Assembly (NCBI GenBank): GCA_943788985.1
Contig: CALSSJ010000035.1
Span: 1 to 43,740, forward strand
Length of the DNA stretch: 43,740 nucleotides
Source of the DNA: an uncultured Lentisphaerales bacterium
GTDB taxonomy: Bacteria; Verrucomicrobiota; Lentisphaeria; JABSQK01; UBA12247
Direction of reading: 5' to 3'
Every line of letters begins with the position of its first letter. Positions within the stretch are counted from its first letter, which is position 1. Under the pieces are notes generated by a model that did not search any database, was not told the origin of the DNA, and saw only the letters and a list, made by a program, of their open reading frames with translations. A program made the position numbers and the translations under genes. Positions 1 to 43,740 of the stretch are shown here, piece by piece.

Positions 1-181
1 ATCAGTTAATCCCAATGTTGCGCAGTGCCTCATGGTGTAGCCTCGGGACATCATGCGGTCGCAGCGCTGCATAAAGATCAGCCAAAGTCGATGCTTGCAT
101 CGTCGTGTGGTTGCTAATGCTGGTTGCGAGCCATGAGGTTCCGCGAAAAACATATCTATTTACTGATCACTACGCTAGCGG

Positions 182-1186
182 TCACGACCCGCCTGGATTG
201 GGGGACAGGTCGGACTCGGTGGATTGGTAGCAAACGTTGAGTCTTTCTGCGGGAAGCATGACAGAACTGTGCTTCTCGAATCGCACAGAGTATTCTTCGT
301 CTTCACGGCTATCGATGAGGCGCGCCAGGTATTCGCCATAGACAAAGAGCGCGACGAATAGGATGCTAAATTGCAGTGACACGAACATGCTAAGTGAGGT
401 CCACCCTGGGCTGACTATGCCAGTAGTGAACAACTTCAGCATCAATGCGCCAGCCGAGATCGCCAAGCCGAGTAGGCTGCCGGCGAGGCCAAAACCACTG
501 ACTGCTCGCAGCGGCCAGACTGAGCTGAATACCAGCACGGAAGCAGCTTCGCTGAAGCCCTGAAGCAGCCGCTTGCATGGTTGCTTGCGGCCCGGCTTGT
601 ACTCGTAGATGGCTTTCTCGTAACCACTGCTCGAAATGTTGATAAAAAGACGGTGCGCGAAGGGCCCTTTGTGCAGGACCTCGAGCACAGCGCGCCGACT
701 CAAAACACGGAAGTTGGTTGCATTCTTGGGTACGTCATAGTTAATCAACTGGCCAATAATCCTGCGAAAACCAGCGCTAAGGGTGTTGTAGACAAAACCT
801 TGCCCACGGCTTGTTGTGCCGACAAGAATATCATAGCCAGACAAGGCGGTCTTCACCACGTCCGGAATAATCTCCGGGGCGTCAAAGCGCGGGTCAAGAA
901 GCACGATGACGTCGCCGATGGCATTCTCCATCCCTGCGCCGTACTGCACCTCTAAGGCCTTAGCTTCTGACAGCCCGATGTAGCGGATGCAGCTGATCTT
1001 AGTCAGTAGCCCGGTCACAATCCTGTCTGCATCAGAGCCATGCGGCGAGCAGTCTATGAGCACCATCTCGTATTCATGGTAATGCTCCTTGAGAATGGCA
1101 TCCAGTTCCTGAATGCATTCCTCCAACCGGTCCACAATTTGCCAAATCGGAACCACCACAGAGGTCAAACAACTTAGCTTTTCCAT
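182..1186 (-). CDS. Glycosyltransferase family 2, GtrB/ArnC-like (polyprenyl-phosphate glycosyltransferase type)
   Basis: SVVVP N-terminus, GDVIVLLD region, FRVLSRRAV motif, two C-terminal TM helices with PGWTSL and GEYLAR. Confidence 0.85.
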   Translation of the reverse strand: MEKLSCLTSVVVPIWQIVDRLEECIQELDAILKEHYHEYEMVLIDCSPHGSDADRIVTGLLTKISCIRYIGLSEAKALEVQYGAGMENAIGDVIVLLDPRFDAPEIIPDVVKTALSGYDILVGTTSRGQGFVYNTLSAGFRRIIGQLINYDVPKNATNFRVLSRRAVLEVLHKGPFAHRLFINISSSGYEKAIYEYKPGRKQPCKRLLQGFSEAASVLVFSSVWPLRAVSGFGLAGSLLGLAISAGALMLKLFTTGIVSPGWTSLSMFVSLQFSILFVALFVYGEYLARLIDSREDEEYSVRFEKHSSVMLPAERLNVCYQSTESDLSPNPGGS

Positions 1187-1189
1187 AAC

Positions 1190-2320
1190 CTAGCCCCCAA
1201 TATCATCGATTTCAGAGACAATATCGTATATATTGTCAATTTTCCCTCCCATTATGCAGTGCAGGTTTGGTAAACCGCAGTGTTTCTTGAACAGGATGGG
1301 GCGGCTGTCGTCAACCTCACTGGCGGGCAGGACGGTCTTGACCTCGTACATGGAGTCGATGTACTTGCTTTCTGCCAGGATCGGTACGTAGCGCTGAATG
1401 TCGCGATGCATATGCGGCCAGTGCGATTTGACGGACAGCTCTTTCATGTAGTCGTGAGCATTGAGATAGGGCTTCCCACCTGTATCGTACCACTCGCAGT
1501 GTGGGGTATACCGGACATGATGAAGGGAATGGACGCCGCGAGGTGGAAAGGGCATCACCGAGAAGAATGGCCCGCACATGATCGTGATGCCGACCTTCTC
1601 CAGCTCCTCAGGAACCTGTAGTAAGCAAGTTTCCGTAAACTCATGCTTGAGCGGAATGAGAGGAAGGCCCGAATCCGACAGAGGTTGGTTGATCAGCGAA
1701 TAGGTGCAGTTGAAGATACGTTTGCAGCGGATCTGTATACTGGCGCCGTCAGGAAGGGTGATCTTGACCTGGAGACCGCCGCCCGCCGCCTCGCTGATCT
1801 TTGTTACCTGCGATTCCGTCACGGCCTCTACACCCGCTTGCTTAAAACGGGTAATCATGCGCGTCTTGAGCGCAACAGAATCAAAGGCAAATTCGCGCGT
1901 TAAGAAGGCGTCTTCGACCAAGCGGTCGTTGAGCAGTTTACGAATCTTGTACGGCGCAGGCTCGCAGAAGACTCCGATGCTTTCACAGAATCTCTGATAC
2001 TGACGGGCTGTGACTTTGCTGAGAATCTTGCCAACTGCGTAGCATTGGTCGAAATCGGAGACAACGCAGTCCTCAAACTCCTCAATAAAGCGCGGAAATG
2101 CGGCAACGCAGCGAAGACCGGTAGTGATGCTTCTCGGATAGTGACAACCGTTGTGCACACGAGCCTGGTTAGTGTAAGATGCACGCTGGAGAAAATCCCG
2201 CTCCTTCTCAATCAGGATCGGTTCGCGCCCGTGGGTCTTCAAGTGCTCCGCGATGTACATCCCGAAGAAGCCGCCGCCGATAATCAGATCATCGTAGGTA
2301 TCACGTTTCGGGGCACTCAC
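1190..2320 (-). CDS. FAD-dependent oxidoreductase (DAO-like)
   Basis: IIGGGFFG dinucleotide-binding motif, ASYTNQARVHNGCHYPRS, terminal GGKIDNIYD. Confidence 0.85.
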   Translation of the reverse strand: MSAPKRDTYDDLIIGGGFFGMYIAEHLKTHGREPILIEKERDFLQRASYTNQARVHNGCHYPRSITTGLRCVAAFPRFIEEFEDCVVSDFDQCYAVGKILSKVTARQYQRFCESIGVFCEPAPYKIRKLLNDRLVEDAFLTREFAFDSVALKTRMITRFKQAGVEAVTESQVTKISEAAGGGLQVKITLPDGASIQIRCKRIFNCTYSLINQPLSDSGLPLIPLKHEFTETCLLQVPEELEKVGITIMCGPFFSVMPFPPRGVHSLHHVRYTPHCEWYDTGGKPYLNAHDYMKELSVKSHWPHMHRDIQRYVPILAESKYIDSMYEVKTVLPASEVDDSRPILFKKHCGLPNLHCIMGGKIDNIYDIVSEIDDIGG

Positions 2321-3138
2321 GTCGTTGGTCTCCCATAGGTGTGACTGACAAACTTGGCGGCTGCTGCCACCGCTTCGACTGCTGGTTCACTGCGCACCAT
2401 CTCAATTGACACCCACCCGTCATAGCCACCGTCGTGCAGTGCGGCTGCTGCAACCGCGTGATTGCCTTCTGGACTGCTGAAGTCTGCGAGGAAAGGCTCA
2501 CTAGCATGAAAGTGGGCCAGAAGATTGCCAGCGTCGTTGATGACCGATTCAGGGTCCTCAAAAATAAGCCTCATTGCTGCCGCATCGCAATGGAATTGAA
2601 TCCCGGGATGCGCAACCTGGCGTACAAAGGCGACAGTGTCCTCGCTTTGGTTGAGAAAATCACACTTGTAATCGGCGGGATTCATCTCGATGCCCAGCAC
2701 CACTCCGCGCTCGTGGCATATCTCGCCTGCCTGCGCGAAGAACTCTGCTGCGACCTGAGTGGCATCCGCAATGGCCATGGCGCCACGAATCCGGTTCTTA
2801 GGCGACCCAAAAACCAGCACACGGGCCCCGAATGAGACGGCAAGATCTGCGACAAACTCAAGGTGCGAGAGGGTAGCCCTCCGAGCCTCGGGTGAAGCAA
2901 AGAGCTCAAGCCCATCCGTTGCATACAGCAGCGACTGCAGCGCGGGAATCTCGAATCCCTCGTTCGCCAGCTTGCGGGCATATTCCTCTGCTGCTGCAGG
3001 AGAGGCGCCGCGCCATTCCGGCCAGAGCTTGGTAGGCGCCACCTCGATTCCAGTCAAACCGTGCTCTCTGGCCGCGGCCAGAGCCGCCGCTTCCTCGTAG
3101 GTATTCCAGGCGATATTGGAGATGGCAAGCTTCATCAT
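2317..3138 (-). CDS. Sugar phosphate isomerase/epimerase (xylose isomerase-like TIM barrel)
   Basis: KLAISNIAW, LVFGSPKNR, HFHASEP, WVSIEM motifs; 4-nt overlaps with both neighbours. Confidence 0.85.
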   Translation of the reverse strand: MMKLAISNIAWNTYEEAAALAAAREHGLTGIEVAPTKLWPEWRGASPAAAEEYARKLANEGFEIPALQSLLYATDGLELFASPEARRATLSHLEFVADLAVSFGARVLVFGSPKNRIRGAMAIADATQVAAEFFAQAGEICHERGVVLGIEMNPADYKCDFLNQSEDTVAFVRQVAHPGIQFHCDAAAMRLIFEDPESVINDAGNLLAHFHASEPFLADFSSPEGNHAVAAAALHDGGYDGWVSIEMVRSEPAVEAVAAAAKFVSHTYGRPTT

Positions 3139-3935
3139 GATATCGGCGGGCGCGCCTTGTCGTAGCTTTGTACGAAGTGAGCAATACGCGCATGCACCGT
3201 CCCAGCATCATAACGATAGCGTCCGGCGTTGCCGAAGACCTCTGCATGTGCCGTATGAAGATCGTAACGGAACGCGCCGCCACGGTCAGTGCCGACTGCC
3301 ATACCGCGGAAGCAGCGGTCGAGAATCTCTTGCACCAGCACTGGCTCGGGGAATAGATTGATGGTGTTGACTTTGGCAGCCGCGACCATCTGAATGTCCT
3401 CCCACAGGCCAGCAAGGTCGTAGAATTGCATACGTGAGTCGGGATTGATCTTGTCCACCATGTTGTCGTTCAGCAAGTCATACAAGCAGCCCTTCTTCAG
3501 GCCATCCCCAAAGATGTGCGGCAAACGCACTATCAGGTGTGATGGAAAGCGAGCGCGAATGAAGTCCTCAAATTCGAGGCGGTGATTGCCGTAAGCGTTG
3601 TCCAGTCGCGTCACCCCATGGCAATCGAAGGACTCATCTGCACCCTTCAGCACAGGATAGACATCGATCGTGGATATAAGCACAAAAAAGTCCGTCTCGA
3701 CGGTCGCGACGACATCTTGCAGCCTGCGGATCGCCTCACGGTCCTCTGCCGGAAACTTATTGGCTTTCCATTTGACTGCTGAGATGCCGCAGCAGACCAC
3801 TGCGCTAAAGGCCTTGTCCAGCATTTTGCGAAAGTTCTTCGAATTGAAAAAGTGCCCGAATGCGTGTTGCTGCTGCAGATTCTGGCCAACGAATCCCGTG
3901 TAGCCAATTAGCGCTGATTGCTCAGAATGTATCAA
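3135..3935 (-). CDS. NAD(P)-dependent epimerase/dehydratase-like protein
   Basis: ALIGYTGFVG Rossmann motif, LISTIDVY, YGNHRLEFE. Confidence 0.8.
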   Translation of the reverse strand: MIHSEQSALIGYTGFVGQNLQQQHAFGHFFNSKNFRKMLDKAFSAVVCCGISAVKWKANKFPAEDREAIRRLQDVVATVETDFFVLISTIDVYPVLKGADESFDCHGVTRLDNAYGNHRLEFEDFIRARFPSHLIVRLPHIFGDGLKKGCLYDLLNDNMVDKINPDSRMQFYDLAGLWEDIQMVAAAKVNTINLFPEPVLVQEILDRCFRGMAVGTDRGGAFRYDLHTAHAEVFGNAGRYRYDAGTVHARIAHFVQSYDKARPPIS

Positions 3936-4738
3936 ACCCCGGCCCTTTGCTGCTTGGCCGTCGCTTTCGCCTGTGCGACTTGGTCGTCATATGCCCGTTT
4001 CTCTGCGCGCAGATCGTCACGCAGAAAGATACGCTTTGCGGAAATAGCCACGAGGGTAACCGCAAAGCGACGCACCATTTTGATGATCGAGAAGTTTGAG
4101 ACCCGCGCGTTGTCGCCATACCAATTGGTGGTGATCTGCTTCACGCGGAACTTCCGGATCAAGATCTCAAGCGGAATTTCGATCTCAAGATTGAAGTGAC
4201 AAGCCTGGAATGGTCCGCAAGTATCCAGAACCTCGCGGCGATAGGCTTTGAACGGATTTGTGAGGTCGTTAAACGGGCACACATGTAGAACCCGCAGAAA
4301 GAGATTTGCACAGCGATTGATGACACGCTTGACAGGCGGATAGTCTCGGAGTACTGCCCCCTCTATGAATCGGGAGCCGAAGGCACAGTCATAGCCCTCG
4401 TCTCGCACGACGTGATAGAGACGAACCGCATCTTCCGGTTCGTCGCAGCCATCAGCCATGCACACTGTCACGATATCCCCGGATATGTATTGAAGCCCCG
4501 ATCGAATTGCCCGACCAAAACCGCCTGGTGGCTGCCGATCCACTCGTCGAACGTTAGAGTCTTGTGCGCAAATCTCCCCAACGACTTCGGCAGTTCGATC
4601 GCTGCTGTTATCGTTCACCACGACAATCTCATACGGAATAGCTTCCCGGCTTAGCACGACCTGGAGATTCTTGATTGTGTCAGCAATGTACTGTTCCTCG
4701 TTGTAGCACGGGATAATGATACTGAAGCGATCCACCAT
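3932..4738 (-). CDS. Glycosyltransferase family 2 (DPM1-like)
   Basis: SIIIPCYNEE, VVVNDNSSDRT, MADGCD, AFGSRF; start placed at MVDRFS (4738). Confidence 0.9.
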   Translation of the reverse strand: MVDRFSIIIPCYNEEQYIADTIKNLQVVLSREAIPYEIVVVNDNSSDRTAEVVGEICAQDSNVRRVDRQPPGGFGRAIRSGLQYISGDIVTVCMADGCDEPEDAVRLYHVVRDEGYDCAFGSRFIEGAVLRDYPPVKRVINRCANLFLRVLHVCPFNDLTNPFKAYRREVLDTCGPFQACHFNLEIEIPLEILIRKFRVKQITTNWYGDNARVSNFSIIKMVRRFAVTLVAISAKRIFLRDDLRAEKRAYDDQVAQAKATAKQQRAGV

Positions 4739-5211
4739 CCATCCCCTTGGGTATAGCAACACGTTCCGGCAAGTGCCAGCATGAGCCGAAACAATATCGC
4801 CAAGAGCAGCCACCCGCAAGTGCCCTCAAGGAAATTCGCTGTGTGACTATCTATCCATGAATGGGGCCGCTCGAAAAAGTCACCACCCTGAGCAGCATCG
4901 CTGAGCAGCCTATGAATAGTCGTGGATTGGGAGAAGCTGCGCTACGTTGGGGGGAAGTACACTGCTGCCCCCCCCTTTGGCGAGTCGAGCTCTGGACAAG
5001 GTCGGCGATGTATCTGCTCCCCAGCCCCTCTCCCCTCACGCACGCCTTAGGTAGAGCTCCAGCTTCAGGAGAATCATCAAAGCGAAGTTTATTGGGCATA
5101 GAATCGCACATGTGGGCCATCACTGCAGTAGCAGCTAGAATACTAACCTGAATAATTCACGCGAGCGCGAAGCACAGCCGAAGGCAATCCACTGCGAGCG
5201 CCTACTGCACT

Positions 5212-6212
5212 CACACCAGTTCCCTCTCTGACCTGCTCGGCAGCGACATCCTGAACTTTGCCGATGACCGCTACTATCGCATCAGCGACAAGCTCCTGGC
5301 GGCCAAAGACAAGATCGAAGCCCACCTGCGACACGCTCAAAAAGCACGCTTCAACCTCCAGCGCACCATCATCCTCTACGACCTAACAAACACGCACTTC
5401 GAGGGCGTCTGTCGGCACAACCCAAAAGCCAAGCGCGGCAAGAACAAGCAGAAGCGCAACGACTGCCCACAGGTCGTTGTCGGCATGGTCTTCGACGAAT
5501 TTGACTTCGAACTGGCGCACCAGACCTTCAGCGGTAACACCCAGGACTCGACCACGCTCGCGTTCTTGGTAAACACCCTCAAAAAGCTCACCGATAGCGA
5601 TCAGGAGTTGGCCGACGCCAAGCCCATTGTCGTCGTCGATGCTGGCATCGCGACCATAGACAACCTGCGGCGACTGCGTGAAGAAGGCTTTAGTTATCTC
5701 GTCAATGCCAGTCGCCAACAGCGAGAGGTCTACGCCGATCATTTTCGCGACGATAGCGGCTTTGAGGCAGTGCCCGGTCGCGAGAAAAACGGCCGAGCGC
5801 GAGCCCCTGTTCTGGTTAAAGCCGTCGATCATACTTTCACCGAAGAAGCCACCGACGAGGCCACCGACAGCGAAACCGCACCAGAGATCATTGCTGAGCG
5901 CTTGGTCTTGTGTAAAAGCGGCACTCGCGGTAACAAAGAACGTGCTATGATCAGCAAGGCCGAGGAGAAACTCCTTGAGCGCCTGCAGAAGCTCGCCACT
6001 CGCATCGCCAAGGGTCAAATCAAGAAGTTTTCCAAGATTCATGAAGCCATCGGTCGGCTGCGCAGCAACAACTCGCGAGTGGTCAGATTCTACGACATCG
6101 ACTTTCAGGCAGCCAAGAAACCTGCGAAAGGCGAGCCTTCGGGCGTCTTGCACTACACCCGCAAAGACCAACTTTTTACTGACAGTCAGTTGGTCATGGG
6201 CTGCTACGTGCT
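5212..6212 (+). pseudogene. IS1634-family DDE transposase, internal fragment truncated at both ends
   Basis: Frame open upstream of the 5485 ATG reads ILYDLTNTHFEG...KRGKNKQKRNDCPQVVVG, then FSGNTQD, VVVDAGI, GCYVL; similarity stops at about 6212 before the catalytic Glu region; left boundary approximate. Confidence 0.8.
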
Positions 6213-6651
6213 AGTGCTCATTCGAAAAGCCACCGAGCCAGTAAAAGGAGTGTTCATAGTGCATGCCGGAGCGGGGCGATTGGTTCGGCTTAGGCGAAGA
6301 ATGGAGCGCTCGCCAGAATGGCAGGCAAACCATGCAAACGGAGTAGATATAGGACCATGCCGCCCCCGATTTTCACTTGAGCGCTGTTCGCAGGGGCGGT
6401 CAGGCAGCCAGGCGTTCTCGCTGCCGGGCCGCCTCGTCAGCGCGACGTAGCTGCGCCGCGCGCACCAGATTGTAGGCCAGCGCCTTCTCCAGCAGTTCCC
6501 CCTTGACGCGTTGGAGTCCGCAGCGGCGCAGCGAACCGAAGGCAAAACTGTGTTTGAGAACGAAAATCCCAGATTCGCAACTCGCGCGTAGGCTGCGAGC
6601 CTGTAGGTGCTCAGGACGGCCCCACTCCTCCTCACCAAGCAGCCGCTTGCT
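6213..6651 (-). mobile_element. 3' end of an IS5/ISNCY-like element: transposase C-terminus (stop at 6400) plus terminal non-coding DNA
   Basis: RASCESGIFVLKHSFAFGSLRRCG...ELLEKALAYNL resembles the DDE C-terminal signature; a diverged copy at 42896-43161 starts with the same AGTGCTCATTCGAAAAGCCACC. Confidence 0.65.
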
Positions 6652-7317
6652 TTCGCCGATTTCAGTGACTGGCTGAAGGAGCAGAAGGAAGGTGATCTCG
6701 TCGCCTTCTTCCGCAAGACGGTCGCTGTCGTCATCATGTGGAATTTGACAGAAACGATTGTCAGGAAGCAACAGTTTGGCGGCTATCGTCATGCCATCGT
6801 CACCTACACACTGGCGTGGTTTCACGAGATCACAGACCTGAAGGTTGATCTCGACCGAATATGGTCAGAGCAGAAACTCGATGATTCCGTGACGGAGGCG
6901 CTCGAGCTTCTTTGTGTTCATGTGAATGAGCATATCCGCGATACCGACCGGAACGTGACGGAGTGGGCGAAGAAGGAAGCGTGCTGGATTGGTCTGAAGG
7001 AGCGGGCCAGGCCAGAGCTGCCCAAGCTTGGGTTGGCGTCAGTCACTTCCCGAAGCCCGAAGAAAACGGAGATCAGGCGTAAATCGCAGGCCGAGTCTAT
7101 GGACTTTTGCAGCAGGTACCCGGGCGAGGCATGGTTTGCCCTTTCCAAGTGGCTGAAGGAACGCGATTTCATGCAGGGGAAGCAGCGTAGCCAGTGCTTC
7201 CATATGGGCAGAAAACTGAAGAAGGGCGACAAGCCATCTGCGGTGCTCTCAGCCGCCTGCCAGAAAATCTGGGAAGATGCCGCGGCAAGCTATGGCTGGG
7301 ACTGGACGGACGGCTAA
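6652..7317 (+). pseudogene. AIPR-family protein, C-terminal fragment
   Basis: GGYRHAIVTYTLA, DLDRIWSEQKL, NVTEWAKKEACW resemble AIPR C-termini; 5' part replaced by IS DNA; convergent with a C5 methyltransferase. Confidence 0.7.
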
Positions 7318-7320
7318 ACG

Positions 7321-7787
7321 TCAGTCGATCGAATCAAGTATCTCAGCGACGACCTTACCTATTTGCTCGGCGAGATAGGGTGGCACAGCGTTGCCCACCT
7401 GCTTGTATTGTTCAGTACGAGGCCCCTCAAAGAAATAGTCATCGGGGAATGTCTGCAGGCGCGCGGCCTCGCGCACGGTTAAGCTCCGGCATTGAGCAGG
7501 ATCGTAATGAATAAAGTAGTGACCGTCCTTTGCAATATGGCACGTTACCGTCGACGAAGGATGATCGGCAAGCTGCACCCTGAAGCGATCTGCAAACTTT
7601 CCGGTCTTGGCATTCTTGTGGTTCGGCAGAAGGGCCTCTGGATATTCACTCAGCTTCGGTGACCGATCGTGAACTTGCGCATAAGCCGCTGCGTATATGT
7701 ATCGCCAAAGGTCAGAGGCCATGTGACTGCGTGGAGAGTGGTTGGCGACCCCCTTCAAGCGCCTCGAATCGCGACGGTACCAACTGT
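7321..7787 (-). pseudogene. DNA (cytosine-5) methyltransferase, C-terminal fragment
   Basis: HIAKDGHYFIH, RSLTVREAARLQTFPD (motif IX), QYKQVGNAVPP (motif X); N-terminal catalytic part replaced by the IS91-like end at 7788. Confidence 0.85.
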
Positions 7788-7958
7788 AACACCTATCTGC
7801 GCGGAATATCGGCACGCAGCAGGAAGGGAGGACGGCCGGGCCAGCTGGCCCGGCCGTCCTCCCTTCCGTTTCTTCGCCGTCTCCGCCCCGTTTCCTTGAA
7901 TACCTCATCCCGTCAGCGTATCTTGGCTGTATCGGGAAAAAGCAATTTCCTATCAGTT
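7788..7958 (+). mobile_element. IS91/ISCR-like element 3' (ori) end only
   Basis: Matches the last 171 nt of 10784-11640 and 28405-29683; includes the 46-bp palindrome and ends GCAATTTCCTATCAGTT. Confidence 0.85.
7822..7867. repeat. Perfect 46-bp palindrome in the IS 3' region (also 11504-11549, 29547-29592)
   Basis: GGAAGGGAGGACGGCCGGGCCAG|CTGGCCCGGCCGTCCTCCCTTCC is self-complementary. Confidence 0.95.
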
Positions 7959-8073
7959 TGGCCGAGATTTGGCGCGACATCCGCCAACTGACCGCTCGGA
8001 TCAACGATGGCGAGAGTCAGGTGCATCAATCATTCAACATTCAATATTCGATGTCCCCATCTCGAACCTCGAG

Positions 8074-8607
8074 CTACCGGAACCTAATGACCGTCCCTGG
8101 GGGTCCGGACATCGCCACCCCGTAGGTGGGAGTCGCGTTCCGGAGATGAACCCAGCCGATGCCCTCCGCCCAGGCGTAGCCGTCAAACTCCCCGTTCGTC
8201 AGGTTGACGGTCACCTGGCCGTGACTCGGGTTGACGTTGACCCAGCCGGTAGTCTCGCTCCAGGCGTAGCCGGAGAGATTGCCAGCGCCGTCCATGTTCA
8301 CGCCCCAGGTGGTCGGGTCAGTATTGGCGTACGGCCCGCTGCCGGCGCCGGCGCCGAGCTTGATCCAGCCGACGCGCTCCGCCCAGACGTAGCCTTTCAG
8401 GTAGCTGTTGGCGCCGTCCAGCACGACGGTGACGCTGCCGTTGGCATCGCCCCAGTTCTGCCAGCCGGCGGTTTCAGACCAACTGTGCTTGGCGCCTGGA
8501 TCGATGCTGCGATCGTCCGCTGTGGCGACGCTTGCCGCAAGCAACAACAGCGCCATGGCAGCGCTCGCAGATATTCCGTGGCGAACATGAGTGTGACGGC
8601 AAATCAT
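8074..8607 (-). CDS. Secreted Trp-repeat (GYAWSExxGW-type) protein, 177 aa
   Basis: AAGGAG RBS, signal peptide, four repeats (HSWSETAGW, GYVWAERVGW, GYAWSETTGW, GYAWAEGIGW), C-terminal PPGTVIRFR. Confidence 0.75.
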   Translation of the reverse strand: MICRHTHVRHGISASAAMALLLLAASVATADDRSIDPGAKHSWSETAGWQNWGDANGSVTVVLDGANSYLKGYVWAERVGWIKLGAGAGSGPYANTDPTTWGVNMDGAGNLSGYAWSETTGWVNVNPSHGQVTVNLTNGEFDGYAWAEGIGWVHLRNATPTYGVAMSGPPGTVIRFR

Positions 8608-8662
8608 GGTTTTTTTCTCCTTCGTTTGTGTATCTCTGTGGTTTAGGTATATGGAAGTACGG

Positions 8663-9109
8663 TCATGTGGCGGCGCCGGTCCAACGCCAGCCCAGGACAC
8701 GTTCAAAAATGCCGTGGATGCGCCGCTCGGTCTGGTGGATCCAGGCGACGGGTGCCGCGGCGTCCCACAGGAGCCGCTTTGCCAGCATGAGCGCATCCTG
8801 GTGGAAGCGCGCCGGCAACAGGCCCATGCGTGCCCAGAAATCCGCGAGTGAGTGCAGCGGCCCGGCGAAAAGCTCCCAGTGACTGCCGCGCTGGATGACG
8901 ACCGCGTGCCCGGGCAAACAGCGGACAAAGAACTGGCACTGCGCCCGATATGTTTGGGCCGCATACGGAACCGGGCAGCGCAGCGCCACCTGCGTCTCGT
9001 TCCACGCAAAGTACTCCTTCAGCCAGGGGAAGCGCTCCTGCAGCCCGGCAACCAGCCGACGCCAGGCGGCCCGCCGAAAGTGTCCCGAGTAGGACGTCAA
9101 CCACTGCTG
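8663..9109 (-). pseudogene. C-terminal remnant of a DGR-type reverse transcriptase (thumb end plus extension)
   Basis: WLTSYSGHFRRAAWRRL resembles the SYxGHxxHA thumb-end motif of DGR RTs; no start codon and no YxDD core; context of DUF1566 target and MutS-like gene. Confidence 0.65.
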
Positions 9110-9344
9110 CCCGCACCAGCTTGCCCACGTACATGTCCAGGCCTGACTTCGGGAAACCGCCCACCACCACTGGTGCATCCACGTCGCCGGCCATCTTCAG
9201 CTTCAACCCCGTCACTGCCGAGACCTGCCGTGCGTCATCATTCATCACCTGCATGAACGTACCCACCTGCATCAACAACACCGCGTCCGGGTGCGCCGCC
9301 TTCAGGCTCGAATACTGCTCACATAACGTAGTCGAAAATACCAT
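9110..9344 (-). pseudogene. MutS domain I-like small protein (DGR accessory 'MSL' type), cut near its C-terminus
   Basis: EQYSSLKAAHPDAVLLMQVGTFMQVMNDDA...GLKL...GFPKSGLDMYVGKLVRA matches the MutS_I pattern; the expected GxxVA continuation is replaced by RT DNA. Confidence 0.8.
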
Positions 9345-9356
9345 TTTAAAAATCCG

Positions 9357-9389
9357 GCGCTTCGCGCGACCAGGTGGCAAGCCCCCTGG
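9357..9389 (-). promoter_or_regulatory. Two GC-rich hairpins downstream of the variable region (candidate DGR target-recognition stem-loops)
   Basis: Coding strand CCAGGGGGC-TT-GCCACCTGG (9370-9389, one mismatch) and GCGC-GAA-GCGC (9357-9367), about 45-80 nt after the DUF1566 stop. Confidence 0.6.
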
Positions 9390-9434
9390 ACCCCCAAAGG
9401 GTCGAAGCGTTCAAAGGGTCAAAGGGCCGAATCA

Positions 9435-9660
9435 TCATTCTCCGCCGCGGACCGGCCACACATAGAGCGCGTGGGTCTTGCCGGTCCCGCGCCCACGTCG
9501 CCGTAGCCCACGTCCACGTTCCACGCGTAGACGGTATAGCCCGCGTCCGTAGTACTGGACCAGTAGCCCCCCCCCTGCACGCCGCTGAACGGGTGCCCCG
9601 TGGGCAACGCCGGACCGGACGTTCCCGCAGGTCGATCAAGCTGTGCAGTTCTTTCTCCGT
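9435..9660 (-). other. DGR variable region (VR), allele 1
   Basis: Dense substitutions versus 31184-31410, mostly at codon positions 1-2, with invariant 3' TATGTGTGGCCGGTCCGCGGCGGAGAATGA (IMH-like). Confidence 0.8.
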
Positions 9661-10566
9661 CGGCAAGCGCCAGTCGCCAGCGGACGAGCCGTCGCTCAAG
9701 CCCTGCTGCCCGGCCGCCAGGCTGTTGCAGATGCTCAGTGCGTCTGCCCACGTCTCGGTCCCGTCGCCGGCATCCGCGTCCTGCAGCCAGATCAACCCCG
9801 TCAGATTGTCCGTCACTGTTCCATCACTGTTGTCGGTGAAGCGCGGGCTCGGCCAGACCACCCCGGTCTTCAGGTCGCCGTCGTCCCCCGTTGCGTACGA
9901 CGTCGTCTGCCCCGTCTTCTCCACCGCCGCCCCGCTCCCGCCACTGGCGGTGCCGGTGATCTCGGCGCCATCCACCCAAGCCTTCTTGCCGGTGGCGATG
10001 TCGCCCGCCGTGGCATCGCCACTGGACGTGTTCACCACATTGCTGTCCCCGGCCACGCCGAAGATGTTGGCCCCGGATCTGATGTTGCCGCTGGTCAGGT
10101 CGCTGTCTTGCGCCGTGGCGGTCTCCAAGCCGGTGTAGAGGCCGTTGGTGATCGTGATCGTGAGGCTGCCGTCCGCCCCGGTCAACGCATTGCCGGCTGG
10201 CACCGTACCGGTCTGCTGTCCCCAGGCGCCCGCGTCGAGGCCCCAAAAGACCTTGCCGCTGAGCACATCGCCGGCCGTGGCGGCGTTGCCGTTCGCCGCG
10301 GGAGCGGCGCCCATCACGTCGTCCAGTGTCGGCCCCGAGTCGCCCGGCGCGCCGGCGGCGAAGTCACCGGCAGTCGGTTCCTCGAAGGCGCCGGCGCGTT
10401 TGGCGCCGGCGGCACCAGTGTCCAAGCGATTGTAAATGTCTTCCAGATGGTACATGGCGCTGACGGGGAGGTTCGGAGCGGCAGGTGAGTCGGTGTCGCC
10501 AGCCACGGCGACGAAGGCCAGGGTCAAGGCGGTGATTGTGGTACGCGTGGTGGTCCAAATTCGCAT
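9435..10566 (-). CDS. Secreted DUF1566/Lcl C-type-lectin-fold protein, DGR target, copy 1 (small indels in the variable region)
   Basis: Signal peptide; KTGQTTSYATGDDG; RFTDNSDGTVTDNLTGLIW; WADALSICNSL; DWRLPTEKELHSL; across frameshifts YWSSTT...AWNV...YVWPVRGGE-stop at 9435; AGGAGG RBS. Confidence 0.9.
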
Positions 10567-10728
10567 GTGGATGTCCTCCTGTTGATTGTGCTGCGCAACT
10601 GCGCGCGTCTAGTGACGCGCGAGTATTTTAGCCGGCAACACGCCGGTAACAAACGCTTCTGGAAAAAAATTTCCAAGGTTGATGGCTGGTGATCGAGGAA
10701 CGGACCGATCTGCACTAGTCAACCCCGG

Positions 10729-10784
10729 CCTCATCCCGTCAGCGTATCTTGGCTGTATCGGGAAAAAGCAATTTCCTACCAGTT
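10729..10784 (+). repeat. 56-bp IS91/ISCR-type ori end (copies at 7903, 10729, 11585, 29628, 32234, 32371)
   Basis: CCTCATCCCGTCAGCGTATCTTGGCTGTATCGGGAAAAAGCAATTTCCTA(T/C)CAGTT; the TTCCTAT end resembles ISCR oriIS. Confidence 0.85.
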
Positions 10785-11640
10785 ATTCAGCGTTTGCTTC
10801 AGTACATGCTCAGATGCCCGTTCAGCCTGAAGCGCATGATTCAGACCACGGCGGATGGTAATGTTGCCTACCGAGCGACGCGCGAGAAGTGTATCGCCTT
10901 CCCGACCCGCAACGATACTCAGTTCCGTCGTGGTGTGTCGCGCAACTTTGAAATATTCGAGCCGCTCGACTTTATTGCTGAGGTCACGCAGCATATTCCG
11001 GAGCACGGCGCGCAGACAGTTCGCTATTACGGCTGGTATTCAAATAAGGCTCGCGGCATGCGCGCCAAGGCCGCAGAACAGGCAAAGGCAAAGCAGTCTA
11101 ATGGCCTTGAGCCCCTCACCACCGATGAGAGCGATACGCCGTATCGTAAATTATGCCGTATGCGCTGGTCGGCGCTGATTAAACGAGTTTACGAAGTAGA
11201 TCCATTGTGCTGTCCCCAATGTGGCGGCGCGATGACTATCGTCGCGTTCGTTGAGCAGAAGGACCAGGCCGATGTCATTGAGCGTATTCTCAAGCACTGT
11301 CAGCTATGGAATGATTACCCGCCCAGGGCGCCACCCAAGCCAGCCGCCGCTAGTGAATTTGAGCTGGAAGTTGAGTATGTAGACTTCGACGAGTTTCTGA
11401 TGGGTTTCTAAAAGCGCCCCGTCAGGAAGACGGTATCTCAATGCTCAAATTCGCGTATTCTACCTCCAAAACACCTATCTGCGCGGAATATCGGCACGCA
11501 GCAGGAAGGGAGGACGGCCGGGCCAGCTGGCCCGGCCGTCCTCCCTTCCGTTTCTTCGCCGTCTCCGCCCCGTTTCCTTGAATACCTCATCCCGTCAGCG
11601 TATCTTGGCTGTATCGGGAAAAAGCAATTTCCTATCAGTT
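10784..11640 (+). mobile_element. 5'-truncated IS91/ISCR-like element (transposase C-terminal part to 11411, plus ori end)
   Basis: 857 nt apparently identical to 28827-29683; LLQYMLR, VTQHIP, VRYYGWYSN, CPQCGG motifs. Confidence 0.9.
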
Positions 11641-12290
11641 ATCATATTCACACACATGATTACCACTCCTTACCACTGATCCCTCTGGCGGCGTTGGGCA
11701 TTGGTGCGGCAGCAGTGCGATTGCCACAGTGGTGGCGGGAGCAGCGCAAGCAGCTGATCAGCATTGTGGTCGCGGTGTGTGCCATCTACGGCCTGATCAT
11801 CGTTGGTACCTATGCCAAGACCCGAAACGTCAAGACCGTGATGAAGCTGGTTTTTGGCGCGACCGGCATGTCAAAGAAGTTTGTACACTACCTGCGGCCC
11901 AACAAGGCCCACCTGCAGCAACGCATCACCAATGCCAGGGCGATCGGCGAGCATGTGGGGCACTCCACCAACGTGGCATTCATGACCGAGGATTTCGGCA
12001 AATTTCTGCAGTACGAGGGGCAGCTATCTGGCGGGTACTACCCGGAGAAGGGTATTGACGGTGCCGCCGACGGCGAGCCGCCGACAGTTGACGCAATCGC
12101 GGCCTACGTGACCGAGAAGTTTCCCGATGGCCCCGACTATTTCGTAGTCACCGCCGTCAATGCCTACAATCAGCAGGAGACCTTGCGCACCTACCTGGCG
12201 CGGTTTCCGATCCTGGTGCAAGAAGAGGGTTATATGATCTTCGACACGCGCGCCACCTCTGCCCCCATCTCCCCACAGGACCCCAGCTAA
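11640..12290 (+). pseudogene. C-terminal fragment of a membrane protein, ArnT/GT39-like
   Basis: Frame open from the IS junction: YHIHTHDYHSLPLIPLAALGIG, then a TM helix and a soluble domain; stop overlaps the gltX start (TAATG). Confidence 0.55.
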
Positions 12291-13858
12291 TGCGAGTACG
12301 CTTCGCCCCCTCTCCGACCGGAAACGTCCACATCGGCAACATCCGCACCGCCATCTTCAACTATCTCGCCGCCCGCCATGCCGGTGGTGAGTTTCTGCTG
12401 CGCATTGAAGACACCGACCGCGAACGGTCTACGCCCGAGGCCGTGGAGGCGCTCTTCGATGTGATGCGCTGGATGAAGCTGGATATCGACGGCGAGCCAC
12501 TCTACCAGAGCAGTCGCCGCGACGTCCATCTCGAGGCAGCCGATCAGCTGCTGGCCAGCGGTGACGCCTACCGCTTTGCCAAGGGCGACGGCGGCGAGGC
12601 CACGCTGTTGCGCATGCCGTGGGATACAAGCGCCTTGCCATTCGTGCATACGGGCGAAACCGTCTCCCTGACCCTGCACGCGGATGAATCCGTGGTGATC
12701 GACCAAACCGGTGTGGCCTATGCGCTGAAAACCCGCAAGGGGAAAGCAGCGCCCCAGCAGGGGACACTGGCTGGCTTTCAGGACCTTGTCGTCTATGGGG
12801 CAGACGACGCCGAGCTCTTTCGCCTGGATGATGCGAGCGGCTTCATTGCTGGAACCGCCAGTGAGACCATTGCGGGCGCCGTACGCATGACCTTCACGCG
12901 GCGTGAAGTCGCGTTTGACGACTGCGTCAAGGGCCGCCTCAGCAAGCCAATCGACAGTATGCGCGACCAGGTCATTGTACGCAGTGATGGCAATCCCGTG
13001 TTTCACCTGGCCAATGTCTGTGACGACATCGTCATGGGCATCACCCACGTGATCCGCGGCGATGACCACGTCGAAAACACCTTTCGCCACGTGTTCCTCT
13101 ACACCGCGCTGGGCGCCGAGCTGCCGCAGTTTGCGCATTTGCCCATGATTGTCAACCAGCAACGCAAGCCGTACAGCAAGCGCGACGGCGATGCCTATGT
13201 GGGGGACTTTCGGGACAAGGGCTACCAGGCCGACGCCTTATTCAACTACCTGGCGCTCTTGGGCTGGTCCCCAGGCAACGATGTCGAGTACATGAACCGC
13301 GACGAGCTGGTGACCGCGTTTACCCTCGATCGCGTGCTCAGCTCCTCGGCACAGATGGACCATCGCAAACTCCTCGACTTCAACGGCCGCTATCTGGCCG
13401 ATCTCCCCGCTGCGGAGTTCGCAACCACCGCCTGGGAGCTTGCTGCCCATTACGACTGGTCAACCGGCGTGGAGCGCGGCTATTTTGACGCGGTCGCTGC
13501 GTTGCTACAAACCCGCACCAAGCTGTACACCGACATCGCCGGCGGGGAGCCCTACTTCATTGATGCCATCGCGTACGATGAGAAGGCGCAGCGGAAGTTC
13601 TTGAGCAAGCCCGATAACCAGGCGGCCCTGGCTGCATTGGCCGATCGCCTGGCTGAGCTCGCTGACTTTGCCCCTGGCAGCATTGAGGCCGCGGTTCACG
13701 CCACGACCGAGGCGGCCGAGATCAAGCAGGGCAAGCTCAACCAGCCCATTCGCGTGGCCCTGACCGGCCAGACCATGGGCGCCGGCATCTACGAAACCGC
13801 GGCGCTGCTCGGCCGCGACCGCTGCCTGCACCGCCTCCGGCAGGTCGCAGCAAGCTGA
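12290..13858 (+). CDS. gltX: Glutamate--tRNA ligase
   Basis: RVRFAPSPTG, HIGN (HIGH), LRIEDTD, ITHVIRGDDH, KPYSKR (KMSKS variant), anticodon domain PIRVALTG. Confidence 0.95.
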   Translation: MRVRFAPSPTGNVHIGNIRTAIFNYLAARHAGGEFLLRIEDTDRERSTPEAVEALFDVMRWMKLDIDGEPLYQSSRRDVHLEAADQLLASGDAYRFAKGDGGEATLLRMPWDTSALPFVHTGETVSLTLHADESVVIDQTGVAYALKTRKGKAAPQQGTLAGFQDLVVYGADDAELFRLDDASGFIAGTASETIAGAVRMTFTRREVAFDDCVKGRLSKPIDSMRDQVIVRSDGNPVFHLANVCDDIVMGITHVIRGDDHVENTFRHVFLYTALGAELPQFAHLPMIVNQQRKPYSKRDGDAYVGDFRDKGYQADALFNYLALLGWSPGNDVEYMNRDELVTAFTLDRVLSSSAQMDHRKLLDFNGRYLADLPAAEFATTAWELAAHYDWSTGVERGYFDAVAALLQTRTKLYTDIAGGEPYFIDAIAYDEKAQRKFLSKPDNQAALAALADRLAELADFAPGSIEAAVHATTEAAEIKQGKLNQPIRVALTGQTMGAGIYETAALLGRDRCLHRLRQVAAS

Positions 13859-13859
13859 G

Positions 13860-15083
13860 TCAGTGGATGGCGAGCGCCGGGATTGCGGTGACGCATTTCG
13901 CACCCCATTCGCGGGTGTAGCTCAACTGCTCGACAATCTCTTGACGAAGATTCCACGGTAAAATCAGGATGTAATCAGGCTGGGTTTCCCGGAGTGCCTC
14001 TTCGCTGACAATGGGAATGCGGCTTCCAGGCAGATAGCGTCCTTGCTTGGCAGGATTTCGGTCGACAACAGAGGAGATCAGATCTGGCCGAACGCCGGCG
14101 AAGTTGAGGAGAGTGTTGCCTTTTGCAGCTCCGCCATACCCCACGACACGCTTGCCCTCCTTGTGCTGCGTGATCAGGAAGTGCAGCAAGTCGTTCTTGA
14201 TACTTTCAACAGCCGCCTGAAAGCCACGGTAGCCGTCTTGGCAATTGACCTTGCGGGCCTGCTCCGCTTGGAGCGTCTGCTGCACGCGCTCGGTCGGAAC
14301 TTGGTTACCCGCTTGATGCTGGGCGTAGACACGAAGACTGCCACCGTGAACCGGCAATGGCTCGACGTCGACAACATGCAGGCCGTTGGTCTTGAGGATA
14401 TGGGACACGGACGTCAGGGACAGGTAGGAGAAATGCTCGTGGTAAATGGTGTCAAATTGGATATCCTGCAGCAGATTCGCCAACGATGGAAACTCAAAGG
14501 TCACGACGCCGGTATCATGAAGCAGTGCTGCGATTCCCTGGATGAAGTCGTTGATGTCGGGCACATGGGCAAGCACGTTGTTGGCGGCGATGAGATTCGC
14601 TGGCCCAATACGGGCGCGCAGATCTGAACCGGTCCCCTTGCCGAGGAAGACCTCTTCAATATGCAGCCCTTTGGCCCGCGCGGCGGCGGCGGTACTGGCT
14701 GTTGGTTCGATGCCAAGGCACTCAATGCCCTCGGAGTGCACATAGTGGAGCAGGCTGCCATCGTTTGCAGCGACTTCAATGAAGCGATGCCCAGGCTGCA
14801 GCAAACCGCGGGTCAGGCAGGTCTGCACGTATGTACGACAGTGCTCAAACCAGGTGCTTGAGAAGCCGCTGAAATACGCGTAATCGGCCGTAAACAGATC
14901 ATCTGCCCTGGCAAAATCAGCAGTTTGTACAAGCCAGCAGCTATTGCAGACGAGAACACGCAGTGGTAGCCAGTGTTCCGGTTGCTGCAGCGATTCCGGC
15001 TGCAGGTATGCATTGGACGGGGGCGCGCTTCCGAGATCAACAAGCTGCTGTGTGAGCGGTGCCTGGCAATGCCTGCAATTCAT
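13860..15083 (-). CDS. NDP-sugar C-methyltransferase (Zn-binding, class I SAM)
   Basis: MNCRHC, CNSCWLVQ, EVAANDG, QFDTIYHEH, HGGSLR, GAAKGNTLLN, ILPWN. Confidence 0.9.
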   Translation of the reverse strand: MNCRHCQAPLTQQLVDLGSAPPSNAYLQPESLQQPEHWLPLRVLVCNSCWLVQTADFARADDLFTADYAYFSGFSSTWFEHCRTYVQTCLTRGLLQPGHRFIEVAANDGSLLHYVHSEGIECLGIEPTASTAAAARAKGLHIEEVFLGKGTGSDLRARIGPANLIAANNVLAHVPDINDFIQGIAALLHDTGVVTFEFPSLANLLQDIQFDTIYHEHFSYLSLTSVSHILKTNGLHVVDVEPLPVHGGSLRVYAQHQAGNQVPTERVQQTLQAEQARKVNCQDGYRGFQAAVESIKNDLLHFLITQHKEGKRVVGYGGAAKGNTLLNFAGVRPDLISSVVDRNPAKQGRYLPGSRIPIVSEEALRETQPDYILILPWNLRQEIVEQLSYTREWGAKCVTAIPALAIH

Positions 15084-15640
15084 AGGGTGATTCCAATGTA
15101 GTGAGCGTCGAGCATGGGATGGTTCTGGTCGCGTTCGGACATATCGGCCACCGGCAGCGGCCAGAGAATTGCCAGGCATGGGTCCTGTGCCTGCAAGGCT
15201 CCTTCGCTCGTCGGTTCGTAGGCGGCGGTGTGGACATACAGCATCTCGCAATCCGCGGACAGCGTCTGAAACCCATGGGCAAAGCCCTCGGGGATGACCA
15301 GACTGGTCTGGTTGCTCTGTGAGAGAACGGTTCCGTGCCACTGCAGGAAGGTGGGCGAACCAGCACGAAGATCGACCGCGACATCAAACACTTCGCCGCG
15401 CAGGCAACTGATGAGTTTGGTCTCGGCATGAGGCGGATGCTGAAAGTGCAGGCCACGAATGGTCCCTTGCAAGCGTGTCAGTGTCCGGTTGACCTGCACA
15501 ATCTGACGTTCACCGAGCAATGGTTTCAAGTCGTCTGCGCAATACATCCGTTCCAGGAATCCACGTGAGTCGGCCAACGGCTTCCTGACAAGTTCATGCA
15601 GGCCTGCGATTGGCGTGGTTCGGCTCTCGAATCGCGACAT
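15080..15640 (-). CDS. rfbC: dTDP-4-dehydrorhamnose 3,5-epimerase family
   Basis: DSRGF, GTIRGLHFQ, DVAVDLRAGSPTF, IPEGFAHGFQTL. Confidence 0.9.
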   Translation of the reverse strand: MSRFESRTTPIAGLHELVRKPLADSRGFLERMYCADDLKPLLGERQIVQVNRTLTRLQGTIRGLHFQHPPHAETKLISCLRGEVFDVAVDLRAGSPTFLQWHGTVLSQSNQTSLVIPEGFAHGFQTLSADCEMLYVHTAAYEPTSEGALQAQDPCLAILWPLPVADMSERDQNHPMLDAHYIGITL

Positions 15641-16704
15641 CAGACGCCCACGTATGCCTGCAGCTGGCGGATCGACAGCGCGCGCATATCTGCGCCCGCG
15701 GCAAACGCTTTGTACCACTCGCAGGTTGCCTGCAGGGTCGTCTCAACGTCCCATTTCGGTTTCCAGCCGAGGAGGCTGCGGGCTCTCTTGCTGTCAAGGC
15801 GCAGCAATCCGGCTTCGGGCTTGGTGGTGTCCCCCGGTGTTACCTGGACGCTGGCGTTGCCCCACAGGTCGGCCAGCGACTTGGTTACCTCTCCAACTGT
15901 GCGATGATCGTCGTCGCTGGGGCCGAAATTCCAGCCCGTGGCGAAATCCGCGCCACGCTCGCCCAGCATTGCTTCGGCGAGCGAGAGATAGCCGGAGAGT
16001 GATTCGAGGACATGCTGCCAGGGACGCACGGACTGCGGCGAACGAATCTCTACCGGTTGTCCAGCAGAAAAGGCGCGGACACAATCCGGGACCAGTCGGT
16101 CGGCCGCCCAATCGCCACCGCCGATCACGTTTCCCGCGCGCGCAGACGCGAGGTGAATGCCGGCGGGTGCCAGGAAGCTACAGCGGTATGAATTGACAAT
16201 AATCTCGCTGGCTGCTTTGCTCGCGCTGTAGGGATCCTTGCCGCCCAGAGGTTCGTGTTCCGCGAAGGCGACGCCACGTTCGTCATTGGCATAGACTTTG
16301 TCTGTGGTGACGCAGACGACAGCGCGAACTGATGGACAGTTCCGGGCAGCTTCCAAGACATGAGCAGTCCCAATGACATTGTCACGCAGCGTAGCCACGG
16401 GTGCCTCGTAGCTCTGACGGACCAACGGCTGGGCCGCCAAGTGAAATATGACCTCTGGCTGTCCCTGTTTCAGAGTGGCCCGCAGCCGTGGCAGATCAGC
16501 CAGGTCACCTCGTATGTCTCGAACGTCTTGTGCGAGCTTGGTAGCAGCAAAGAACGAGGGCGTGGTTGGCGGATCCAAGGCGTAGCCAGTAACGCGTGCG
16601 CCGGCCTGGGCCAAACGCAGGCTCAGCCATCCGCCCTTGAAGCCGGTATGGCCTGTGACCAAGACCGGTCTGTCTTGCCAGAAGTCTGAATGAAGTGTCG
16701 ACAC
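15640..16704 (-). CDS. rfbG: CDP-glucose 4,6-dehydratase
   Basis: VLVTGHTGFKGGWL, HLAAQPLVR, TTDKVY, DPYSASK, RAGNVIGGGDW, RPWQHVLE. Confidence 0.95.
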   Translation of the reverse strand: MSTLHSDFWQDRPVLVTGHTGFKGGWLSLRLAQAGARVTGYALDPPTTPSFFAATKLAQDVRDIRGDLADLPRLRATLKQGQPEVIFHLAAQPLVRQSYEAPVATLRDNVIGTAHVLEAARNCPSVRAVVCVTTDKVYANDERGVAFAEHEPLGGKDPYSASKAASEIIVNSYRCSFLAPAGIHLASARAGNVIGGGDWAADRLVPDCVRAFSAGQPVEIRSPQSVRPWQHVLESLSGYLSLAEAMLGERGADFATGWNFGPSDDDHRTVGEVTKSLADLWGNASVQVTPGDTTKPEAGLLRLDSKRARSLLGWKPKWDVETTLQATCEWYKAFAAGADMRALSIRQLQAYVGV

Positions 16705-16724
16705 GAGGCGGGCAGCAGTCCTAC

Positions 16725-17495
16725 CTACTTTGGGGGGCGTAGGAGAAGGCCTTGGCCTGTGGGGAGAGAGGCGATGGCAACGCCTTTCGTTACAGCAAAG
16801 TCATCCATGGCCGTTCGCTGAGCGTCGTGCCCCGCGTAGGCGTAGTCATCCAATAGCACGATTGCCCCGTCGCACAGCCGCTCCCAGAAGAAGTCGAGCG
16901 CTGCCACTTCCGGTGGGGAGCAATTCATGTCGATGTGGAGGAATGCAATCTCCTCGGCTTCGACCTGCGGCAGAGTTTCCGGAATAGCCCCCTGTACAAA
17001 CACAACATTCTTCCACTCGGCGAAATTCTTTCGAACGACTTCAATGTCAGTAACGTAGGCGCCGCGAGCAATACGGTCAGCGTTTTTCTTTTCGGCATTC
17101 TCAGCCAAGTCGAACTCTGATACGTATTTGAAGTCAAGCCCACTGAATGTGTCGAGCAGATAAAACGTACGATCCTGCCCGTTCCACTCCAGCCACTGCA
17201 TGATAGCTGTAGACTGAAACCCAAAATTGACACCACACTCAACGAAGTCGCCCTGAAGTTTGCTGGCGGTCTCGGCAGCCCATAGAGCGATGTGCGTACG
17301 CCAGTGGATCGGGTCGTCCTGGCCCGATTGCTCTGCTCGTTGATAGGAGGCCGCAAAGGCGGGGTCCTTCATGAAGGCATGGCTATGAACGGTGCGTAAT
17401 CCGTCTTGGTTGTAAACCCGGTCGTCACGTGCGCGTTGAACCGTGTAGCCGGTGACTGATTCGATGAAGCGCTGGACAGCACGTGTAACACTCAT
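16725..17495 (-). CDS. TylF/MycF-family O-methyltransferase
   Basis: GDFVECGV, LLDTFSG, AFLHIDMN, IVLLDDY, LPTGQG. Confidence 0.85.
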   Translation of the reverse strand: MSVTRAVQRFIESVTGYTVQRARDDRVYNQDGLRTVHSHAFMKDPAFAASYQRAEQSGQDDPIHWRTHIALWAAETASKLQGDFVECGVNFGFQSTAIMQWLEWNGQDRTFYLLDTFSGLDFKYVSEFDLAENAEKKNADRIARGAYVTDIEVVRKNFAEWKNVVFVQGAIPETLPQVEAEEIAFLHIDMNCSPPEVAALDFFWERLCDGAIVLLDDYAYAGHDAQRTAMDDFAVTKGVAIASLPTGQGLLLRPPK

Positions 17496-17672
17496 TCAGA
17501 GATTCCTAGGCATTATCAGAGTAGATGTAGGGATACCTTACACATGAAGCCAAAAGAGCAAGTGCTTTCCATGGATTGACGGCTTGCAATGGCCCTCGCA
17601 GCCTGTCGGAGAGGCGGTCTTTGGAATCGCATGTATGTTGCCAACCCTGAAACCGGTGCTTCTCTTGATCCT

Positions 17673-19085
17673 ATGATTCCCCGCGAACTCCGCGATTTAC
17701 TCAGGCACGCCCGCAACTACGTCAGCGGGGATGCCGTCGCCGCGTTAGTCCAGCTGGCTGCTATCCCGGTCATTGCCAGCATGCTGACAACGGCCGATTA
17801 TGGTATGTACCAGATTGTCGTGACCTACATCAGTATCGCTGCGGTCGTGCTGACGTTTAATTTTCACGGTGCTATCAGTCGCTACTACTACGAGGAGACC
17901 GTTGACACCGACCGCAAGGAGTTTGTGGGTACTTCAGTTGGCGGCTCACTGCTGCTTCTGAGCTGCTTCAGCGTTATTGCGATGCTGATCATTCGCTGGC
18001 GCGGCACACTGTACGACATCGATCTGTGCCTGGCTGCATTAATCGGATTGTTTGGTGCCTGTAGGGTTCTGAAGACATCTGCTCACTCCATCTGCATCGC
18101 CTTGAAGCGGAGCGCGCAATCCGCCCGCATCCAAGCACTGCATGCGATATCCACGCTGGCAGGGGCATGTATGTGGTTGATTGCAGTTGACCAGCCCGGC
18201 TACTTGGATGTCCTGTATGGCCTGCTCTGCGGCGAGTTGCTTGCCTTGGGACTTACCGCTGTGGTCGTTCGGGATCAATGGATGTGGCGCCCCGCACGAG
18301 GTCATCTGCGGTATATCGCTGGCTATGCCTTTCCGCTAGTGCCGTATACACTGGGAAATCTGGCCTTGGCACAGATCGACCGAGTGATGATTAAGCATAC
18401 CTTGGGCGCTTCTGATGCCGGCTTGTACAGCCTTTCATACAACGTTGCAATGTCAATTGGCATGGTGGCATTGGCGCTGCAGCGGACAATCACTCCAGAT
18501 TGGTTTGCCTTCACAAATAAGAAGCTATTCGACAAGGCTGACGCATTGATTGAGAAATCGTTAGAGCTGACGCTGCTGGCTTCGCTTGCCGCGATGTTGT
18601 TTGCCGGACCGTTCATGTCACTCGTGCTGGATGAGCGCTATCATGACTCGCTATCGATCATTCCGATTGTCGTGGTGGGCTATGTAACGCAAGCGATTGC
18701 TGGCTACTATCTGCGGGTGATCGGCTACACGAACCGTATGGTGTTTGCGGCTGCCGTTAGCATCGTTTCCGGCATCGTAAATGTCGCACTAAATGCGGTG
18801 TTGCTCAGTCGCTACGGCTACAAGATCAGCGCTTACACGACCGTCGCTTCGTTTGTTGTGCTATTGACTGGATCCTGGTTCGTTGCTCGTTTTGTGCTGC
18901 GGCAGCGCGTCCCGCCTGCGGCCGTGATCAGGAAGCCTCTGGTGCCGTTTGTTCTGGCATATCTGGTCTCGCTTGGCTCGCACCACGCTATGGGTACGCT
19001 TGCCTTGGCTGTCGATGCGTGCCTGTTTGCGGGTGTCGCGATTCTGGCAGCCAAGCGCCACTTGCGAACAAAGGAATCGAATTGA
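17673..19085 (+). CDS. Polysaccharide flippase (Wzx-like)
   Basis: Many TM helices, LTTADYG, QIDRVMI, AGLYSLSY; start placed at MIPREL. Confidence 0.85.
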   Translation: MIPRELRDLLRHARNYVSGDAVAALVQLAAIPVIASMLTTADYGMYQIVVTYISIAAVVLTFNFHGAISRYYYEETVDTDRKEFVGTSVGGSLLLLSCFSVIAMLIIRWRGTLYDIDLCLAALIGLFGACRVLKTSAHSICIALKRSAQSARIQALHAISTLAGACMWLIAVDQPGYLDVLYGLLCGELLALGLTAVVVRDQWMWRPARGHLRYIAGYAFPLVPYTLGNLALAQIDRVMIKHTLGASDAGLYSLSYNVAMSIGMVALALQRTITPDWFAFTNKKLFDKADALIEKSLELTLLASLAAMLFAGPFMSLVLDERYHDSLSIIPIVVVGYVTQAIAGYYLRVIGYTNRMVFAAAVSIVSGIVNVALNAVLLSRYGYKISAYTTVASFVVLLTGSWFVARFVLRQRVPPAAVIRKPLVPFVLAYLVSLGSHHAMGTLALAVDACLFAGVAILAAKRHLRTKESN

Positions 19086-19979
19086 TCGTGTCAGGCGATG
19101 CACCACACGTATCCATCGGGCTGATTGTGCGTAACGAGGAATCCTCGCTACGCGAAACGCTCGACTGCATCCTGCAGCAGGATTTCCACGATATTGAACT
19201 GATCATCGCGGACAACTGCTCAACCGACCGCACAGGTGAGATCGCAACGGCAGCGGCAAAGCAGGACCCTCGGATCCGCTATCATTGCCACGAAACCAAC
19301 CGTGGGGTGAATGGCAACATTGCCTTCGTATTTGGCGCCGCCAAGGGGGAGTATTTCGTGCTTGCCGGTGCACATGACCTCTGGTCGCCCGGCTACTTGA
19401 GCGCCATGGTGCGTACCTTGGATGACGACGCATCCGCCGTCCTGGCGTGCCCAGCTTCACGCTGGATCGACGGCAATGGTGCGGAGGGTGAGCAAGCCCG
19501 TGTGCGTGTACGAGACGGGCGAGCTGACGGCGCCGGGACGATTCGCCTTTGTCCTCTGGGGCAATCAACACGCAATTTACGGCATGATTCGTCTCGCCGC
19601 CCTACGCCAGGTCCGGCATCATTTTGGCTGCTTCGCGGCGAGTGCGCTGATTCTTGCTGGACTGTCAGTACTGGGCCGCCTGGCCCATGTTCCGGGAGCC
19701 ATTTGGTACCGCCGATTAACGCAACCGAACGAGAACCGCTCAGTACGAATCCAGCGGTATTCGCGGGTATTGTTCTCTCAGCCCAGACGGATGATTCTGA
19801 TTCACTGGGGCTTGATCCTCCGTCTTCTCTCTACGGCTGCGACAACCGGTTCGGTATCTCTGTGGCACCGCATTCAACTGATTGCCGTGGCTTCTACCGC
19901 AAGCATTCGCTACCTGGAACCAATGGTGCACGACGTAGTGGATGTGCTTCGGTGTCGTTTCTACGGCGGTGACTCTTGA
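19082..19979 (+). CDS. Glycosyltransferase family 2 (frameshift near 19490)
   Basis: VSIGLIVRNEE, IIADNCSTDRT in one frame, continuing (AIYGMIR) in the 19422..19979 frame. Confidence 0.8.
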
Positions 19980-19995
19980 TTCGATCACGATATCG

Positions 19996-20823
19996 ATGAG
20001 TGAGCCTATCACAGTGTTTGGTGGCAACGGATTCGTCGGGCGCCATGTCGTCCGGCTACTGCAGGGACAGGGCCAAGCGATCACGGTTCCGGCGCGCGGT
20101 AAGGAGCTTTACCAGAGTCACCTCGGGCATGCGATCTATTGCATCGGGCTTACGGCTGACTTTCGCTCACGGCCATTCGATACCGCGGAGGCACATGTTT
20201 GCCTGCTGCAACGTCTTCTCACACAGTGCCGCTATCATTCCTTTACGTATTTGTCGTCAACCCGTGTATACCAGGGCTTATCAACTACAGGCACCGAAGG
20301 CACATCGCTGCGGGTATGCCCCGAGGATCCTGACCATCTGTACAACCTTTCGAAACTGATGGGAGAATCCCTGGTGCACGCGGCAGCAGGCCGGACGCAT
20401 GTGGTGCGGCTATCCAATGTCTACGGGGCCGATTGGTCGAGCAGCAACTTTTTGACTTCTGTCATTCGCGCAGCCGTATGCGACGCCCACGTCGAATTGC
20501 GTAGTCCGGGAAATATCACCAGGGATTTCGTAGCTGTAGACGATGTCGCCAAGTTGGTGGGCGCGATTGCCTTGACGGGGCAATCCGCCAGCTACAATGT
20601 AGCCAGCGGACGCTCATATCGCAGCGATGAGGTCTTGGCTGCGGTGCGCGCCCACACGGGGTGTCAGGTCTCCTGCCCTGTACCCGACACGGATGCAGGT
20701 AGGTTTCCACAGATTGACATATCGCGCATCCAGCAGGAGTTTTCGTTTCAGCCGCGCCTGCTGCTGGATGACCTGAAGGATTTGATTTACACGTTTCGCC
20801 TACACCAGACCAAGAAGGATTGA
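19996..20823 (+). CDS. NAD-dependent epimerase/dehydratase
   Basis: GGNGFVG, YLSSTRVY, YNLSK, RLSNVYG, YNVASG. Confidence 0.9.
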   Translation: MSEPITVFGGNGFVGRHVVRLLQGQGQAITVPARGKELYQSHLGHAIYCIGLTADFRSRPFDTAEAHVCLLQRLLTQCRYHSFTYLSSTRVYQGLSTTGTEGTSLRVCPEDPDHLYNLSKLMGESLVHAAAGRTHVVRLSNVYGADWSSSNFLTSVIRAAVCDAHVELRSPGNITRDFVAVDDVAKLVGAIALTGQSASYNVASGRSYRSDEVLAAVRAHTGCQVSCPVPDTDAGRFPQIDISRIQQEFSFQPRLLLDDLKDLIYTFRLHQTKKD

Positions 20824-21593
20824 GCATGCTAAGAATTGACAACGAACGAGCCGTTGTGGTCGTTGACGATGAAGGCGAAGAACGAGAGATACCGTTCAGC
20901 TCGCCAGAAGCATTCGCCATCGTATCGAAACTCTGGCTGCGGGTCGGCTGGGATACCAAGTACGTATACAGCTTTGCCTGGATGGGGCGACCGATCATTC
21001 AGCTGCCCGAAGATATGATGCGCATTCAGGAGGTAATCTACCAGGTAAAGCCCACTGTTGTGATCGAAACAGGTGTGGCGCACGGCGGCTCCCTCATCTT
21101 CTACGCATCCTTGCTCAGCGCCATGGGCGGCGGTCGCGTTGTCGGTATCGACATTGAGATTCGGGCGCACAACCGGGCGGCGATTGAGGCTCACGAGATG
21201 TTCCCACACATCACGTTGATTGAAGGGAGTTCGATTGACCAAGGTATCGTCGACCAGGCCGCCGCACTGATCGGACCGGACGACCGTGTGCTGGTCATGC
21301 TTGACTCCAACCACACGCGAGATCATGTACGCGCCGAGCTTGAACGATATGCACCGCTGGTCACCAAGGATTCGTATATCGTTGCCGCAGACGGCATCAT
21401 GCAAGACCTGTCCGACGCACCACGTGGAAGCGAAGACTGGACGTGGAACAATCCTGCAGAAGCAGCACAGGAATTTGTCGCCACACACTCCGAGTTTGTG
21501 CTTGAAGAGCCACCGTGGCCCTTCAACGAAGGCGTGGTTAAGGATCGCGTCACCTATTGGCCCAGCGCCTTCATTCGCCGAATCGCGCCATGA
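20820..21593 (+). CDS. CmcI (cephalosporin hydroxylase) family methyltransferase
   Basis: [32 protein letters not shown]. Confidence 0.9.
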
Positions 21594-22355
21594 AAGCGGT
21601 GATCCTTGCTGGTGGTCGCGGCACGCGGCTCTCCGAAGAAACAGCCCTTCGTCCCAAGCCCATGGTCGAGATCGGCGGACAGCCGATTCTCTGGCACATC
21701 ATGAAGATCTACGCGTCCCATGGCATCACCGAGTTTGTCATTTGCTGCGGCTACAAGGGCTTCATGATTAAGGAGTACTTTGCCAACTACTTTCTCCATA
21801 CCTCGGATGTGACCTTCGACTTGGGCGAGAACCAGATGCACGTCCATCGTCAGACAGCGGAGCCGTGGAAAGTCACGCTCGTCGATACTGGCGGTGACAC
21901 CCTCACTGGAGGGCGGCTCAAACGCGTTGCTGAGTACATCGATGATACCTTCTTCTTTACGTATGGCGATGGGCTCAGCAATGTTGACCTGAATGCACTC
22001 CGCCAAACGCATGCTACCAACAGTGCTCTGGTGACACTCACTGCGGTGCAGCCACCGGGACGATATGGTGCGCTACGCATGGATGGTGAGCTGGTACGGG
22101 AGTTTCGTGAAAAGCCAGAGGGAGATGATGCTTGGATAAACGGCGGTTTTTTTTGTCGTGTCGCCCGAAGCACTGGACCTTATTGCCGGCGATCACATTG
22201 CCTGGGAGAAAGATCCGCTGGAAACTCTCGCCACGCGCGAGCAACTCGCCGCTTATCGACACCCAGGATTTTGGCATCCCATGGACACCTTGCGCGATAA
22301 GGAACACCTGCAAGCCATATGGGAAACTGGCGAAGCCCCGTGGAAGATCTGGTAA
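21590..22355 (+). CDS. rfbF: Glucose-1-phosphate cytidylyltransferase (frameshift in poly-T near 22150)
   Basis: [37 protein letters not shown], then [12 protein letters not shown]...APWKIW in the next frame. Confidence 0.9.
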
Positions 22356-22375
22356 GTCGCGGGGCTCGATCCGTC

Positions 22376-23401
22376 TCAAGGGCCTTGGACGGCACCACAA
22401 AGACGGGCTGAAATTCGCTCGCGACCGCCCGCGAGCGGGTGTGATGTGTCACTAATCTCGTTATCACCGAGAAAGTCCCGCAGATTCACCAGCTCGACAG
22501 CGGACTCGGCCAGAAGCGATCTGACCTTGGGCTCAAAACTTTCGGCAATCAAGTCGCGCATTGCGCTACACTCTGGCATGAAGACCCAAACCGATGAAGC
22601 CTCGCTGGCCTCAAGGCGACGCACCGTGTCACGCAAATGAGCCGATTGCATCTCCTCTGCGTCAGCAGGAGCATCTTCAAACCAGCCCAGTGGCCGAAAC
22701 TGCTCCAGCTGTGCGGCGATGGCTTGTGGTGATTGCTGCACGCGCCCGGGACGATGTGCGGCGAACGTCTGCGGATCTGGAGGGTACTGCGCAGATAACT
22801 GGCTAAAACTTAGGAATCGCTCACGCAGGTGCATCAACTGCCCACTGGATGCTTCCGACACAAGCGCCCGGTTGCGGATCAGAGGTACACGTGTCCACCC
22901 GGCCTCAAGCCATTTGCCAATCCGCCCCGAGACGCCGCCGCCGATCCATGTTCGCTTCAGGTAGGGACGTCCGCGCAAAAAGTGAGGATGGATGCCAACA
23001 AGCACTCTCTCAATGCCCAATTCCGGATATGCCAGGACGGCATGAGCTTGTTCCGATAGCTGGTGAAATCCACTCCCGCTTGTCCCCAGGTTTGCCCATG
23101 TAATCCCTGTGCAATCCGACATGATCTCCGAATCAATTCCCTCACGAGCGGTCGAGAATCCAAGAACAATGCCCAGTCGGGCATCGGGGTTCAAGGTTCG
23201 CCATTCCAATAGTGCACTGATGCGCGAGTAGGTAGCAGCACGGAGTTCATGTCGTACAGGCTCATGGTCTGGAATCAGCGCTTGCTCACAAATGAGGAAC
23301 GAACTCGCATAGAAGACCAGCGAGACAGCGGCTGTTACTGTGCACAGCAGGACCGCTAGTGTACGTGACGTATCAAAGGTAAACCAACTACGCAATTTCA
23401 T
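22376..23401 (-). CDS. Membrane-anchored periplasmic protein, possibly SGNH/DltD-like partner of the MBOAT
   Basis: N-terminal TM, LGFSTA and DTSHP motifs reminiscent of the GxS...DxxH hydrolase fold; follows the MBOAT gene. Confidence 0.5.
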   Translation of the reverse strand: MKLRSWFTFDTSRTLAVLLCTVTAAVSLVFYASSFLICEQALIPDHEPVRHELRAATYSRISALLEWRTLNPDARLGIVLGFSTAREGIDSEIMSDCTGITWANLGTSGSGFHQLSEQAHAVLAYPELGIERVLVGIHPHFLRGRPYLKRTWIGGGVSGRIGKWLEAGWTRVPLIRNRALVSEASSGQLMHLRERFLSFSQLSAQYPPDPQTFAAHRPGRVQQSPQAIAAQLEQFRPLGWFEDAPADAEEMQSAHLRDTVRRLEASEASSVWVFMPECSAMRDLIAESFEPKVRSLLAESAVELVNLRDFLGDNEISDTSHPLAGGRERISARLCGAVQGP

Positions 23402-23507
23402 TAGAAGCCCTGATAGAAGAAGGGACTTCCGCTCTTACCGAGGGCGACCACCGCAGCAAGCCTCAGCGCAACCCACAGGATGCGTATCGCAATCTTATAC
23501 GCTGGCT

Positions 23508-24641
23508 TCATGGTGCCTTCCCGACCCAGTACAAGGAACAAGCGACGAATTCAAACGTGATCACTGTAGCCACGACACGAACAACCGGATGTGCATTGTA
23601 GCGCTTGAACCACTTCTTACCATAACGCCGGATGAGGATCGTCTTGTACGCATTGCAAATCACAACGCCTCCCGCATGAATCGCCCCCCAGAGAAAAAAT
23701 GGCATGGTGAACTGATGCCACAGACCGCAAAGCAAGAATGCCACGCCAAATGCGACTGATGCACATCCCAAGCGGTAGCGGCCCAATCGGGTGCGCATCA
23801 GTGCGAGTTGCACCGGAACGAATAGATGGGCGCGTACAGACTGCCCAAGGGTGATGTGCCAGCGCTCCCAAAAATCGATTACGTTTCGCGCAAGATACGG
23901 ACGGTTAAAGTTTTCGGGAACGTGCAGCCCAAGCAGCATTCCAATGCCAACCGCGACGTCGCAATAGGCGCTGAAGTCGAGGTACAGCCAAATGAAGAAC
24001 AACTGGAGTTCCAAGACTGTATACCACGGTCCTGCTTGAAACCCGGTAAGGCAGACGGATTGGATAATGTGCGCCAACACGAATTTCTTGAACAGCCCCT
24101 TGGCGATTCGTTCCGTTGACGAGAGTCCCTTATGAAAGGTGAGAGGGGGGCAGGAAATCGGATGATCAACGTAGTCACGATACGTCTGGATTGGACCAGC
24201 CGACAGCATATGGAAGGGAATCATATAGTGGATGAAATCCAGTGGCGACGGACATGCCGCCACGCCTGCACGGATCGTTCGTACGAGATCTACCCATCGA
24301 AGAAACACGTACGAATAGCCAGTAATCGCCAGAAGTTCCTGGCCGCTCACTGAGCGGATTGCTGGCAGGGTGCCCAACTTGAATCCGATAAACACCGCCA
24401 ACGCTGGAGCAATCAGCGCGATCGTGGGCGAGCCCACTCGCAACGCGACATACGCTGTCACCAGCGCCCCCAGCAGGAGGGCCGTACCGGTTCCCCCAAC
24501 CGCCCAATAGAGCACCAACAGGTGTACACATACCACCATCACCAGACGGTGTCGCGGCTGGCGAAGAACCGTGACAGCAAACACACCGCTTATGGTCAGA
24601 AACCAAAAGCCGATTGAGAAAAGTTCGATTCCGGCAGTCAC
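23508..24641 (-). CDS. MBOAT-family O-acyltransferase (AlgI/DltB-like)
   Basis: GYSY, AGPI, GLFKKFV, YLDFSAYCD, PENFNRPY, FWERWHITL, GLWH. Confidence 0.9.
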   Translation of the reverse strand: MTAGIELFSIGFWFLTISGVFAVTVLRQPRHRLVMVVCVHLLVLYWAVGGTGTALLLGALVTAYVALRVGSPTIALIAPALAVFIGFKLGTLPAIRSVSGQELLAITGYSYVFLRWVDLVRTIRAGVAACPSPLDFIHYMIPFHMLSAGPIQTYRDYVDHPISCPPLTFHKGLSSTERIAKGLFKKFVLAHIIQSVCLTGFQAGPWYTVLELQLFFIWLYLDFSAYCDVAVGIGMLLGLHVPENFNRPYLARNVIDFWERWHITLGQSVRAHLFVPVQLALMRTRLGRYRLGCASVAFGVAFLLCGLWHQFTMPFFLWGAIHAGGVVICNAYKTILIRRYGKKWFKRYNAHPVVRVVATVITFEFVACSLYWVGKAP

Positions 24642-24647
24642 GGAATG

Positions 24648-26453
24648 CTATCCAACTACATGCGTCTCGGCCGACAAAGCCTCGTCAAGAGCCAAGTACC
24701 ACCTGCAGGTATCCTGGTCCTCAAAGCCAAGCCGGTCGTATAGATCAGCGACAAGGTTGTTCTTCTTTGTCTGGATATACTCACCCAGCAATCCCTGGTA
24801 GCCTTGTCCGCGGGCACGGTCCACCAGCGTATTCAGCACAAATGCTTCCACCGTGCGGCCGATCACCCTGCAGCTCATTAACCACGTATCAATTCGCAGG
24901 ACATCAGGCGACTCCCGCACTCCGATAAGTACCGCGATCAGACCGTAATCGCCGAAACGATCGGACAGGCTAACAGCAAACGCGATTGTCCCTGGAATTG
25001 CGATCATCGCTTGCAGTTGCTCACTGCTATGCCGCCTGGTCGTCAGGTTAAACTGATTCGTTTTACCTACGAGCTGCGACACGCGGGGCAATCGTGTCTC
25101 ATCAATCGGCACGACAGTCGCCTTCATCTGCAAATGCTGCAAATAGGCGCCCATGTCGGTGAATCCTTGCTCGGCTTCGCGCCGCTCGCTCTCCACCCGG
25201 TACTGCTGGGTACGAAGAAGGTCCTCATCCGTTCGCCGTAAGCTGTCAAATGCCCCCGTTTCAGCCAATGCCAATGTGTAGTCCGCAGGGTCCGGTGGTA
25301 CGTCCACGACCAAGACATCGGGGAGCGCCAAGCGTACTTCCTCGCGTTCGGCAGGATTGTCATCGAAGAAGACGAAACTATCTGCACCAAGCCGCAACTC
25401 GGCGGCGATCTGTCGAATCGACTCGCTCTTGGGCTGCCAACTGGCCTGGAACGCTGCAAAGTCGGCGAGCGTCAAGACCATTTCCGGGTTTCGCTCGAAC
25501 GGCTCGCGAGCAATCGGGTCGTCATTCTTGGAGCAGATCGCCAGCAAGATCCCACGGTCCGTCAGTGCTTTCACGTATCGCTGGAATGCCTCAAACGCCT
25601 CACCGTCCGGACCGCCACCAATGGTAACCCCCAGTGGCCCTTCTTCGGCAACAACGCCTCCCCAGAGGGTATTGTCAAGATCCAGTATCAGCACCTTATG
25701 GGTACCGCGCTGAATAATCTGAACAGTGCGTGCCAAGCCATGTGCCAACTCCGTGAGCCCAGCGTCAGAGTAGGGCTGTTTCGTCCAAAAGTAGTTTCGC
25801 TGGCTGTAGAATTGTTGCTTACCCGTCCACGAAGAAAGGGCGTCTACATCGAACCAGATCGCCGCATCCGGCAGTGTCTTGCGAAGCCCCTGGTTTGCCA
25901 TCCGCACGGCATCCAAGCTACCTCCATCTTGGACGTCAAGATAGAGGCCGTCTGGCGAGAAATACGGCCAATCGAAGCCAACCTGTATCACTGTTGCCTG
26001 TAGCTTTGTTGCCAGCTGCCAGGCGGATCGCCACATCACCGGACTCAAACTTGGGGCAATGGCCTCGCTACCATGCCCCTTCGAATGTGCATGGAGCCAT
26101 GGAATCAGGATTACCGCATCCAGGCGTTTACCGGTCTCCCAAGACGAGAGTGCGGGCATCGTAGAGTCGTACGGCGCTTCGGATACACGTACACACAGTC
26201 CGGCTTCCGCAAGGCGCAAGGAAATCAACGGGGCAAGCCAGCTGGTCGTAACCTGACCGGCCAACAGAATGCTGGCGTCAAGCCTCTCATCCGCAGTTGC
26301 AGCAGTGATCTTTGCACAAAGTCGAGCAGCGCGCGCCCGGGCCAATTCTGACAACTCCCCTTGCAGTGCCTGGCGCAAAGATTGAAACGCTTCAGCAGGC
26401 TCCTCGTTTGACAATGCAGCAGCGGACACCGCGAGCCCCGCCTTGGCCTTCAT
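24648..26453 (-). CDS. FkbH-like HAD-IIIC protein with C-terminal GNAT-like domain
   Basis: KVLILDLDNTLWGGV, CSKND, FFDDNPAER, KTNQFNLTT, DRFGDYGLI, MSCRVIGR. Confidence 0.95.
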   Translation of the reverse strand: MKAKAGLAVSAAALSNEEPAEAFQSLRQALQGELSELARARAARLCAKITAATADERLDASILLAGQVTTSWLAPLISLRLAEAGLCVRVSEAPYDSTMPALSSWETGKRLDAVILIPWLHAHSKGHGSEAIAPSLSPVMWRSAWQLATKLQATVIQVGFDWPYFSPDGLYLDVQDGGSLDAVRMANQGLRKTLPDAAIWFDVDALSSWTGKQQFYSQRNYFWTKQPYSDAGLTELAHGLARTVQIIQRGTHKVLILDLDNTLWGGVVAEEGPLGVTIGGGPDGEAFEAFQRYVKALTDRGILLAICSKNDDPIAREPFERNPEMVLTLADFAAFQASWQPKSESIRQIAAELRLGADSFVFFDDNPAEREEVRLALPDVLVVDVPPDPADYTLALAETGAFDSLRRTDEDLLRTQQYRVESERREAEQGFTDMGAYLQHLQMKATVVPIDETRLPRVSQLVGKTNQFNLTTRRHSSEQLQAMIAIPGTIAFAVSLSDRFGDYGLIAVLIGVRESPDVLRIDTWLMSCRVIGRTVEAFVLNTLVDRARGQGYQGLLGEYIQTKKNNLVADLYDRLGFEDQDTCRWYLALDEALSAETHVVG

Positions 26454-27388
26454 GAGCCCTGTGGCACACAAACAAAGGCGAAGTCCACCGTTGGATCCCG
26501 AGAGGCAGCTGCATAGTCAGCCACCGCGAACGACTGCTCAGCGACCACTTGCAGCCCCGCCTGCTCTAAGACGTCATGCACTTGTGAAATATCAGTGAAC
26601 AGGTGCAAATGATCAATCGCATTCGAATTAGCCACCGTCGTAATGAAAAAGGGCGCCCCCGGTTGAAGAAACGACTGAATCTGCCCAAACGAAAAGACTG
26701 GATCTGGAATGTGCTCCATCACCTCGGCACAGATGGCCCAGCGCAAACTGCCCGACGCGAGGTCCATCGGCTTGCAGACATTGCCGGCGTTCAGTTGATA
26801 GCGATGCTCTGGCAGTCCTGCCTGAGCCAGAAGCCGGCCGGCAAACTGGATCGCATGCTCACTGATATCGTAGCCATGCACAATGCGTTCCTGACTCTCA
26901 AGCAGCAAGTCGTGAAGGTAGAGGCCATGGCCAAAACCAAACTCCGCCCCCACACCCGCGTCGGGCACTCGGCTAAGAAACTCACGTCGATAAAATTTGT
27001 GCATGTCAAAATGAATTGGCCAGAACGCGTGAGAAAGCATCAGCCCGTCGAGATAGAAGCCCAGCATGACATCCGGGTTCGAGTAGACGTTCTCATTCAC
27101 AGTGTCAAAGGAATCATTGCTGTATTCGCCGGTAGCAACGAAGGCTGCCTGTTCCTTCAGGTAGGCGAGCGTGTACTCGAGAATCGCCTCCACTGGTTTT
27201 CCGCCCAATGACTGCGATAGGGCAACAAGGCGTTGGGCTTCCTCCCAGAACGCTTCGCCATGGGTTTCGGCCTGGTACGCGATCTGCTTGGCCAGTAGAT
27301 TGCGCCCCTGTTCCAAGATTCCACTGCAAACTTCAGCGGCCAGCGGATAGTGCGAGGCCGCGTCGGCGATTCTCTCTTCAGTCGTCAT
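26450..27388 (-). CDS. Class I SAM-dependent methyltransferase
   Basis: EFGFGHG, GYDISE, AEVMEHIPDP, IDHLHLF. Confidence 0.85.
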   Translation of the reverse strand: MTTEERIADAASHYPLAAEVCSGILEQGRNLLAKQIAYQAETHGEAFWEEAQRLVALSQSLGGKPVEAILEYTLAYLKEQAAFVATGEYSNDSFDTVNENVYSNPDVMLGFYLDGLMLSHAFWPIHFDMHKFYRREFLSRVPDAGVGAEFGFGHGLYLHDLLLESQERIVHGYDISEHAIQFAGRLLAQAGLPEHRYQLNAGNVCKPMDLASGSLRWAICAEVMEHIPDPVFSFGQIQSFLQPGAPFFITTVANSNAIDHLHLFTDISQVHDVLEQAGLQVVAEQSFAVADYAAASRDPTVDFAFVCVPQGS

Positions 27389-27389
27389 G

Positions 27390-27833
27390 CTAACTCAGGC
27401 TCTCGATGAGTTCAACGGTAATGCCTCGGGTAAACGCAGGCGGGACAAAGTTAATGGCAATTGGGCCGGCAACCACTGGGGTTGGCTCCAGCAACTGTAC
27501 ATCGTTCGCCGCGAGAACCTCGGTGGCCTCGCGGAGGTCATCGACTTCCATGGCGATGTGATGGAGTCCGCCAATGCCCCTATTATGTCGTGCTAATGGG
27601 CTCTCTGGCCCATCAGGAATGACGAGTTCCAGGCATGCCGACTCCGTGCTGGTAAACAGACACCAAGCCCGGTACTGCTCCACGTAATAGCGGCGTTCTA
27701 CCGTTTGTCCGAGTAATCCCAGAAACTCATCACTTGATTCACGGTCCAGGATCACGATTCCGACGTGATGCAACCGCGGAGATAGTGCCTGTAGCGACTG
27801 CGGCAACACCGCTTGGGCTTGGCCCTCAGTCAA
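27390..27833 (-). CDS. VOC-family protein (methylmalonyl-CoA epimerase-like)
   Basis: LHHVGIV, LELVIP, GGLHHIAMEVDDL, VELIE; TTG start overlapping the ACP stop. Confidence 0.85.
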   Translation of the reverse strand: MTEGQAQAVLPQSLQALSPRLHHVGIVILDRESSDEFLGLLGQTVERRYYVEQYRAWCLFTSTESACLELVIPDGPESPLARHNRGIGGLHHIAMEVDDLREATEVLAANDVQLLEPTPVVAGPIAINFVPPAFTRGITVELIESLS

Positions 27834-28069
27834 GCGCTGACTCCTTTCGCGTCCAACAGATCCAGCAACTCTCCGACCGTATCCAGCGTCGCAATCTCTG
27901 TGGACGTAAATCGTACCCCAAATGCCCTCTCGATGTGCACAAACAGAGTGACATGCATCAAGGAGTCCCAATCATCTATGTCGGCCGCAGTCGTTGACCG
28001 GGTAACTTTAATGTCATCATCTTCAAAGACATCACAGAATAGATCATTCACTTTTTGCTGAACGCTCAT
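27830..28069 (-). CDS. Acyl carrier protein
   Basis: 79 aa, acidic, WDSL phosphopantetheine site. Confidence 0.9.
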   Translation of the reverse strand: MSVQQKVNDLFCDVFEDDDIKVTRSTTAADIDDWDSLMHVTLFVHIERAFGVRFTSTEIATLDTVGELLDLLDAKGVSA

Positions 28070-28202
28070 CCCAAATCCTTTGGCTCTCGTATTAGCCCAA
28101 AGACGTTACGCTATTCTTGTTCGACGAATTCGCACCCAGCTCCTATCGAATCTGATGCGCGACACGGTTAATCCCCAAGAGCCCTGGACCACGAGATCGA
28201 CG

Positions 28203-28404
28203 CTACTCGTCCGCGAAGTAGTAGGTCGACACCTCTGGATTGGTGTACGTGTGCTGGCCTGTCAGGGAGATCGCATTGCTCCAAACGGTGTGTCCATCGA
28301 GGAATCCGGTCGTGCCGCCATAGAAGGTATCGCCCAAGTTCGGCGAGGTGGTTGTCCAACCACTGAAGAAGAGATGCGCATCGATCTTGCGATGGGTTCC
28401 AATA
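28203..28404 (-). pseudogene. Possible C-terminal remnant of an H-X9-DG-type (prepilin-associated) protein cut by the IS
   Basis: GGTTGFLDGHTVW resembles the GGNxxFxDGHVxW motif; 5' part abuts the transposase. Confidence 0.4.
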
Positions 28405-29683
28405 CTGTGTTTTACCATGCCGAAACGGTTCCGCGCTTACTTTCGCTATGACCGGGATCTACTCAAGCATCTTCCCCGCCTTGCCTGGGAAACAGTGCGC
28501 GACGTCTACCGTGCCGTGCTCGATCGCGATGACGTTGTTCCCGGCATGGTCGGCGCCCCACAGAGCTTTGGCGATCTAATAAATTGGCAACCGCATATGC
28601 ACACTCTATCCACCGATGGAGCGTTTGCCAAAGACGGCACGTATCTGCCTGTGCCCGATGATCTGCCGATTGAGCCGTTCCTCAAGCTCTGGGAGCACAA
28701 GATCTTTGCATTGCTACTGGCAGAGGGCCGCATCACCGAGAAGGTCGTCGAGCAGATGCGTAGCTGGAGGCACTCCGGGTTCAGCGTTGATAAGAGCGTC
28801 TACCTGCCGGCCGGTGACCAGGCTGCTATTCAGCGTTTGCTTCAGTACATGCTCAGATGCCCGTTCAGCCTGAAGCGCATGATTCAGACCACGGCGGATG
28901 GTAATGTTGCCTACCGAGCGACGCGCGAGAAGTGTATCGCCTTCCCGACCCGCAACGATACTCAGTTCCGTCGTGGTGTGTCGCGCAACTTTGAAATATT
29001 CGAGCCGCTCGACTTTATTGCTGAGGTCACGCAGCATATTCCGGAGCACGGCGCGCAGACAGTTCGCTATTACGGCTGGTATTCAAATAAGGCTCGCGGC
29101 ATGCGCGCCAAGGCCGCAGAACAGGCAAAGGCAAAGCAGTCTAATGGCCTTGAGCCCCTCACCACCGATGAGAGCGATACGCCGTATCGTAAATTATGCC
29201 GTATGCGCTGGTCGGCGCTGATTAAACGAGTTTACGAAGTAGATCCATTGTGCTGTCCCCAATGTGGCGGCGCGATGACTATCGTCGCGTTCGTTGAGCA
29301 GAAGGACCAGGCCGATGTCATTGAGCGTATTCTCAAGCACTGTCAGCTATGGAATGATTACCCGCCCAGGGCGCCACCCAAGCCAGCCGCCGCTAGTGAA
29401 TTTGAGCTGGAAGTTGAGTATGTAGACTTCGACGAGTTTCTGATGGGTTTCTAAAAGCGCCCCGTCAGGAAGACGGTATCTCAATGCTCAAATTCGCGTA
29501 TTCTACCTCCAAAACACCTATCTGCGCGGAATATCGGCACGCAGCAGGAAGGGAGGACGGCCGGGCCAGCTGGCCCGGCCGTCCTCCCTTCCGTTTCTTC
29601 GCCGTCTCCGCCCCGTTTCCTTGAATACCTCATCCCGTCAGCGTATCTTGGCTGTATCGGGAAAAAGCAATTTCCTATCAGTT
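28405..29683 (+). mobile_element. IS91/ISCR-like rolling-circle element, 5'-truncated (HUH transposase to 29454, plus ori end)
   Basis: FTMPKRFR, QSFG...PHMH (HUH), WRHSGFSV, single catalytic Tyr LLQYMLR, VRYYG, CPQCGG; N-terminal Zn-binding domain missing; left boundary approximate. Confidence 0.9.
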
Positions 29684-29802
29684 TTGGCCGAGATTTGGCC
29701 GCCGACATCCGCCAACTGACCGCTCGGATCAACGATGGCGAGAGTCCAGGTGCATCAATCATTCAACATTCAATATTCGATGTCCCCATCTCGTACCTCG
29801 AG

Positions 29803-30347
29803 CTACCGGAACCTAATGACCGTCCCTGAGAGTCCGGGCATCGCCACCCCGTAGGTGGGAAGTCCGCGTTCCGGAGATGAACCCAGCCGATGCCCTCCGC
29901 CCAGGCGTAGCCGTCAAACTCCCCGTTCGTCAGGTTGACGTGTCACCTCGCCGTGACTCGGGTTTGACGTTTGACCCAGCCGGCAGTCTCGCTCCAGGGC
30001 GTAGCCGGAGAGATTGCCAGCGCCGTCCATGTTCACGCCCCAGGTGGTCGGGGTCAGTATTGGCGTGCGGCCCGCTGCCGGCGCCGGCGCCGAGCTTGAT
30101 CCAGCCGACGCGCTCCGCCCAGGCGTTAGCCTTTCAGGTAGCTGTTGGCGCCGTCCAGCACGACGGTGACGCTGCCGTTGGCATCGCCCCAGTTCTGCCA
30201 GCCGGCGGTTTCAGACCAACTGTGCTTGGCGCCTGGATCGATGCTGCGATCGTCCGCTGTGGCGACGCTTGCCGCAAGCAACAACAGCGCCATGGCAGCA
30301 GCGCTCGCAGATATTCCGTGGCGAACATGAGTGTGACGGCAAATCAT
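29803..30347 (-). CDS. Secreted Trp-repeat protein, copy 2 (several frameshifts, probably sequencing errors)
   Basis: Aligns end to end with 8074-8607. Confidence 0.7.
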
Positions 30348-30402
30348 GGGGTTTTTCTCCTTCGTTTGTGTATCTCTGTGGTTTAGGTATATGGAAGTAC
30401 GG

Positions 30403-30854
30403 TCATGTGGCGGCGCCGGTCCAACGCCAGCCCAGGACACGTTCAAAAATGCCGTGGATGCGCCGCTCGGTCTGGTGGATCCAGGCGGACGGGTGCCGCG
30501 GCGTCCCACAGGAGCCGCTTATGCCAGCATGAGCGCATCCTGGTGGAAGCGCGCCGGCAACAGGCCCATGCGTGCCCAGAAATCCGCGAGTGAGTGCAGC
30601 GGGCCCGGCGAAAAGCTCCCAGTGACTGCCGCGCTGGATGACGACCGCGTGCCCGGGCAAACAGCGGACAAAGAACTGGCACTGCGCCCGATATGTTTGG
30701 GCCGCATACGAGAACCGGGCAGCGCAGCGCCACCTGCGTCTCGTTCCACGCAAAGTACTCCTTCAGCCAGGGGAAGCGCTCCTGCAGCCCGGCAACCAGC
30801 CGACGCCAGGCGGCCCGCCGAAAGTGGTCCCGAGTAGGACGTCAACCACTGCTG
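30403..30854 (-). pseudogene. DGR RT C-terminal remnant, copy 2
   Basis: Aligns with 8663-9109; same junction sequence CGGGCAGCAGTGGTTGACG. Confidence 0.6.
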
Positions 30855-31092
30855 CCCGCACCAGCTTGCCCACGTACATGTCCAGGCCTGACTTCGGGAA
30901 ACCGCCCACCACCACTGGTGCATCCACGTCGCCGGCCATCTTCAGCTTCAACCCCGTCACTGCCGAGACCTGCCCGTGCGTCATCATTCATCACCTGCAT
31001 GAACGTACCCACCCTGCATCAACAACACCGCGTCCGGGTGCGCCGCCTTCAGGCTCGAATACTGCTCACATAACGTAGTCGAAAAATACCAT
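30855..31092 (-). pseudogene. MutS domain I-like ORF, copy 2
   Basis: Aligns with 9110-9344. Confidence 0.75.
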
Positions 31093-31102
31093 TTTAAAAA
31101 TC

Positions 31103-31152
31103 CGACCCTTTGGGGGTCCAGGGGGCAAGCCCCCTGGACCCCCAAAGGGTCG
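31103..31152. repeat. Perfect inverted repeat with 24-bp arms downstream of VR copy 2
   Basis: CGACCCTTTGGGGGTCCAGGGGGC-AA-GCCCCCTGGACCCCCAAAGGGTCG. Confidence 0.9.
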
Positions 31153-31183
31153 AAGCGTTCAAAGGGTCAAAGGGGCCGAATCA

Positions 31184-31410
31184 TCATTCTCCGCCGCGGA
31201 CCGGCCACACATAGAACGCGTTGGACTTGCCGGTGCCGTAGCTCACGCTGCCGTAAGTTCACGTACACGCTAAACGCGTTGGCGGCATTGCCCGCGTTCG
31301 TAGTACTGGACCAGTAGAACGACGACTGCACGCCGCTGAACGGGTGCCCCGTGGGGCAACGCCGGATCGAAGTTCCCGACGTCGATCAAGCTGTGCAGTT
31401 CTTTCACCGT
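31184..31410 (-). other. DGR variable region (VR), allele 2
   Basis: Counterpart of 9435-9660; retains several AAC/AAT codons where allele 1 has GAC/TAC/TAT/GGC/CAC. Confidence 0.8.
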
Positions 31411-32072
31411 CGGCAAGCGCCAGTCGCCAGCGGACGAGCCGTCGCTCAAGCCCTGCCTGCCCGGTCGCCAGGCTGTTGCAGATGCTCAGTGCGTTTGCCC
31501 ACGTCGCGGTCCCGTCGCCGGCATCCGCGTCCTTCTGCCAGATCAACCCCGTCAGATTGTCCGTCACTGTTCCATCACTGTTGTCGGTGAAGCGCGGGCT
31601 CGGCCAGACCACCCCGGTCTCCAGGTCGCCGTCGTCCCCCGTTGCGTACGACGTCGTCTGCCCCGTCTTCTCCACCGCCGCCCCGCTCCCGCCACTGGCG
31701 GCTGGCACCGTACCGGTCTGCTGTCCCCAGGCGCCCGCGTCGAGGCCCCAAAAGACCTTGCCGCTGAGCACATCGCCGGCCGTGGCGGCGTTGCCGTTCG
31801 CCGCGGGAGCGGCCGCCCATCACGTCGTCCAGTGTCGGCCCCGAGTCGCCCGGCGCGCCGGCGGCGAAGTCACCGGCAGTCGGTTCCTCGAAGGCGCCGG
31901 CGCGTTTGGCGCCGGCGGCACCAGTGTCCAAGCGATTGTAAATGTCTTCCAGATGGTACATGGCGCTGGCCGGGTTGCTCGGAGCGGCAGGTGAGTCGGT
32001 GTCGCCAGCCACGGCGACGAAGGCCAGGGTCAAGGCGATGATTGTGGTACGCGTGGTGGTCCAAATTCGCAT
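31184..32072 (-). CDS. Secreted DUF1566/Lcl protein, DGR target, copy 2 (frameshifts; 82 aa shorter stalk)
   Basis: Aligns with 9435-10566; C-terminus reads VQSSFYWSSTTNAGNAANAFSVYVNYGSVSYGTGKSNAFYVWPVRGGE after removing single-base insertions. Confidence 0.85.
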
Positions 32073-32152
32073 GTGGATGTCGTCCTGTTGATTGTGCTGC
32101 GCAACTGCGCGTGTGGAGTAAGGCGGGAGTACGGTAGCCGGAAGTACGCCGG

Positions 32153-32426
32153 TAACAAACGCTTCTGAAAAAAATGTCCAAAGTTGATGGCTGGTGATCG
32201 AGGAACGGACCGACCTGCACTAGTCAACCCCGGCCTCATCCCGTCAGCGTATCTTGGCTGTATCGGGAAAAAGAAATTTCCTATCAGTTAACAAACGCTT
32301 CTGAAAAAAAAATTCCAAGGTTGATGGCTGGTGATCGAGGAACGGACCGACCTGCACTAGTCAACCCCGGCCTCATCCCGTCAGCGTATCTTGGCTGTAT
32401 CGGGAAAAAGCAATTTCCTATCAGTT
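32153..32426 (+). repeat. Imperfect tandem duplication (about 137 bp) of the cassette right end including the ori end
   Basis: TAACAAACGCTTCTG...CCTATCAGT occurs at 32153-32288 and again at 32289-32425. Confidence 0.9.
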
Positions 32427-32442
32427 TATCAACAAGGCGTCG

Positions 32443-35154
32443 ATGCTGGAGGCCAATCAGCATTTCTACGAGATGTTGGTCAAGTACACTTCAGTCGATC
32501 AGGACTTGGGCAAAGGTAGAAAAGGCCAAACCGTCAAGCTCATCGACTTCGACAATCCTGAGAATAACGAATTTCTCGTCGTCAACCAGTTCAAGGTCCA
32601 GGGTCCCAAGCAAAACATAATCCCAGACCTCGTCGTCTTCGTCAACGGCATCCCTCTTGCCGTCATCGAGTGCAAGTCGCCCTACATCACCAATCCGATG
32701 TACTGCGGCATCGACCAGCTTCAGCGCTACTGCAATCGCCGCAAGCCCGAGGACAATGAGGGAGCCGAACGACTGTTCTGGTACAACCAGATCATGGTCA
32801 GCGCCTATCGTGACCTCGCCAAGTTGGGGACGATTACCTCAAGGCCAGAGCATTTCTTGGAGTGGAAAGATCCGTATCCTGCCAAAGTCGAAGGGAAATC
32901 TCAGGACATTCTCATCCATGGCGTCTTTAGGAAAGAGAATTTCCTTCAGCAGATTCGAAATTTCATCGTCTTTGAAGCGACTGACGGCAAGGTTCTCAAG
33001 AAGTATTGCCGATACCAGCAGTACAGAGCCGTCCTGAAGACCATTGAGCGAATCAAGAGTGGCGACAACAGAAAGACCAAGGGCGGCATCATCTGGCATA
33101 CCCAAGGCTCTGGAAAGTCCTTGACCATGGTATTCTTGGCGTCCGCCATTCGCAGAGATCCAGACCTTTACGACTACAAATTGGTGTTTGTCACAGATCG
33201 TACCAACCTCGATGAACAGCTTTCCAATACCTTCCGCAGGTGTCAGGATGAAGAGGTCTACAGGGCAACCGATGTTAGGACTATGAAGGACTATCTCAGG
33301 CGGGACAGTTCTGATCTCGTCACTTGCATGGTCCAGAAGTTCAGGGGCGACGAGGATGGCAAGCCTGAACGCCTGAACGAGTCCGAAAGGATCATTATCA
33401 TGGCTGACGAGGCCCATCGCTCACAGACCTCGTCTTTGGGGATGCTTCTCAATTATGGCTTGCCCAACGCCATCAAGATCGGCTTTACGGGAACTCCCCT
33501 GATAAAAAGCCAGAAAACATCCAAGGAGTTCGGCTCATACATCGATACCTATAAGATTGATGAGGCCGTCAGAGACGGTGCTACCGTCCAGATCATTTAT
33601 CAGGGGAGAGATGCGCAGACCAAGGTGACTGGCGATTCTCTGGATAAGCTTTTTGCGAAGTACTTCTCTCACCTGTCCAAGGAAGAGATTGCTGAGATCA
33701 CCAAGCGGTTTGGAAAGGAATCAGCGGTACTGGAGGCTCCGAAGCGGGTCGAGATGGTTTGCTTCGATATCCTGGACCATTACCGAAGCCATATCCAGCC
33801 AGACGGCTTCAAGGCGATGATTGTCTGCCCAAGCAGAAGGAGCGCTATCATTTATCATGAGAAGCTGAAGGAGCTTGGAGCACCAGAGTCGGCCGTCGTC
33901 ATTTCCAGTAGTCACAATGATGGAGCCTTCTACACCAAGTATACCGAGGGGGTGAACTCCAAGGAGCTGGTGCAGCGCTTCAAGAAGCCAATGAGCGAGG
34001 ACGGACTGAGCATCCTGATCGTCAAGGATATGTTACTCACTGGCTTCGATGCCCCAATCTGCCAGGTGATGTATCTTGACCGTAAGCTGAGAGAGCACAC
34101 CCTTCTACAGGCTATTGCCAGAGTCAATCGAACGGCTCCAGCCAAGAAGAGGGGGTTCATCGTTGACTACTACGGCCTTTCCGACTATCTGGTGGAAGCT
34201 TGGGAGATGTTCTCGAAGGAGGACATCGAAGGGGCTCTCAAGCCACTCAAGGAAGAAATCCCAAAGCTGGAAAGCCGTCACGCTCGTTGCCTATCGTTTT
34301 TTGAGTCAGTTGCCGACAAGACGGACATGGACGAATGCGTTACCGCCCTTGAGGACGAGGAAATCAGAGCTGAATTCCAAGTGGCCTTCAAAAAGTTCTC
34401 AGAAAGCATGAACATCGTTCTGCCTGATCCTTCAGCCGCCCCCTTCATCGATGATTTGAAATGGCTGGGCAAGATCCATGTTAGGGCAAATAATCGTTAC
34501 CGAGAGGCGGTAGACGTTTCAGCCTATGGCAAAAAGGTTCAAGCGCTGATTCATGAGCACGTCTACAGCGAGGGCATTGATCCAAAGATTGAGCCTATGT
34601 CCATTTTTGACGATGGCTTCAATACCCATTTCAAGAAGATTAAATCGCCAAGGGCAAGGGCATCAGAGATTGAGCATGCCATCAAGCATCATATTACGGT
34701 AAATCTTGAGGATGATCCAGCTTACTACCAATCACTGGCGAAACGGCTTGAGGAGATCATCCAGAAACGATCTGACAATTGGGACGAGCAGGTCCAACTG
34801 CTTCTCAACCTGAGCGGCACCATGCATACTGAGCGTAAAGCCCAAGCCGACGGTCTTGGACTTTCCGACAGAGACTTCGCCTTCTATAACCTGCTCAAGG
34901 CTGACATCGCTGGAGGCGACGACTTGGACGAAGCGATGAAGGCTGAAGTGCTCAGGCTGAACGCTGTTCTGGTCGGCGAAATGGTCAAGGTTACTCATAT
35001 TGTGGACTTCTTCAGGAAGGCTGACGAGGTCAAACGGGTGAAGCTGAAGATCAAGCGGACGCTCATGGAGAGTTCACTTGGTCTCGACGTGAGCGCCAAT
35101 AAACGAATCGGAGTTGAGTTCATGAATTTGGCGAAGGTCAGGTTCGAGAGATGA
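32443..35154 (+). CDS. hsdR: Type I restriction enzyme R subunit, 5'-truncated at the ori end
   Basis: PDLVVFVNGIPLAVIECK nuclease motif, WHTQGSGKS Walker A, DEAH, GFTGTP, MLLTGFD, LLQAIARVNR; frame runs back into the ori end; no hsdM/hsdS. Confidence 0.9.
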   Translation: MLEANQHFYEMLVKYTSVDQDLGKGRKGQTVKLIDFDNPENNEFLVVNQFKVQGPKQNIIPDLVVFVNGIPLAVIECKSPYITNPMYCGIDQLQRYCNRRKPEDNEGAERLFWYNQIMVSAYRDLAKLGTITSRPEHFLEWKDPYPAKVEGKSQDILIHGVFRKENFLQQIRNFIVFEATDGKVLKKYCRYQQYRAVLKTIERIKSGDNRKTKGGIIWHTQGSGKSLTMVFLASAIRRDPDLYDYKLVFVTDRTNLDEQLSNTFRRCQDEEVYRATDVRTMKDYLRRDSSDLVTCMVQKFRGDEDGKPERLNESERIIIMADEAHRSQTSSLGMLLNYGLPNAIKIGFTGTPLIKSQKTSKEFGSYIDTYKIDEAVRDGATVQIIYQGRDAQTKVTGDSLDKLFAKYFSHLSKEEIAEITKRFGKESAVLEAPKRVEMVCFDILDHYRSHIQPDGFKAMIVCPSRRSAIIYHEKLKELGAPESAVVISSSHNDGAFYTKYTEGVNSKELVQRFKKPMSEDGLSILIVKDMLLTGFDAPICQVMYLDRKLREHTLLQAIARVNRTAPAKKRGFIVDYYGLSDYLVEAWEMFSKEDIEGALKPLKEEIPKLESRHARCLSFFESVADKTDMDECVTALEDEEIRAEFQVAFKKFSESMNIVLPDPSAAPFIDDLKWLGKIHVRANNRYREAVDVSAYGKKVQALIHEHVYSEGIDPKIEPMSIFDDGFNTHFKKIKSPRARASEIEHAIKHHITVNLEDDPAYYQSLAKRLEEIIQKRSDNWDEQVQLLLNLSGTMHTERKAQADGLGLSDRDFAFYNLLKADIAGGDDLDEAMKAEVLRLNAVLVGEMVKVTHIVDFFRKADEVKRVKLKIKRTLMESSLGLDVSANKRIGVEFMNLAKVRFER

Positions 35155-35237
35155 ATTACTCCGTCACTCGCAAGCCCAAGCGCAAGACGGCATCGGTAGC
35201 CGTTCATCCAGATAATTCCGTCAGCGTGGTTGTTGCT
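35151..35237 (+). pseudogene. N-terminal remnant of YgjP/M48-like metallopeptidase that commonly follows hsdR
   Basis: ATGA overlap with hsdR; MNYSVTRKPKRKTASVAVHPDNSVSVVV, then runs into the integrase remnant. Confidence 0.6.
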
Positions 35238-35432
35238 CGTGTGGTCCTTCATTCTACACCTCAGGAAGTAATCGATGCCTGACGCTACGATACCTCGTCG
35301 GAGGCCCGCCTGATAGCGATTTCCGGTGCGTAAGGAGATCTTGATCTCACGCATTGCGAGCAAGTGACGTACGTTGGCGGGGACCCGTTGGCGGTAGTGC
35401 CACGTCCCATTTCGTCTCATCAGATAGTCCAT
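35238..35432 (-). pseudogene. DUF6538-type N-terminal domain of a tyrosine integrase, truncated
   Basis: YLMRRNGTWHYRQRVP...REIKISLRT; lies just downstream of the tRNA 3' end. Confidence 0.7.
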
Positions 35433-35445
35433 CGGTGGAGCCTGC

Positions 35446-35467
35446 TGTGTACCAGTGTGTGTACCAG
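35446..35467. repeat. Direct repeat TGTGTACCAG x2 (candidate integrase arm-type sites)
   Basis: 35446-35455 and 35458-35467, between tRNA and integrase start. Confidence 0.5.
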
Positions 35468-35493
35468 CAGCGATGGAGTATATACCCTAAACA

Positions 35494-35522
35494 CATAAGC
35501 CACTCATAATGAGTGGCTTATG
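35494..35522. terminator. Inverted repeat just downstream of tRNA-Ala (terminator or att-associated)
   Basis: CATAAGCCACTCAT-A-ATGAGTGGCTTATG, 14-bp arms. Confidence 0.5.
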
Positions 35523-35529
35523 GAAAAGG

Positions 35530-35606
<77 letters not shown>

Positions 35607-35687
35607 AAAAAGGTCGCTTATCGCGAGCAGACGGACAATAATTGACCGTCTGGCTAATGCCACCCAATTCGTGGATTTATTCCGCGA

Positions 35688-36899
35688 TCAGTGCTTTGGG
35701 AAGGAGCAGGGATCCGGTGGCATGTGGACGCGGGCGGCTGCGGACTCCGCCCGTGCGTCCTCCAATTGCTGGCGCAACTTCGCAATGGTAGTCGTGATCT
35801 CGCGTTGGCTTTTCTCCCAAGTCCGGGCGATCCGGCGCAGACGGCTGGTGTCGGCGATGATGATGGCGCCGGGCGCAGGCGCATGGTGCGGCACGGAACA
35901 GCCATAGCGCCACGTCGTACCCCCATACTGCTGGGCTTGGTTGGCCAGCTGGTCGAGGTCGCTGATATGTCCTTGGCGCTGGTAGATGTCTGCCTCCAGG
36001 CGTTTGATTCTGCGCGCCAGCGTCCGGATTCTGGACCATCGCTGAATATGCTTGCGGCGGAGGCTATAAAAATGGCGGCTATCGGCGTCGTAGATCTCTC
36101 CTTTGTGGCGAATGCGCAGCCGGGTGGGAGAGCCGAGCAGAATGCGGGCCTCCACTTGGGCGCCTGAGCTGAGCCGATGCACAGCTTTTTTATGCCGGTT
36201 GAAGAGGGGCGCACCGGATTTCGCGCTCGCAACGTAAGGGGACCACGGAGTTTCCTGCAGGAAGTCTTCAAAGAGCTGCATACGCAGGCAAAAGCGCTCT
36301 TGGTTCTGTAGCAATTCGGCCGCGAGGCTTTCGACGGTTTTGGATCTAGCGGCAACAGTGGCGGCAAGCTCAGCAATCCTTTTGGCCATGGCTCGCTGTA
36401 GCCGCCGCAGCTCGAACAGGGCTAGAATGTCGCGCTTCTGCATCTGCGCGATGGGCTCAGGGCGGGGAGTCTCGGCAGTGGGCCTTGGCGTCACCCAGGT
36501 GGTGTACTGCCACTGGAGGGTGCTGGCTTGCTCGAGTTGGGCGTAGGCGCTTCGCTGATCCCAGAGCTGCTGGCTGGCGCCTACGAGGTCCTGCCTAGCG
36601 GCATCAAGGCGGCTGCCGACTCTGGCGTTCTCTGCCGCATGGTGGCGCTTCATGTCAGCCATGCTGAGGAAGTCGGCGCTGCGGGCGCGGTATTGCTGGC
36701 TGTCGAGCACGACCGAGAGCCAGTCGCGTTCGGTGGCCCAGACTTCTGTCCAGATGACGGTCGCACGGGGGAGGTAGGCCTGGGCCTTATTCTCGCCAAA
36801 AAGCGTAGCGGAGCGGGCGATGACCAGCTGCAACACCTGGTCCGCGTAGAGCGACGGGGTGATGAGCAGAAAAAAAATGAGTGTGAACTTTGTGAACAC
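35688..36899 (-). CDS. Hypothetical exported coiled-coil protein
   Basis: 403-aa ORF with signal peptide MFTKFTLIFFLLITPSLYA and heptad-rich segments. Confidence 0.6.
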   Translation of the reverse strand: MFTKFTLIFFLLITPSLYADQVLQLVIARSATLFGENKAQAYLPRATVIWTEVWATERDWLSVVLDSQQYRARSADFLSMADMKRHHAAENARVGSRLDAARQDLVGASQQLWDQRSAYAQLEQASTLQWQYTTWVTPRPTAETPRPEPIAQMQKRDILALFELRRLQRAMAKRIAELAATVAARSKTVESLAAELLQNQERFCLRMQLFEDFLQETPWSPYVASAKSGAPLFNRHKKAVHRLSSGAQVEARILLGSPTRLRIRHKGEIYDADSRHFYSLRRKHIQRWSRIRTLARRIKRLEADIYQRQGHISDLDQLANQAQQYGGTTWRYGCSVPHHAPAPGAIIIADTSRLRRIARTWEKSQREITTTIAKLRQQLEDARAESAAARVHMPPDPCSFPKH

Positions 36900-36945
36900 T
36901 TGTAGCAGGATGCCTGGTGGCGGCTATATAATGCGGGGTGGATGT

Positions 36946-37899
36946 ATGACGCGGCGGGACGACTTCTATTCACGGTATGGATACAGAGTGACAACATATT
37001 CGGCTGAAGCACAACTGAAAACTGGAATTGCGGGTCTTCTTCGCGTCGGCGTAGGCATGGCCTTTCTAGTTTTGGCGTTGATGAAGGTGTACTCATTCAA
37101 GGATGGTGAGTTCGCGGTGTCGGCGGCTTTTGAGCTGTATCTGGTGAATCAGACGCCTCTTACAGAGCGCGCTCATGCGGCTGTGGCTTCACGCGCTTTG
37201 ATCTGGGTAGAGCTGGTTTTGGGCGGTTTGCTGCTGTTTCGCTATGGTGCGCGGCATGTGGCAGTGGCGACGATCGCGCTGCTGGTGGTGTTTACGGGCT
37301 ACTTGTTCACGCAAATTGGGTCTCCGGATTGCGGGTGCTTCGGCGACCATGCGCAGATTACGCCATGCATGTCTGCGCTGAAGAACTTGGTGATGATCGG
37401 GATGCTGGTGCCGAGCGTGCTGTGTGTGTCGCTGCCGAGGCTGTGCCTAAAACGCACGAGCGGCGTGGCGGCGTTGTCGTTGCTGTTGGTGACTGCGGGG
37501 ATGCCGATATCGCGGCCAGCGCCGGTGCCTGATGAGGGAACCAATCCGGAGATTTTGGCGGTACAAGCGTATTTATCGATGGACTGTGAGCATTGCCAGG
37601 AAGCGGCGATGATGCTGGCGGCGCTGGAGGCAGACCTGGCACCGGCCGAGGTGGTCTTCTATCTACTGGGAACGGAGGAGCAGCTCCCGGAGTTCTTGGG
37701 CATCACGGGCAGCGAGCAGGTTCGACACCAGATTATAGACGACGCTGTATTCTGGTCGCACATCGAGAGCGCGCCACCGCGGATCGAGTTGCGCCGAGGG
37801 GCAGAGCTGTTGGCGGGTTGGAATCAGGATGAGCTTTCTTCGGACGTGCTGTACGAGGCGATCGAGCAGGCTGTTTTGACAGGAGCGCGTGAGGAATAA
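36946..37899 (+). CDS. MauE/DoxX-type membrane protein with C-terminal thioredoxin-like domain
   Basis: TM helices, DCGCFG, LKN, then SMDCEHC (CxxC); start uncertain. Confidence 0.8.
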   Translation: MTRRDDFYSRYGYRVTTYSAEAQLKTGIAGLLRVGVGMAFLVLALMKVYSFKDGEFAVSAAFELYLVNQTPLTERAHAAVASRALIWVELVLGGLLLFRYGARHVAVATIALLVVFTGYLFTQIGSPDCGCFGDHAQITPCMSALKNLVMIGMLVPSVLCVSLPRLCLKRTSGVAALSLLLVTAGMPISRPAPVPDEGTNPEILAVQAYLSMDCEHCQEAAMMLAALEADLAPAEVVFYLLGTEEQLPEFLGITGSEQVRHQIIDDAVFWSHIESAPPRIELRRGAELLAGWNQDELSSDVLYEAIEQAVLTGAREE

Positions 37900-37947
37900 T
37901 GATGGCTGTGGTGAGAAGAACACGGACGTGGCAGGGAGAAGACGATC

Positions 37948-38774
37948 GTGCCTGATATGAACGAGATCGTGGGAACTCACGACATACTGCTTATTGTGCT
38001 GGATTCGCTGCGCTATGATGTGGCTGCGCAGCTCCTGTATTCCGGAGAGACACCGGTGCTGCGCAGGTATGTAGGGGAGTGGGTGGAAGCCCATACGCCC
38101 GGGACGTTCGCGCTGCCTGCTAATCACGCATTTTTTGCCGGGTTTCTGCCGACGCCGCTTGAGGGACCGCGCACGCGGCTGTTCGGCTCTCGCATTGCTG
38201 GCAGCGAAACCGCTACGACGAAGACCTGCACCTTCGAAGAGCCCGACATCGTCCGTGGGGCTGGCGGCACGCGGTGTACCACACGCTTTGTGTGGGAGGG
38301 AAACGGTTTTTTTTACCAAGGAATCCCCGCTGTCTTCGGTACTCCCCGACTATTTCGTGGAGAGCCATTGGACACCAGAGTTTGGCGTCGGAGATGTGAA
38401 CTCTACGTTTCAACAGGTGAGCTTTCTGTGTAAATGGCTTTCGCAACATCCGGAGGATAAGCTGCTGTTTACCTACCTGAATATCGTGGCCACACATCAG
38501 CCGACGAATATTTACCTGGACTGGGAAGAACCGGATTCGCTGGAGTCTCACGCTGCTGCCTTGGAGTACGTAGACGACTGCATTGCGCCGCTGTTTGAGG
38601 CCTGTGCGCTACGGCGCGACACGTTCGTGATCATCTGCTCTGATCATGGCACGGCGTATGGCGAGGACGGTTTCTGACGGGCACCGCAACGGGCATTCGG
38701 TCGTGACGACCGTTCCGTACGCGCATTTCCGCTTGAAGGCCCAAAGAGATCCTGGATTCTCCGTTCGTCACTGA
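37948..38774 (+). CDS. STM4013/SEN3800-family hydrolase (alkaline phosphatase superfamily), frameshifted
   Basis: MNEIVGTHDILLIVLDSLRYDVA, HAFFAGFLPTP, ATHQP, CSDHGTAYGEDG, GHR...VPYAHF across frames. Confidence 0.8.
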
Positions 38775-39253
38775 GTGGGCGACGGGCGCGTGATGACACC
38801 AGAAATCGCCCGTGCCCGTGTACGATGGGATTCAAGCGCTGAGGCGCGAGCCGGTGCGGCGAACGTTGGGCTGCGCGCATCGCGTCTGCGGACTGGACCG
38901 CAGAGCAACTGACAGACTACTAGCAGCGGGAAACTGCGCCGGGCGTTGACGCACGCAGGAAGCCAGAGCCTGTACTCCGCTTAAAATGTTCGCACAGTCA
39001 GGCCTGAATGCAGAGTCCGCAACGACCGCAGAGCTACAGCGCTTCCTAATTTTGGACAAGGCGAAGATTGAGCGAGAGGGCCAACGGCTGCGTGCTCCTA
39101 ACTGGGGGTGGGCCCGTGGCGATCGAAACCACCACTTGGGTGAACACCCGGTCACCAGCCACCGTAATCACCGAAAATCCATGCCCAGGCGTTGCCGTCC
39201 CCAGAATCGCTGGCGGGGCTTCTGGGCATTGCGCTGCGGACAGCAAGAGTCGC

Positions 39254-39289
39254 GGCGATCAGGGCGATCAGGGCGATCAGGGCGATCAG
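39254..39289. repeat. 9-bp tandem repeat GGCGATCAG x4
   Basis: Read directly from the sequence; minus strand encodes (IAL)n. Confidence 0.9.
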
Positions 39290-39323
39290 GGCAATGCCGT
39301 TTTTCACGCAGTGGGATTTAGCG

Positions 39324-40850
39324 CTACAGCTCTTTGAGACGTTTCTCGAGTTGTGCGGCGTGCAGATCGACGGGGCGCAAGTTGCTCTGGCGGGATGGCC
39401 TCGAACCACTTGCGATCTTGGCTGATATTGGTCGGTGAACTGGTGGTCACACCAATGATGTTCATGGAATTGGGGCCAAACTTCGCAGGCGGCCATTCGA
39501 GCTCTTGCTCCGCCCGAATGCCCCAGAACGTTTCGCGGGCCCCGCTGTGCTTACCAAGTTGGGCGCCGCCACCGCAACGCCAGACCTGGGAACCGCTCCC
39601 GACGTCAATGTTGCTGAAGAGATTCTCGTAGGGCGCTCGCTTGTGATGGTCGAACGAGAGATTACTCCCCTTGCCATTCTTGACCACGTTGCCAGCCATG
39701 AGGTTGGTCATGGTGATGTCATGGATGAATTTCGCTTGAATGTCGAAGTTCTCCAGCAGGCAATCCTGGCCCATTGTCACGCCATGATGACCGGTGTCCC
39801 CATTCATGGGCTTGCCGCGTGCCGTCGATGCGCAGGCCGTCCATCGTGCAGTGCTGGCCGCTGAAAAATACGCCGCTGTCGCAGTTTGAGATGCGAACGT
39901 CGCGAATCCAGCAGTCAGAGACTCCATTCATGGCGATCGCGTTCATGCCCAGTTCGCTGAAATGTCCGTTGTACGGCTTGGCTGGAAATGAGATTGCCAG
40001 GCTCTCGATGCCAGATTCTGTGACGCTCGCTTGGGAGGTCGTCAAGCGCGGCTTCCACGCCTGGCGCACGTCCCAGCGCGCCGGCCGGTCCGAGGGTGAT
40101 ACGATTGGCTTCGACAGCCACGACTCGGCAGATCATGTCTACGGACACGGGGCGGGTGATCTCGTCAGTGTCACCGGAGTCTTCTGAATAGAGATGTGAA
40201 AGCAGAGTTTTCTGCGCGTCATCGGTCATGCGCAGCGCGACTCTCTGGCCCAGCTCGATGCCGGCTGCGCTCTCGAGCACAAATTGCCTGCCGCCACGGG
40301 CGGACTCGGAGACAATCGCAGATAGCGGCTTGGATTTTTCCTGGCCTTTCAGCCACAGGAATCCGCCAGACCACGAGTAGTTGGACGTAGCTTTCCCGCT
40401 GGTGGTCGCGCCCATGTTCGGGCGGACGTCCTCCAGTTCAGTTGTGATCTGTAGGACTGTGGCGTTGCTGCCTTCACCGCGCAGGACTAGGTTGGGCTTC
40501 TTCAGCCAAAGGATGTCACTGATGACGTAGTGGCCTGCAGGAATGAGGATAGCGCCCTGCTCGGTCTGGGCGATTGCCTGCTTGAATGCCTCGGTATCGT
40601 CGGTCTGGCCATCGCCCTGGGCGCCGAAGTCCTTTACGTTGGCGGTCACCGGATACACCGGAAGGGGAACTTCCCCGAAATGATAGCCAGCGTACGAGAA
40701 GTCCGGCAGGCGGCTGGCAGGCGACCATGCTTCGCCGGCAGTTCCCCAAAGTTGCGAGTGGGGCGTGTCCTGTGCTGCGGCAGGGCTGATGAGTGAATTA
40801 ATCGTAAATAGGAGGACGATTGCCGGTAATTGGGTGCGGGAGGGCAGCAT
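39324..40850 (-). CDS. Secreted right-handed beta-helix polysaccharide-active enzyme (Pectate_lyase_3/GH55-like), frameshifted
   Basis: Signal peptide, RLPDFSYAGY, NVKDFGAQGDGQTDDTEAF, VLRGEG, GHHG, DHH..PYENLF over several frames. Confidence 0.75.
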
Positions 40851-40971
40851 GGTTACATAGGTCCTTGGTGCGACGCGGGCGTTACACGACAACGTGGAGG
40901 TTGAGTTATGCACCGCCGTCATAAGGTAAACTATGTCCGTACGCGGCAAGTGCTAACTGATAGGTGCAGAT

Positions 40972-42787
40972 TTGATGAATAACGATATTCGCCCCAATGT
41001 TGTTTTTGTGCTGACGGATGATCAGGGACCGGGGGATTTGGGCTGTGGCGGTAATCCCGTGGTCGAAACTCCCAATATCGACGCGTTTCACGCGGAAGCA
41101 GTACGGCTGACCAACTTCCATGTCGGGCCGACCTGTGCGCCGACTCGATCGGGGCTGATCACTGGTCATTACGCTAATTCCACGGGGCGTCTGGCATACG
41201 ATTGGCGGTCGCTCGCTGCTGCGCGGCAATGAGGTGACTCTGGCCACTGTCTTTGCCGATAACGGCTACGCCACGGGGCTGTTCGGCAAGTGGCACCTGG
41301 GGGATAATTACCCGTATCGACCGCAGGACCGTGGCTTTCAGGAGACCGTCACGCACGGTGGCGGTGGCATATCGCAGATGCCTGACTATTGGCAGAACGA
41401 CTACTTTCGACGACGTCTACTCGGTGAATGGCGAGCCCAAGCGGTTCGAGGGCTATTGCACGGATGTCTGGTTTCGCGAAGGAATGGACTTCATTGAGCG
41501 ACATGCCGCTGAGCCGTTTCTGTGTTTCATCACGCCCAATGCGCCACATGCGCCCTTACAATGTGGAGCCAGCGTACAGCGATCGCTACAAAGGCCGCGC
41601 CTGCAATCCGGCGCGCGAGCGCTTCTATGGCATGATCACCAATATCGACGAGAATTTTGGCGCGCTTACGCAGAAGCTGGATGAGCTCGGGATTGCCGGA
41701 CAACACGATCGTGATTTTCATGACCGACAACGGCAGTGGCGGCGGTGTTGCTGGCGATGCAGACCATTTTGTGGTGAGCGGCTATAAACGACGGCCTGCG
41801 TGGCGCCAAAGGATCGCCCTACGATGGTGGGCACCGGGTGCCGTTCTTTATACGCTGGGGCAATGGGCAATCTGGGTTGAACCACAGGATATCGACACGC
41901 TCACCGCATTCGTGGATTTCATGCCGACGATGATGGATGTATGCGGGATCGGACGTGGCGGACTACGAGCAGCTAAACTTCCACGGGCAAAGCCTGAAGC
42001 CGTTGCTGACTGAGATGAGTCCTGAATGGCCACGGCGCGCGATCACCACCGACTCACAGCGGTTGACCAACCCTGTGAAAATGGCGCCAGTCCGCGGTGA
42101 TGACGCAACAGTGGCGGCTGATTAATGGCAAAGAGCTGTACGATGCAACAAGTGACCGTGAGCAGCGCCATGATATTGCGGCGCAGCATCCGGACGTGGT
42201 GGCGACATTACGGAATGATTATGAAGCTTGGTGGGCGTTGGTAAGCGAGCAATTCGACGATTCTATTCCAATCTCGATTGGTGCGGATCAGGAAGAAGAG
42301 GCTTGCCTGCGGGCCCATGATTGGCGGGCATCCGGATAATCCGAAGCACACGGACCCTGATGTGGTGGAGGACAACAGTTATCTGGTGTTTCAGCAGGGC
42401 CAGATCCGAATGGGAGTCGGCAGAAATGGCTATCTCGAAGTCATGGTGGAGCAATCGGCCCGCTACGAGATTGAGCTTCGGCGCTGGCCGAAGGAGGAGG
42501 ACCGAGCGATTGTGGACGGCATCGAGGAGTCAGACGAAGGATGGCGATCGGACATCATCGTAGATCGACAGTTCTACTACACTGGCGGTAAGGCGCTGCC
42601 GTTTACCCAGGCCACACTTACGATCGGGGACCAGGCGTGGACCAAGCCGGTCGGACCGAAAGACAAGGGAATTGTCTTCATCGTGAATTTGAGCCAAGGC
42701 GAGACGAGACTTGTGAGCAGCTTCAGCAATGGCGCTAATCTGAGCCGTGGTGCCTATTATGTTTATGTCAGAAAGGCTGAGCGCTAA
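40972..42787 (+). CDS. Arylsulfatase (formylglycine-dependent), multiple frameshifts
   Basis: [23 protein letters not shown] (CxPxR), [23 protein letters not shown]. Confidence 0.85.
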
Positions 42788-42895
42788 GGCTGGTAGCTTG
42801 AGGTTGGAAAGTGTAAGAGGGGAAAAGTTGGACCGCGAAAGCGAGAAAGGTGAGAGATTTAAGCTGTGTTCCAGCTGTCGGTTGGGACCACAGCA

Positions 42896-43161
42896 AGTGC
42901 TCATTCGAAAAGCCACCAGTCGGCTTGAACGGGGGTTGATAGTACATTCCGTAGTAGGCCGATTGGTTCGAATTAGGTGAAGCATGGACCGCTTGCCAGA
43001 AAATTAGGTAAGCATCCTAGGGGGAGGTGTTGTGAGGATGCGCTACCCTCGGCTTTCAGCTGAACGCTGTTCGCAGGAGCGGTCAGGCAGCCAAGCGTTC
43101 TCGCTGCTGGGCCTCCTCGTCGGCGCGACGTAGCTGCGCGGCGCGCACCAGATTGCAGGCC
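42896..43161 (-). mobile_element. Diverged remnant of the same IS end as 6213-6480
   Basis: Shares AGTGCTCATTCGAAAAGCCACC and the transposase tail (NLVRAAQLRRADEE..QRERLAA-stop at 43083). Confidence 0.7.
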
Positions 43162-43740
43162 GCTCAATGTCATGGAGTCATGAAAGCGATTCTGTGAGTC
43201 CTGGTCGTTGACGGAGTTAAATGCACCGCCCAGCAGCAGGAAGACAAGGAATACTACTGCTGGCGTTCGGGGCCTGCCGTGATCTAGCGACTTCGCTACT
43301 CGTTCTTGGTGCATGCGCACCGGTGGCGAGATTTGGACATCCAGCGCATCGGATAGCATCTGGCCGCGGCTCTAATCATGCGCCTCCTGGGCGGCTCGCA
43401 GCCGTTTTTCTTTCAATGCGTGCTTGTCGAGATGCGCCCCCACGGCTTGCAGGATTTGGTTCGCACTGTTCCATAGGTCCAGTGCTGAGCGTTCGACAAC
43501 GGCCATATTAGCCAAGGATTGGGTGAGAAACAGATTGCCAGATGAATGGCCCTTGCTACCTTTAGTAGTGCGATTTCCTACATCGATTTTTGTAATTTAG
43601 GCATAGGTAATGTAGGTGGACGTGACGCTTTTTAAATTGAATTCACGTCTTGTGCGGAAGTGATTTAGTCAGGATATATCTTTCCTATCGAGCACTCGTA
43701 GCTGAAGATAAATTTTTTTTACCACGGTATACTGATAATG

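Follow-up and report, generated by a model that had tools for sequence, protein, structure and literature searches.

Insertion sequences of the IS91 family begin transposition at an origin (oriIS) downstream of tnpA, the last 82 bp of the element being sufficient, and termination is reported to fail in 1–14% of events (PMC13181058). Right-end fragments of IS801 of 229, 360 and 679 nt also transpose (26% of events; Bardaji et al., 2011, PMC3189936). The transposase of these elements is described as able to act in trans, and adjacent DNA can travel along; the cargo so reported, virulence or resistance genes, is located past the left (ter) end of a full IS. In ISCR1, variable passenger DNA directly follows oriIS (PMC6218425), and in the ISCR28 'sandwich' armA lies between two oriIS, an arrangement in which the outer origin can carry the passenger (Yuan et al., 2024, via PMC12772301). 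DGR loci, in turn, have been described as duplicated within one genome in Thiohalocapsa PB-PSB1, where some copies are without RT or TR, incomplete loci still vary, as best explained by a trans-acting master DGR, and transposons are proposed as carriers or recombination substrates (Dore et al., 2024, PMC10907252). The Legionella DGR exemplifies the class with category 'd' DUF1566 targets and architecture D with MSL (Wu et al., 2018, PMC5758913).

Here we analyse a contig stretch of 43,740 nt from an uncultured Lentisphaerales bacterium (CALSSJ010000035.1; 'the window'). Right-end (ori-side) pieces of a single IS91-family IS make up two tandem arrays in this region, each with a defective DGR locus (Table 1), and the cassette was probably duplicated by this IS, between whose end-pieces both crippled DGR copies sit.

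Table 1. Features of the two arrays and their flanks (window positions).
Feature	Position	Strand	Remarks
C5 cytosine methylase, C-terminal part (left flank)	7321–7787	-	cut at unit border; Pfam DNA_methylase profile 234–322 of 324
IS right-end fragment, left border of unit U1	7788–7958	+	171 nt; 100% identical to 11470–11640 and 29513–29683
46-nt perfect palindrome	7822–7867		inside the 171-nt right-end fragment
56-bp right-end copies	7903–7958, 10729–10784, 11585–11640, 29628–29683, 32234–32289, 32371–32426	+	self-BLAST
Cassette copy 1, internally deleted DGR locus	7959–10728	genes on -	collinear with 29684–32233
176-aa secreted protein	8074–8604	-	last DGR operon gene, intact in copy 1; four GYAW/GW-type repeats
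DGR reverse transcriptase (RT) remnant	8684–9109	-	C-terminal residues ~348–489 of about 499; without catalytic domain
MSL (MutS-like) DGR accessory gene remnant	9108–9344	-	residues 1–79 of 106–138
DGR target gene	9435–10566	-	Lcl_C/DUF1566 C-terminal domain (Pfam Lcl_C 3e-16); VR about 9440–9640
ori2 of copy 1: 56-bp end attached to cassette DNA	10729–10784	+	
Unit U3, IS right-end fragment	10785–11640	+	856 nt; transposase residues ~263–470 plus 229-nt tail
IS fragment upstream of cassette 2	28408–29683	+	transposase residues ~124–470, stop at 29454, plus tail
Cassette copy 2	29684–32233	-	MSL/RT deletion junction as in copy 1, about 30826–30853
50-nt palindrome	31103–31152		in cassette copy 2
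ori2 of copy 2: 56-bp end attached to cassette DNA	32234–32289	+	
Unit U4, cassette tail plus 56-bp end	32290–32426	+	tail of 81–82 nt; third lineage of cassette/end junction
Type I restriction R subunit (right flank)	32443–35154	+	without about 70 N-terminal profile positions

Self-BLAST and direct reading yielded six copies of the 56-bp end, 98–100% identical in pairwise comparison and all in the same orientation. The 17-nt degenerate core of this end has six matches in the window versus none in 100 shuffles, and we count six co-oriented ends, where chance predicts none, in favour of a rolling-circle account. All four repeated units finish exactly at the 56-bp terminus and differ in their left borders, which set their lengths (137 nt, 856 nt, 2,997 nt and ~3.9 kb). 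A retained right end combined with a variable left border is the pattern given by one-ended or abortive rolling-circle transposition, as described for the miniature fragments of IS801 (PMC3189936); the right-end pieces here measure 56, 137, 171 and 856 nt against the three IS801 sizes given above. An earlier note on this DNA had reported that the cassettes begin straight after a full IS tail and end in a second terminus attached to non-IS DNA, and all its coordinates were confirmed by self-BLAST and direct reading: the left junctions fall at 7958/7959 and 29683/29684, the right ones read ...CAACCCCGG/CCTCATCCCG, and the IS DNA upstream is exactly 171 nt long in copy 1 and about 1,276 nt in copy 2, where it begins near transposase residue 124 of 470. 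To these we add U3 as a separate right-end fragment, which is also matched in tblastn with the full-length transposase P0002 (see below), carries a Y2_Tnp match (7.7e-14) and is 100% identical to 28827/8–29683. Unit U4 is 97.1% identical to 10647–10784 and 96.4% to 32153–32289 (self-BLAST); at 96–97% identity to both other tails it is no recent tandem duplicate of either one, and this third, diverged tail/end junction brings the count to at least three events. Against a rolling-circle account, and unlike IS801 and IS91 as described, no conserved border tetranucleotide was found: the base directly after each of the six ends is T, A, A, T, A and T in turn, with divergence beyond it, and among the left borders AACA alone recurs, in two of six. 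The hairpin of the 56-bp end is also weak (-6.4 kcal/mol, z = -1.5), and its length falls short of the 82 bp sufficient for IS91.

The assignment to the IS91 family (HUH/Y2), which the earlier note had proposed, stands. The truncated transposase matches positions 90–355 of 356 in the IS91 profile, and P0002, a 99%-identical full-length protein of 470 aa in public data with Zn_Tnp_IS91 and Y2_Tnp domains, scores 142.1 with NCBIfam IS91, above the cutoff of 125; the origin downstream of the transposase gene is a further trait in common with IS801 and IS91. With the ISCR clade profile the transposase reaches 137 bits versus a cutoff of 925, so that the element differs from ISCR in family, and it does so too in its second origin of just 56 bp, its environmental host, a bacterium probably of the PVC group, and a cargo that is no resistance gene. 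An intact transposase with the Zn domain, which had been named as something to look for, exists as P0002 in public data and not in the window, where every copy is 5'-truncated (ORF profile scan, tblastn) and no left (ter) end was found; the fragment at 28408–29683 (left border ±3 nt) likewise lacks the Zn-finger N-terminus and the left end. The 56-bp end is a genuine right terminus, conserved in a relative on the Trichlorobacter lovleyi plasmid pIAE1 with a 41%-identical transposase; its border there is fixed by three full copies. The two ends have in common the motif ATCG..AAAAAGCAA.TTCCTAT, their alignment scores 11 versus -9.3 ± 4.1 for shuffles (reached by none of 1000), and the distance from stop codon to end is about 235 nt in pIAE1 versus 229 nt in the window. 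pIAE1 also holds a right-end fragment of 462 nt, after which comes a solo end of 22 nt.

Rather than the dedicated DGR target cassette that had been suggested, the passenger is a whole DGR locus with an internal deletion. The gene order in its intact relatives, L001 and L004, is target–MSL–(Avd)–TR–RT–secreted protein. Compared with these the window copies are about 1.9 kb short, having lost Avd, TR, the C-terminus of MSL and the catalytic part of RT, and in both arrays MSL residues 1–79 are fused to the last ~142 RT codons. The deletion junction is common to both copies; in copy 1 the MSL remnant abuts the RT remnant directly, at about 9108–9110. The MSL remnant (Pfam MutS_I, 4.9e-10) is 76–77% identical over residues 1–79 to the L001 and L004 proteins, and the RT remnant 51–52% identical to their RTs (E 1e-39 to 2e-45; BLASTP, tblastn). 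RVT_1, which in the L001 RT spans residues 69–295, had no match among the 43 window ORFs scanned, and the window contains no TR. The 176-aa secreted protein matched nothing in Pfam or NCBIfam, and its homologues follow the target or RT in 18 of 27 related loci. The locus resembles the Legionella class (PMC5758913) in the DUF1566/Lcl_C C-terminal VR domain of its target, in its MSL gene and, through L001 and L004, in full gene order. It differs from that class, as described, in lacking TR, Avd and the RT catalytic domain, in the additional conserved secreted repeat protein that ends the operon, and in the RAYT-like ORF that L001 has at the expected Avd position.

An alignment of the two cassettes shows 96% identity and 29 indel events, among which a 246-column gap represents a deletion in copy 2 relative to copy 1. 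Small extra-base events number 25 in copy 2 and three in copy 1; 24 of the 25 lie left of copy 1 position 9705, 18 of the 22 single-base insertions repeat a neighbouring base, indels outnumber substitutions in that stretch, and the copy 2 insertions have the appearance of consensus errors or decay. In the assembly, both target genes carry frameshifts within or close to the VR (in copy 1, +2 near 9620–9628 and -1 near 9490, read from an alignment with the intact 376-aa protein P0123, the ORF extending to 9346). Frameshifts and extra bases together indicate either dead copies or a poor consensus here. They also speak for an assembly artefact, that is, a strain-chimeric or mis-joined long-read consensus in which a single real locus was represented twice, or the identical IS repeat served to splice together sequence from two loci or two strains; what distinguishes the copies would then be consensus noise. 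Mis-joins would be favoured by 857-nt repeats at 100% identity, VR frameshifts are present in another contig's version too (P0122), and the copy 2 VR allele occurs intact on a further one (P0123). Repeat collapse, however, could not produce the junctions of an end with internal IS or cassette-tail DNA, the differing left borders or the 246-column deletion; real substitutions separate the copies, among them 28 within the VR and 29 within the target 5' part; the neighbouring host genes all have long intact ORFs; and an identical MSL/RT junction ORF (P0241) lies on an independent 75,907-nt contig. We therefore regard an artefact as quite improbable.

The VRs of the two copies differ in a DGR-like way, in support of the earlier note's reading. 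Differences fall in 27 of 176 aligned columns, and template adenines of the L004 TR underlie 17 of the 27 variable versus 29 of the 149 invariant columns (Fisher p = 1.1e-5); the ten remaining variable columns are not at A of this TR, which is a relative's and not the lineage's own. In L004 itself, both VRs differ from their own TR only at A (20 of 20 in each). Substitutions between copies are concentrated in the 201-nt VR (28, versus 13 in the 1,558 nt to its left), and further VR alleles of the target gene occur on other contigs (P0122, P0123 and P0124). Since the differences lie mostly at template-adenine positions, diversification in trans after copying appears likely, judged from this comparison with a relative's TR; in Thiohalocapsa trans activity is backed by TR/VR matching and population data (PMC10907252).

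The flanks are less easily reconciled with simple insertion. The N-terminal part of the methylase left of array 1 was not found right of 11641, beyond the array, and array 2 lies between an unrelated gene fragment and a truncated hsdR (Pfam HSDR_N profile 71–197 of 198, from residue 2). This mismatch means that deletions or recombination took place, and it makes recombination a live rival, if an unlikely one: a degraded native DGR would have been peppered with IS fragments, the second copy would stem from homologous recombination or segmental duplication with deletions, and the cassette-side 56-bp end would be the deletion remnant of a full IS and no active origin. The 857 nt of identical IS DNA offers a substrate, most natural IS801 fragments are attributed to reorganisations and not to one-ended transposition (PMC3189936), and homologous recombination between transposon copies is a named route of DGR duplication (PMC10907252). 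Copy number is also modest. The multiplication envisaged by the earlier note extends to two cassettes and one tail fragment in the window and, at the protein level, to the contig encoding P0241, whereas in none of the 27 related loci, 325 kb in all, does the transposase or 56-bp end occur; a 22-mer taken from the end had no exact match in the genome contig collection. Random duplication, on the other hand, would not be expected to respect the IS terminus four times while the left borders differ. The junctions 10784/10785 (end to internal IS) and 32289/32290 (end to cassette tail) are as expected from successive insertions next to an end already in place, U4 as a third lineage is no copy of its neighbour, and tandem right-end fragments also occur in the closed plasmid pIAE1.

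We are thus inclined, if only slightly, towards a combined account of a deleted DGR remnant, a trans-supplied transposase, rolling-circle copying and VR divergence in trans. A complete MSL/Avd-type DGR with a DUF1566 target would first have lost its 1.9 kb, and the remnant would have come to be flanked on either side by an IS right end, in one case a 56-bp solo end, much as a second oriIS, from a remnant element, brackets the passenger of ISCR28; the cargo lies between two right ends and not, as reported for IS801 and IS91, beyond the left end of a full IS. A transposase acting in trans may then have nicked the 56-bp end, with copying leftwards through the cassette into the adjoining IS and stops at variable points, giving the 2,997-nt and ~3.9-kb units as well as an 856-nt IS-only and a 137-nt tail-only piece; in a sub-variant inseparable from this step, cassette and end would move alone and land beside pre-existing right ends. 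The VRs would have diverged at template-adenine positions after copying, which implies a master DGR elsewhere. The sequence shows the architecture, the transposase family, the conserved end, the deletion and the pattern of VR differences, from which we infer rolling-circle mobilisation, its direction, the diversification in trans and any present-day activity.

Helitrons are eukaryotic rolling-circle transposons that capture genes, and the unit had been called Helitron-like. The relationship is one of analogy only, in rolling-circle logic, gene capture via failed termination and non-autonomous copies sharing just termini with an autonomous element; the protein content does not bear it out, as neither a Rep/helicase protein nor Helitron termini occur in the window.

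The observation of the earlier note is upheld, then, and its interpretation only in part. Its statement that it knew of no described system coupling the two mechanisms holds for IS91 or rolling-circle elements, whose pairing with a DGR was absent from the literature searched, and does not hold for transposon-driven DGR duplication and degradation with orphans diversified in trans, for which Thiohalocapsa is the precedent. There, as far as described, IS with inverted repeats are involved, together with MITE-like arrays in place of RT (PMC10907252), whereas here the IS is of the rolling-circle IS91 family, RT was lost through a clean internal deletion and the cargo is a DGR remnant. Each of the other components has precedent as well, right-end fragments with variable left ends in IS801 and ori-side passengers in ISCR. 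The locus is a meeting of two known processes and involves no new mechanism; its novelty is the pairing of transposon with cargo, within known kinds of each.

Both copies of the target cassette (7959-10728 and 29684-32233) begin at the base after a full IS tail and finish in a 56-bp IS end of their own, as the earlier note had read them. Self-comparison of the window together with direct reading of the junctions bore out all of its cassette and end coordinates, and also the unequal stretches of IS sequence on the cassettes' left side (171 nt for copy 1, about 1,276 nt for copy 2). The 56-bp end occurs six times with a mutual identity of 98-100%, and its 17-nt degenerate core has six matches in the window versus none in 100 shuffles. 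In three cases the end forms the final 56 bp of a 171-nt tail behind a transposase gene or a fragment of one. In the remaining three it abuts unrelated DNA from upstream of the target gene in the cassette. Together the six copies define the IS terminus, which lies 229 nt past the transposase stop codon; in the tail are a perfect palindrome of 46 nt and an interrupted 10-bp hairpin that is weak. As expected of an IS91-family member, the element has subterminal palindromes, lacks terminal inverted repeats and carries a distinct oriIS (right) end behind its transposase gene. We place the 56-bp end on the oriIS side because it lies downstream of tnpA, as described for IS91 (PMC13181058). A hairpin within the 56-bp end (-6.4 kcal/mol, z = -1.5) was equalled in 16 of 200 shuffles and, not being significant by itself, was dropped as proof of an origin. 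At the six right junctions each end reads ...CAGTT, followed by T, A, A, T, A and T, respectively, and then by unrelated sequence; among the left borders, AACA occurs twice and ATTC, CCTC and TGGC once each. Neither the six right junctions nor the left borders reveal a consensus target or termination tetranucleotide, and no direct repeats flank the units.

Features of the two cassette arrays in the window
Feature	Position	Strand	Content	Basis
56-bp IS end	7903-7958	+		self-comparison, junction reading
56-bp IS end	10729-10784	+		self-comparison, junction reading
56-bp IS end	11585-11640	+		self-comparison, junction reading
56-bp IS end	29628-29683	+		self-comparison, junction reading
56-bp IS end	32234-32289	+		self-comparison, junction reading
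56-bp IS end	32371-32426	+		self-comparison, junction reading
Unit U1	7788-10784		171 nt of IS tail + cassette + end	
Unit U3	10785-11640		856 nt of IS	
Unit U2	~28408-32289		~1.28 kb of IS + cassette + end	
Unit U4	32290-32426		81-82 nt of cassette tail + end	
Transposase ORF	28348-29454		Y2_Tnp	Pfam
Transposase ORF	10749-11411		Y2_Tnp	Pfam
Cassette gene, target		-	406-aa ORF with Lcl_C/DUF1566 domain	Pfam
Cassette gene		-	ORF whose first 79 residues are MutS domain I	Pfam
Cassette gene		-	overlapping ORF in another frame	
Cassette gene	8074-8604	-	176-aa secreted protein, four GYAW-type repeats	ORF scan

The longer transposase of the window scores 92.6 bits against the NCBIfam IS91 model (NF033538), below its cutoff of 125, and covers only profile positions 90-355 of 356. 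A full-length, 470-aa version in public data (P0002, in a cluster of 82 member sequences) is 99% identical to it, reaches 142.1 bits and carries both the Zn_Tnp_IS91 and the Y2_Tnp domain (Pfam). The first 121 residues of P0002 have no tblastn match in the window, and every transposase copy there is therefore 5'-truncated. The assignment to the IS91 family thus stands through P0002, the intact transposase with its Zn domain being absent from the window. The window translation contains H-M-H in ...WQPHMHTLS... and Y-x3-Y in ...RYYGWYSN..., which we take to be the candidate HUH and catalytic tyrosine motifs. Y2_Tnp is the only domain that Pfam reports for the transposase of the window, a helicase domain being absent, and the term Helitron-like, used before for the mobile unit, does not apply.

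The nearest annotated relative that we reached is an IS on the Trichlorobacter lovleyi plasmid pIAE1, whose transposase is 41% identical and whose borders are set by three full copies within a 50-kb stretch. Its right end (...ATCGAAAAAGCAAATTCCTATTCCT) resembles that of the window IS (...ATCGGGAAAAAGCAATTTCCTATCAGTT): alignment of the last 56 nt scored 11 versus -9.3 +/- 4.1 for 1000 shuffles, none of which reached 11, and the distance from stop codon to end is about 235 nt in the T. lovleyi IS versus 229 nt in the window. On this closed plasmid a 462-nt right-end fragment is followed directly by a 22-nt solo end, which is the same sort of tandem right-end debris as units U3 and U4 and the solo 56-bp ends. 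Two full IS copies on the plasmid stretch (L028; features at 22333-24138, 30156-31924, 24174-25215, 31960-32992 and 26995-27474) have common DNA upstream of the transposase gene, comprising an alpha/beta hydrolase and a YoeB-type toxin-antitoxin pair; such shared DNA would be the expected product of one-ended transposition with cargo. A search for the window end at other loci yielded none: an exact 22-mer of the end had no matches among species-representative genomes, and neither the transposase nor the 56-bp end occurs in any of 27 loci related to the cassette (325 kb).

The region can be read as four units, each stopping exactly at the IS terminus and with unequal left borders (see table). 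With 97.1% identity to the copy 1 tail and 96.4% to that of its neighbour, copy 2, U4 represents a third lineage and not a fresh tandem duplicate. To the left of U1 lies the C-terminal part of a C5 methylase, no N-terminal part of which was found to the right of U3; to the right of U4 lies hsdR without its first ~70 profile positions, and to the left of U2 an unrelated gene fragment. These flanks do not fit simple insertions, so deletion or recombination must also have taken place. Simple insertion with reconstructable empty sites was dropped, as in neither array do the two flanks make up a single gene, and a single 24.6-kb one-ended unit spanning 7788-32426 is unsupported, as its outer flanks (the C-terminal half of the methylase, hsdR minus its N-terminus) are not contiguous.

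The arrays lie amid debris of a defence island (5485-7787, 32443-35154) that includes an IS1634-family transposase fragment, an AIPR/MzaE-like C-terminal fragment, and the truncated C5 methylase and type I restriction R subunit. Of the IS1634-like element, 270 nt (6210-6478) recur with 79% identity near the window end (42893-43161). The G+C content is 63-66% in the cassettes (windows 8001-10000 and 30001-32000) versus 50-58% in the immediate flanks and the IS. Rfam and tRNA scans of the window returned a single match, an unrelated tRNA-Ala (35530-35606).

The earlier note had taken the cassette for a dedicated DGR target package; it proved instead to be a whole DGR locus that has suffered an internal deletion and is not purpose-built. 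We scanned one genome per species with the aligned target and homologues as the query and obtained 27 related loci, among which only L001 (from a Victivallales MAG, 73% target identity) and L004 also carry the MutS-like accessory gene (MSL). The intact order in these two is target, MSL (138 and 106 aa), a small ORF, template repeat (TR), reverse transcriptase (RT; 499 and 496 aa, RVT_1) and secreted repeat protein; the small ORF of L004 is bAvd-like. In the window, MSL residues 1-79 (9344 to 9108) are fused straight to RT residues 348-489 (9109 to 8684). The deletion, about 1.93 kb (equivalent to L001 1708-3636), has removed the MSL C-terminus, Avd, the TR and the whole catalytic part of the RT, leaving only residues ~348-489 of ~499. 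RVT_1 had no match among the 43 window ORFs scanned, and sensitive BLASTN of the window with both variable regions (VRs) found no TR but only the other copy, the next-best match being 40 nt at 70% identity (E 0.13). Neither the Avd of L004 nor the L001 ORF at the same position had a tblastn match in the window. MSL and RT stubs without a TR or RVT_1 therefore identify the cassette as a complete DGR locus with an internal deletion, and since the deletion junction is common to both copies, the deletion preceded the duplication. An identical MSL/RT junction ORF (P0241) is also present on a contig of 75,907 nt; the contig given for P0122, another version of the target, has this length too. A near-identical full-length RT was not found in the representative protein library (50% clustering), where only the window's own 171-aa ORF matched at 100%.

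The RT C-terminal remnant (8663-9196, -) matches 69 representative proteins, mostly of 100-300 aa and covering that region alone; fewer than 10 of them are full-length RTs. The short ones may be contig fragments, or stubs like those in the window. RT-less versions of the operon also occur in other genomes: a target followed by a 34-38-aa RT C-terminal stub and then the secreted protein in L002 (2409-4149), target and secreted protein without an RT stub in L003 (9977-11772), and short RT stubs in L010 (12535-12630) and L022 (2570-2692). Internal loss of the DGR core thus seems to recur in this family, without an IS91 element nearby. The L001 ORF between MSL and TR (1884-2429) is not Avd-like and has no similarity to the L004 Avd; against a REP-associated tyrosine transposase (RAYT) model it scores 66.6 bits, below the cutoff of 80.

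Differences between the two cassette copies are densest at the C-terminal end of the target gene, with 28 substitutions in a stretch of 201 nt versus 13 in the 1,558 nt to the left; the VR lies here, in an Lcl_C/DUF1566 domain (Pfam). The lineage's own TR is not in the window, and the TR of its relative L004 served as the reference. The two VRs of L004 differ from their own TR at adenines only (20 of 20 differences in each). With this relative's TR as reference, 17 of the 27 VR columns that vary between the copies fall at an adenine and the other 10 elsewhere; among the 149 invariant columns, 29 are at adenines (Fisher p = 1.1e-5). The adenine bias lends support, short of proof, to DGR-like variation. 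Both target genes are frameshifted as assembled. Public data hold further versions: P0123 (376 aa) is an intact target with the VR of copy 2, P0122 combines the N-terminus of copy 1 with a third VR and is frameshifted, and P0124 carries a fourth VR of the same gene. Because one deletion-bearing ancestor gave rise to copies with different VRs, the simplest reading would be that these were rewritten in trans by a complete DGR elsewhere. Alternatively, recombination among the copies could have made the VRs differ.

Just past the target stop codon of copy 2 lies a near-perfect 50-nt palindrome (31103-31152) followed by a T-run. Its counterpart in copy 1 (9355-9404) has seven clustered substitutions in the distal arm (9357-9375), which break the long stem and form a small GCGC-GAA-GCGC hairpin.

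A different sort of variation separates the copies elsewhere. Compared with copy 1, copy 2 carries 25 small extra-base events, versus three in the opposite direction, and 24 of the 25 fall in 29682-31456 (copy 1: 7956-9705), from the IS/cassette junction to just upstream of the VR. Of its single-base insertions, 18 of 22 duplicate a neighbouring base. The secreted-protein ORF and the MSL stub are in frame in copy 1 and broken in copy 2, so the extra bases of copy 2 are the derived state. They could be real decay of a dead copy; an excess of indels over substitutions, as seen in this stretch, is unusual in natural decay, and both the neighbouring IS (857 nt, 100% identical) and the host genes are free of such events. 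The likeliest cause is a faulty consensus in a repeat that is mixed or of low coverage; long-read consensus may fail where hypervariable repeats adjoin identical copies of an IS. Whichever the cause, contig quality in the repeats limits the claims made here. An RT-made copy was rejected as the source, as the few substitutions in the stretch are not adenine-specific.

The ~180-aa secreted GYAW/GW-repeat protein (8074-8604 -, in the window; 4177-4764 in L001) belongs to no Pfam or NCBIfam family. In 18 of the 27 loci its gene follows the DUF1566 target in the same orientation, after the RT in loci that have one and, in those without a visible RT, 72-600 nt past the target. The protein has the look of a conserved partner of this DGR class that has gone unrecognised. 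Its best ESM Atlas score was 0.80, which serves as a lead only.

Transposition in the IS91 family begins at oriIS and proceeds through the element, and in 1-14% of events termination is missed or inaccurate; the final 82 bp of IS91 are enough for an origin, and the transposase acts in trans (PMC13181058). Right-end fragments of IS801 (229, 360 and 679 nt) transposed in the native host, making up 26% of events, and the element also moved neighbouring DNA, although the authors of that study ascribe most natural fragments to deletion- or recombination-type reorganisation (PMC3189936). Because these elements start at the right end and terminate variably (PMC13181058, PMC3189936), the four units look like one-ended products, which would have begun at the common right end and halted at different points. 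As the IS's own origin does not move DNA on the ori side, the cassette needs a second, outer 56-bp end. Cassette and IS tail might then have moved as one piece from that outer end, or the cassette with its end might have landed beside pre-existing ends. In ISCR1, passengers as a rule begin directly behind oriIS (PMC6218425), and a 'sandwich' of two oriIS capturing a gene is reported for ISCR28 (cited in PMC12772301). We put forward tentatively, as a possibility that is rather doubtful on present evidence, that an IS91-family element turned an RT-less DGR remnant, bounded on its outer side by 56 bp of IS, into a non-autonomous mobile unit whose copies spread through the genome, each keeping its VR and recognition signals and being rewritten in trans by one master DGR.

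The components of this proposal have precedents. According to PMC5758913, MSL proteins of 112-283 aa are among the established accessories of DGRs, DUF1566 proteins make up target category 'd', the Legionella DGR is an example of both, and remote, non-adjacent targets are well known. Dore et al. (2024) describe duplicated DGR loci within one genome, some having lost RT or TR via transposons and MITE-like arrays, with incomplete loci diversified in trans, and propose that transposons carry DGR parts as cargo or drive recombination (PMC10907252). Links between DGRs and transposons have thus been drawn before; what survives of the earlier note's remark, that no described system was known to couple IS91/ISCR transposition with a DGR, is that, within the limited literature searched, no paper was found that names an IS91-family or rolling-circle element in a DGR role. 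The finding is a new pairing within known kinds, not a new mechanism.

RT-less loci with RT and MSL stubs would be missed or misread in DGR surveys. If true, the proposal would offer a concrete route to remote DGR targets, in which a whole DGR is copied, its costly core of TR and RT is lost by deletion, and the target stays under the control of a master element. A rolling-circle IS would do the copying, a role not named for such an element in the literature searched, and the 56-bp end would be a natural minimal origin for one IS91 subgroup. In that case the count of hypervariable surface-protein genes would depend on rolling-circle transposition and their sequence on reverse transcription, making a distributed DGR whose target repertoire would grow by transposition.

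What the first reader, a model, noticed from the sequence alone, without database searches (positions are those of the whole stretch)
8663..9344. Non-autonomous DGR: same RT/TR-removing deletion in both copies, yet different VRs, implying diversification in trans
Seen: the MutS-I-like ORF runs at about 9109 directly into a different frame encoding QQWLTSYSGHFRRA, and the identical junction is at about 30854. I found no YxDD, Avd or third VR-like sequence in the window (GTACTGGACCAGTA occurs only in the two VRs by my reading). Established: DGR order is commonly target-accessory-TR-RT, MutS-like accessory genes are known, and remote targets can be served in trans. Inference: the TR and RT core were deleted before duplication, so the VR differences arose afterwards using an intact DGR elsewhere in the genome.
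Basis: partly seen in the sequence, partly recalled or inferred. Interest (0 to 1): 0.85.

Follow-up and report, generated by a model that had tools for sequence, protein, structure and literature searches.

The report
Twin relics of a hypermutation cassette
Two copies of a bacterial "targeted hypermutation" cassette (a diversity-generating retroelement) have lost the enzyme and template that drive mutation through one and the same deletion, which is real and fixed in wild marine populations; whether the still-different receptor tips were made afterwards by a helper element elsewhere remains unshown.

Summary
Observation confirmed. On the minus strand a MutS_I-like accessory ORF (MSL, 9344->9108) stops being MSL after residue 79 and runs, one frame over, into 149 codons (9112->8666) that align end to end with the C-terminus of DGR reverse transcriptases. 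The same junction is in copy 2 (about 30852), in 3 JGI metagenome contigs that span it and in Logan contigs of 4 runs from 4 studies, so it is no assembly collapse. Intact relatives show the order target(s)-MSL-Avd-TR-RT-secreted protein; about 1.9 kb (MSL tail, avd, TR, RT residues 1 to about 350) is missing.

The four VR alleles recovered differ mainly where related TRs carry adenine (30 of 37 variable columns), a true DGR signature. The trans-diversification reading is not supported. No cognate TR, Avd or DGR-type RT is in the 83.6%-complete genome, the viral collection or the protein databases. One allele recurs unchanged in another study. The relic is 100% identical between copies while the flanks differ by about 2% (permutation p=5e-6), which points to gene conversion, so "deletion before duplication" is not required. 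Degenerate DGR loci, trans-served or frozen, are already described. This is a new member of a known kind and of moderate interest.

The parts
9435..10566 (-). Copy 1 target gene (long form): signal peptide, then an Lcl_C/DUF1566 C-type-lectin-like domain ending in the VR. Frameshifted twice in this assembly, near 9618-9628 and 9490.
   Evidence: Pfam Lcl_C E 3e-16. Frames. The same gene is an intact 375-codon ORF in JGI contig L008. Reads leave out 2 bases at 9618-9628.
9467..9624 (-). VR of copy 1. The main variable zone is 9467-9574. A further variable patch at 9605-9624 lies outside the TR span of relatives.
   Evidence: 28/158 differences to copy 2 and 26-29/156 to L007/L008. 30 of 37 variable columns sit at TR-consensus adenines. 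Logan contigs break at 9465/9466 and resume at 9575/9585 in 3 of 4 runs.
9357..9420 (-). Hairpin plus T-run between the target stop and the MSL start. It is a perfect 22-bp stem only in copy 2 of this assembly; copy 1 and contigs L007-L009 share another version of one arm.
   Evidence: I1; hairpin arm: c2 differs at 6-7 of 19 from all others.
9108..9344 (-). MSL (MutS-like DGR accessory) remnant, residues 1-79 of about 105-125. It ends after ...GKLVRA(G).
   Evidence: PF01624 E 6.8e-11, profile 2-75/113. 77% identical to the intact 106-aa MSL of L011, and 111 relatives of 43-139 aa were found.
9104..9110 (-). Deletion junction: MSL codon 79/80 fused, +1 out of frame, to RT at about residue 349-361 (QQWL).
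   Evidence: nucleotide comparison with L011 and four other MSLs. Bridged by single contigs in X1, X2, X5, X13 and in L007, L008, L009.
8663..9112 (-). RT remnant: the last 149 codons of a DGR reverse transcriptase (end of thumb plus a MutS-domain-I-like C-terminal extension). An ATG at 9178 gives a 171-codon ORF.
   Evidence: phmmer: 69 hits. All 8 hits of 451 aa or more match it at their C-terminus and carry RVT_1 upstream. AF2 pLDDT 84. Foldseek top hits are all MutS/MSH.
8074..8610 (-). Secreted 178-aa protein with four GYAWxENxGWIxF-like repeats ('sec178'). It is a conserved last gene of this DGR cassette family.
   Evidence: tblastn finds homologues directly downstream of the RT or RT remnant in 10 of 16 related loci. 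No Pfam family.
31184..32072 (-). Copy 2 target gene (short form, lacks the equivalent of 9951-10168), with its VR at about 31216-31373. Riddled with single-base insertions in this assembly.
   Evidence: Intact 293-codon ORF in JGI contig L007. The 9947->10194 skip is seen in X5 and X13.
30403..31092 (-). Copy 2 MSL remnant (30853-31092), junction (30849-30855) and RT remnant (30403-30851).
   Evidence: 0 substitutions and 8 single-base insertions against copy 1.
29803..30350 (-). Copy 2 sec178 gene (broken by insertions in this assembly).
28348..29454 (+). IS91-family Y2 transposase next to copy 2. Its 3' 857 nt (28827-29683) are repeated at 100% next to copy 1 (10784-11640; truncated ORF 10749-11411).
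   Evidence: PF04986 E 2e-21 and 7.7e-14. Repeats.
7788..7959 (.). 172-nt repeat with a 46-nt palindrome that bounds the units (also at 11470-11641 and 29513-29684). Multi-copy in the genome.
   Evidence: D1, I2-I4. (further copies on contigs C15, C3, C25, C10).

Best explanation
The locus is a relic of an MSL/Avd-type diversity-generating retroelement. The ancestral order, kept in relatives from several phyla, was target gene(s) with a C-terminal Lcl_C VR, then MSL, Avd, TR, RT (with a MutS-domain-I-like C-terminal extension), then a secreted 178-aa protein. One deletion of roughly 1.9 kb removed the last ~25-45 codons of MSL, all of avd, the TR and RT residues 1 to about 350. It fused MSL codon 79 out of frame to the RT tail, so the cassette can no longer mutate anything by itself (shown).

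The relic unit, bounded by short repeats and lying beside an IS91-family transposase, is present twice, and this deletion allele is the only form found in wild marine populations (shown). The VR alleles were written by adenine-directed DGR mutagenesis (shown by proxy).

Inferred: that diversity is mostly a legacy of the time when a functional TR/RT was still available. The shared junction and the invariant relic reflect gene conversion or recombination between copies and strains, with tracts that stop at the divergent VR. They do not reflect ongoing diversification in trans. What selection still keeps are the target genes and the secreted partner gene, not the relic.
For: RT identity:
- phmmer of the 149-aa peptide against 1.84 G representatives gave 69 hits at E<=1e-3.
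- All 8 hits of 451 aa or more match it with their C-terminal ~140 aa and carry RVT_1 upstream. 12 of 18 scanned hits have RVT_1 at E<=0.01, 10 of them above the curated cut-off.
- Their sequences show LPIGNLTSQFFANVYLD and YCDD. The alignment is end to end.

Ancestral order and size of the loss:
- L011 and 6 other intact loci show the order. The deleted interval equals L011 2416-4346.

Junction is real:
- One contig bridges 8402-9465 in each of X1, X2, X5 and X13, from 4 studies (1063-1203 nt). There are 1-3 other letters up to 9465 in X1, X2 and X5. The X13 contig runs on into the VR and has 28 other letters in all. No insert, fork or loose end appears near 9109.
- L007, L008 and L009 carry the identical junction. 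L010 starts downstream of it, inside the RT remnant.
- No intact RT above 50% identity, and no intact MSL above 78% identity, from this lineage is among the 5.8 G proteins.

DGR signature:
- 30 of 37 variable columns lie at TR-consensus A; 14 A columns and 75 non-A columns are invariant; Fisher p=4e-12.

No helper found:
- Only 2 RVT_1 hits in the genome, a group-II-like one and a short YVDD one.
- No Avd and no DGR RT by tblastn.
- No third VR/TR-like sequence.
- 0 viral contigs.

Stability:
- The X13 contig carries the copy-2 VR letters at the same depth as its flanks (13.8), in a different study.

Conversion:
- 0/694 substitutions in the MSL plus RT remnant among c1, c2, L007, L008 and L009, against 3-13/325 and 0-11/534 in the flanks.
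- Longest substitution-free run 745 nt, permutation p=5e-6.
- L007 and L008 share the 3' two thirds of their VR and all of sec178, yet differ at 9 sites at 9657-9785.

Targets kept:
- Intact ORFs of 293 and 375 codons in L007 and L008.
Against: Four different VR alleles sit on one invariant deletion-bearing backbone, which is exactly what post-deletion diversification in trans would give. In 3 of 4 runs the contigs break precisely at the borders of the variable zone, and no contig matching the window's VR1 was laid there. More alleles than the four may therefore exist.

The genome is 83.6% complete, so about a sixth of it, plus any plasmid or phage, was not searched. Logan contigs drop rare variants, so a minority intact allele would be missed. 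I could lay contigs only, not raw reads, so within-sample VR heterogeneity was not measured.

The TR used for the adenine test is a consensus of relatives, not the lost TR. Some copy-1 or copy-2 'substitutions' used in the conversion test may be assembly errors of this MAG.
Confidence: 0.62

Rival explanations
1. One reading: the deletion came first, the relic was then duplicated, and both VRs have since been rewritten in trans by an intact DGR with a cognate TR elsewhere (an unassembled part of the chromosome, a plasmid or a phage). The two loci would then be non-autonomous DGR targets that are still live.
For: The same junction is in both copies and in every wild contig. VR alleles differ between copies and between samples at adenine positions. 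Contigs break at the VR in X1, X2 and X5. The sequence from the VR 3' end to the downstream hairpin is 100% conserved. Trans action of DGR components and trans-served degenerate loci are documented (passages read in PMC5758913, and in 10.1101/2023.09.22.558884). The assembly is incomplete.
Against: No TR-like third copy exists in 4.58 Mb. There is no Avd and no DGR-type RT. No cognate pattern was found in viral contigs. No near relative with an intact RT is in the metagenome or protein collections. The VR2 allele is identical in an independent study, at full depth and without a fork. L007 and L008 share the 3' part of the VR and differ in the 5' part. From my recollection of the mechanism, 3'-anchored partial retrohoming should leave the opposite pattern. 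Gene conversion explains the shared junction without this order of events.
Confidence: 0.15
2. The 'two copies' are two alleles (long-form and short-form strains) of one locus that a long-read assembler stitched into one contig through the 857-nt and 172-nt repeats. The VR difference would then be plain between-strain polymorphism, and nothing follows about duplication.
For: Copy 2 is of visibly poor consensus quality, with 23-28 single-base insertions absent from L009, L010 and L007. L007 shows the short form joined to the flank that the window puts beside copy 1. X1 shows only the long form. In X13 the long form (6.5) and short form (6.4) add up to the depth of the shared part (13.8).
Against: 17 kb of unique genes separate the copies in the contig. 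L009 and L010 confirm the copy-2 side flank into the full-length transposase. The long and short forms co-occur in X5 and X13. Relatives such as L011 do carry a short and a long target in one cassette. Contig depth is no copy number, so the depth argument is weak either way.
Confidence: 0.12
3. The relic is not junk. The retained RT tail (a free-standing MutS-domain-I-like protein from ATG 9178), and perhaps the MSL stub, were kept by selection for a DNA- or mismatch-binding role. The perfect conservation would then be purifying selection.
For: 0/694 substitutions among five alleles. The 171-codon ORF is open in all contigs. The fold prediction is confident (pLDDT 84) and MutS-I-like. Other RT-less relatives also keep an RT tail.
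Against: Selection on a protein does not stop synonymous change. The MSL stub runs into 146 out-of-frame codons. In other RT-less relatives the retained tail shrinks to about 30-60 codons and is fused to other fragments (L023, L024, L025, L026). That fits passive retention upstream of the sec178 gene. The ORF has no Pfam family.
Confidence: 0.06

Closest known systems
MSL-containing DGRs ('Architecture D' of Wu et al. 2017, Nucleic Acids Res 46:11, PMC5758913; passages read)
   Same: It has a small MutS_I-like accessory gene next to the target, Avd in the intact relatives, a C-type-lectin-type VR, and an RT whose C-terminal extension resembles MutS_I. The paper notes three such RTs. Here the resemblance is backed by hhalign (weak) and by a fold search.
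   Different: Here MSL is cut at residue 79, and avd, TR and the RT core are gone. A secreted 178-aa gene is a constant last member of the cassette, which the passages I read do not mention. I did not see the paper's supplementary tables, which may list it among 'potential accessory genes'.
Degenerate DGR loci of Thiohalocapsa PB-PSB1 (Dore et al., bioRxiv 10.1101/2023.09.22.558884; passages read)
   Same: One genome holds several DGR loci in which RT and/or TR are missing or broken by mobile elements. Their VRs are nevertheless diverse. The authors explain this by trans action of a complete locus, by a minority of cells that keep RT/TR, or by diversity made before the disruption.
   Different: There a complete locus of the same class is present, and its TR matches the orphan VRs at non-adenine sites. 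Here no complete locus and no TR was found. The same precise deletion is shared by both copies and fixed across samples, and concerted evolution of the relic is seen.
Remote (non-adjacent) DGR targets, e.g. Treponema denticola; trans supply of avd-TR-brt in the Bordetella phage system (as summarised in PMC5758913)
   Same: A VR-bearing target without its own RT/TR can in principle be served from elsewhere.
   Different: Remote targets are defined by a TR in the same genome with only A-to-N differences. That defining partner is missing here.

Membership tests
Diversity-generating retroelement (autonomous cassette) | DGR-clade reverse transcriptase with catalytic core (IGxxxSQ and YxDD motifs) | tested here: not met
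   Only the last 149 codons remain. The whole-genome RVT_1 search gives two non-DGR RTs, and tblastn with the L011 RT hits only the remnants.
Diversity-generating retroelement (autonomous cassette) | Template repeat matching the VR except at adenines | tested here: not met
   blastn of both VRs and a 19-nt core pattern find only the two VRs in 4.58 Mb. The assembly is 83.6% complete.
Diversity-generating retroelement (autonomous cassette) | VR whose variation is confined to TR-adenine positions | tested here: met
   Tested by proxy. 30 of 37 variable columns among 4 alleles lie where the consensus of 7 related TRs is A, and 7 lie at non-A columns. The element's own TR is lost, so the strict test is impossible.
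Diversity-generating retroelement (autonomous cassette) | Accessory gene (Avd and/or MSL) | tested here: not met
   Avd is absent. MSL is present only as residues 1-79, profile 2-75/113.
Diversity-generating retroelement (autonomous cassette) | Target protein with the VR in a C-type-lectin-like C-terminal domain | tested here: met
   Lcl_C E 3e-16. 56-78% identity to targets of the intact L011 cassette.
Trans-served (non-autonomous) DGR target locus | A complete DGR in the same cell whose TR equals the VR at non-adenine sites | tested here: not met
   None in the assembly. None among the 4 matching metagenome contigs, the viral contigs or the protein collections. The unassembled 16% and unbinned replicons were not tested.
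Trans-served (non-autonomous) DGR target locus | Ongoing within-population VR variation at adenine sites | tested here: inconclusive
   Contigs fork at the VR borders in 3 of 4 runs, but one run carries a single allele identical to copy 2. Only contigs could be laid, not raw reads.
Trans-served (non-autonomous) DGR target locus | Intact cis elements at the VR 3' end (IMH, downstream hairpin) | not tested
   The 3' end of the VR through to the hairpin is invariant among alleles. One hairpin arm differs between assemblies. No functional definition of the IMH for this family was available to test against.
MSL (MutS-like DGR accessory protein) | Complete small protein of about 105-139 aa covering MutS domain I | tested here: not met
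   Relatives are 43-139 aa, typically 104-139, and continue ...KLVRAG(H/Y/R)SVA(I/V)A.Q.... The window's copy leaves the family consensus after KLVRA(G).

The most novel reading that the evidence does not exclude
The two relics are still being rewritten. A master DGR with a cognate TR sits on an unassembled or unbinned replicon of this widespread marine bacterium and serves both orphan VRs in trans. A precisely deleted, duplicated 'satellite' cassette would then be the normal working state, and the frequent RT-core losses in this cassette family (7 of 14 assessable relatives) would mark a general shift from autonomous to satellite loci.
Probability: 0.12. Interest if true: 0.6.

Novelty: new member of a known kind. 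Interest (0 to 1): 0.36.

Why it matters
It documents, with population data from several independent marine studies, how a targeted-hypermutation system ends. One clean deletion removes template and enzyme, the diversified receptor genes and a secreted partner gene stay intact, and the dead core is homogenised between copies by gene conversion.

For people who annotate DGRs it is a warning. An RT-like ORF of 171 codons plus a MutS_I hit next to a variable lectin gene is not an active DGR, and a shared junction does not date a deletion relative to a duplication.

It also gives three leads for DGR specialists:
- a conserved secreted repeat protein as the last gene of this cassette family;
- fold-level support that the RT's C-terminal extension is a MutS-domain-I-like module;
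- frequent independent RT-core loss in this family.

If a cognate TR were later found, the locus would be a good natural system for trans-diversification, because the organism is present in many public marine data sets.

Tried and rejected
- Assembly collapse at the junction: rejected.
- A plain 1-base sequencing frameshift inside one continuous MSL gene: rejected. Intact MSLs continue with (H/Y/R)SVA(I/V)A.Q and end about 25-45 codons later, while the downstream frame is RT sequence.
- Relatives of the organism: 0 of 60 genomes of the same order or class have the peptide, so no syntenic intact locus could be compared.
- The first alignment (A1) was too diverse for the search for related loci. 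A narrower one (A2) worked.
- Viral contigs: no relative of the RT tail and no cognate VR/TR pattern.
- A second DGR in the genome that holds L025 (locus L028) was checked as a possible trans donor for that relative's orphan VR. There was no TR-like match, and I did not pursue it.
- sec178: no Pfam family; the Atlas gave only a 0.80 hit to an unnamed cluster; the AlphaFold model had pLDDT 54, too poor for a fold search, so none was run.
- hhalign of the RT tail against MSL gave only 16.6% probability, so the MutS-I-like call rests mainly on the fold search. Its best E-value is 0.025, and no hit reaches E<=0.001.
- Earlier notes of this scan: nothing on this locus.
- Parts of the stretch without laid contigs (VR zone in X1, X2, X5) are not taken as evidence of absence.
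- Depth ratios between contigs were considered as copy-number evidence and set aside as unreliable.

Full report
**What is there.** The window is a whole 43,740-bp contig of a 4.58-Mb, 48-contig assembly that is 83.6% complete.

A unit of about 3 kb occurs twice in direct orientation, at 7788-10785 and 29513-32290. The two are 96% identical over 2191 nt, with 28 gap openings. Copy 2 lacks the equivalent of 9951-10168.

All genes of the unit lie on the minus strand. In copy 1 they are:
- a target gene (10566->9435) with a signal peptide and an Lcl_C/DUF1566 domain (E 3e-16) whose C-terminal 50 codons are the VR;
- a hairpin plus T-run;
- an ORF starting at 9344 that is MutS_I (E 6.8e-11), but only over profile positions 2-75 of 113;
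- one frame over, 149 codons (9112->8666) with no Pfam family;
- a secreted 178-aa protein (8610->8074), also with no Pfam family.

**The peptide is an RT tail.** phmmer of the 149 residues against 1.84 billion representatives gave 69 hits at E<=1e-3 and 26 at E<=1e-10.
- All eight hits of 451 aa or more match it with their last ~140 residues and have RVT_1 upstream.
- Of 18 hits scanned, 12 show RVT_1 at E<=0.01, 10 above the cut-off. The 6 without it are short fragments.
- The full-length hits carry LPIGNLTSQFFANVYLD and YCDD, and one ORF reads through an asparagine-rich TR just upstream of its RT.
- The alignment starts exactly at QQWL(T/N)SY and runs to the end.

The tail itself is more than a thumb. 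Wu et al. 2017 (passages) noted weak MutS_I similarity in three RT C-terminal extensions.
- hhalign against an MSL alignment is weak but collinear (16.6%, E 0.0015).
- An AlphaFold model has pLDDT 84.
- The Foldseek PDB hits are almost all MutS/MSH proteins. The best has E 0.025, probability 1.00, TM 0.50 on the query and 104-114 columns. No hit reaches E<=0.001.

**What was lost.** Sixteen related loci from several phyla were fetched and mapped with tblastn and ORF reading.

The closest intact one is L011, from a Verrucomicrobia MAG. Its MSL is 77% identical, its RT tail 51% and its secreted protein 57%. Its order is two targets (short and long), MSL (106 aa), Avd (139 aa), TR, RT (496 aa), secreted protein.

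Intact MSLs continue ...GKLVRAG(H/Y/R)SVA(I/V)A.Q.... In the window the sequence switches after GKLVRA(G) to (Q)QWLTSY of the RT. At nucleotide level the junction lies at 9104-9110, with at most 3-4 nt of possible microhomology, and the RT frame is +1 to the MSL frame. The missing interval corresponds to L011 2416-4346, about 1.9 kb: the MSL tail, avd, TR and RT residues 1 to about 350.

**The junction is real and fixed.** Twenty marine or estuarine runs from 8 studies hold 62-81% of the words of 7960-10640.
- I laid Logan contigs of four runs from four studies. Each has one contig bridging 8402-9465, and the X13 contig runs on to 9604 (records of 1063-1203 nt).
- Up to 9465 there are 1-3 other letters in X1, X2 and X5. 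X13 has 28 other letters in all, nearly all inside the VR.
- There is no inserted sequence, joint or loose end near 9109.
- Four JGI metagenome contigs encode the peptide at 100% identity. L007, L008 and L009 span the junction and are identical to the window there. L010 starts downstream of it.
- No protein collection holds an intact RT above 50% identity, or an intact MSL above 78% identity, to this lineage.

**Assembly quality.** Copy 2 of the MAG carries about 23-28 single-base insertions. These are absent from L009 and L010 (same flank), from L007 and from the Logan contigs. Copy 1 has two extra bases at 9618-9628 that the reads leave out. In L007 and L008 the targets are intact ORFs of 293 and 375 codons. 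The frameshifts in the targets are therefore not biology. The junction frameshift is.

**The VRs.** Four alleles are available: copy 1, copy 2, L007 and L008.
- They differ at 26-31 of 156-158 sites, except L007/L008 at 8.
- Within the span homologous to the TRs of seven intact relatives, 30 of 37 variable columns lie where the TR consensus is A. 14 A columns and 75 non-A columns are invariant (Fisher p=4e-12). This is the DGR signature.
- A small hypervariable patch at 9605-9624 lies upstream of the TR span of relatives and is not explained.

**Is there a helper?** None was found.
- In the assembly, RVT_1 finds only a group-II-intron-like RT (C31) and a short YVDD RT (C21).
- tblastn with L011's Avd and RT finds no Avd, and only the two remnants plus the C31 RT at 23% identity.
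- blastn with both VRs and a 19-nt core pattern (up to 2 mismatches) finds only the two VRs.
- Viral contigs gave nothing.
- 0 of 60 genomes of the same order or class have the peptide.

**Order of events.** The data offer another route.
- Between copies there are 27 substitutions in 1826 non-VR sites but none in 8612-9356. The substitution-free run of 745 nt has permutation p=5e-6.
- The MSL plus RT remnant shows 0/694 substitutions among five alleles, while the target body (3-13/325) and sec178 (0-11/534) vary.
- The mosaic differs by strain. L007 and L008 are identical in sec178, the relic, the 3' two thirds of the VR and the 5' part of the target, and they differ only at 9657-9785 and in the 5' third of the VR.

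This is what gene conversion between copies, and recombination between strains, produces, with tracts ending at the divergent VR. Such conversion could have copied the deletion from one copy to the other.

Two further points speak against live diversification. In X13 a single contig runs through the VR with the copy-2 letters at the depth of its flanks, so that allele is shared unchanged with another study. Alleles that share the 3' part of the VR and differ in the 5' part are also the reverse of what 3'-anchored partial retrohoming should leave; that expectation is recalled from the literature and was not tested here.

Other evidence points the other way. Contigs break exactly at 9465/9466 and 9575/9585 in three runs, no contig like VR1 was laid there, only contigs could be laid, and a sixth of the genome is missing. 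I put the trans model at about 0.15.

**How the unit was doubled.** Both copies abut a 100%-identical 857-nt segment (10784-11640 = 28827-29683). It is the 3' part of an IS91-family Y2 transposase gene, full length at 28348-29454 and truncated at 10749-11411. A 172-nt repeat with a 46-nt palindrome, found on at least four other contigs, also bounds the copies. The neighbourhood holds fragments of an AIPR gene and a C5 methylase, and a type I HsdR. It is a variable, IS-active region.

L007 joins the short-form unit to the flank that the window places beside copy 1. The arrangement therefore varies among strains, or the two forms are alleles. I give that rival 0.12.

**Relatives lose the core too.** Of the 16 loci, two are cut by contig ends (L019, L020).
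- Seven are intact: L011-L014, L017, L018 and L021.
- Seven carry RT-inactivating deletions with different junctions:
  - L015 and L022, from one Nitrospinota MAG, with avd truncated by a shared insert and the RT starting at about residue 320-332;
  - L016, which has lost about residues 252-323 including YCDD;
  - L023, with Avd fused to the last ~60 RT residues;
  - L024, with the target followed by the last ~40 residues;
  - L025;
  - L026, with the Avd N-terminus fused to the last ~30 residues.
- All loci that reach that far keep the secreted-protein gene.

The sample was drawn with an RT-tail motif and is not unbiased.

**Comparison with what is known.** MSL-type DGRs, RT tails with MutS_I similarity, remote targets and trans supply of avd-TR-RT are all in Wu et al. 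2017 (passages). Degenerate DGR loci are described for Thiohalocapsa PB-PSB1 (passages). Their diverse VRs are explained there by trans action, by a minority of intact cells or by pre-disruption diversity. I read passages only and saw no supplements of either paper. Wu et al.'s supplementary tables may already list the secreted-protein gene.

**Verdict.** The finding is a well-documented new example of a known kind, with a clean junction and population support. It is not a demonstrated non-autonomous, trans-served DGR.

Noticed in passing
window 8074-8610 (-); L011:4848-5387, L012:7553-8173, L014:1926-2558, L024:3640-4152 and others: A secreted or anchored protein family with four GYAWxENxGWIxF-like repeats is the constant last gene of this DGR cassette family, directly downstream of the RT or its remnant in 10 of 16 loci. 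It is kept even where the RT is deleted. It has no Pfam family. Some members add a C-terminal membrane anchor or long surface domains. A paralogue lies on contig C38 (about 7294-7761).
   Followed up: partly
L015, L016, L022, L023, L024, L025, L026: Seven of 14 assessable related cassettes, from different phyla, have independently lost the RT catalytic core, each with a different junction, while keeping the target and the secreted-protein gene. In the Nitrospinota genome (G061) the RT N-terminal part sits elsewhere (C14:28476-29413, with one stop), and two loci share an identical inserted element.
   Followed up: partly
window 29513-32290 (copy 2): About 23-28 single-base insertions relative to copy 1 are absent from independent short-read contigs of the same locus and flank. 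This part of the assembly is poorly polished, so its ORF breaks should not be read as pseudogenisation.
   Followed up: yes
window 8666-9112 (-) and RT C-termini of P0009, P0018, L011: The C-terminal extension of about 110 residues in this RT clade is predicted (pLDDT 84) to fold like MutS domain I. PDB fold hits are almost exclusively MutS/MSH proteins, though the best E-value is only 0.025.
   Followed up: yes
window 7788-7959, 11470-11641, 29513-29684; contigs C15, C3, C25, C10: A 172-nt repeat containing a perfect 46-nt palindrome (GGAAGGGAGGACGGCCGGGCCAGCTGGCCCGGCCGTCCTCCCTTCC) is scattered over the genome at 97-100% identity. It looks like a MITE or REP-type element and bounds the relic units.
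   Followed up: no
window 10784-11640 = 28827-29683; ORFs 28348-29454 (+) and 10749-11411 (+): An IS91-family (Y2) transposase gene lies full length beside copy 2 and truncated beside copy 1, inside an 857-nt perfect repeat. It is a likely agent of the duplication or of rearrangements here.
   Followed up: partly
window 9357-9375 vs 31105-31123: One arm of the hairpin between the target and MSL differs at 7 of 19 positions between the copies. Only copy 2 of this assembly forms a perfect 22-bp stem. Contig L009, which lies in the copy-2 flank, has the copy-1 version, so the perfect palindrome may be an assembly artefact.
   Followed up: partly
window 9605-9624 (and equivalents in L007, L008, copy 2): A 10-20-nt patch upstream of the VR is different in all four alleles, although it lies outside the TR span inferred from relatives and is separated from the VR by 39 invariant bases that contain four unchanged adenines.
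   Followed up: no
window 6607-8004 and 32443-35154: The relic units sit among defence-type genes: an AIPR fragment, a C-5 cytosine methylase C-terminal fragment cut by the 172-nt repeat, and a type I restriction R subunit.
   Followed up: no
joint 10405->8529 with 13 letters between, in all four runs: Contigs in every run join the 5' part of the target gene to the 5' part of the secreted-protein gene. This is probably another paralogous or rearranged gene with a similar signal-peptide region. I did not examine it.
   Followed up: no

What the first reader, a model, noticed from the sequence alone, without database searches (positions are those of the whole stretch)
9435..31410. Two copies of a DUF1566 gene whose 3' ends differ with a DGR adenine-mutagenesis signature
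Seen: 9435-9660 and 31184-31410 differ by roughly 30 substitutions in about 200 nt (manual alignment), while most of the cassette is near-identical apart from 1-nt indels. Codon pairs on the coding strand include GAC/AAC, TAT/AAT, ACC/GCC, GTC/GCC, TAC/AAC, AAC/AGC, GAC/TAC, GGC/AAC, GAC/AGC, GGC/AGC, ACC/TCC, CAC/AAC, CTC/TTC, GGC/TTC and GGT/GAT. Positions 1-2 change and position 3 is kept. YWSSTT and the terminal YVWPVRGGE are invariant. Exceptions are TGG/TTT and one indel-ambiguous codon; GGG/TCG twice would need AAG in the template. Established: DGRs mutate template adenines in AAY codons, and C-type-lectin-fold domains such as DUF1566 are typical targets. Inference: these are two independently diversified VR alleles of one template.
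Basis: partly seen in the sequence, partly recalled or inferred. Interest (0 to 1): 0.9.

Follow-up and report, generated by a model that had tools for sequence, protein, structure and literature searches.

The report
Two decayed DGR cassettes with different variable regions
The two gene copies do end in hypervariable regions of the kind written by a diversity-generating retroelement, but both copies sit in broken cassettes that have lost the template and most of the reverse transcriptase, so the window cannot have made the differences itself.

Summary
The two ~3-kb cassettes (7788-10789 and 29513-32294) are 96% identical. Of their 79 substitutions, 29 fall in the 226-nt 3' end of a DUF1566/Lcl_C gene, and 27 of 30 differences there hit codon positions 1-2.

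The DGR reading is supported from outside the window:
- Relatives L003 and L029 carry the same gene order as intact DGRs (target, MutS-like MSL, bAvd, TR, RT), with TR/VR mismatches almost only at TR adenines.
- 15-19 of the 24 A/B differences lie on adenine columns of those TRs.
- At least 12 VR alleles exist on a near-identical backbone. They differ from a closely related TR peptide mostly at Asn, Thr, Asp and Lys codons.

- Both window copies share one internal deletion. It joins MSL codon 79 to RT codon ~348 and removes avd, the TR and the RT catalytic core.
- No TR or RT core is anywhere in the window.
- Both VRs are frameshifted as assembled.
- 5-9 differences are not adenine-type.
- The copies are bounded by IS91-family transposase sequence and repeated 56-nt ends.

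The VRs were therefore written by a DGR located elsewhere. This is a known kind of system.

The parts
9435..10566 (-). Copy A of the target gene. It has a signal-peptide-like N-terminus and a DUF1566/Lcl_C C-terminal domain. ATG at 10566, true stop TGA at 9435-9437. The frame is broken three times inside the last ~200 nt.
   Evidence: Pfam Lcl_C 3e-16. 96.8% identity to P0004 over residues 1-313. Frames.
9438..9583 (-). VR of copy A: the span homologous to the TRs of related DGRs, from GGCGTGCAG to GGAGAA. It contains a 9-G run where all other alleles encode Ser-Ser-x.
   Evidence: Alignment A2, statistics, allele comparison.
9615..9656 (-). Second variable patch of copy A (codons matching P0004 residues 304, 313, 316, 317). 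It lies upstream of the TR-homologous span. Not explained by a canonical TR.
   Evidence: Column entropies. TR starts.
9350..9432 (-). 3' module after the stop in copy A: tandem 8-nt nnYTTTGR units, then a GC hairpin (core CAGGGGGC-loop-GCCxCCTG) and a T run. One arm differs from copy B by 7 clustered substitutions (9357-9375).
9108..9344 (-). Fragment of the MutS-like accessory gene (MSL), codons 1-79 only.
   Evidence: Pfam MutS_I 5e-11. 76-77% identity to the L003 MSL, which is 106 aa when intact.
9106..9110 (-). Deletion junction. MSL codon 79 is joined out of frame to RT codon ~348. Missing relative to L003: the MSL 3' end, bAvd, the TR and RT residues 1 to ~347.
   Evidence: The exact 171-aa ORF spanning the junction (P0001) is seen on 37 contigs.
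8663..9109 (-). 3' fragment of the DGR reverse transcriptase gene (C-terminal ~148 codons plus stop). No RVT_1 catalytic region.
   Evidence: 51% identity to L003 RT residues 349-491. About 90% identity over a 164-aa BLAST alignment to the C-terminus of the intact 493-aa RT P0123; the first ~18 residues of that alignment run past the junction and are probably spurious. No Pfam hit.
8074..8607 (-). Secreted repeat protein (GYAWxExxGW repeats), a conserved downstream neighbour of this target family.
   Evidence: 52-57% identity to L003 4800-5390. A homologue lies near the target in 29 of 79 related loci.
31184..32072 (-). Copy B of the target gene. It is the short form lacking the 246 nt of A 9948-10193, and it is riddled with single-base insertions.
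   Evidence: Removing two bases makes its last 80 codons identical to the C-terminus of P0009.
31187..31334 (-). VR of copy B. The allele is identical at protein level to P0004, P0009, P0128, P0130, P0133, P0142, P0143 and P0145.
31103..31152 (-). Perfect 23-bp hairpin downstream of VR B, followed by a T run.
   Evidence: 50-nt palindrome, 96%. (-34.5 kcal/mol, z -7.4).
30853..31092 (-). MSL fragment of copy B, with the same junction as in A.
   Evidence: Coordinate map, tblastn.
30403..30854 (-). RT 3' fragment of copy B, frameshifted.
29803..30347 (-). GYAW-repeat protein gene of copy B, frameshifted.
28348..29454 (+). IS91-family (Y2_Tnp) transposase gene immediately upstream of cassette B.
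   Evidence: Pfam Y2_Tnp 2e-21. NCBIfam transpos_IS91 2.3e-26, below its curated cut-off.
10785..11640 (+). 5'-truncated copy of the same transposase gene plus the 171-nt R element. It belongs to an 857-nt stretch (10784-11640) that is 100% identical to 28827-29683 and abuts cassette A.
7788..7958 (+). 171-nt element R (46-nt perfect palindrome plus a 56-nt end). Other copies at 11470-11640 and 29513-29683. The 56-nt end alone also occurs at 10729-10784, 32234-32289 and 32371-32426, so each cassette is bracketed by direct copies.

Best explanation
The window holds two copies of a decayed diversity-generating retroelement (DGR) cassette of the MSL/Avd type.

In intact relatives the order is: DUF1566 target with a C-terminal VR, MutS-like MSL, bAvd, TR, RT, then a GYAW-repeat secreted protein. 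In both window copies one and the same deletion joins MSL codon 79 to RT codon ~348. Avd, the template repeat and the whole RT catalytic core are therefore gone.

What remains is the target gene with its VR, the conserved VR 3' end and downstream hairpin module, and two gene stumps. The copies lie next to an IS91-family transposase gene and are bracketed by direct 56-nt repeats. The duplication was probably made by that element or by recombination between its ends (inference).

Most of the sequence differences between the two VRs were written by DGR adenine mutagenesis: reverse transcription of a TR RNA with random misincorporation opposite A, then replacement of the VR by the cDNA. The cassettes cannot do this themselves and they share the deletion. 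So the writing must have come from an intact sister DGR. A close one exists on an 18.5-kb contig in the databases.

Two routes are possible. The sister DGR may home in trans onto these orphan VRs, which I favour slightly. Or already diversified VRs may have been imported by homologous recombination.

Shown: the anatomy, the deletion, the clustering and codon bias, and the fit to related TRs. Inferred: the source of the diversification, its timing, and the role of IS91.

The single-base frameshifts and the poly-G run are probably consensus errors of the assembly. They could instead be real decay.
For: Observation:
- 29 of 79 substitutions fall in 226 of ~2753 columns (p 1.8e-12).
- Codon positions 1/2/3 = 15/12/3.
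- In 15 of 30 differing pairs one copy has A on the coding strand. About half is what I calculate for two independent random rewrites of A.

Relatives, from the 79 loci:
- 5 have a TR within 10 kb with A-specific mismatches: L002 19 of 21, L003 21 of 21, L022 17 of 18, L029 21 of 25, L057 18 of 20.
- L003 and L029 have target, MSL (MutS_I 3.7e-14 and 3.9e-15), bAvd, TR, RT (RVT_1) and a GYAW gene in that order.
- The window's pieces match them: MSL 76% and 73%, RT C-terminus 51% and 45%, GYAW 52% and 44%.

Fit to TR adenines over 148 TR-homologous columns:
- A and B differ at 24 columns.
- 15 fall on L003-TR adenine columns (Fisher p 4.5e-4).
- 17 on L029 (6e-5), 18 on either (8e-6), 19 on any of 5 TRs.
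- Control: the two L003 VRs differ at 18 columns, and all 18 are on adenines of their own TR.

Population:
- In 24 near-identical proteins, variability is confined to residues 304-368. The hypervariable columns hold only residues reachable from AAC.
- 12 distinct VR alleles differ from TR peptide P0151 at 13-18 residues each, 12-15 of them at N/T/D/K.
- P0151, the intact RT P0123 and target P0005 are all listed on an 18,505-nt contig.

Deletion:
- MSL residues 1-79 and RT residues ~348-491 are adjacent in the window.
- There is no avd, RT N-terminus or TR anywhere in the window.
- The exact junction-spanning ORF P0001 is on 37 contigs.

Literature (Wu et al. 2018, PMC5758913; passages read):
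- MSL is a DGR accessory gene found together with avd.
- DUF1566 VRs form their 'category d'.
- DGRs can act on non-adjacent and remote targets.
Against: - No TR or RT for these VRs was seen as DNA. The nearest TR is known only as a peptide from another contig, and as DNA from other phyla.
- 5-9 of 24 differences fall on non-adenine columns (GGG GGG versus TCG TCG, TGG/TTT, GTC/GCC, GGG/GGC). Bona fide pairs in relatives show 0-4 such mismatches out of 18-25.
- A and B share one codon more than TR peptide P0151. Their own template is therefore not that TR.
- Five differences (9615-9656) lie upstream of where all related TRs start.
- Allele B is found unchanged on 8 backbone variants, and the upstream patch is reshuffled relative to it. 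That argues for stable alleles and recombination rather than frequent rewriting.
- Both VRs are out of frame as assembled. Part of what is compared may be consensus error.
Confidence: 0.78

Rival explanations
1. Frozen alleles. The VRs were diversified by a DGR in the past. They now sit unchanged in RT-less cassettes that are copied by the IS91-family element and reshuffled by homologous recombination. No diversification occurs at these two loci today.
For: - Allele B is identical in 8 proteins with different backbones (long or short form, NLPVS or SNPAS N-terminus, different 313-319 patches). A second allele recurs in 2-3 proteins per sub-variant.
- The junction ORF is seen on 37 contigs, against one contig for the intact RT.
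- Remnant-only loci recur in relatives: L013, L028, L034, L051 and L054.
Against: - All relic copies descend from one deletion event, yet at least 12 VR alleles exist on this backbone. Some source of new VRs acted after the deletion, unless many of those alleles sit in intact cassettes. That could not be checked.
- A 75.9-kb contig lists a similar pair of copies (P0003, P0137) with other VR alleles.
Confidence: 0.4
2. Ongoing trans-diversification. An intact sister DGR elsewhere in the same genome uses the conserved VR 3' end and hairpin of these orphan cassettes as homing sites and keeps rewriting them.
For: - The VR 3' end is identical in both copies (9435-9466). The TTTGR-repeat module from 9376 to 9434 differs only by one single-base indel near 9424.
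- The core hairpin is conserved across phyla.
- An intact, closely related DGR exists in the databases (P0123, P0151, P0005).
- Remote targets are documented for other DGRs (PMC5758913, passages).
- Frameshifts in copy A are confined to the VR: 3 indels in 226 nt against none in the rest of cassette A. That is what a consensus over heterogeneous reads would give.
Against: - There is no evidence that the intact DGR is in the same genome.
- Its TR peptide is one codon shorter than alleles A and B.
- Recurrence of allele B argues for stability.
- 3'-anchored homing would not leave the 3' VR constant while changing the upstream patch.
Confidence: 0.35
3. No DGR is involved. The two copies are paralogues whose ligand-binding loops diverged by ordinary point mutation, positive selection and gene conversion.
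For: - 5-9 of 24 differences are at non-adenine columns.
- A second variable patch lies outside any TR homology.
- Other small polymorphic patches exist at 10463-10472 and 10606-10639.
Against: - The cassette contains stumps of DGR genes.
- Relatives with the same VR are proven TR/VR pairs.
- Differences are enriched on TR adenine columns (p down to 8e-6).
- Variable columns carry only AAC-derived residues.
Confidence: 0.05
4. Assembly artefact. The VR differences, or the second copy itself, come from mis-assembly or a chimeric consensus of a repeated, heterogeneous region.
For: - There are 29 single-base indels between the copies, and 24 of them duplicate a neighbouring base. 26 of the extra bases are in B.
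- Copy A has a 9-G run where every other allele has Ser-Ser-x.
- Both VRs are out of frame.
Against: - Clean database proteins reproduce allele B exactly: P0009 over the whole short form, and P0143 for the B-type VR on an A-type backbone (long form, NLPVS N-terminus). P0131 and P0132 carry an allele close to A.
- Another contig (75.9 kb) also lists one long and one short copy.
- The substitutions follow codon phase and TR adenine columns, which sequencing errors would not do.
Confidence: 0.1

Closest known systems
Legionella-type DGRs: 'Architecture D' with MSL plus avd, and target 'category d' (DUF1566/CLec2), as classified by Wu et al. 2018 (PMC5758913; passages read)
   Same: - The target ends in a DUF1566/Lcl_C domain carrying the VR.
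- A small MutS-domain-I protein follows the target.
- Intact relatives (L003, L029) have target-MSL-bAvd-TR-RT and A-specific TR/VR mismatches.
   Different: - The window copies lack avd, the TR and the RT catalytic core.
- They occur twice on one contig, next to IS91-family sequences.
- A GYAW-repeat secreted protein gene is a constant downstream neighbour.
Treponema denticola DGR and other DGRs with non-adjacent or remote targets (Wu et al. 2018, passages read)
   Same: VRs without an adjacent RT or TR can be diversified by a DGR elsewhere in the genome.
   Different: Here the orphan VRs carry stumps of their own former DGR genes, and the acting DGR has not been seen in the same genome.
Bordetella phage BPP-1 DGR, the prototype (recalled, not read here)
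   Same: Adenine-specific mutagenic retrohoming into a C-type-lectin-fold VR. The VR 3' end is conserved and a GC hairpin lies downstream.
   Different: - Chromosomal rather than phage context.
- A DUF1566 rather than an Mtd target.
- An MSL accessory gene.
- The hairpin lies ~50-60 nt after the stop, behind a tandem TTTGR array.
IS91/ISCR rolling-circle elements that carry adjacent DNA along (general knowledge, recalled)
   Same: A Y2-type transposase gene is followed by a hairpin-containing end. That end recurs in direct orientation around the passenger DNA.
   Different: The ends, target sites and activity were not tested. One junction places the 56-nt end directly against an internal point of the transposase gene (10784/10785).

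Membership tests
Complete DGR | DGR-type reverse transcriptase gene in the locus | tested here: not met
   Only the C-terminal ~148 codons remain (8663-9109 and 30403-30854). There is no RVT_1 hit among the 40 long ORFs, and no tblastn match to RT residues 1 to ~330 anywhere in the window.
Complete DGR | Template repeat: a second, non-coding copy of the VR | tested here: not met
   Self-BLAST, an ungapped 45-mer scan (best non-self match 27 of 45) and tblastn with TR ORFs find only the two VRs.
Complete DGR | VR/TR mismatches confined to TR adenines | tested here: inconclusive
   The window's own TR is unavailable. Against the TRs of relatives, 15-19 of 24 A/B differences are on adenine columns. 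Against the related TR peptide P0151, allele B differs at 15 residues, 13 of them N/T/D/K, and carries one extra codon.
Complete DGR | Avd accessory gene | tested here: not met
   No bAvd or 23S_rRNA_IVP Pfam hit in the cassette ORFs. No tblastn match to the L003 or L029 Avd.
Complete DGR | MSL (MutS-like) accessory gene, Architecture D | tested here: met
   MutS_I 5e-11 and 76-77% identity to the L003 MSL, but only codons 1-79 of ~106 are present.
Complete DGR | Conserved VR 3' end (IMH-like) and downstream hairpin used for homing | not testable with these tools
   The sequence from TATGTGTGG to the stop is identical in both copies. The core hairpin CAGGGGGC-loop-GCCCCCTG recurs in L003 (twice) and L022. 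Its function cannot be tested here.
DGR target gene, DUF1566/CLec2 class | C-terminal Lcl_C/DUF1566 domain with variability confined to its last ~50 codons | tested here: met
   Pfam Lcl_C hits. The entropy profile of 24 near-identical proteins peaks at residues 304-368 only.
IS91-family insertion sequence | Y2-type (HUH) transposase | tested here: met
   Pfam Y2_Tnp 77.3 bits, above the cut-off of 20.9. NCBIfam transpos_IS91 92.7 bits, below its curated cut-off of 125.
IS91-family insertion sequence | Defined oriIS and terIS ends and a tetranucleotide target site | not tested
   Six direct copies of a 56-nt end were found. They were not compared with known IS91 or ISCR ends.

The most novel reading that the evidence does not exclude
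The cassettes are 'satellite' DGR targets. They are RT- and TR-less derivatives that keep only the VR and its homing signals. An IS91-family element multiplies them (the junction ORF is on 37 contigs), and one intact master DGR keeps rewriting them in trans. One retroelement would then drive a dispersed, multi-locus family of hypervariable surface proteins.
Probability: 0.3. Interest if true: 0.6.

Novelty: new member of a known kind. Interest (0 to 1): 0.4.

Why it matters
This is a clear natural example of how DGR loci decay and spread. One deletion removes the enzyme and the template but leaves a target gene with intact homing signals, and a transposon-linked duplication then multiplies that target.

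If such orphan targets are still rewritten in trans, DGR surveys that require an adjacent RT and TR would undercount the diversified proteome. Repeated VRs would also be a predictable source of frameshifted consensus in metagenome assemblies.

If the alleles are frozen, the locus shows how a hypervariable repertoire is fixed into a stable paralogue family.

Either way the system belongs to a well-described class (DUF1566 targets, MSL/Avd DGRs). The value is illustrative rather than fundamental.

Tried and rejected
1. A TR inside the window. Self-BLAST, a 45-mer ungapped scan and tblastn with TR ORFs found only the two VRs.
2. A TR in the source genome. A 28-nt VR-core pattern scan of genome contigs gave 0 matches and did not even find the window's own VRs. 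The source genome is therefore not in that collection.
3. Homologues of the RT fragment by word search. The 'near lengths' search returned only the window's own ORF, and the 'longer' search returned nothing.
4. tblastn of the MSL fragment against plasmids and phages. It gave only MutS genes or unrelated MutS_I-containing genes, with no DGR context.
5. The idea that the RT C-terminal fragment is itself MutS_I-like. There is no BLASTP alignment to the L003 MSL and no Pfam hit, so I rejected it for the window. L022's RT tail does match MSL weakly.
6. The idea that the TTTGR array is DGR-specific. It occurs, with at least 3 units, in 15 of 79 loci, and 11 of those have no DGR trace within 10 kb. 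I rejected it as a DGR marker.
7. Taking the 406-aa ORF (9346-10566) at face value. Its last ~95 residues are out-of-frame readings of the VR and the 3' module, so I rejected that.
8. Rfam and tRNA scans. They found only tRNA-Ala at 35530-35606 and nothing in the cassettes.
9. Searches failed on a frame slip in my coordinates. I corrected it.

Unchecked:
The DNA of the 18.5-kb contig with the intact DGR, the 75.9-kb contig and the 37 junction-bearing contigs could therefore not be read.
- No reads were available.

Full report
**1. What is in the sequence**

The window has bacterial-type gene content. It holds glycosyltransferase and sugar-modification genes, gltX at 12290-13858, a 5'-truncated hsdR at 32443-35154 and one tRNA-Ala. 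The protein database lists 43,740 nt as the longest contig for the window's own proteins, so the window is probably a whole contig.

Self-comparison shows two copies of a ~3-kb cassette: A at 7788-10789 and B at 29513-32294. They are 96% identical. A global alignment gives 79 substitutions. Its indels are 29 single-base ones (counted), one 3-nt one, and a 246-nt in-frame segment present only in A at 9948-10193.

**2.

- 29 of the 79 substitutions lie in 9435-9660, which is 226 of ~2753 columns (p 1.8e-12).
- After phasing copy B by its identity to the clean protein P0009, the copies differ at 30 of 245 columns. The split by codon position is 15/12/3, and one position-3 case is an artefact of phasing.
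- YWSSTT and YVWPVRGGE-stop are invariant.
- In 15 of 30 differing pairs one copy has A on the coding strand. By my own calculation, about half is expected for two independent random rewrites of a template A.

Both VRs are out of frame as assembled. Copy A has two extra bases and one missing base. Copy B has two extra bases. The C-terminus of the 406-aa ORF 9346-10566 is therefore meaningless.

**3. Anatomy of the cassette (all genes on the minus strand)**

- Target gene, 10566 to 9435, with an Lcl_C/DUF1566 domain.
- A 3' module made of tandem nnYTTTGR units, a GC hairpin and a T run.
- An ORF starting at 9344 whose first 79 codons are a MutS domain I (5e-11).
- A 148-codon reading frame ending at 8663 with no family hit.
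- A secreted protein with GYAWxExxGW repeats, 8607 to 8074.

No third copy of the VR exists in the window. No RVT_1 domain was found among the 40 long ORFs.

**4. Relatives explain the cassette**

A VR-core pattern scan of genome contigs found nothing, not even the window itself, so the source genome is absent from that collection. A profile of target homologues then fetched 79 loci.

Five of these loci carry a TR within 10 kb with the classical signature:

| Locus | Mismatches at TR adenines |
|---|---|
| L002 | 19 of 21 |
| L003 | 21 of 21 |
| L022 | 17 of 18 |
| L029 | 21 of 25 |
| L057 | 18 of 20 |

L003 and L029 have the order target, MSL (106-129 aa; MutS_I), bAvd, TR, RT (496 and 551 aa; RVT_1), GYAW protein.

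The window's MutS-like stump is 76% and 73% identical to their MSL. The 148-codon frame is 51% and 45% identical to the last ~145 residues of their RTs. The GYAW protein is 52% and 44% identical.

In pairwise alignments, the window sequence matches MSL residues 1-79 and then continues directly with RT residues ~348-491 in another frame. So a single deletion with its junction at ~9106-9110 removed the MSL 3' end, avd, the TR and RT residues 1 to ~347. That includes the whole catalytic region.

Copy B is colinear with A across the junction. tblastn of intact RT, Avd and TR-ORF queries against the window confirms that nothing else is present.

This matches 'Architecture D' (MSL plus avd) and target 'category d' (DUF1566) of Wu et al. 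2018 (PMC5758913; passages read).

**5. Do the differences fit adenine mutagenesis?**

I used the TRs of relatives as proxies, over 148 TR-homologous columns where A and B differ at 24:

| Proxy TR | Differences on adenine columns | Fisher p |
|---|---|---|
| L003 | 15 of 24 | 4.5e-4 |
| L029 | 17 of 24 | 6e-5 |
| L003 or L029 | 18 of 24 | 8e-6 |
| Any of 5 TRs | 19 of 24 | 5.5e-5 |

As a control, the two VRs of L003 differ at 18 columns, and all 18 lie on adenines of their own TR.

The TR adenines inside YWSSTT are also left unchanged in the VRs of relatives. Conserved adenines are therefore not an argument against a DGR.

The exceptions in the window are GGG GGG versus TCG TCG, TGG/TTT, GTC/GCC and GGG/GGC.

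**6. Population view**

The protein database holds many near-identical versions of the target.

- In 24 of them, variability is confined to residues 304-368. The hypervariable columns contain only residues reachable from AAC.
- There are 12 distinct VR alleles.
- A representative search with the L003 TR ORF found P0151 (81 aa). Its tail is identical to the abnormal C-terminal extension of P0146.
- P0151, the intact RT P0123 (493 aa) and target P0005 are all listed on an 18,505-nt contig. The C-terminus of P0123 is about 90% identical to the window fragment over a 164-aa BLAST alignment, whose first ~18 residues run past the junction and are probably spurious. An intact sister DGR therefore exists.
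- The 12 alleles differ from the P0151 TR peptide at 13-18 residues each. Of those, 12-15 are at N/T/D/K and 0-3 elsewhere.
- Allele B differs at 15 residues, 13 of them N/T/D/K. The others are W to F and S to T, plus one extra codon that copy A shares.
- Copy A resembles the allele of P0131 and P0132.

**7. Points against a simple 'two fresh alleles of one template' reading**

- (a) No template or enzyme is in the window, and both copies share the deletion.
- (b) The exact ORF spanning the junction (P0001) is seen on 37 contigs, while the intact RT is seen on one. Relic cassettes appear to be the common form.
- (c) Allele B recurs unchanged on 8 backbone variants. The patch at residues 313-319 is reshuffled relative to it. 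That points to recombination among copies.
- (d) Five A/B differences (9615-9656) lie upstream of where all related TRs begin. This second variable patch is unexplained.
- (e) The related TR is one codon shorter than A and B.

On the other side, many VR alleles behind what looks like a single deletion event require a source of diversity that acted after the deletion. This could be trans-homing by an intact DGR or import by recombination. A 75.9-kb contig also lists a long and a short copy with yet other VRs (P0003, P0137).

**8. Frameshifts**

- Of the 29 single-base indels between the copies, 26 are extra bases in B, and 24 duplicate a neighbouring base.
- Clean versions of B exist (P0009 and others).
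- Cassette A is clean except inside its VR, which has three indels and a 9-G run where every other allele encodes Ser-Ser-x.

I read these as consensus errors in a repeated and possibly heterogeneous region. Real decay cannot be excluded without reads.

**9. Mobile context**

- An IS91-family transposase gene (28348-29454) precedes cassette B.
- Its 3' part plus a 171-nt element R recurs 100% identical over 857 nt right after cassette A (10784-11640 = 28827-29683).
- R ends in a 56-nt sequence present six times in direct orientation, bracketing both cassettes.
- A dcm fragment abuts A and a truncated hsdR abuts B.
- Mobilisation by this element, or recombination between its ends, is an inference. 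The ends were not compared with known IS91 ends.
- A full-text search for 'diversity-generating retroelement' plus 'IS91' returned two papers. Neither has either term in its title or abstract (search listing only).

**10. Verdict**

The finding is real, and its DGR interpretation is right in kind. The locus itself is a pair of orphaned, decayed DGR cassettes, and their VR differences were made elsewhere.

It is a new member of a known class. DGR decay to stumps recurs in relatives: L013, L028, L034, L051 and L054.

Whether the orphans are still rewritten in trans is open, and that is the only part with more than routine interest.

Noticed in passing
28348-29454; 10784-11640; 7788-7958; 56-nt copies at 7903, 10729, 11585, 29628, 32234, 32371: An IS91-family transposase gene, an 857-nt 100%-identical partial second copy, a 171-nt element with a 46-nt perfect palindrome, and six direct copies of its 56-nt end bracketing both cassettes. 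At 10784/10785 the 56-nt end abuts an internal point of the transposase gene. A 137-nt unit is duplicated in tandem at 32153-32426.
   Followed up: partly
8074-8607 and 29803-30347; L003 4800-5390: A secreted protein with GYAWxExxGW repeats and no Pfam or NCBIfam family lies near the DUF1566 target in 29 of 79 related loci. In intact DGRs it follows the RT, so the DGR genes sit between two genes that are otherwise neighbours.
   Followed up: partly
9376-9432 and 31124-31183; related loci just after the target stop: A tandem array of 3-4 eight-nt units (nnYTTTGR) follows the stop codon directly and is followed by a GC hairpin. It is present (at least 3 units) in 15 of 79 loci, with or without a DGR within 10 kb. 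Function unknown.
   Followed up: partly
9357-9375 versus 31105-31123: Seven clustered substitutions change one arm of the downstream hairpin. Copy B forms a perfect 23-bp stem (-34.5 kcal/mol, z -7.4). Copy A forms a shorter core stem plus a different outer pairing with upstream sequence. Copy A's form resembles relatives such as L051.
   Followed up: partly
9948-10193 (absent from copy B at 31699): An in-frame 246-nt (82-codon) segment is present in copy A only. Both long (375-376 aa) and short (293-294 aa) forms occur as clean proteins in the database, each combined with several VR alleles and both N-terminal types.
   Followed up: partly
10463-10472, 10606-10639, 8100-8109: Further small clusters of substitutions between the copies. 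They include an N-terminal patch (NLPVS versus SNPAS, both seen in database alleles) and 13 changes just upstream of the start codon. This suggests mosaic recombination among cassette copies.
   Followed up: no
9567-9575: A run of nine G on the coding strand in VR A replaces the Ser-Ser-x codons found in all other alleles. Most alleles have SS there, and a few have PA or SQ. It may be a consensus artefact or a non-adenine change.
   Followed up: partly
L013, L028, L034, L051, L054: Related loci from other phyla keep only stumps of DGR genes next to the target: MSL residues 1-65, 27-74, 1-31 and 1-98, and RT residues 5-41. DGR loss with leftover fragments is therefore recurrent in this family.
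   Followed up: partly
L022 12484-12720; P0283: In some related DGRs the C-terminal extension of the RT itself resembles MutS domain I. Wu et al. 2018 noted this for three RTs. The window's RT fragment shows no such similarity.
   Followed up: partly
5383-8004: Gene fragments lie upstream of cassette A: part of a DDE transposase, the C-terminal part of an AIPR protein, and the C-terminal part of a C-5 cytosine methyltransferase.
   Followed up: no
32443-35154: hsdR begins at profile position 71 of HSDR_N, right at the edge of cassette B, so it is 5'-truncated there.
   Followed up: no
6210-6478 and 42893-43161: A 270-nt direct repeat at 79% identity, unrelated to the cassettes.
   Followed up: no
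12290-28000: Between the two cassettes lies a polysaccharide or sugar-modification gene cluster. It includes a Wzx-like flippase, glycosyltransferases, several methyltransferases, an FkbH-domain protein and an MBOAT acyltransferase.
   Followed up: no
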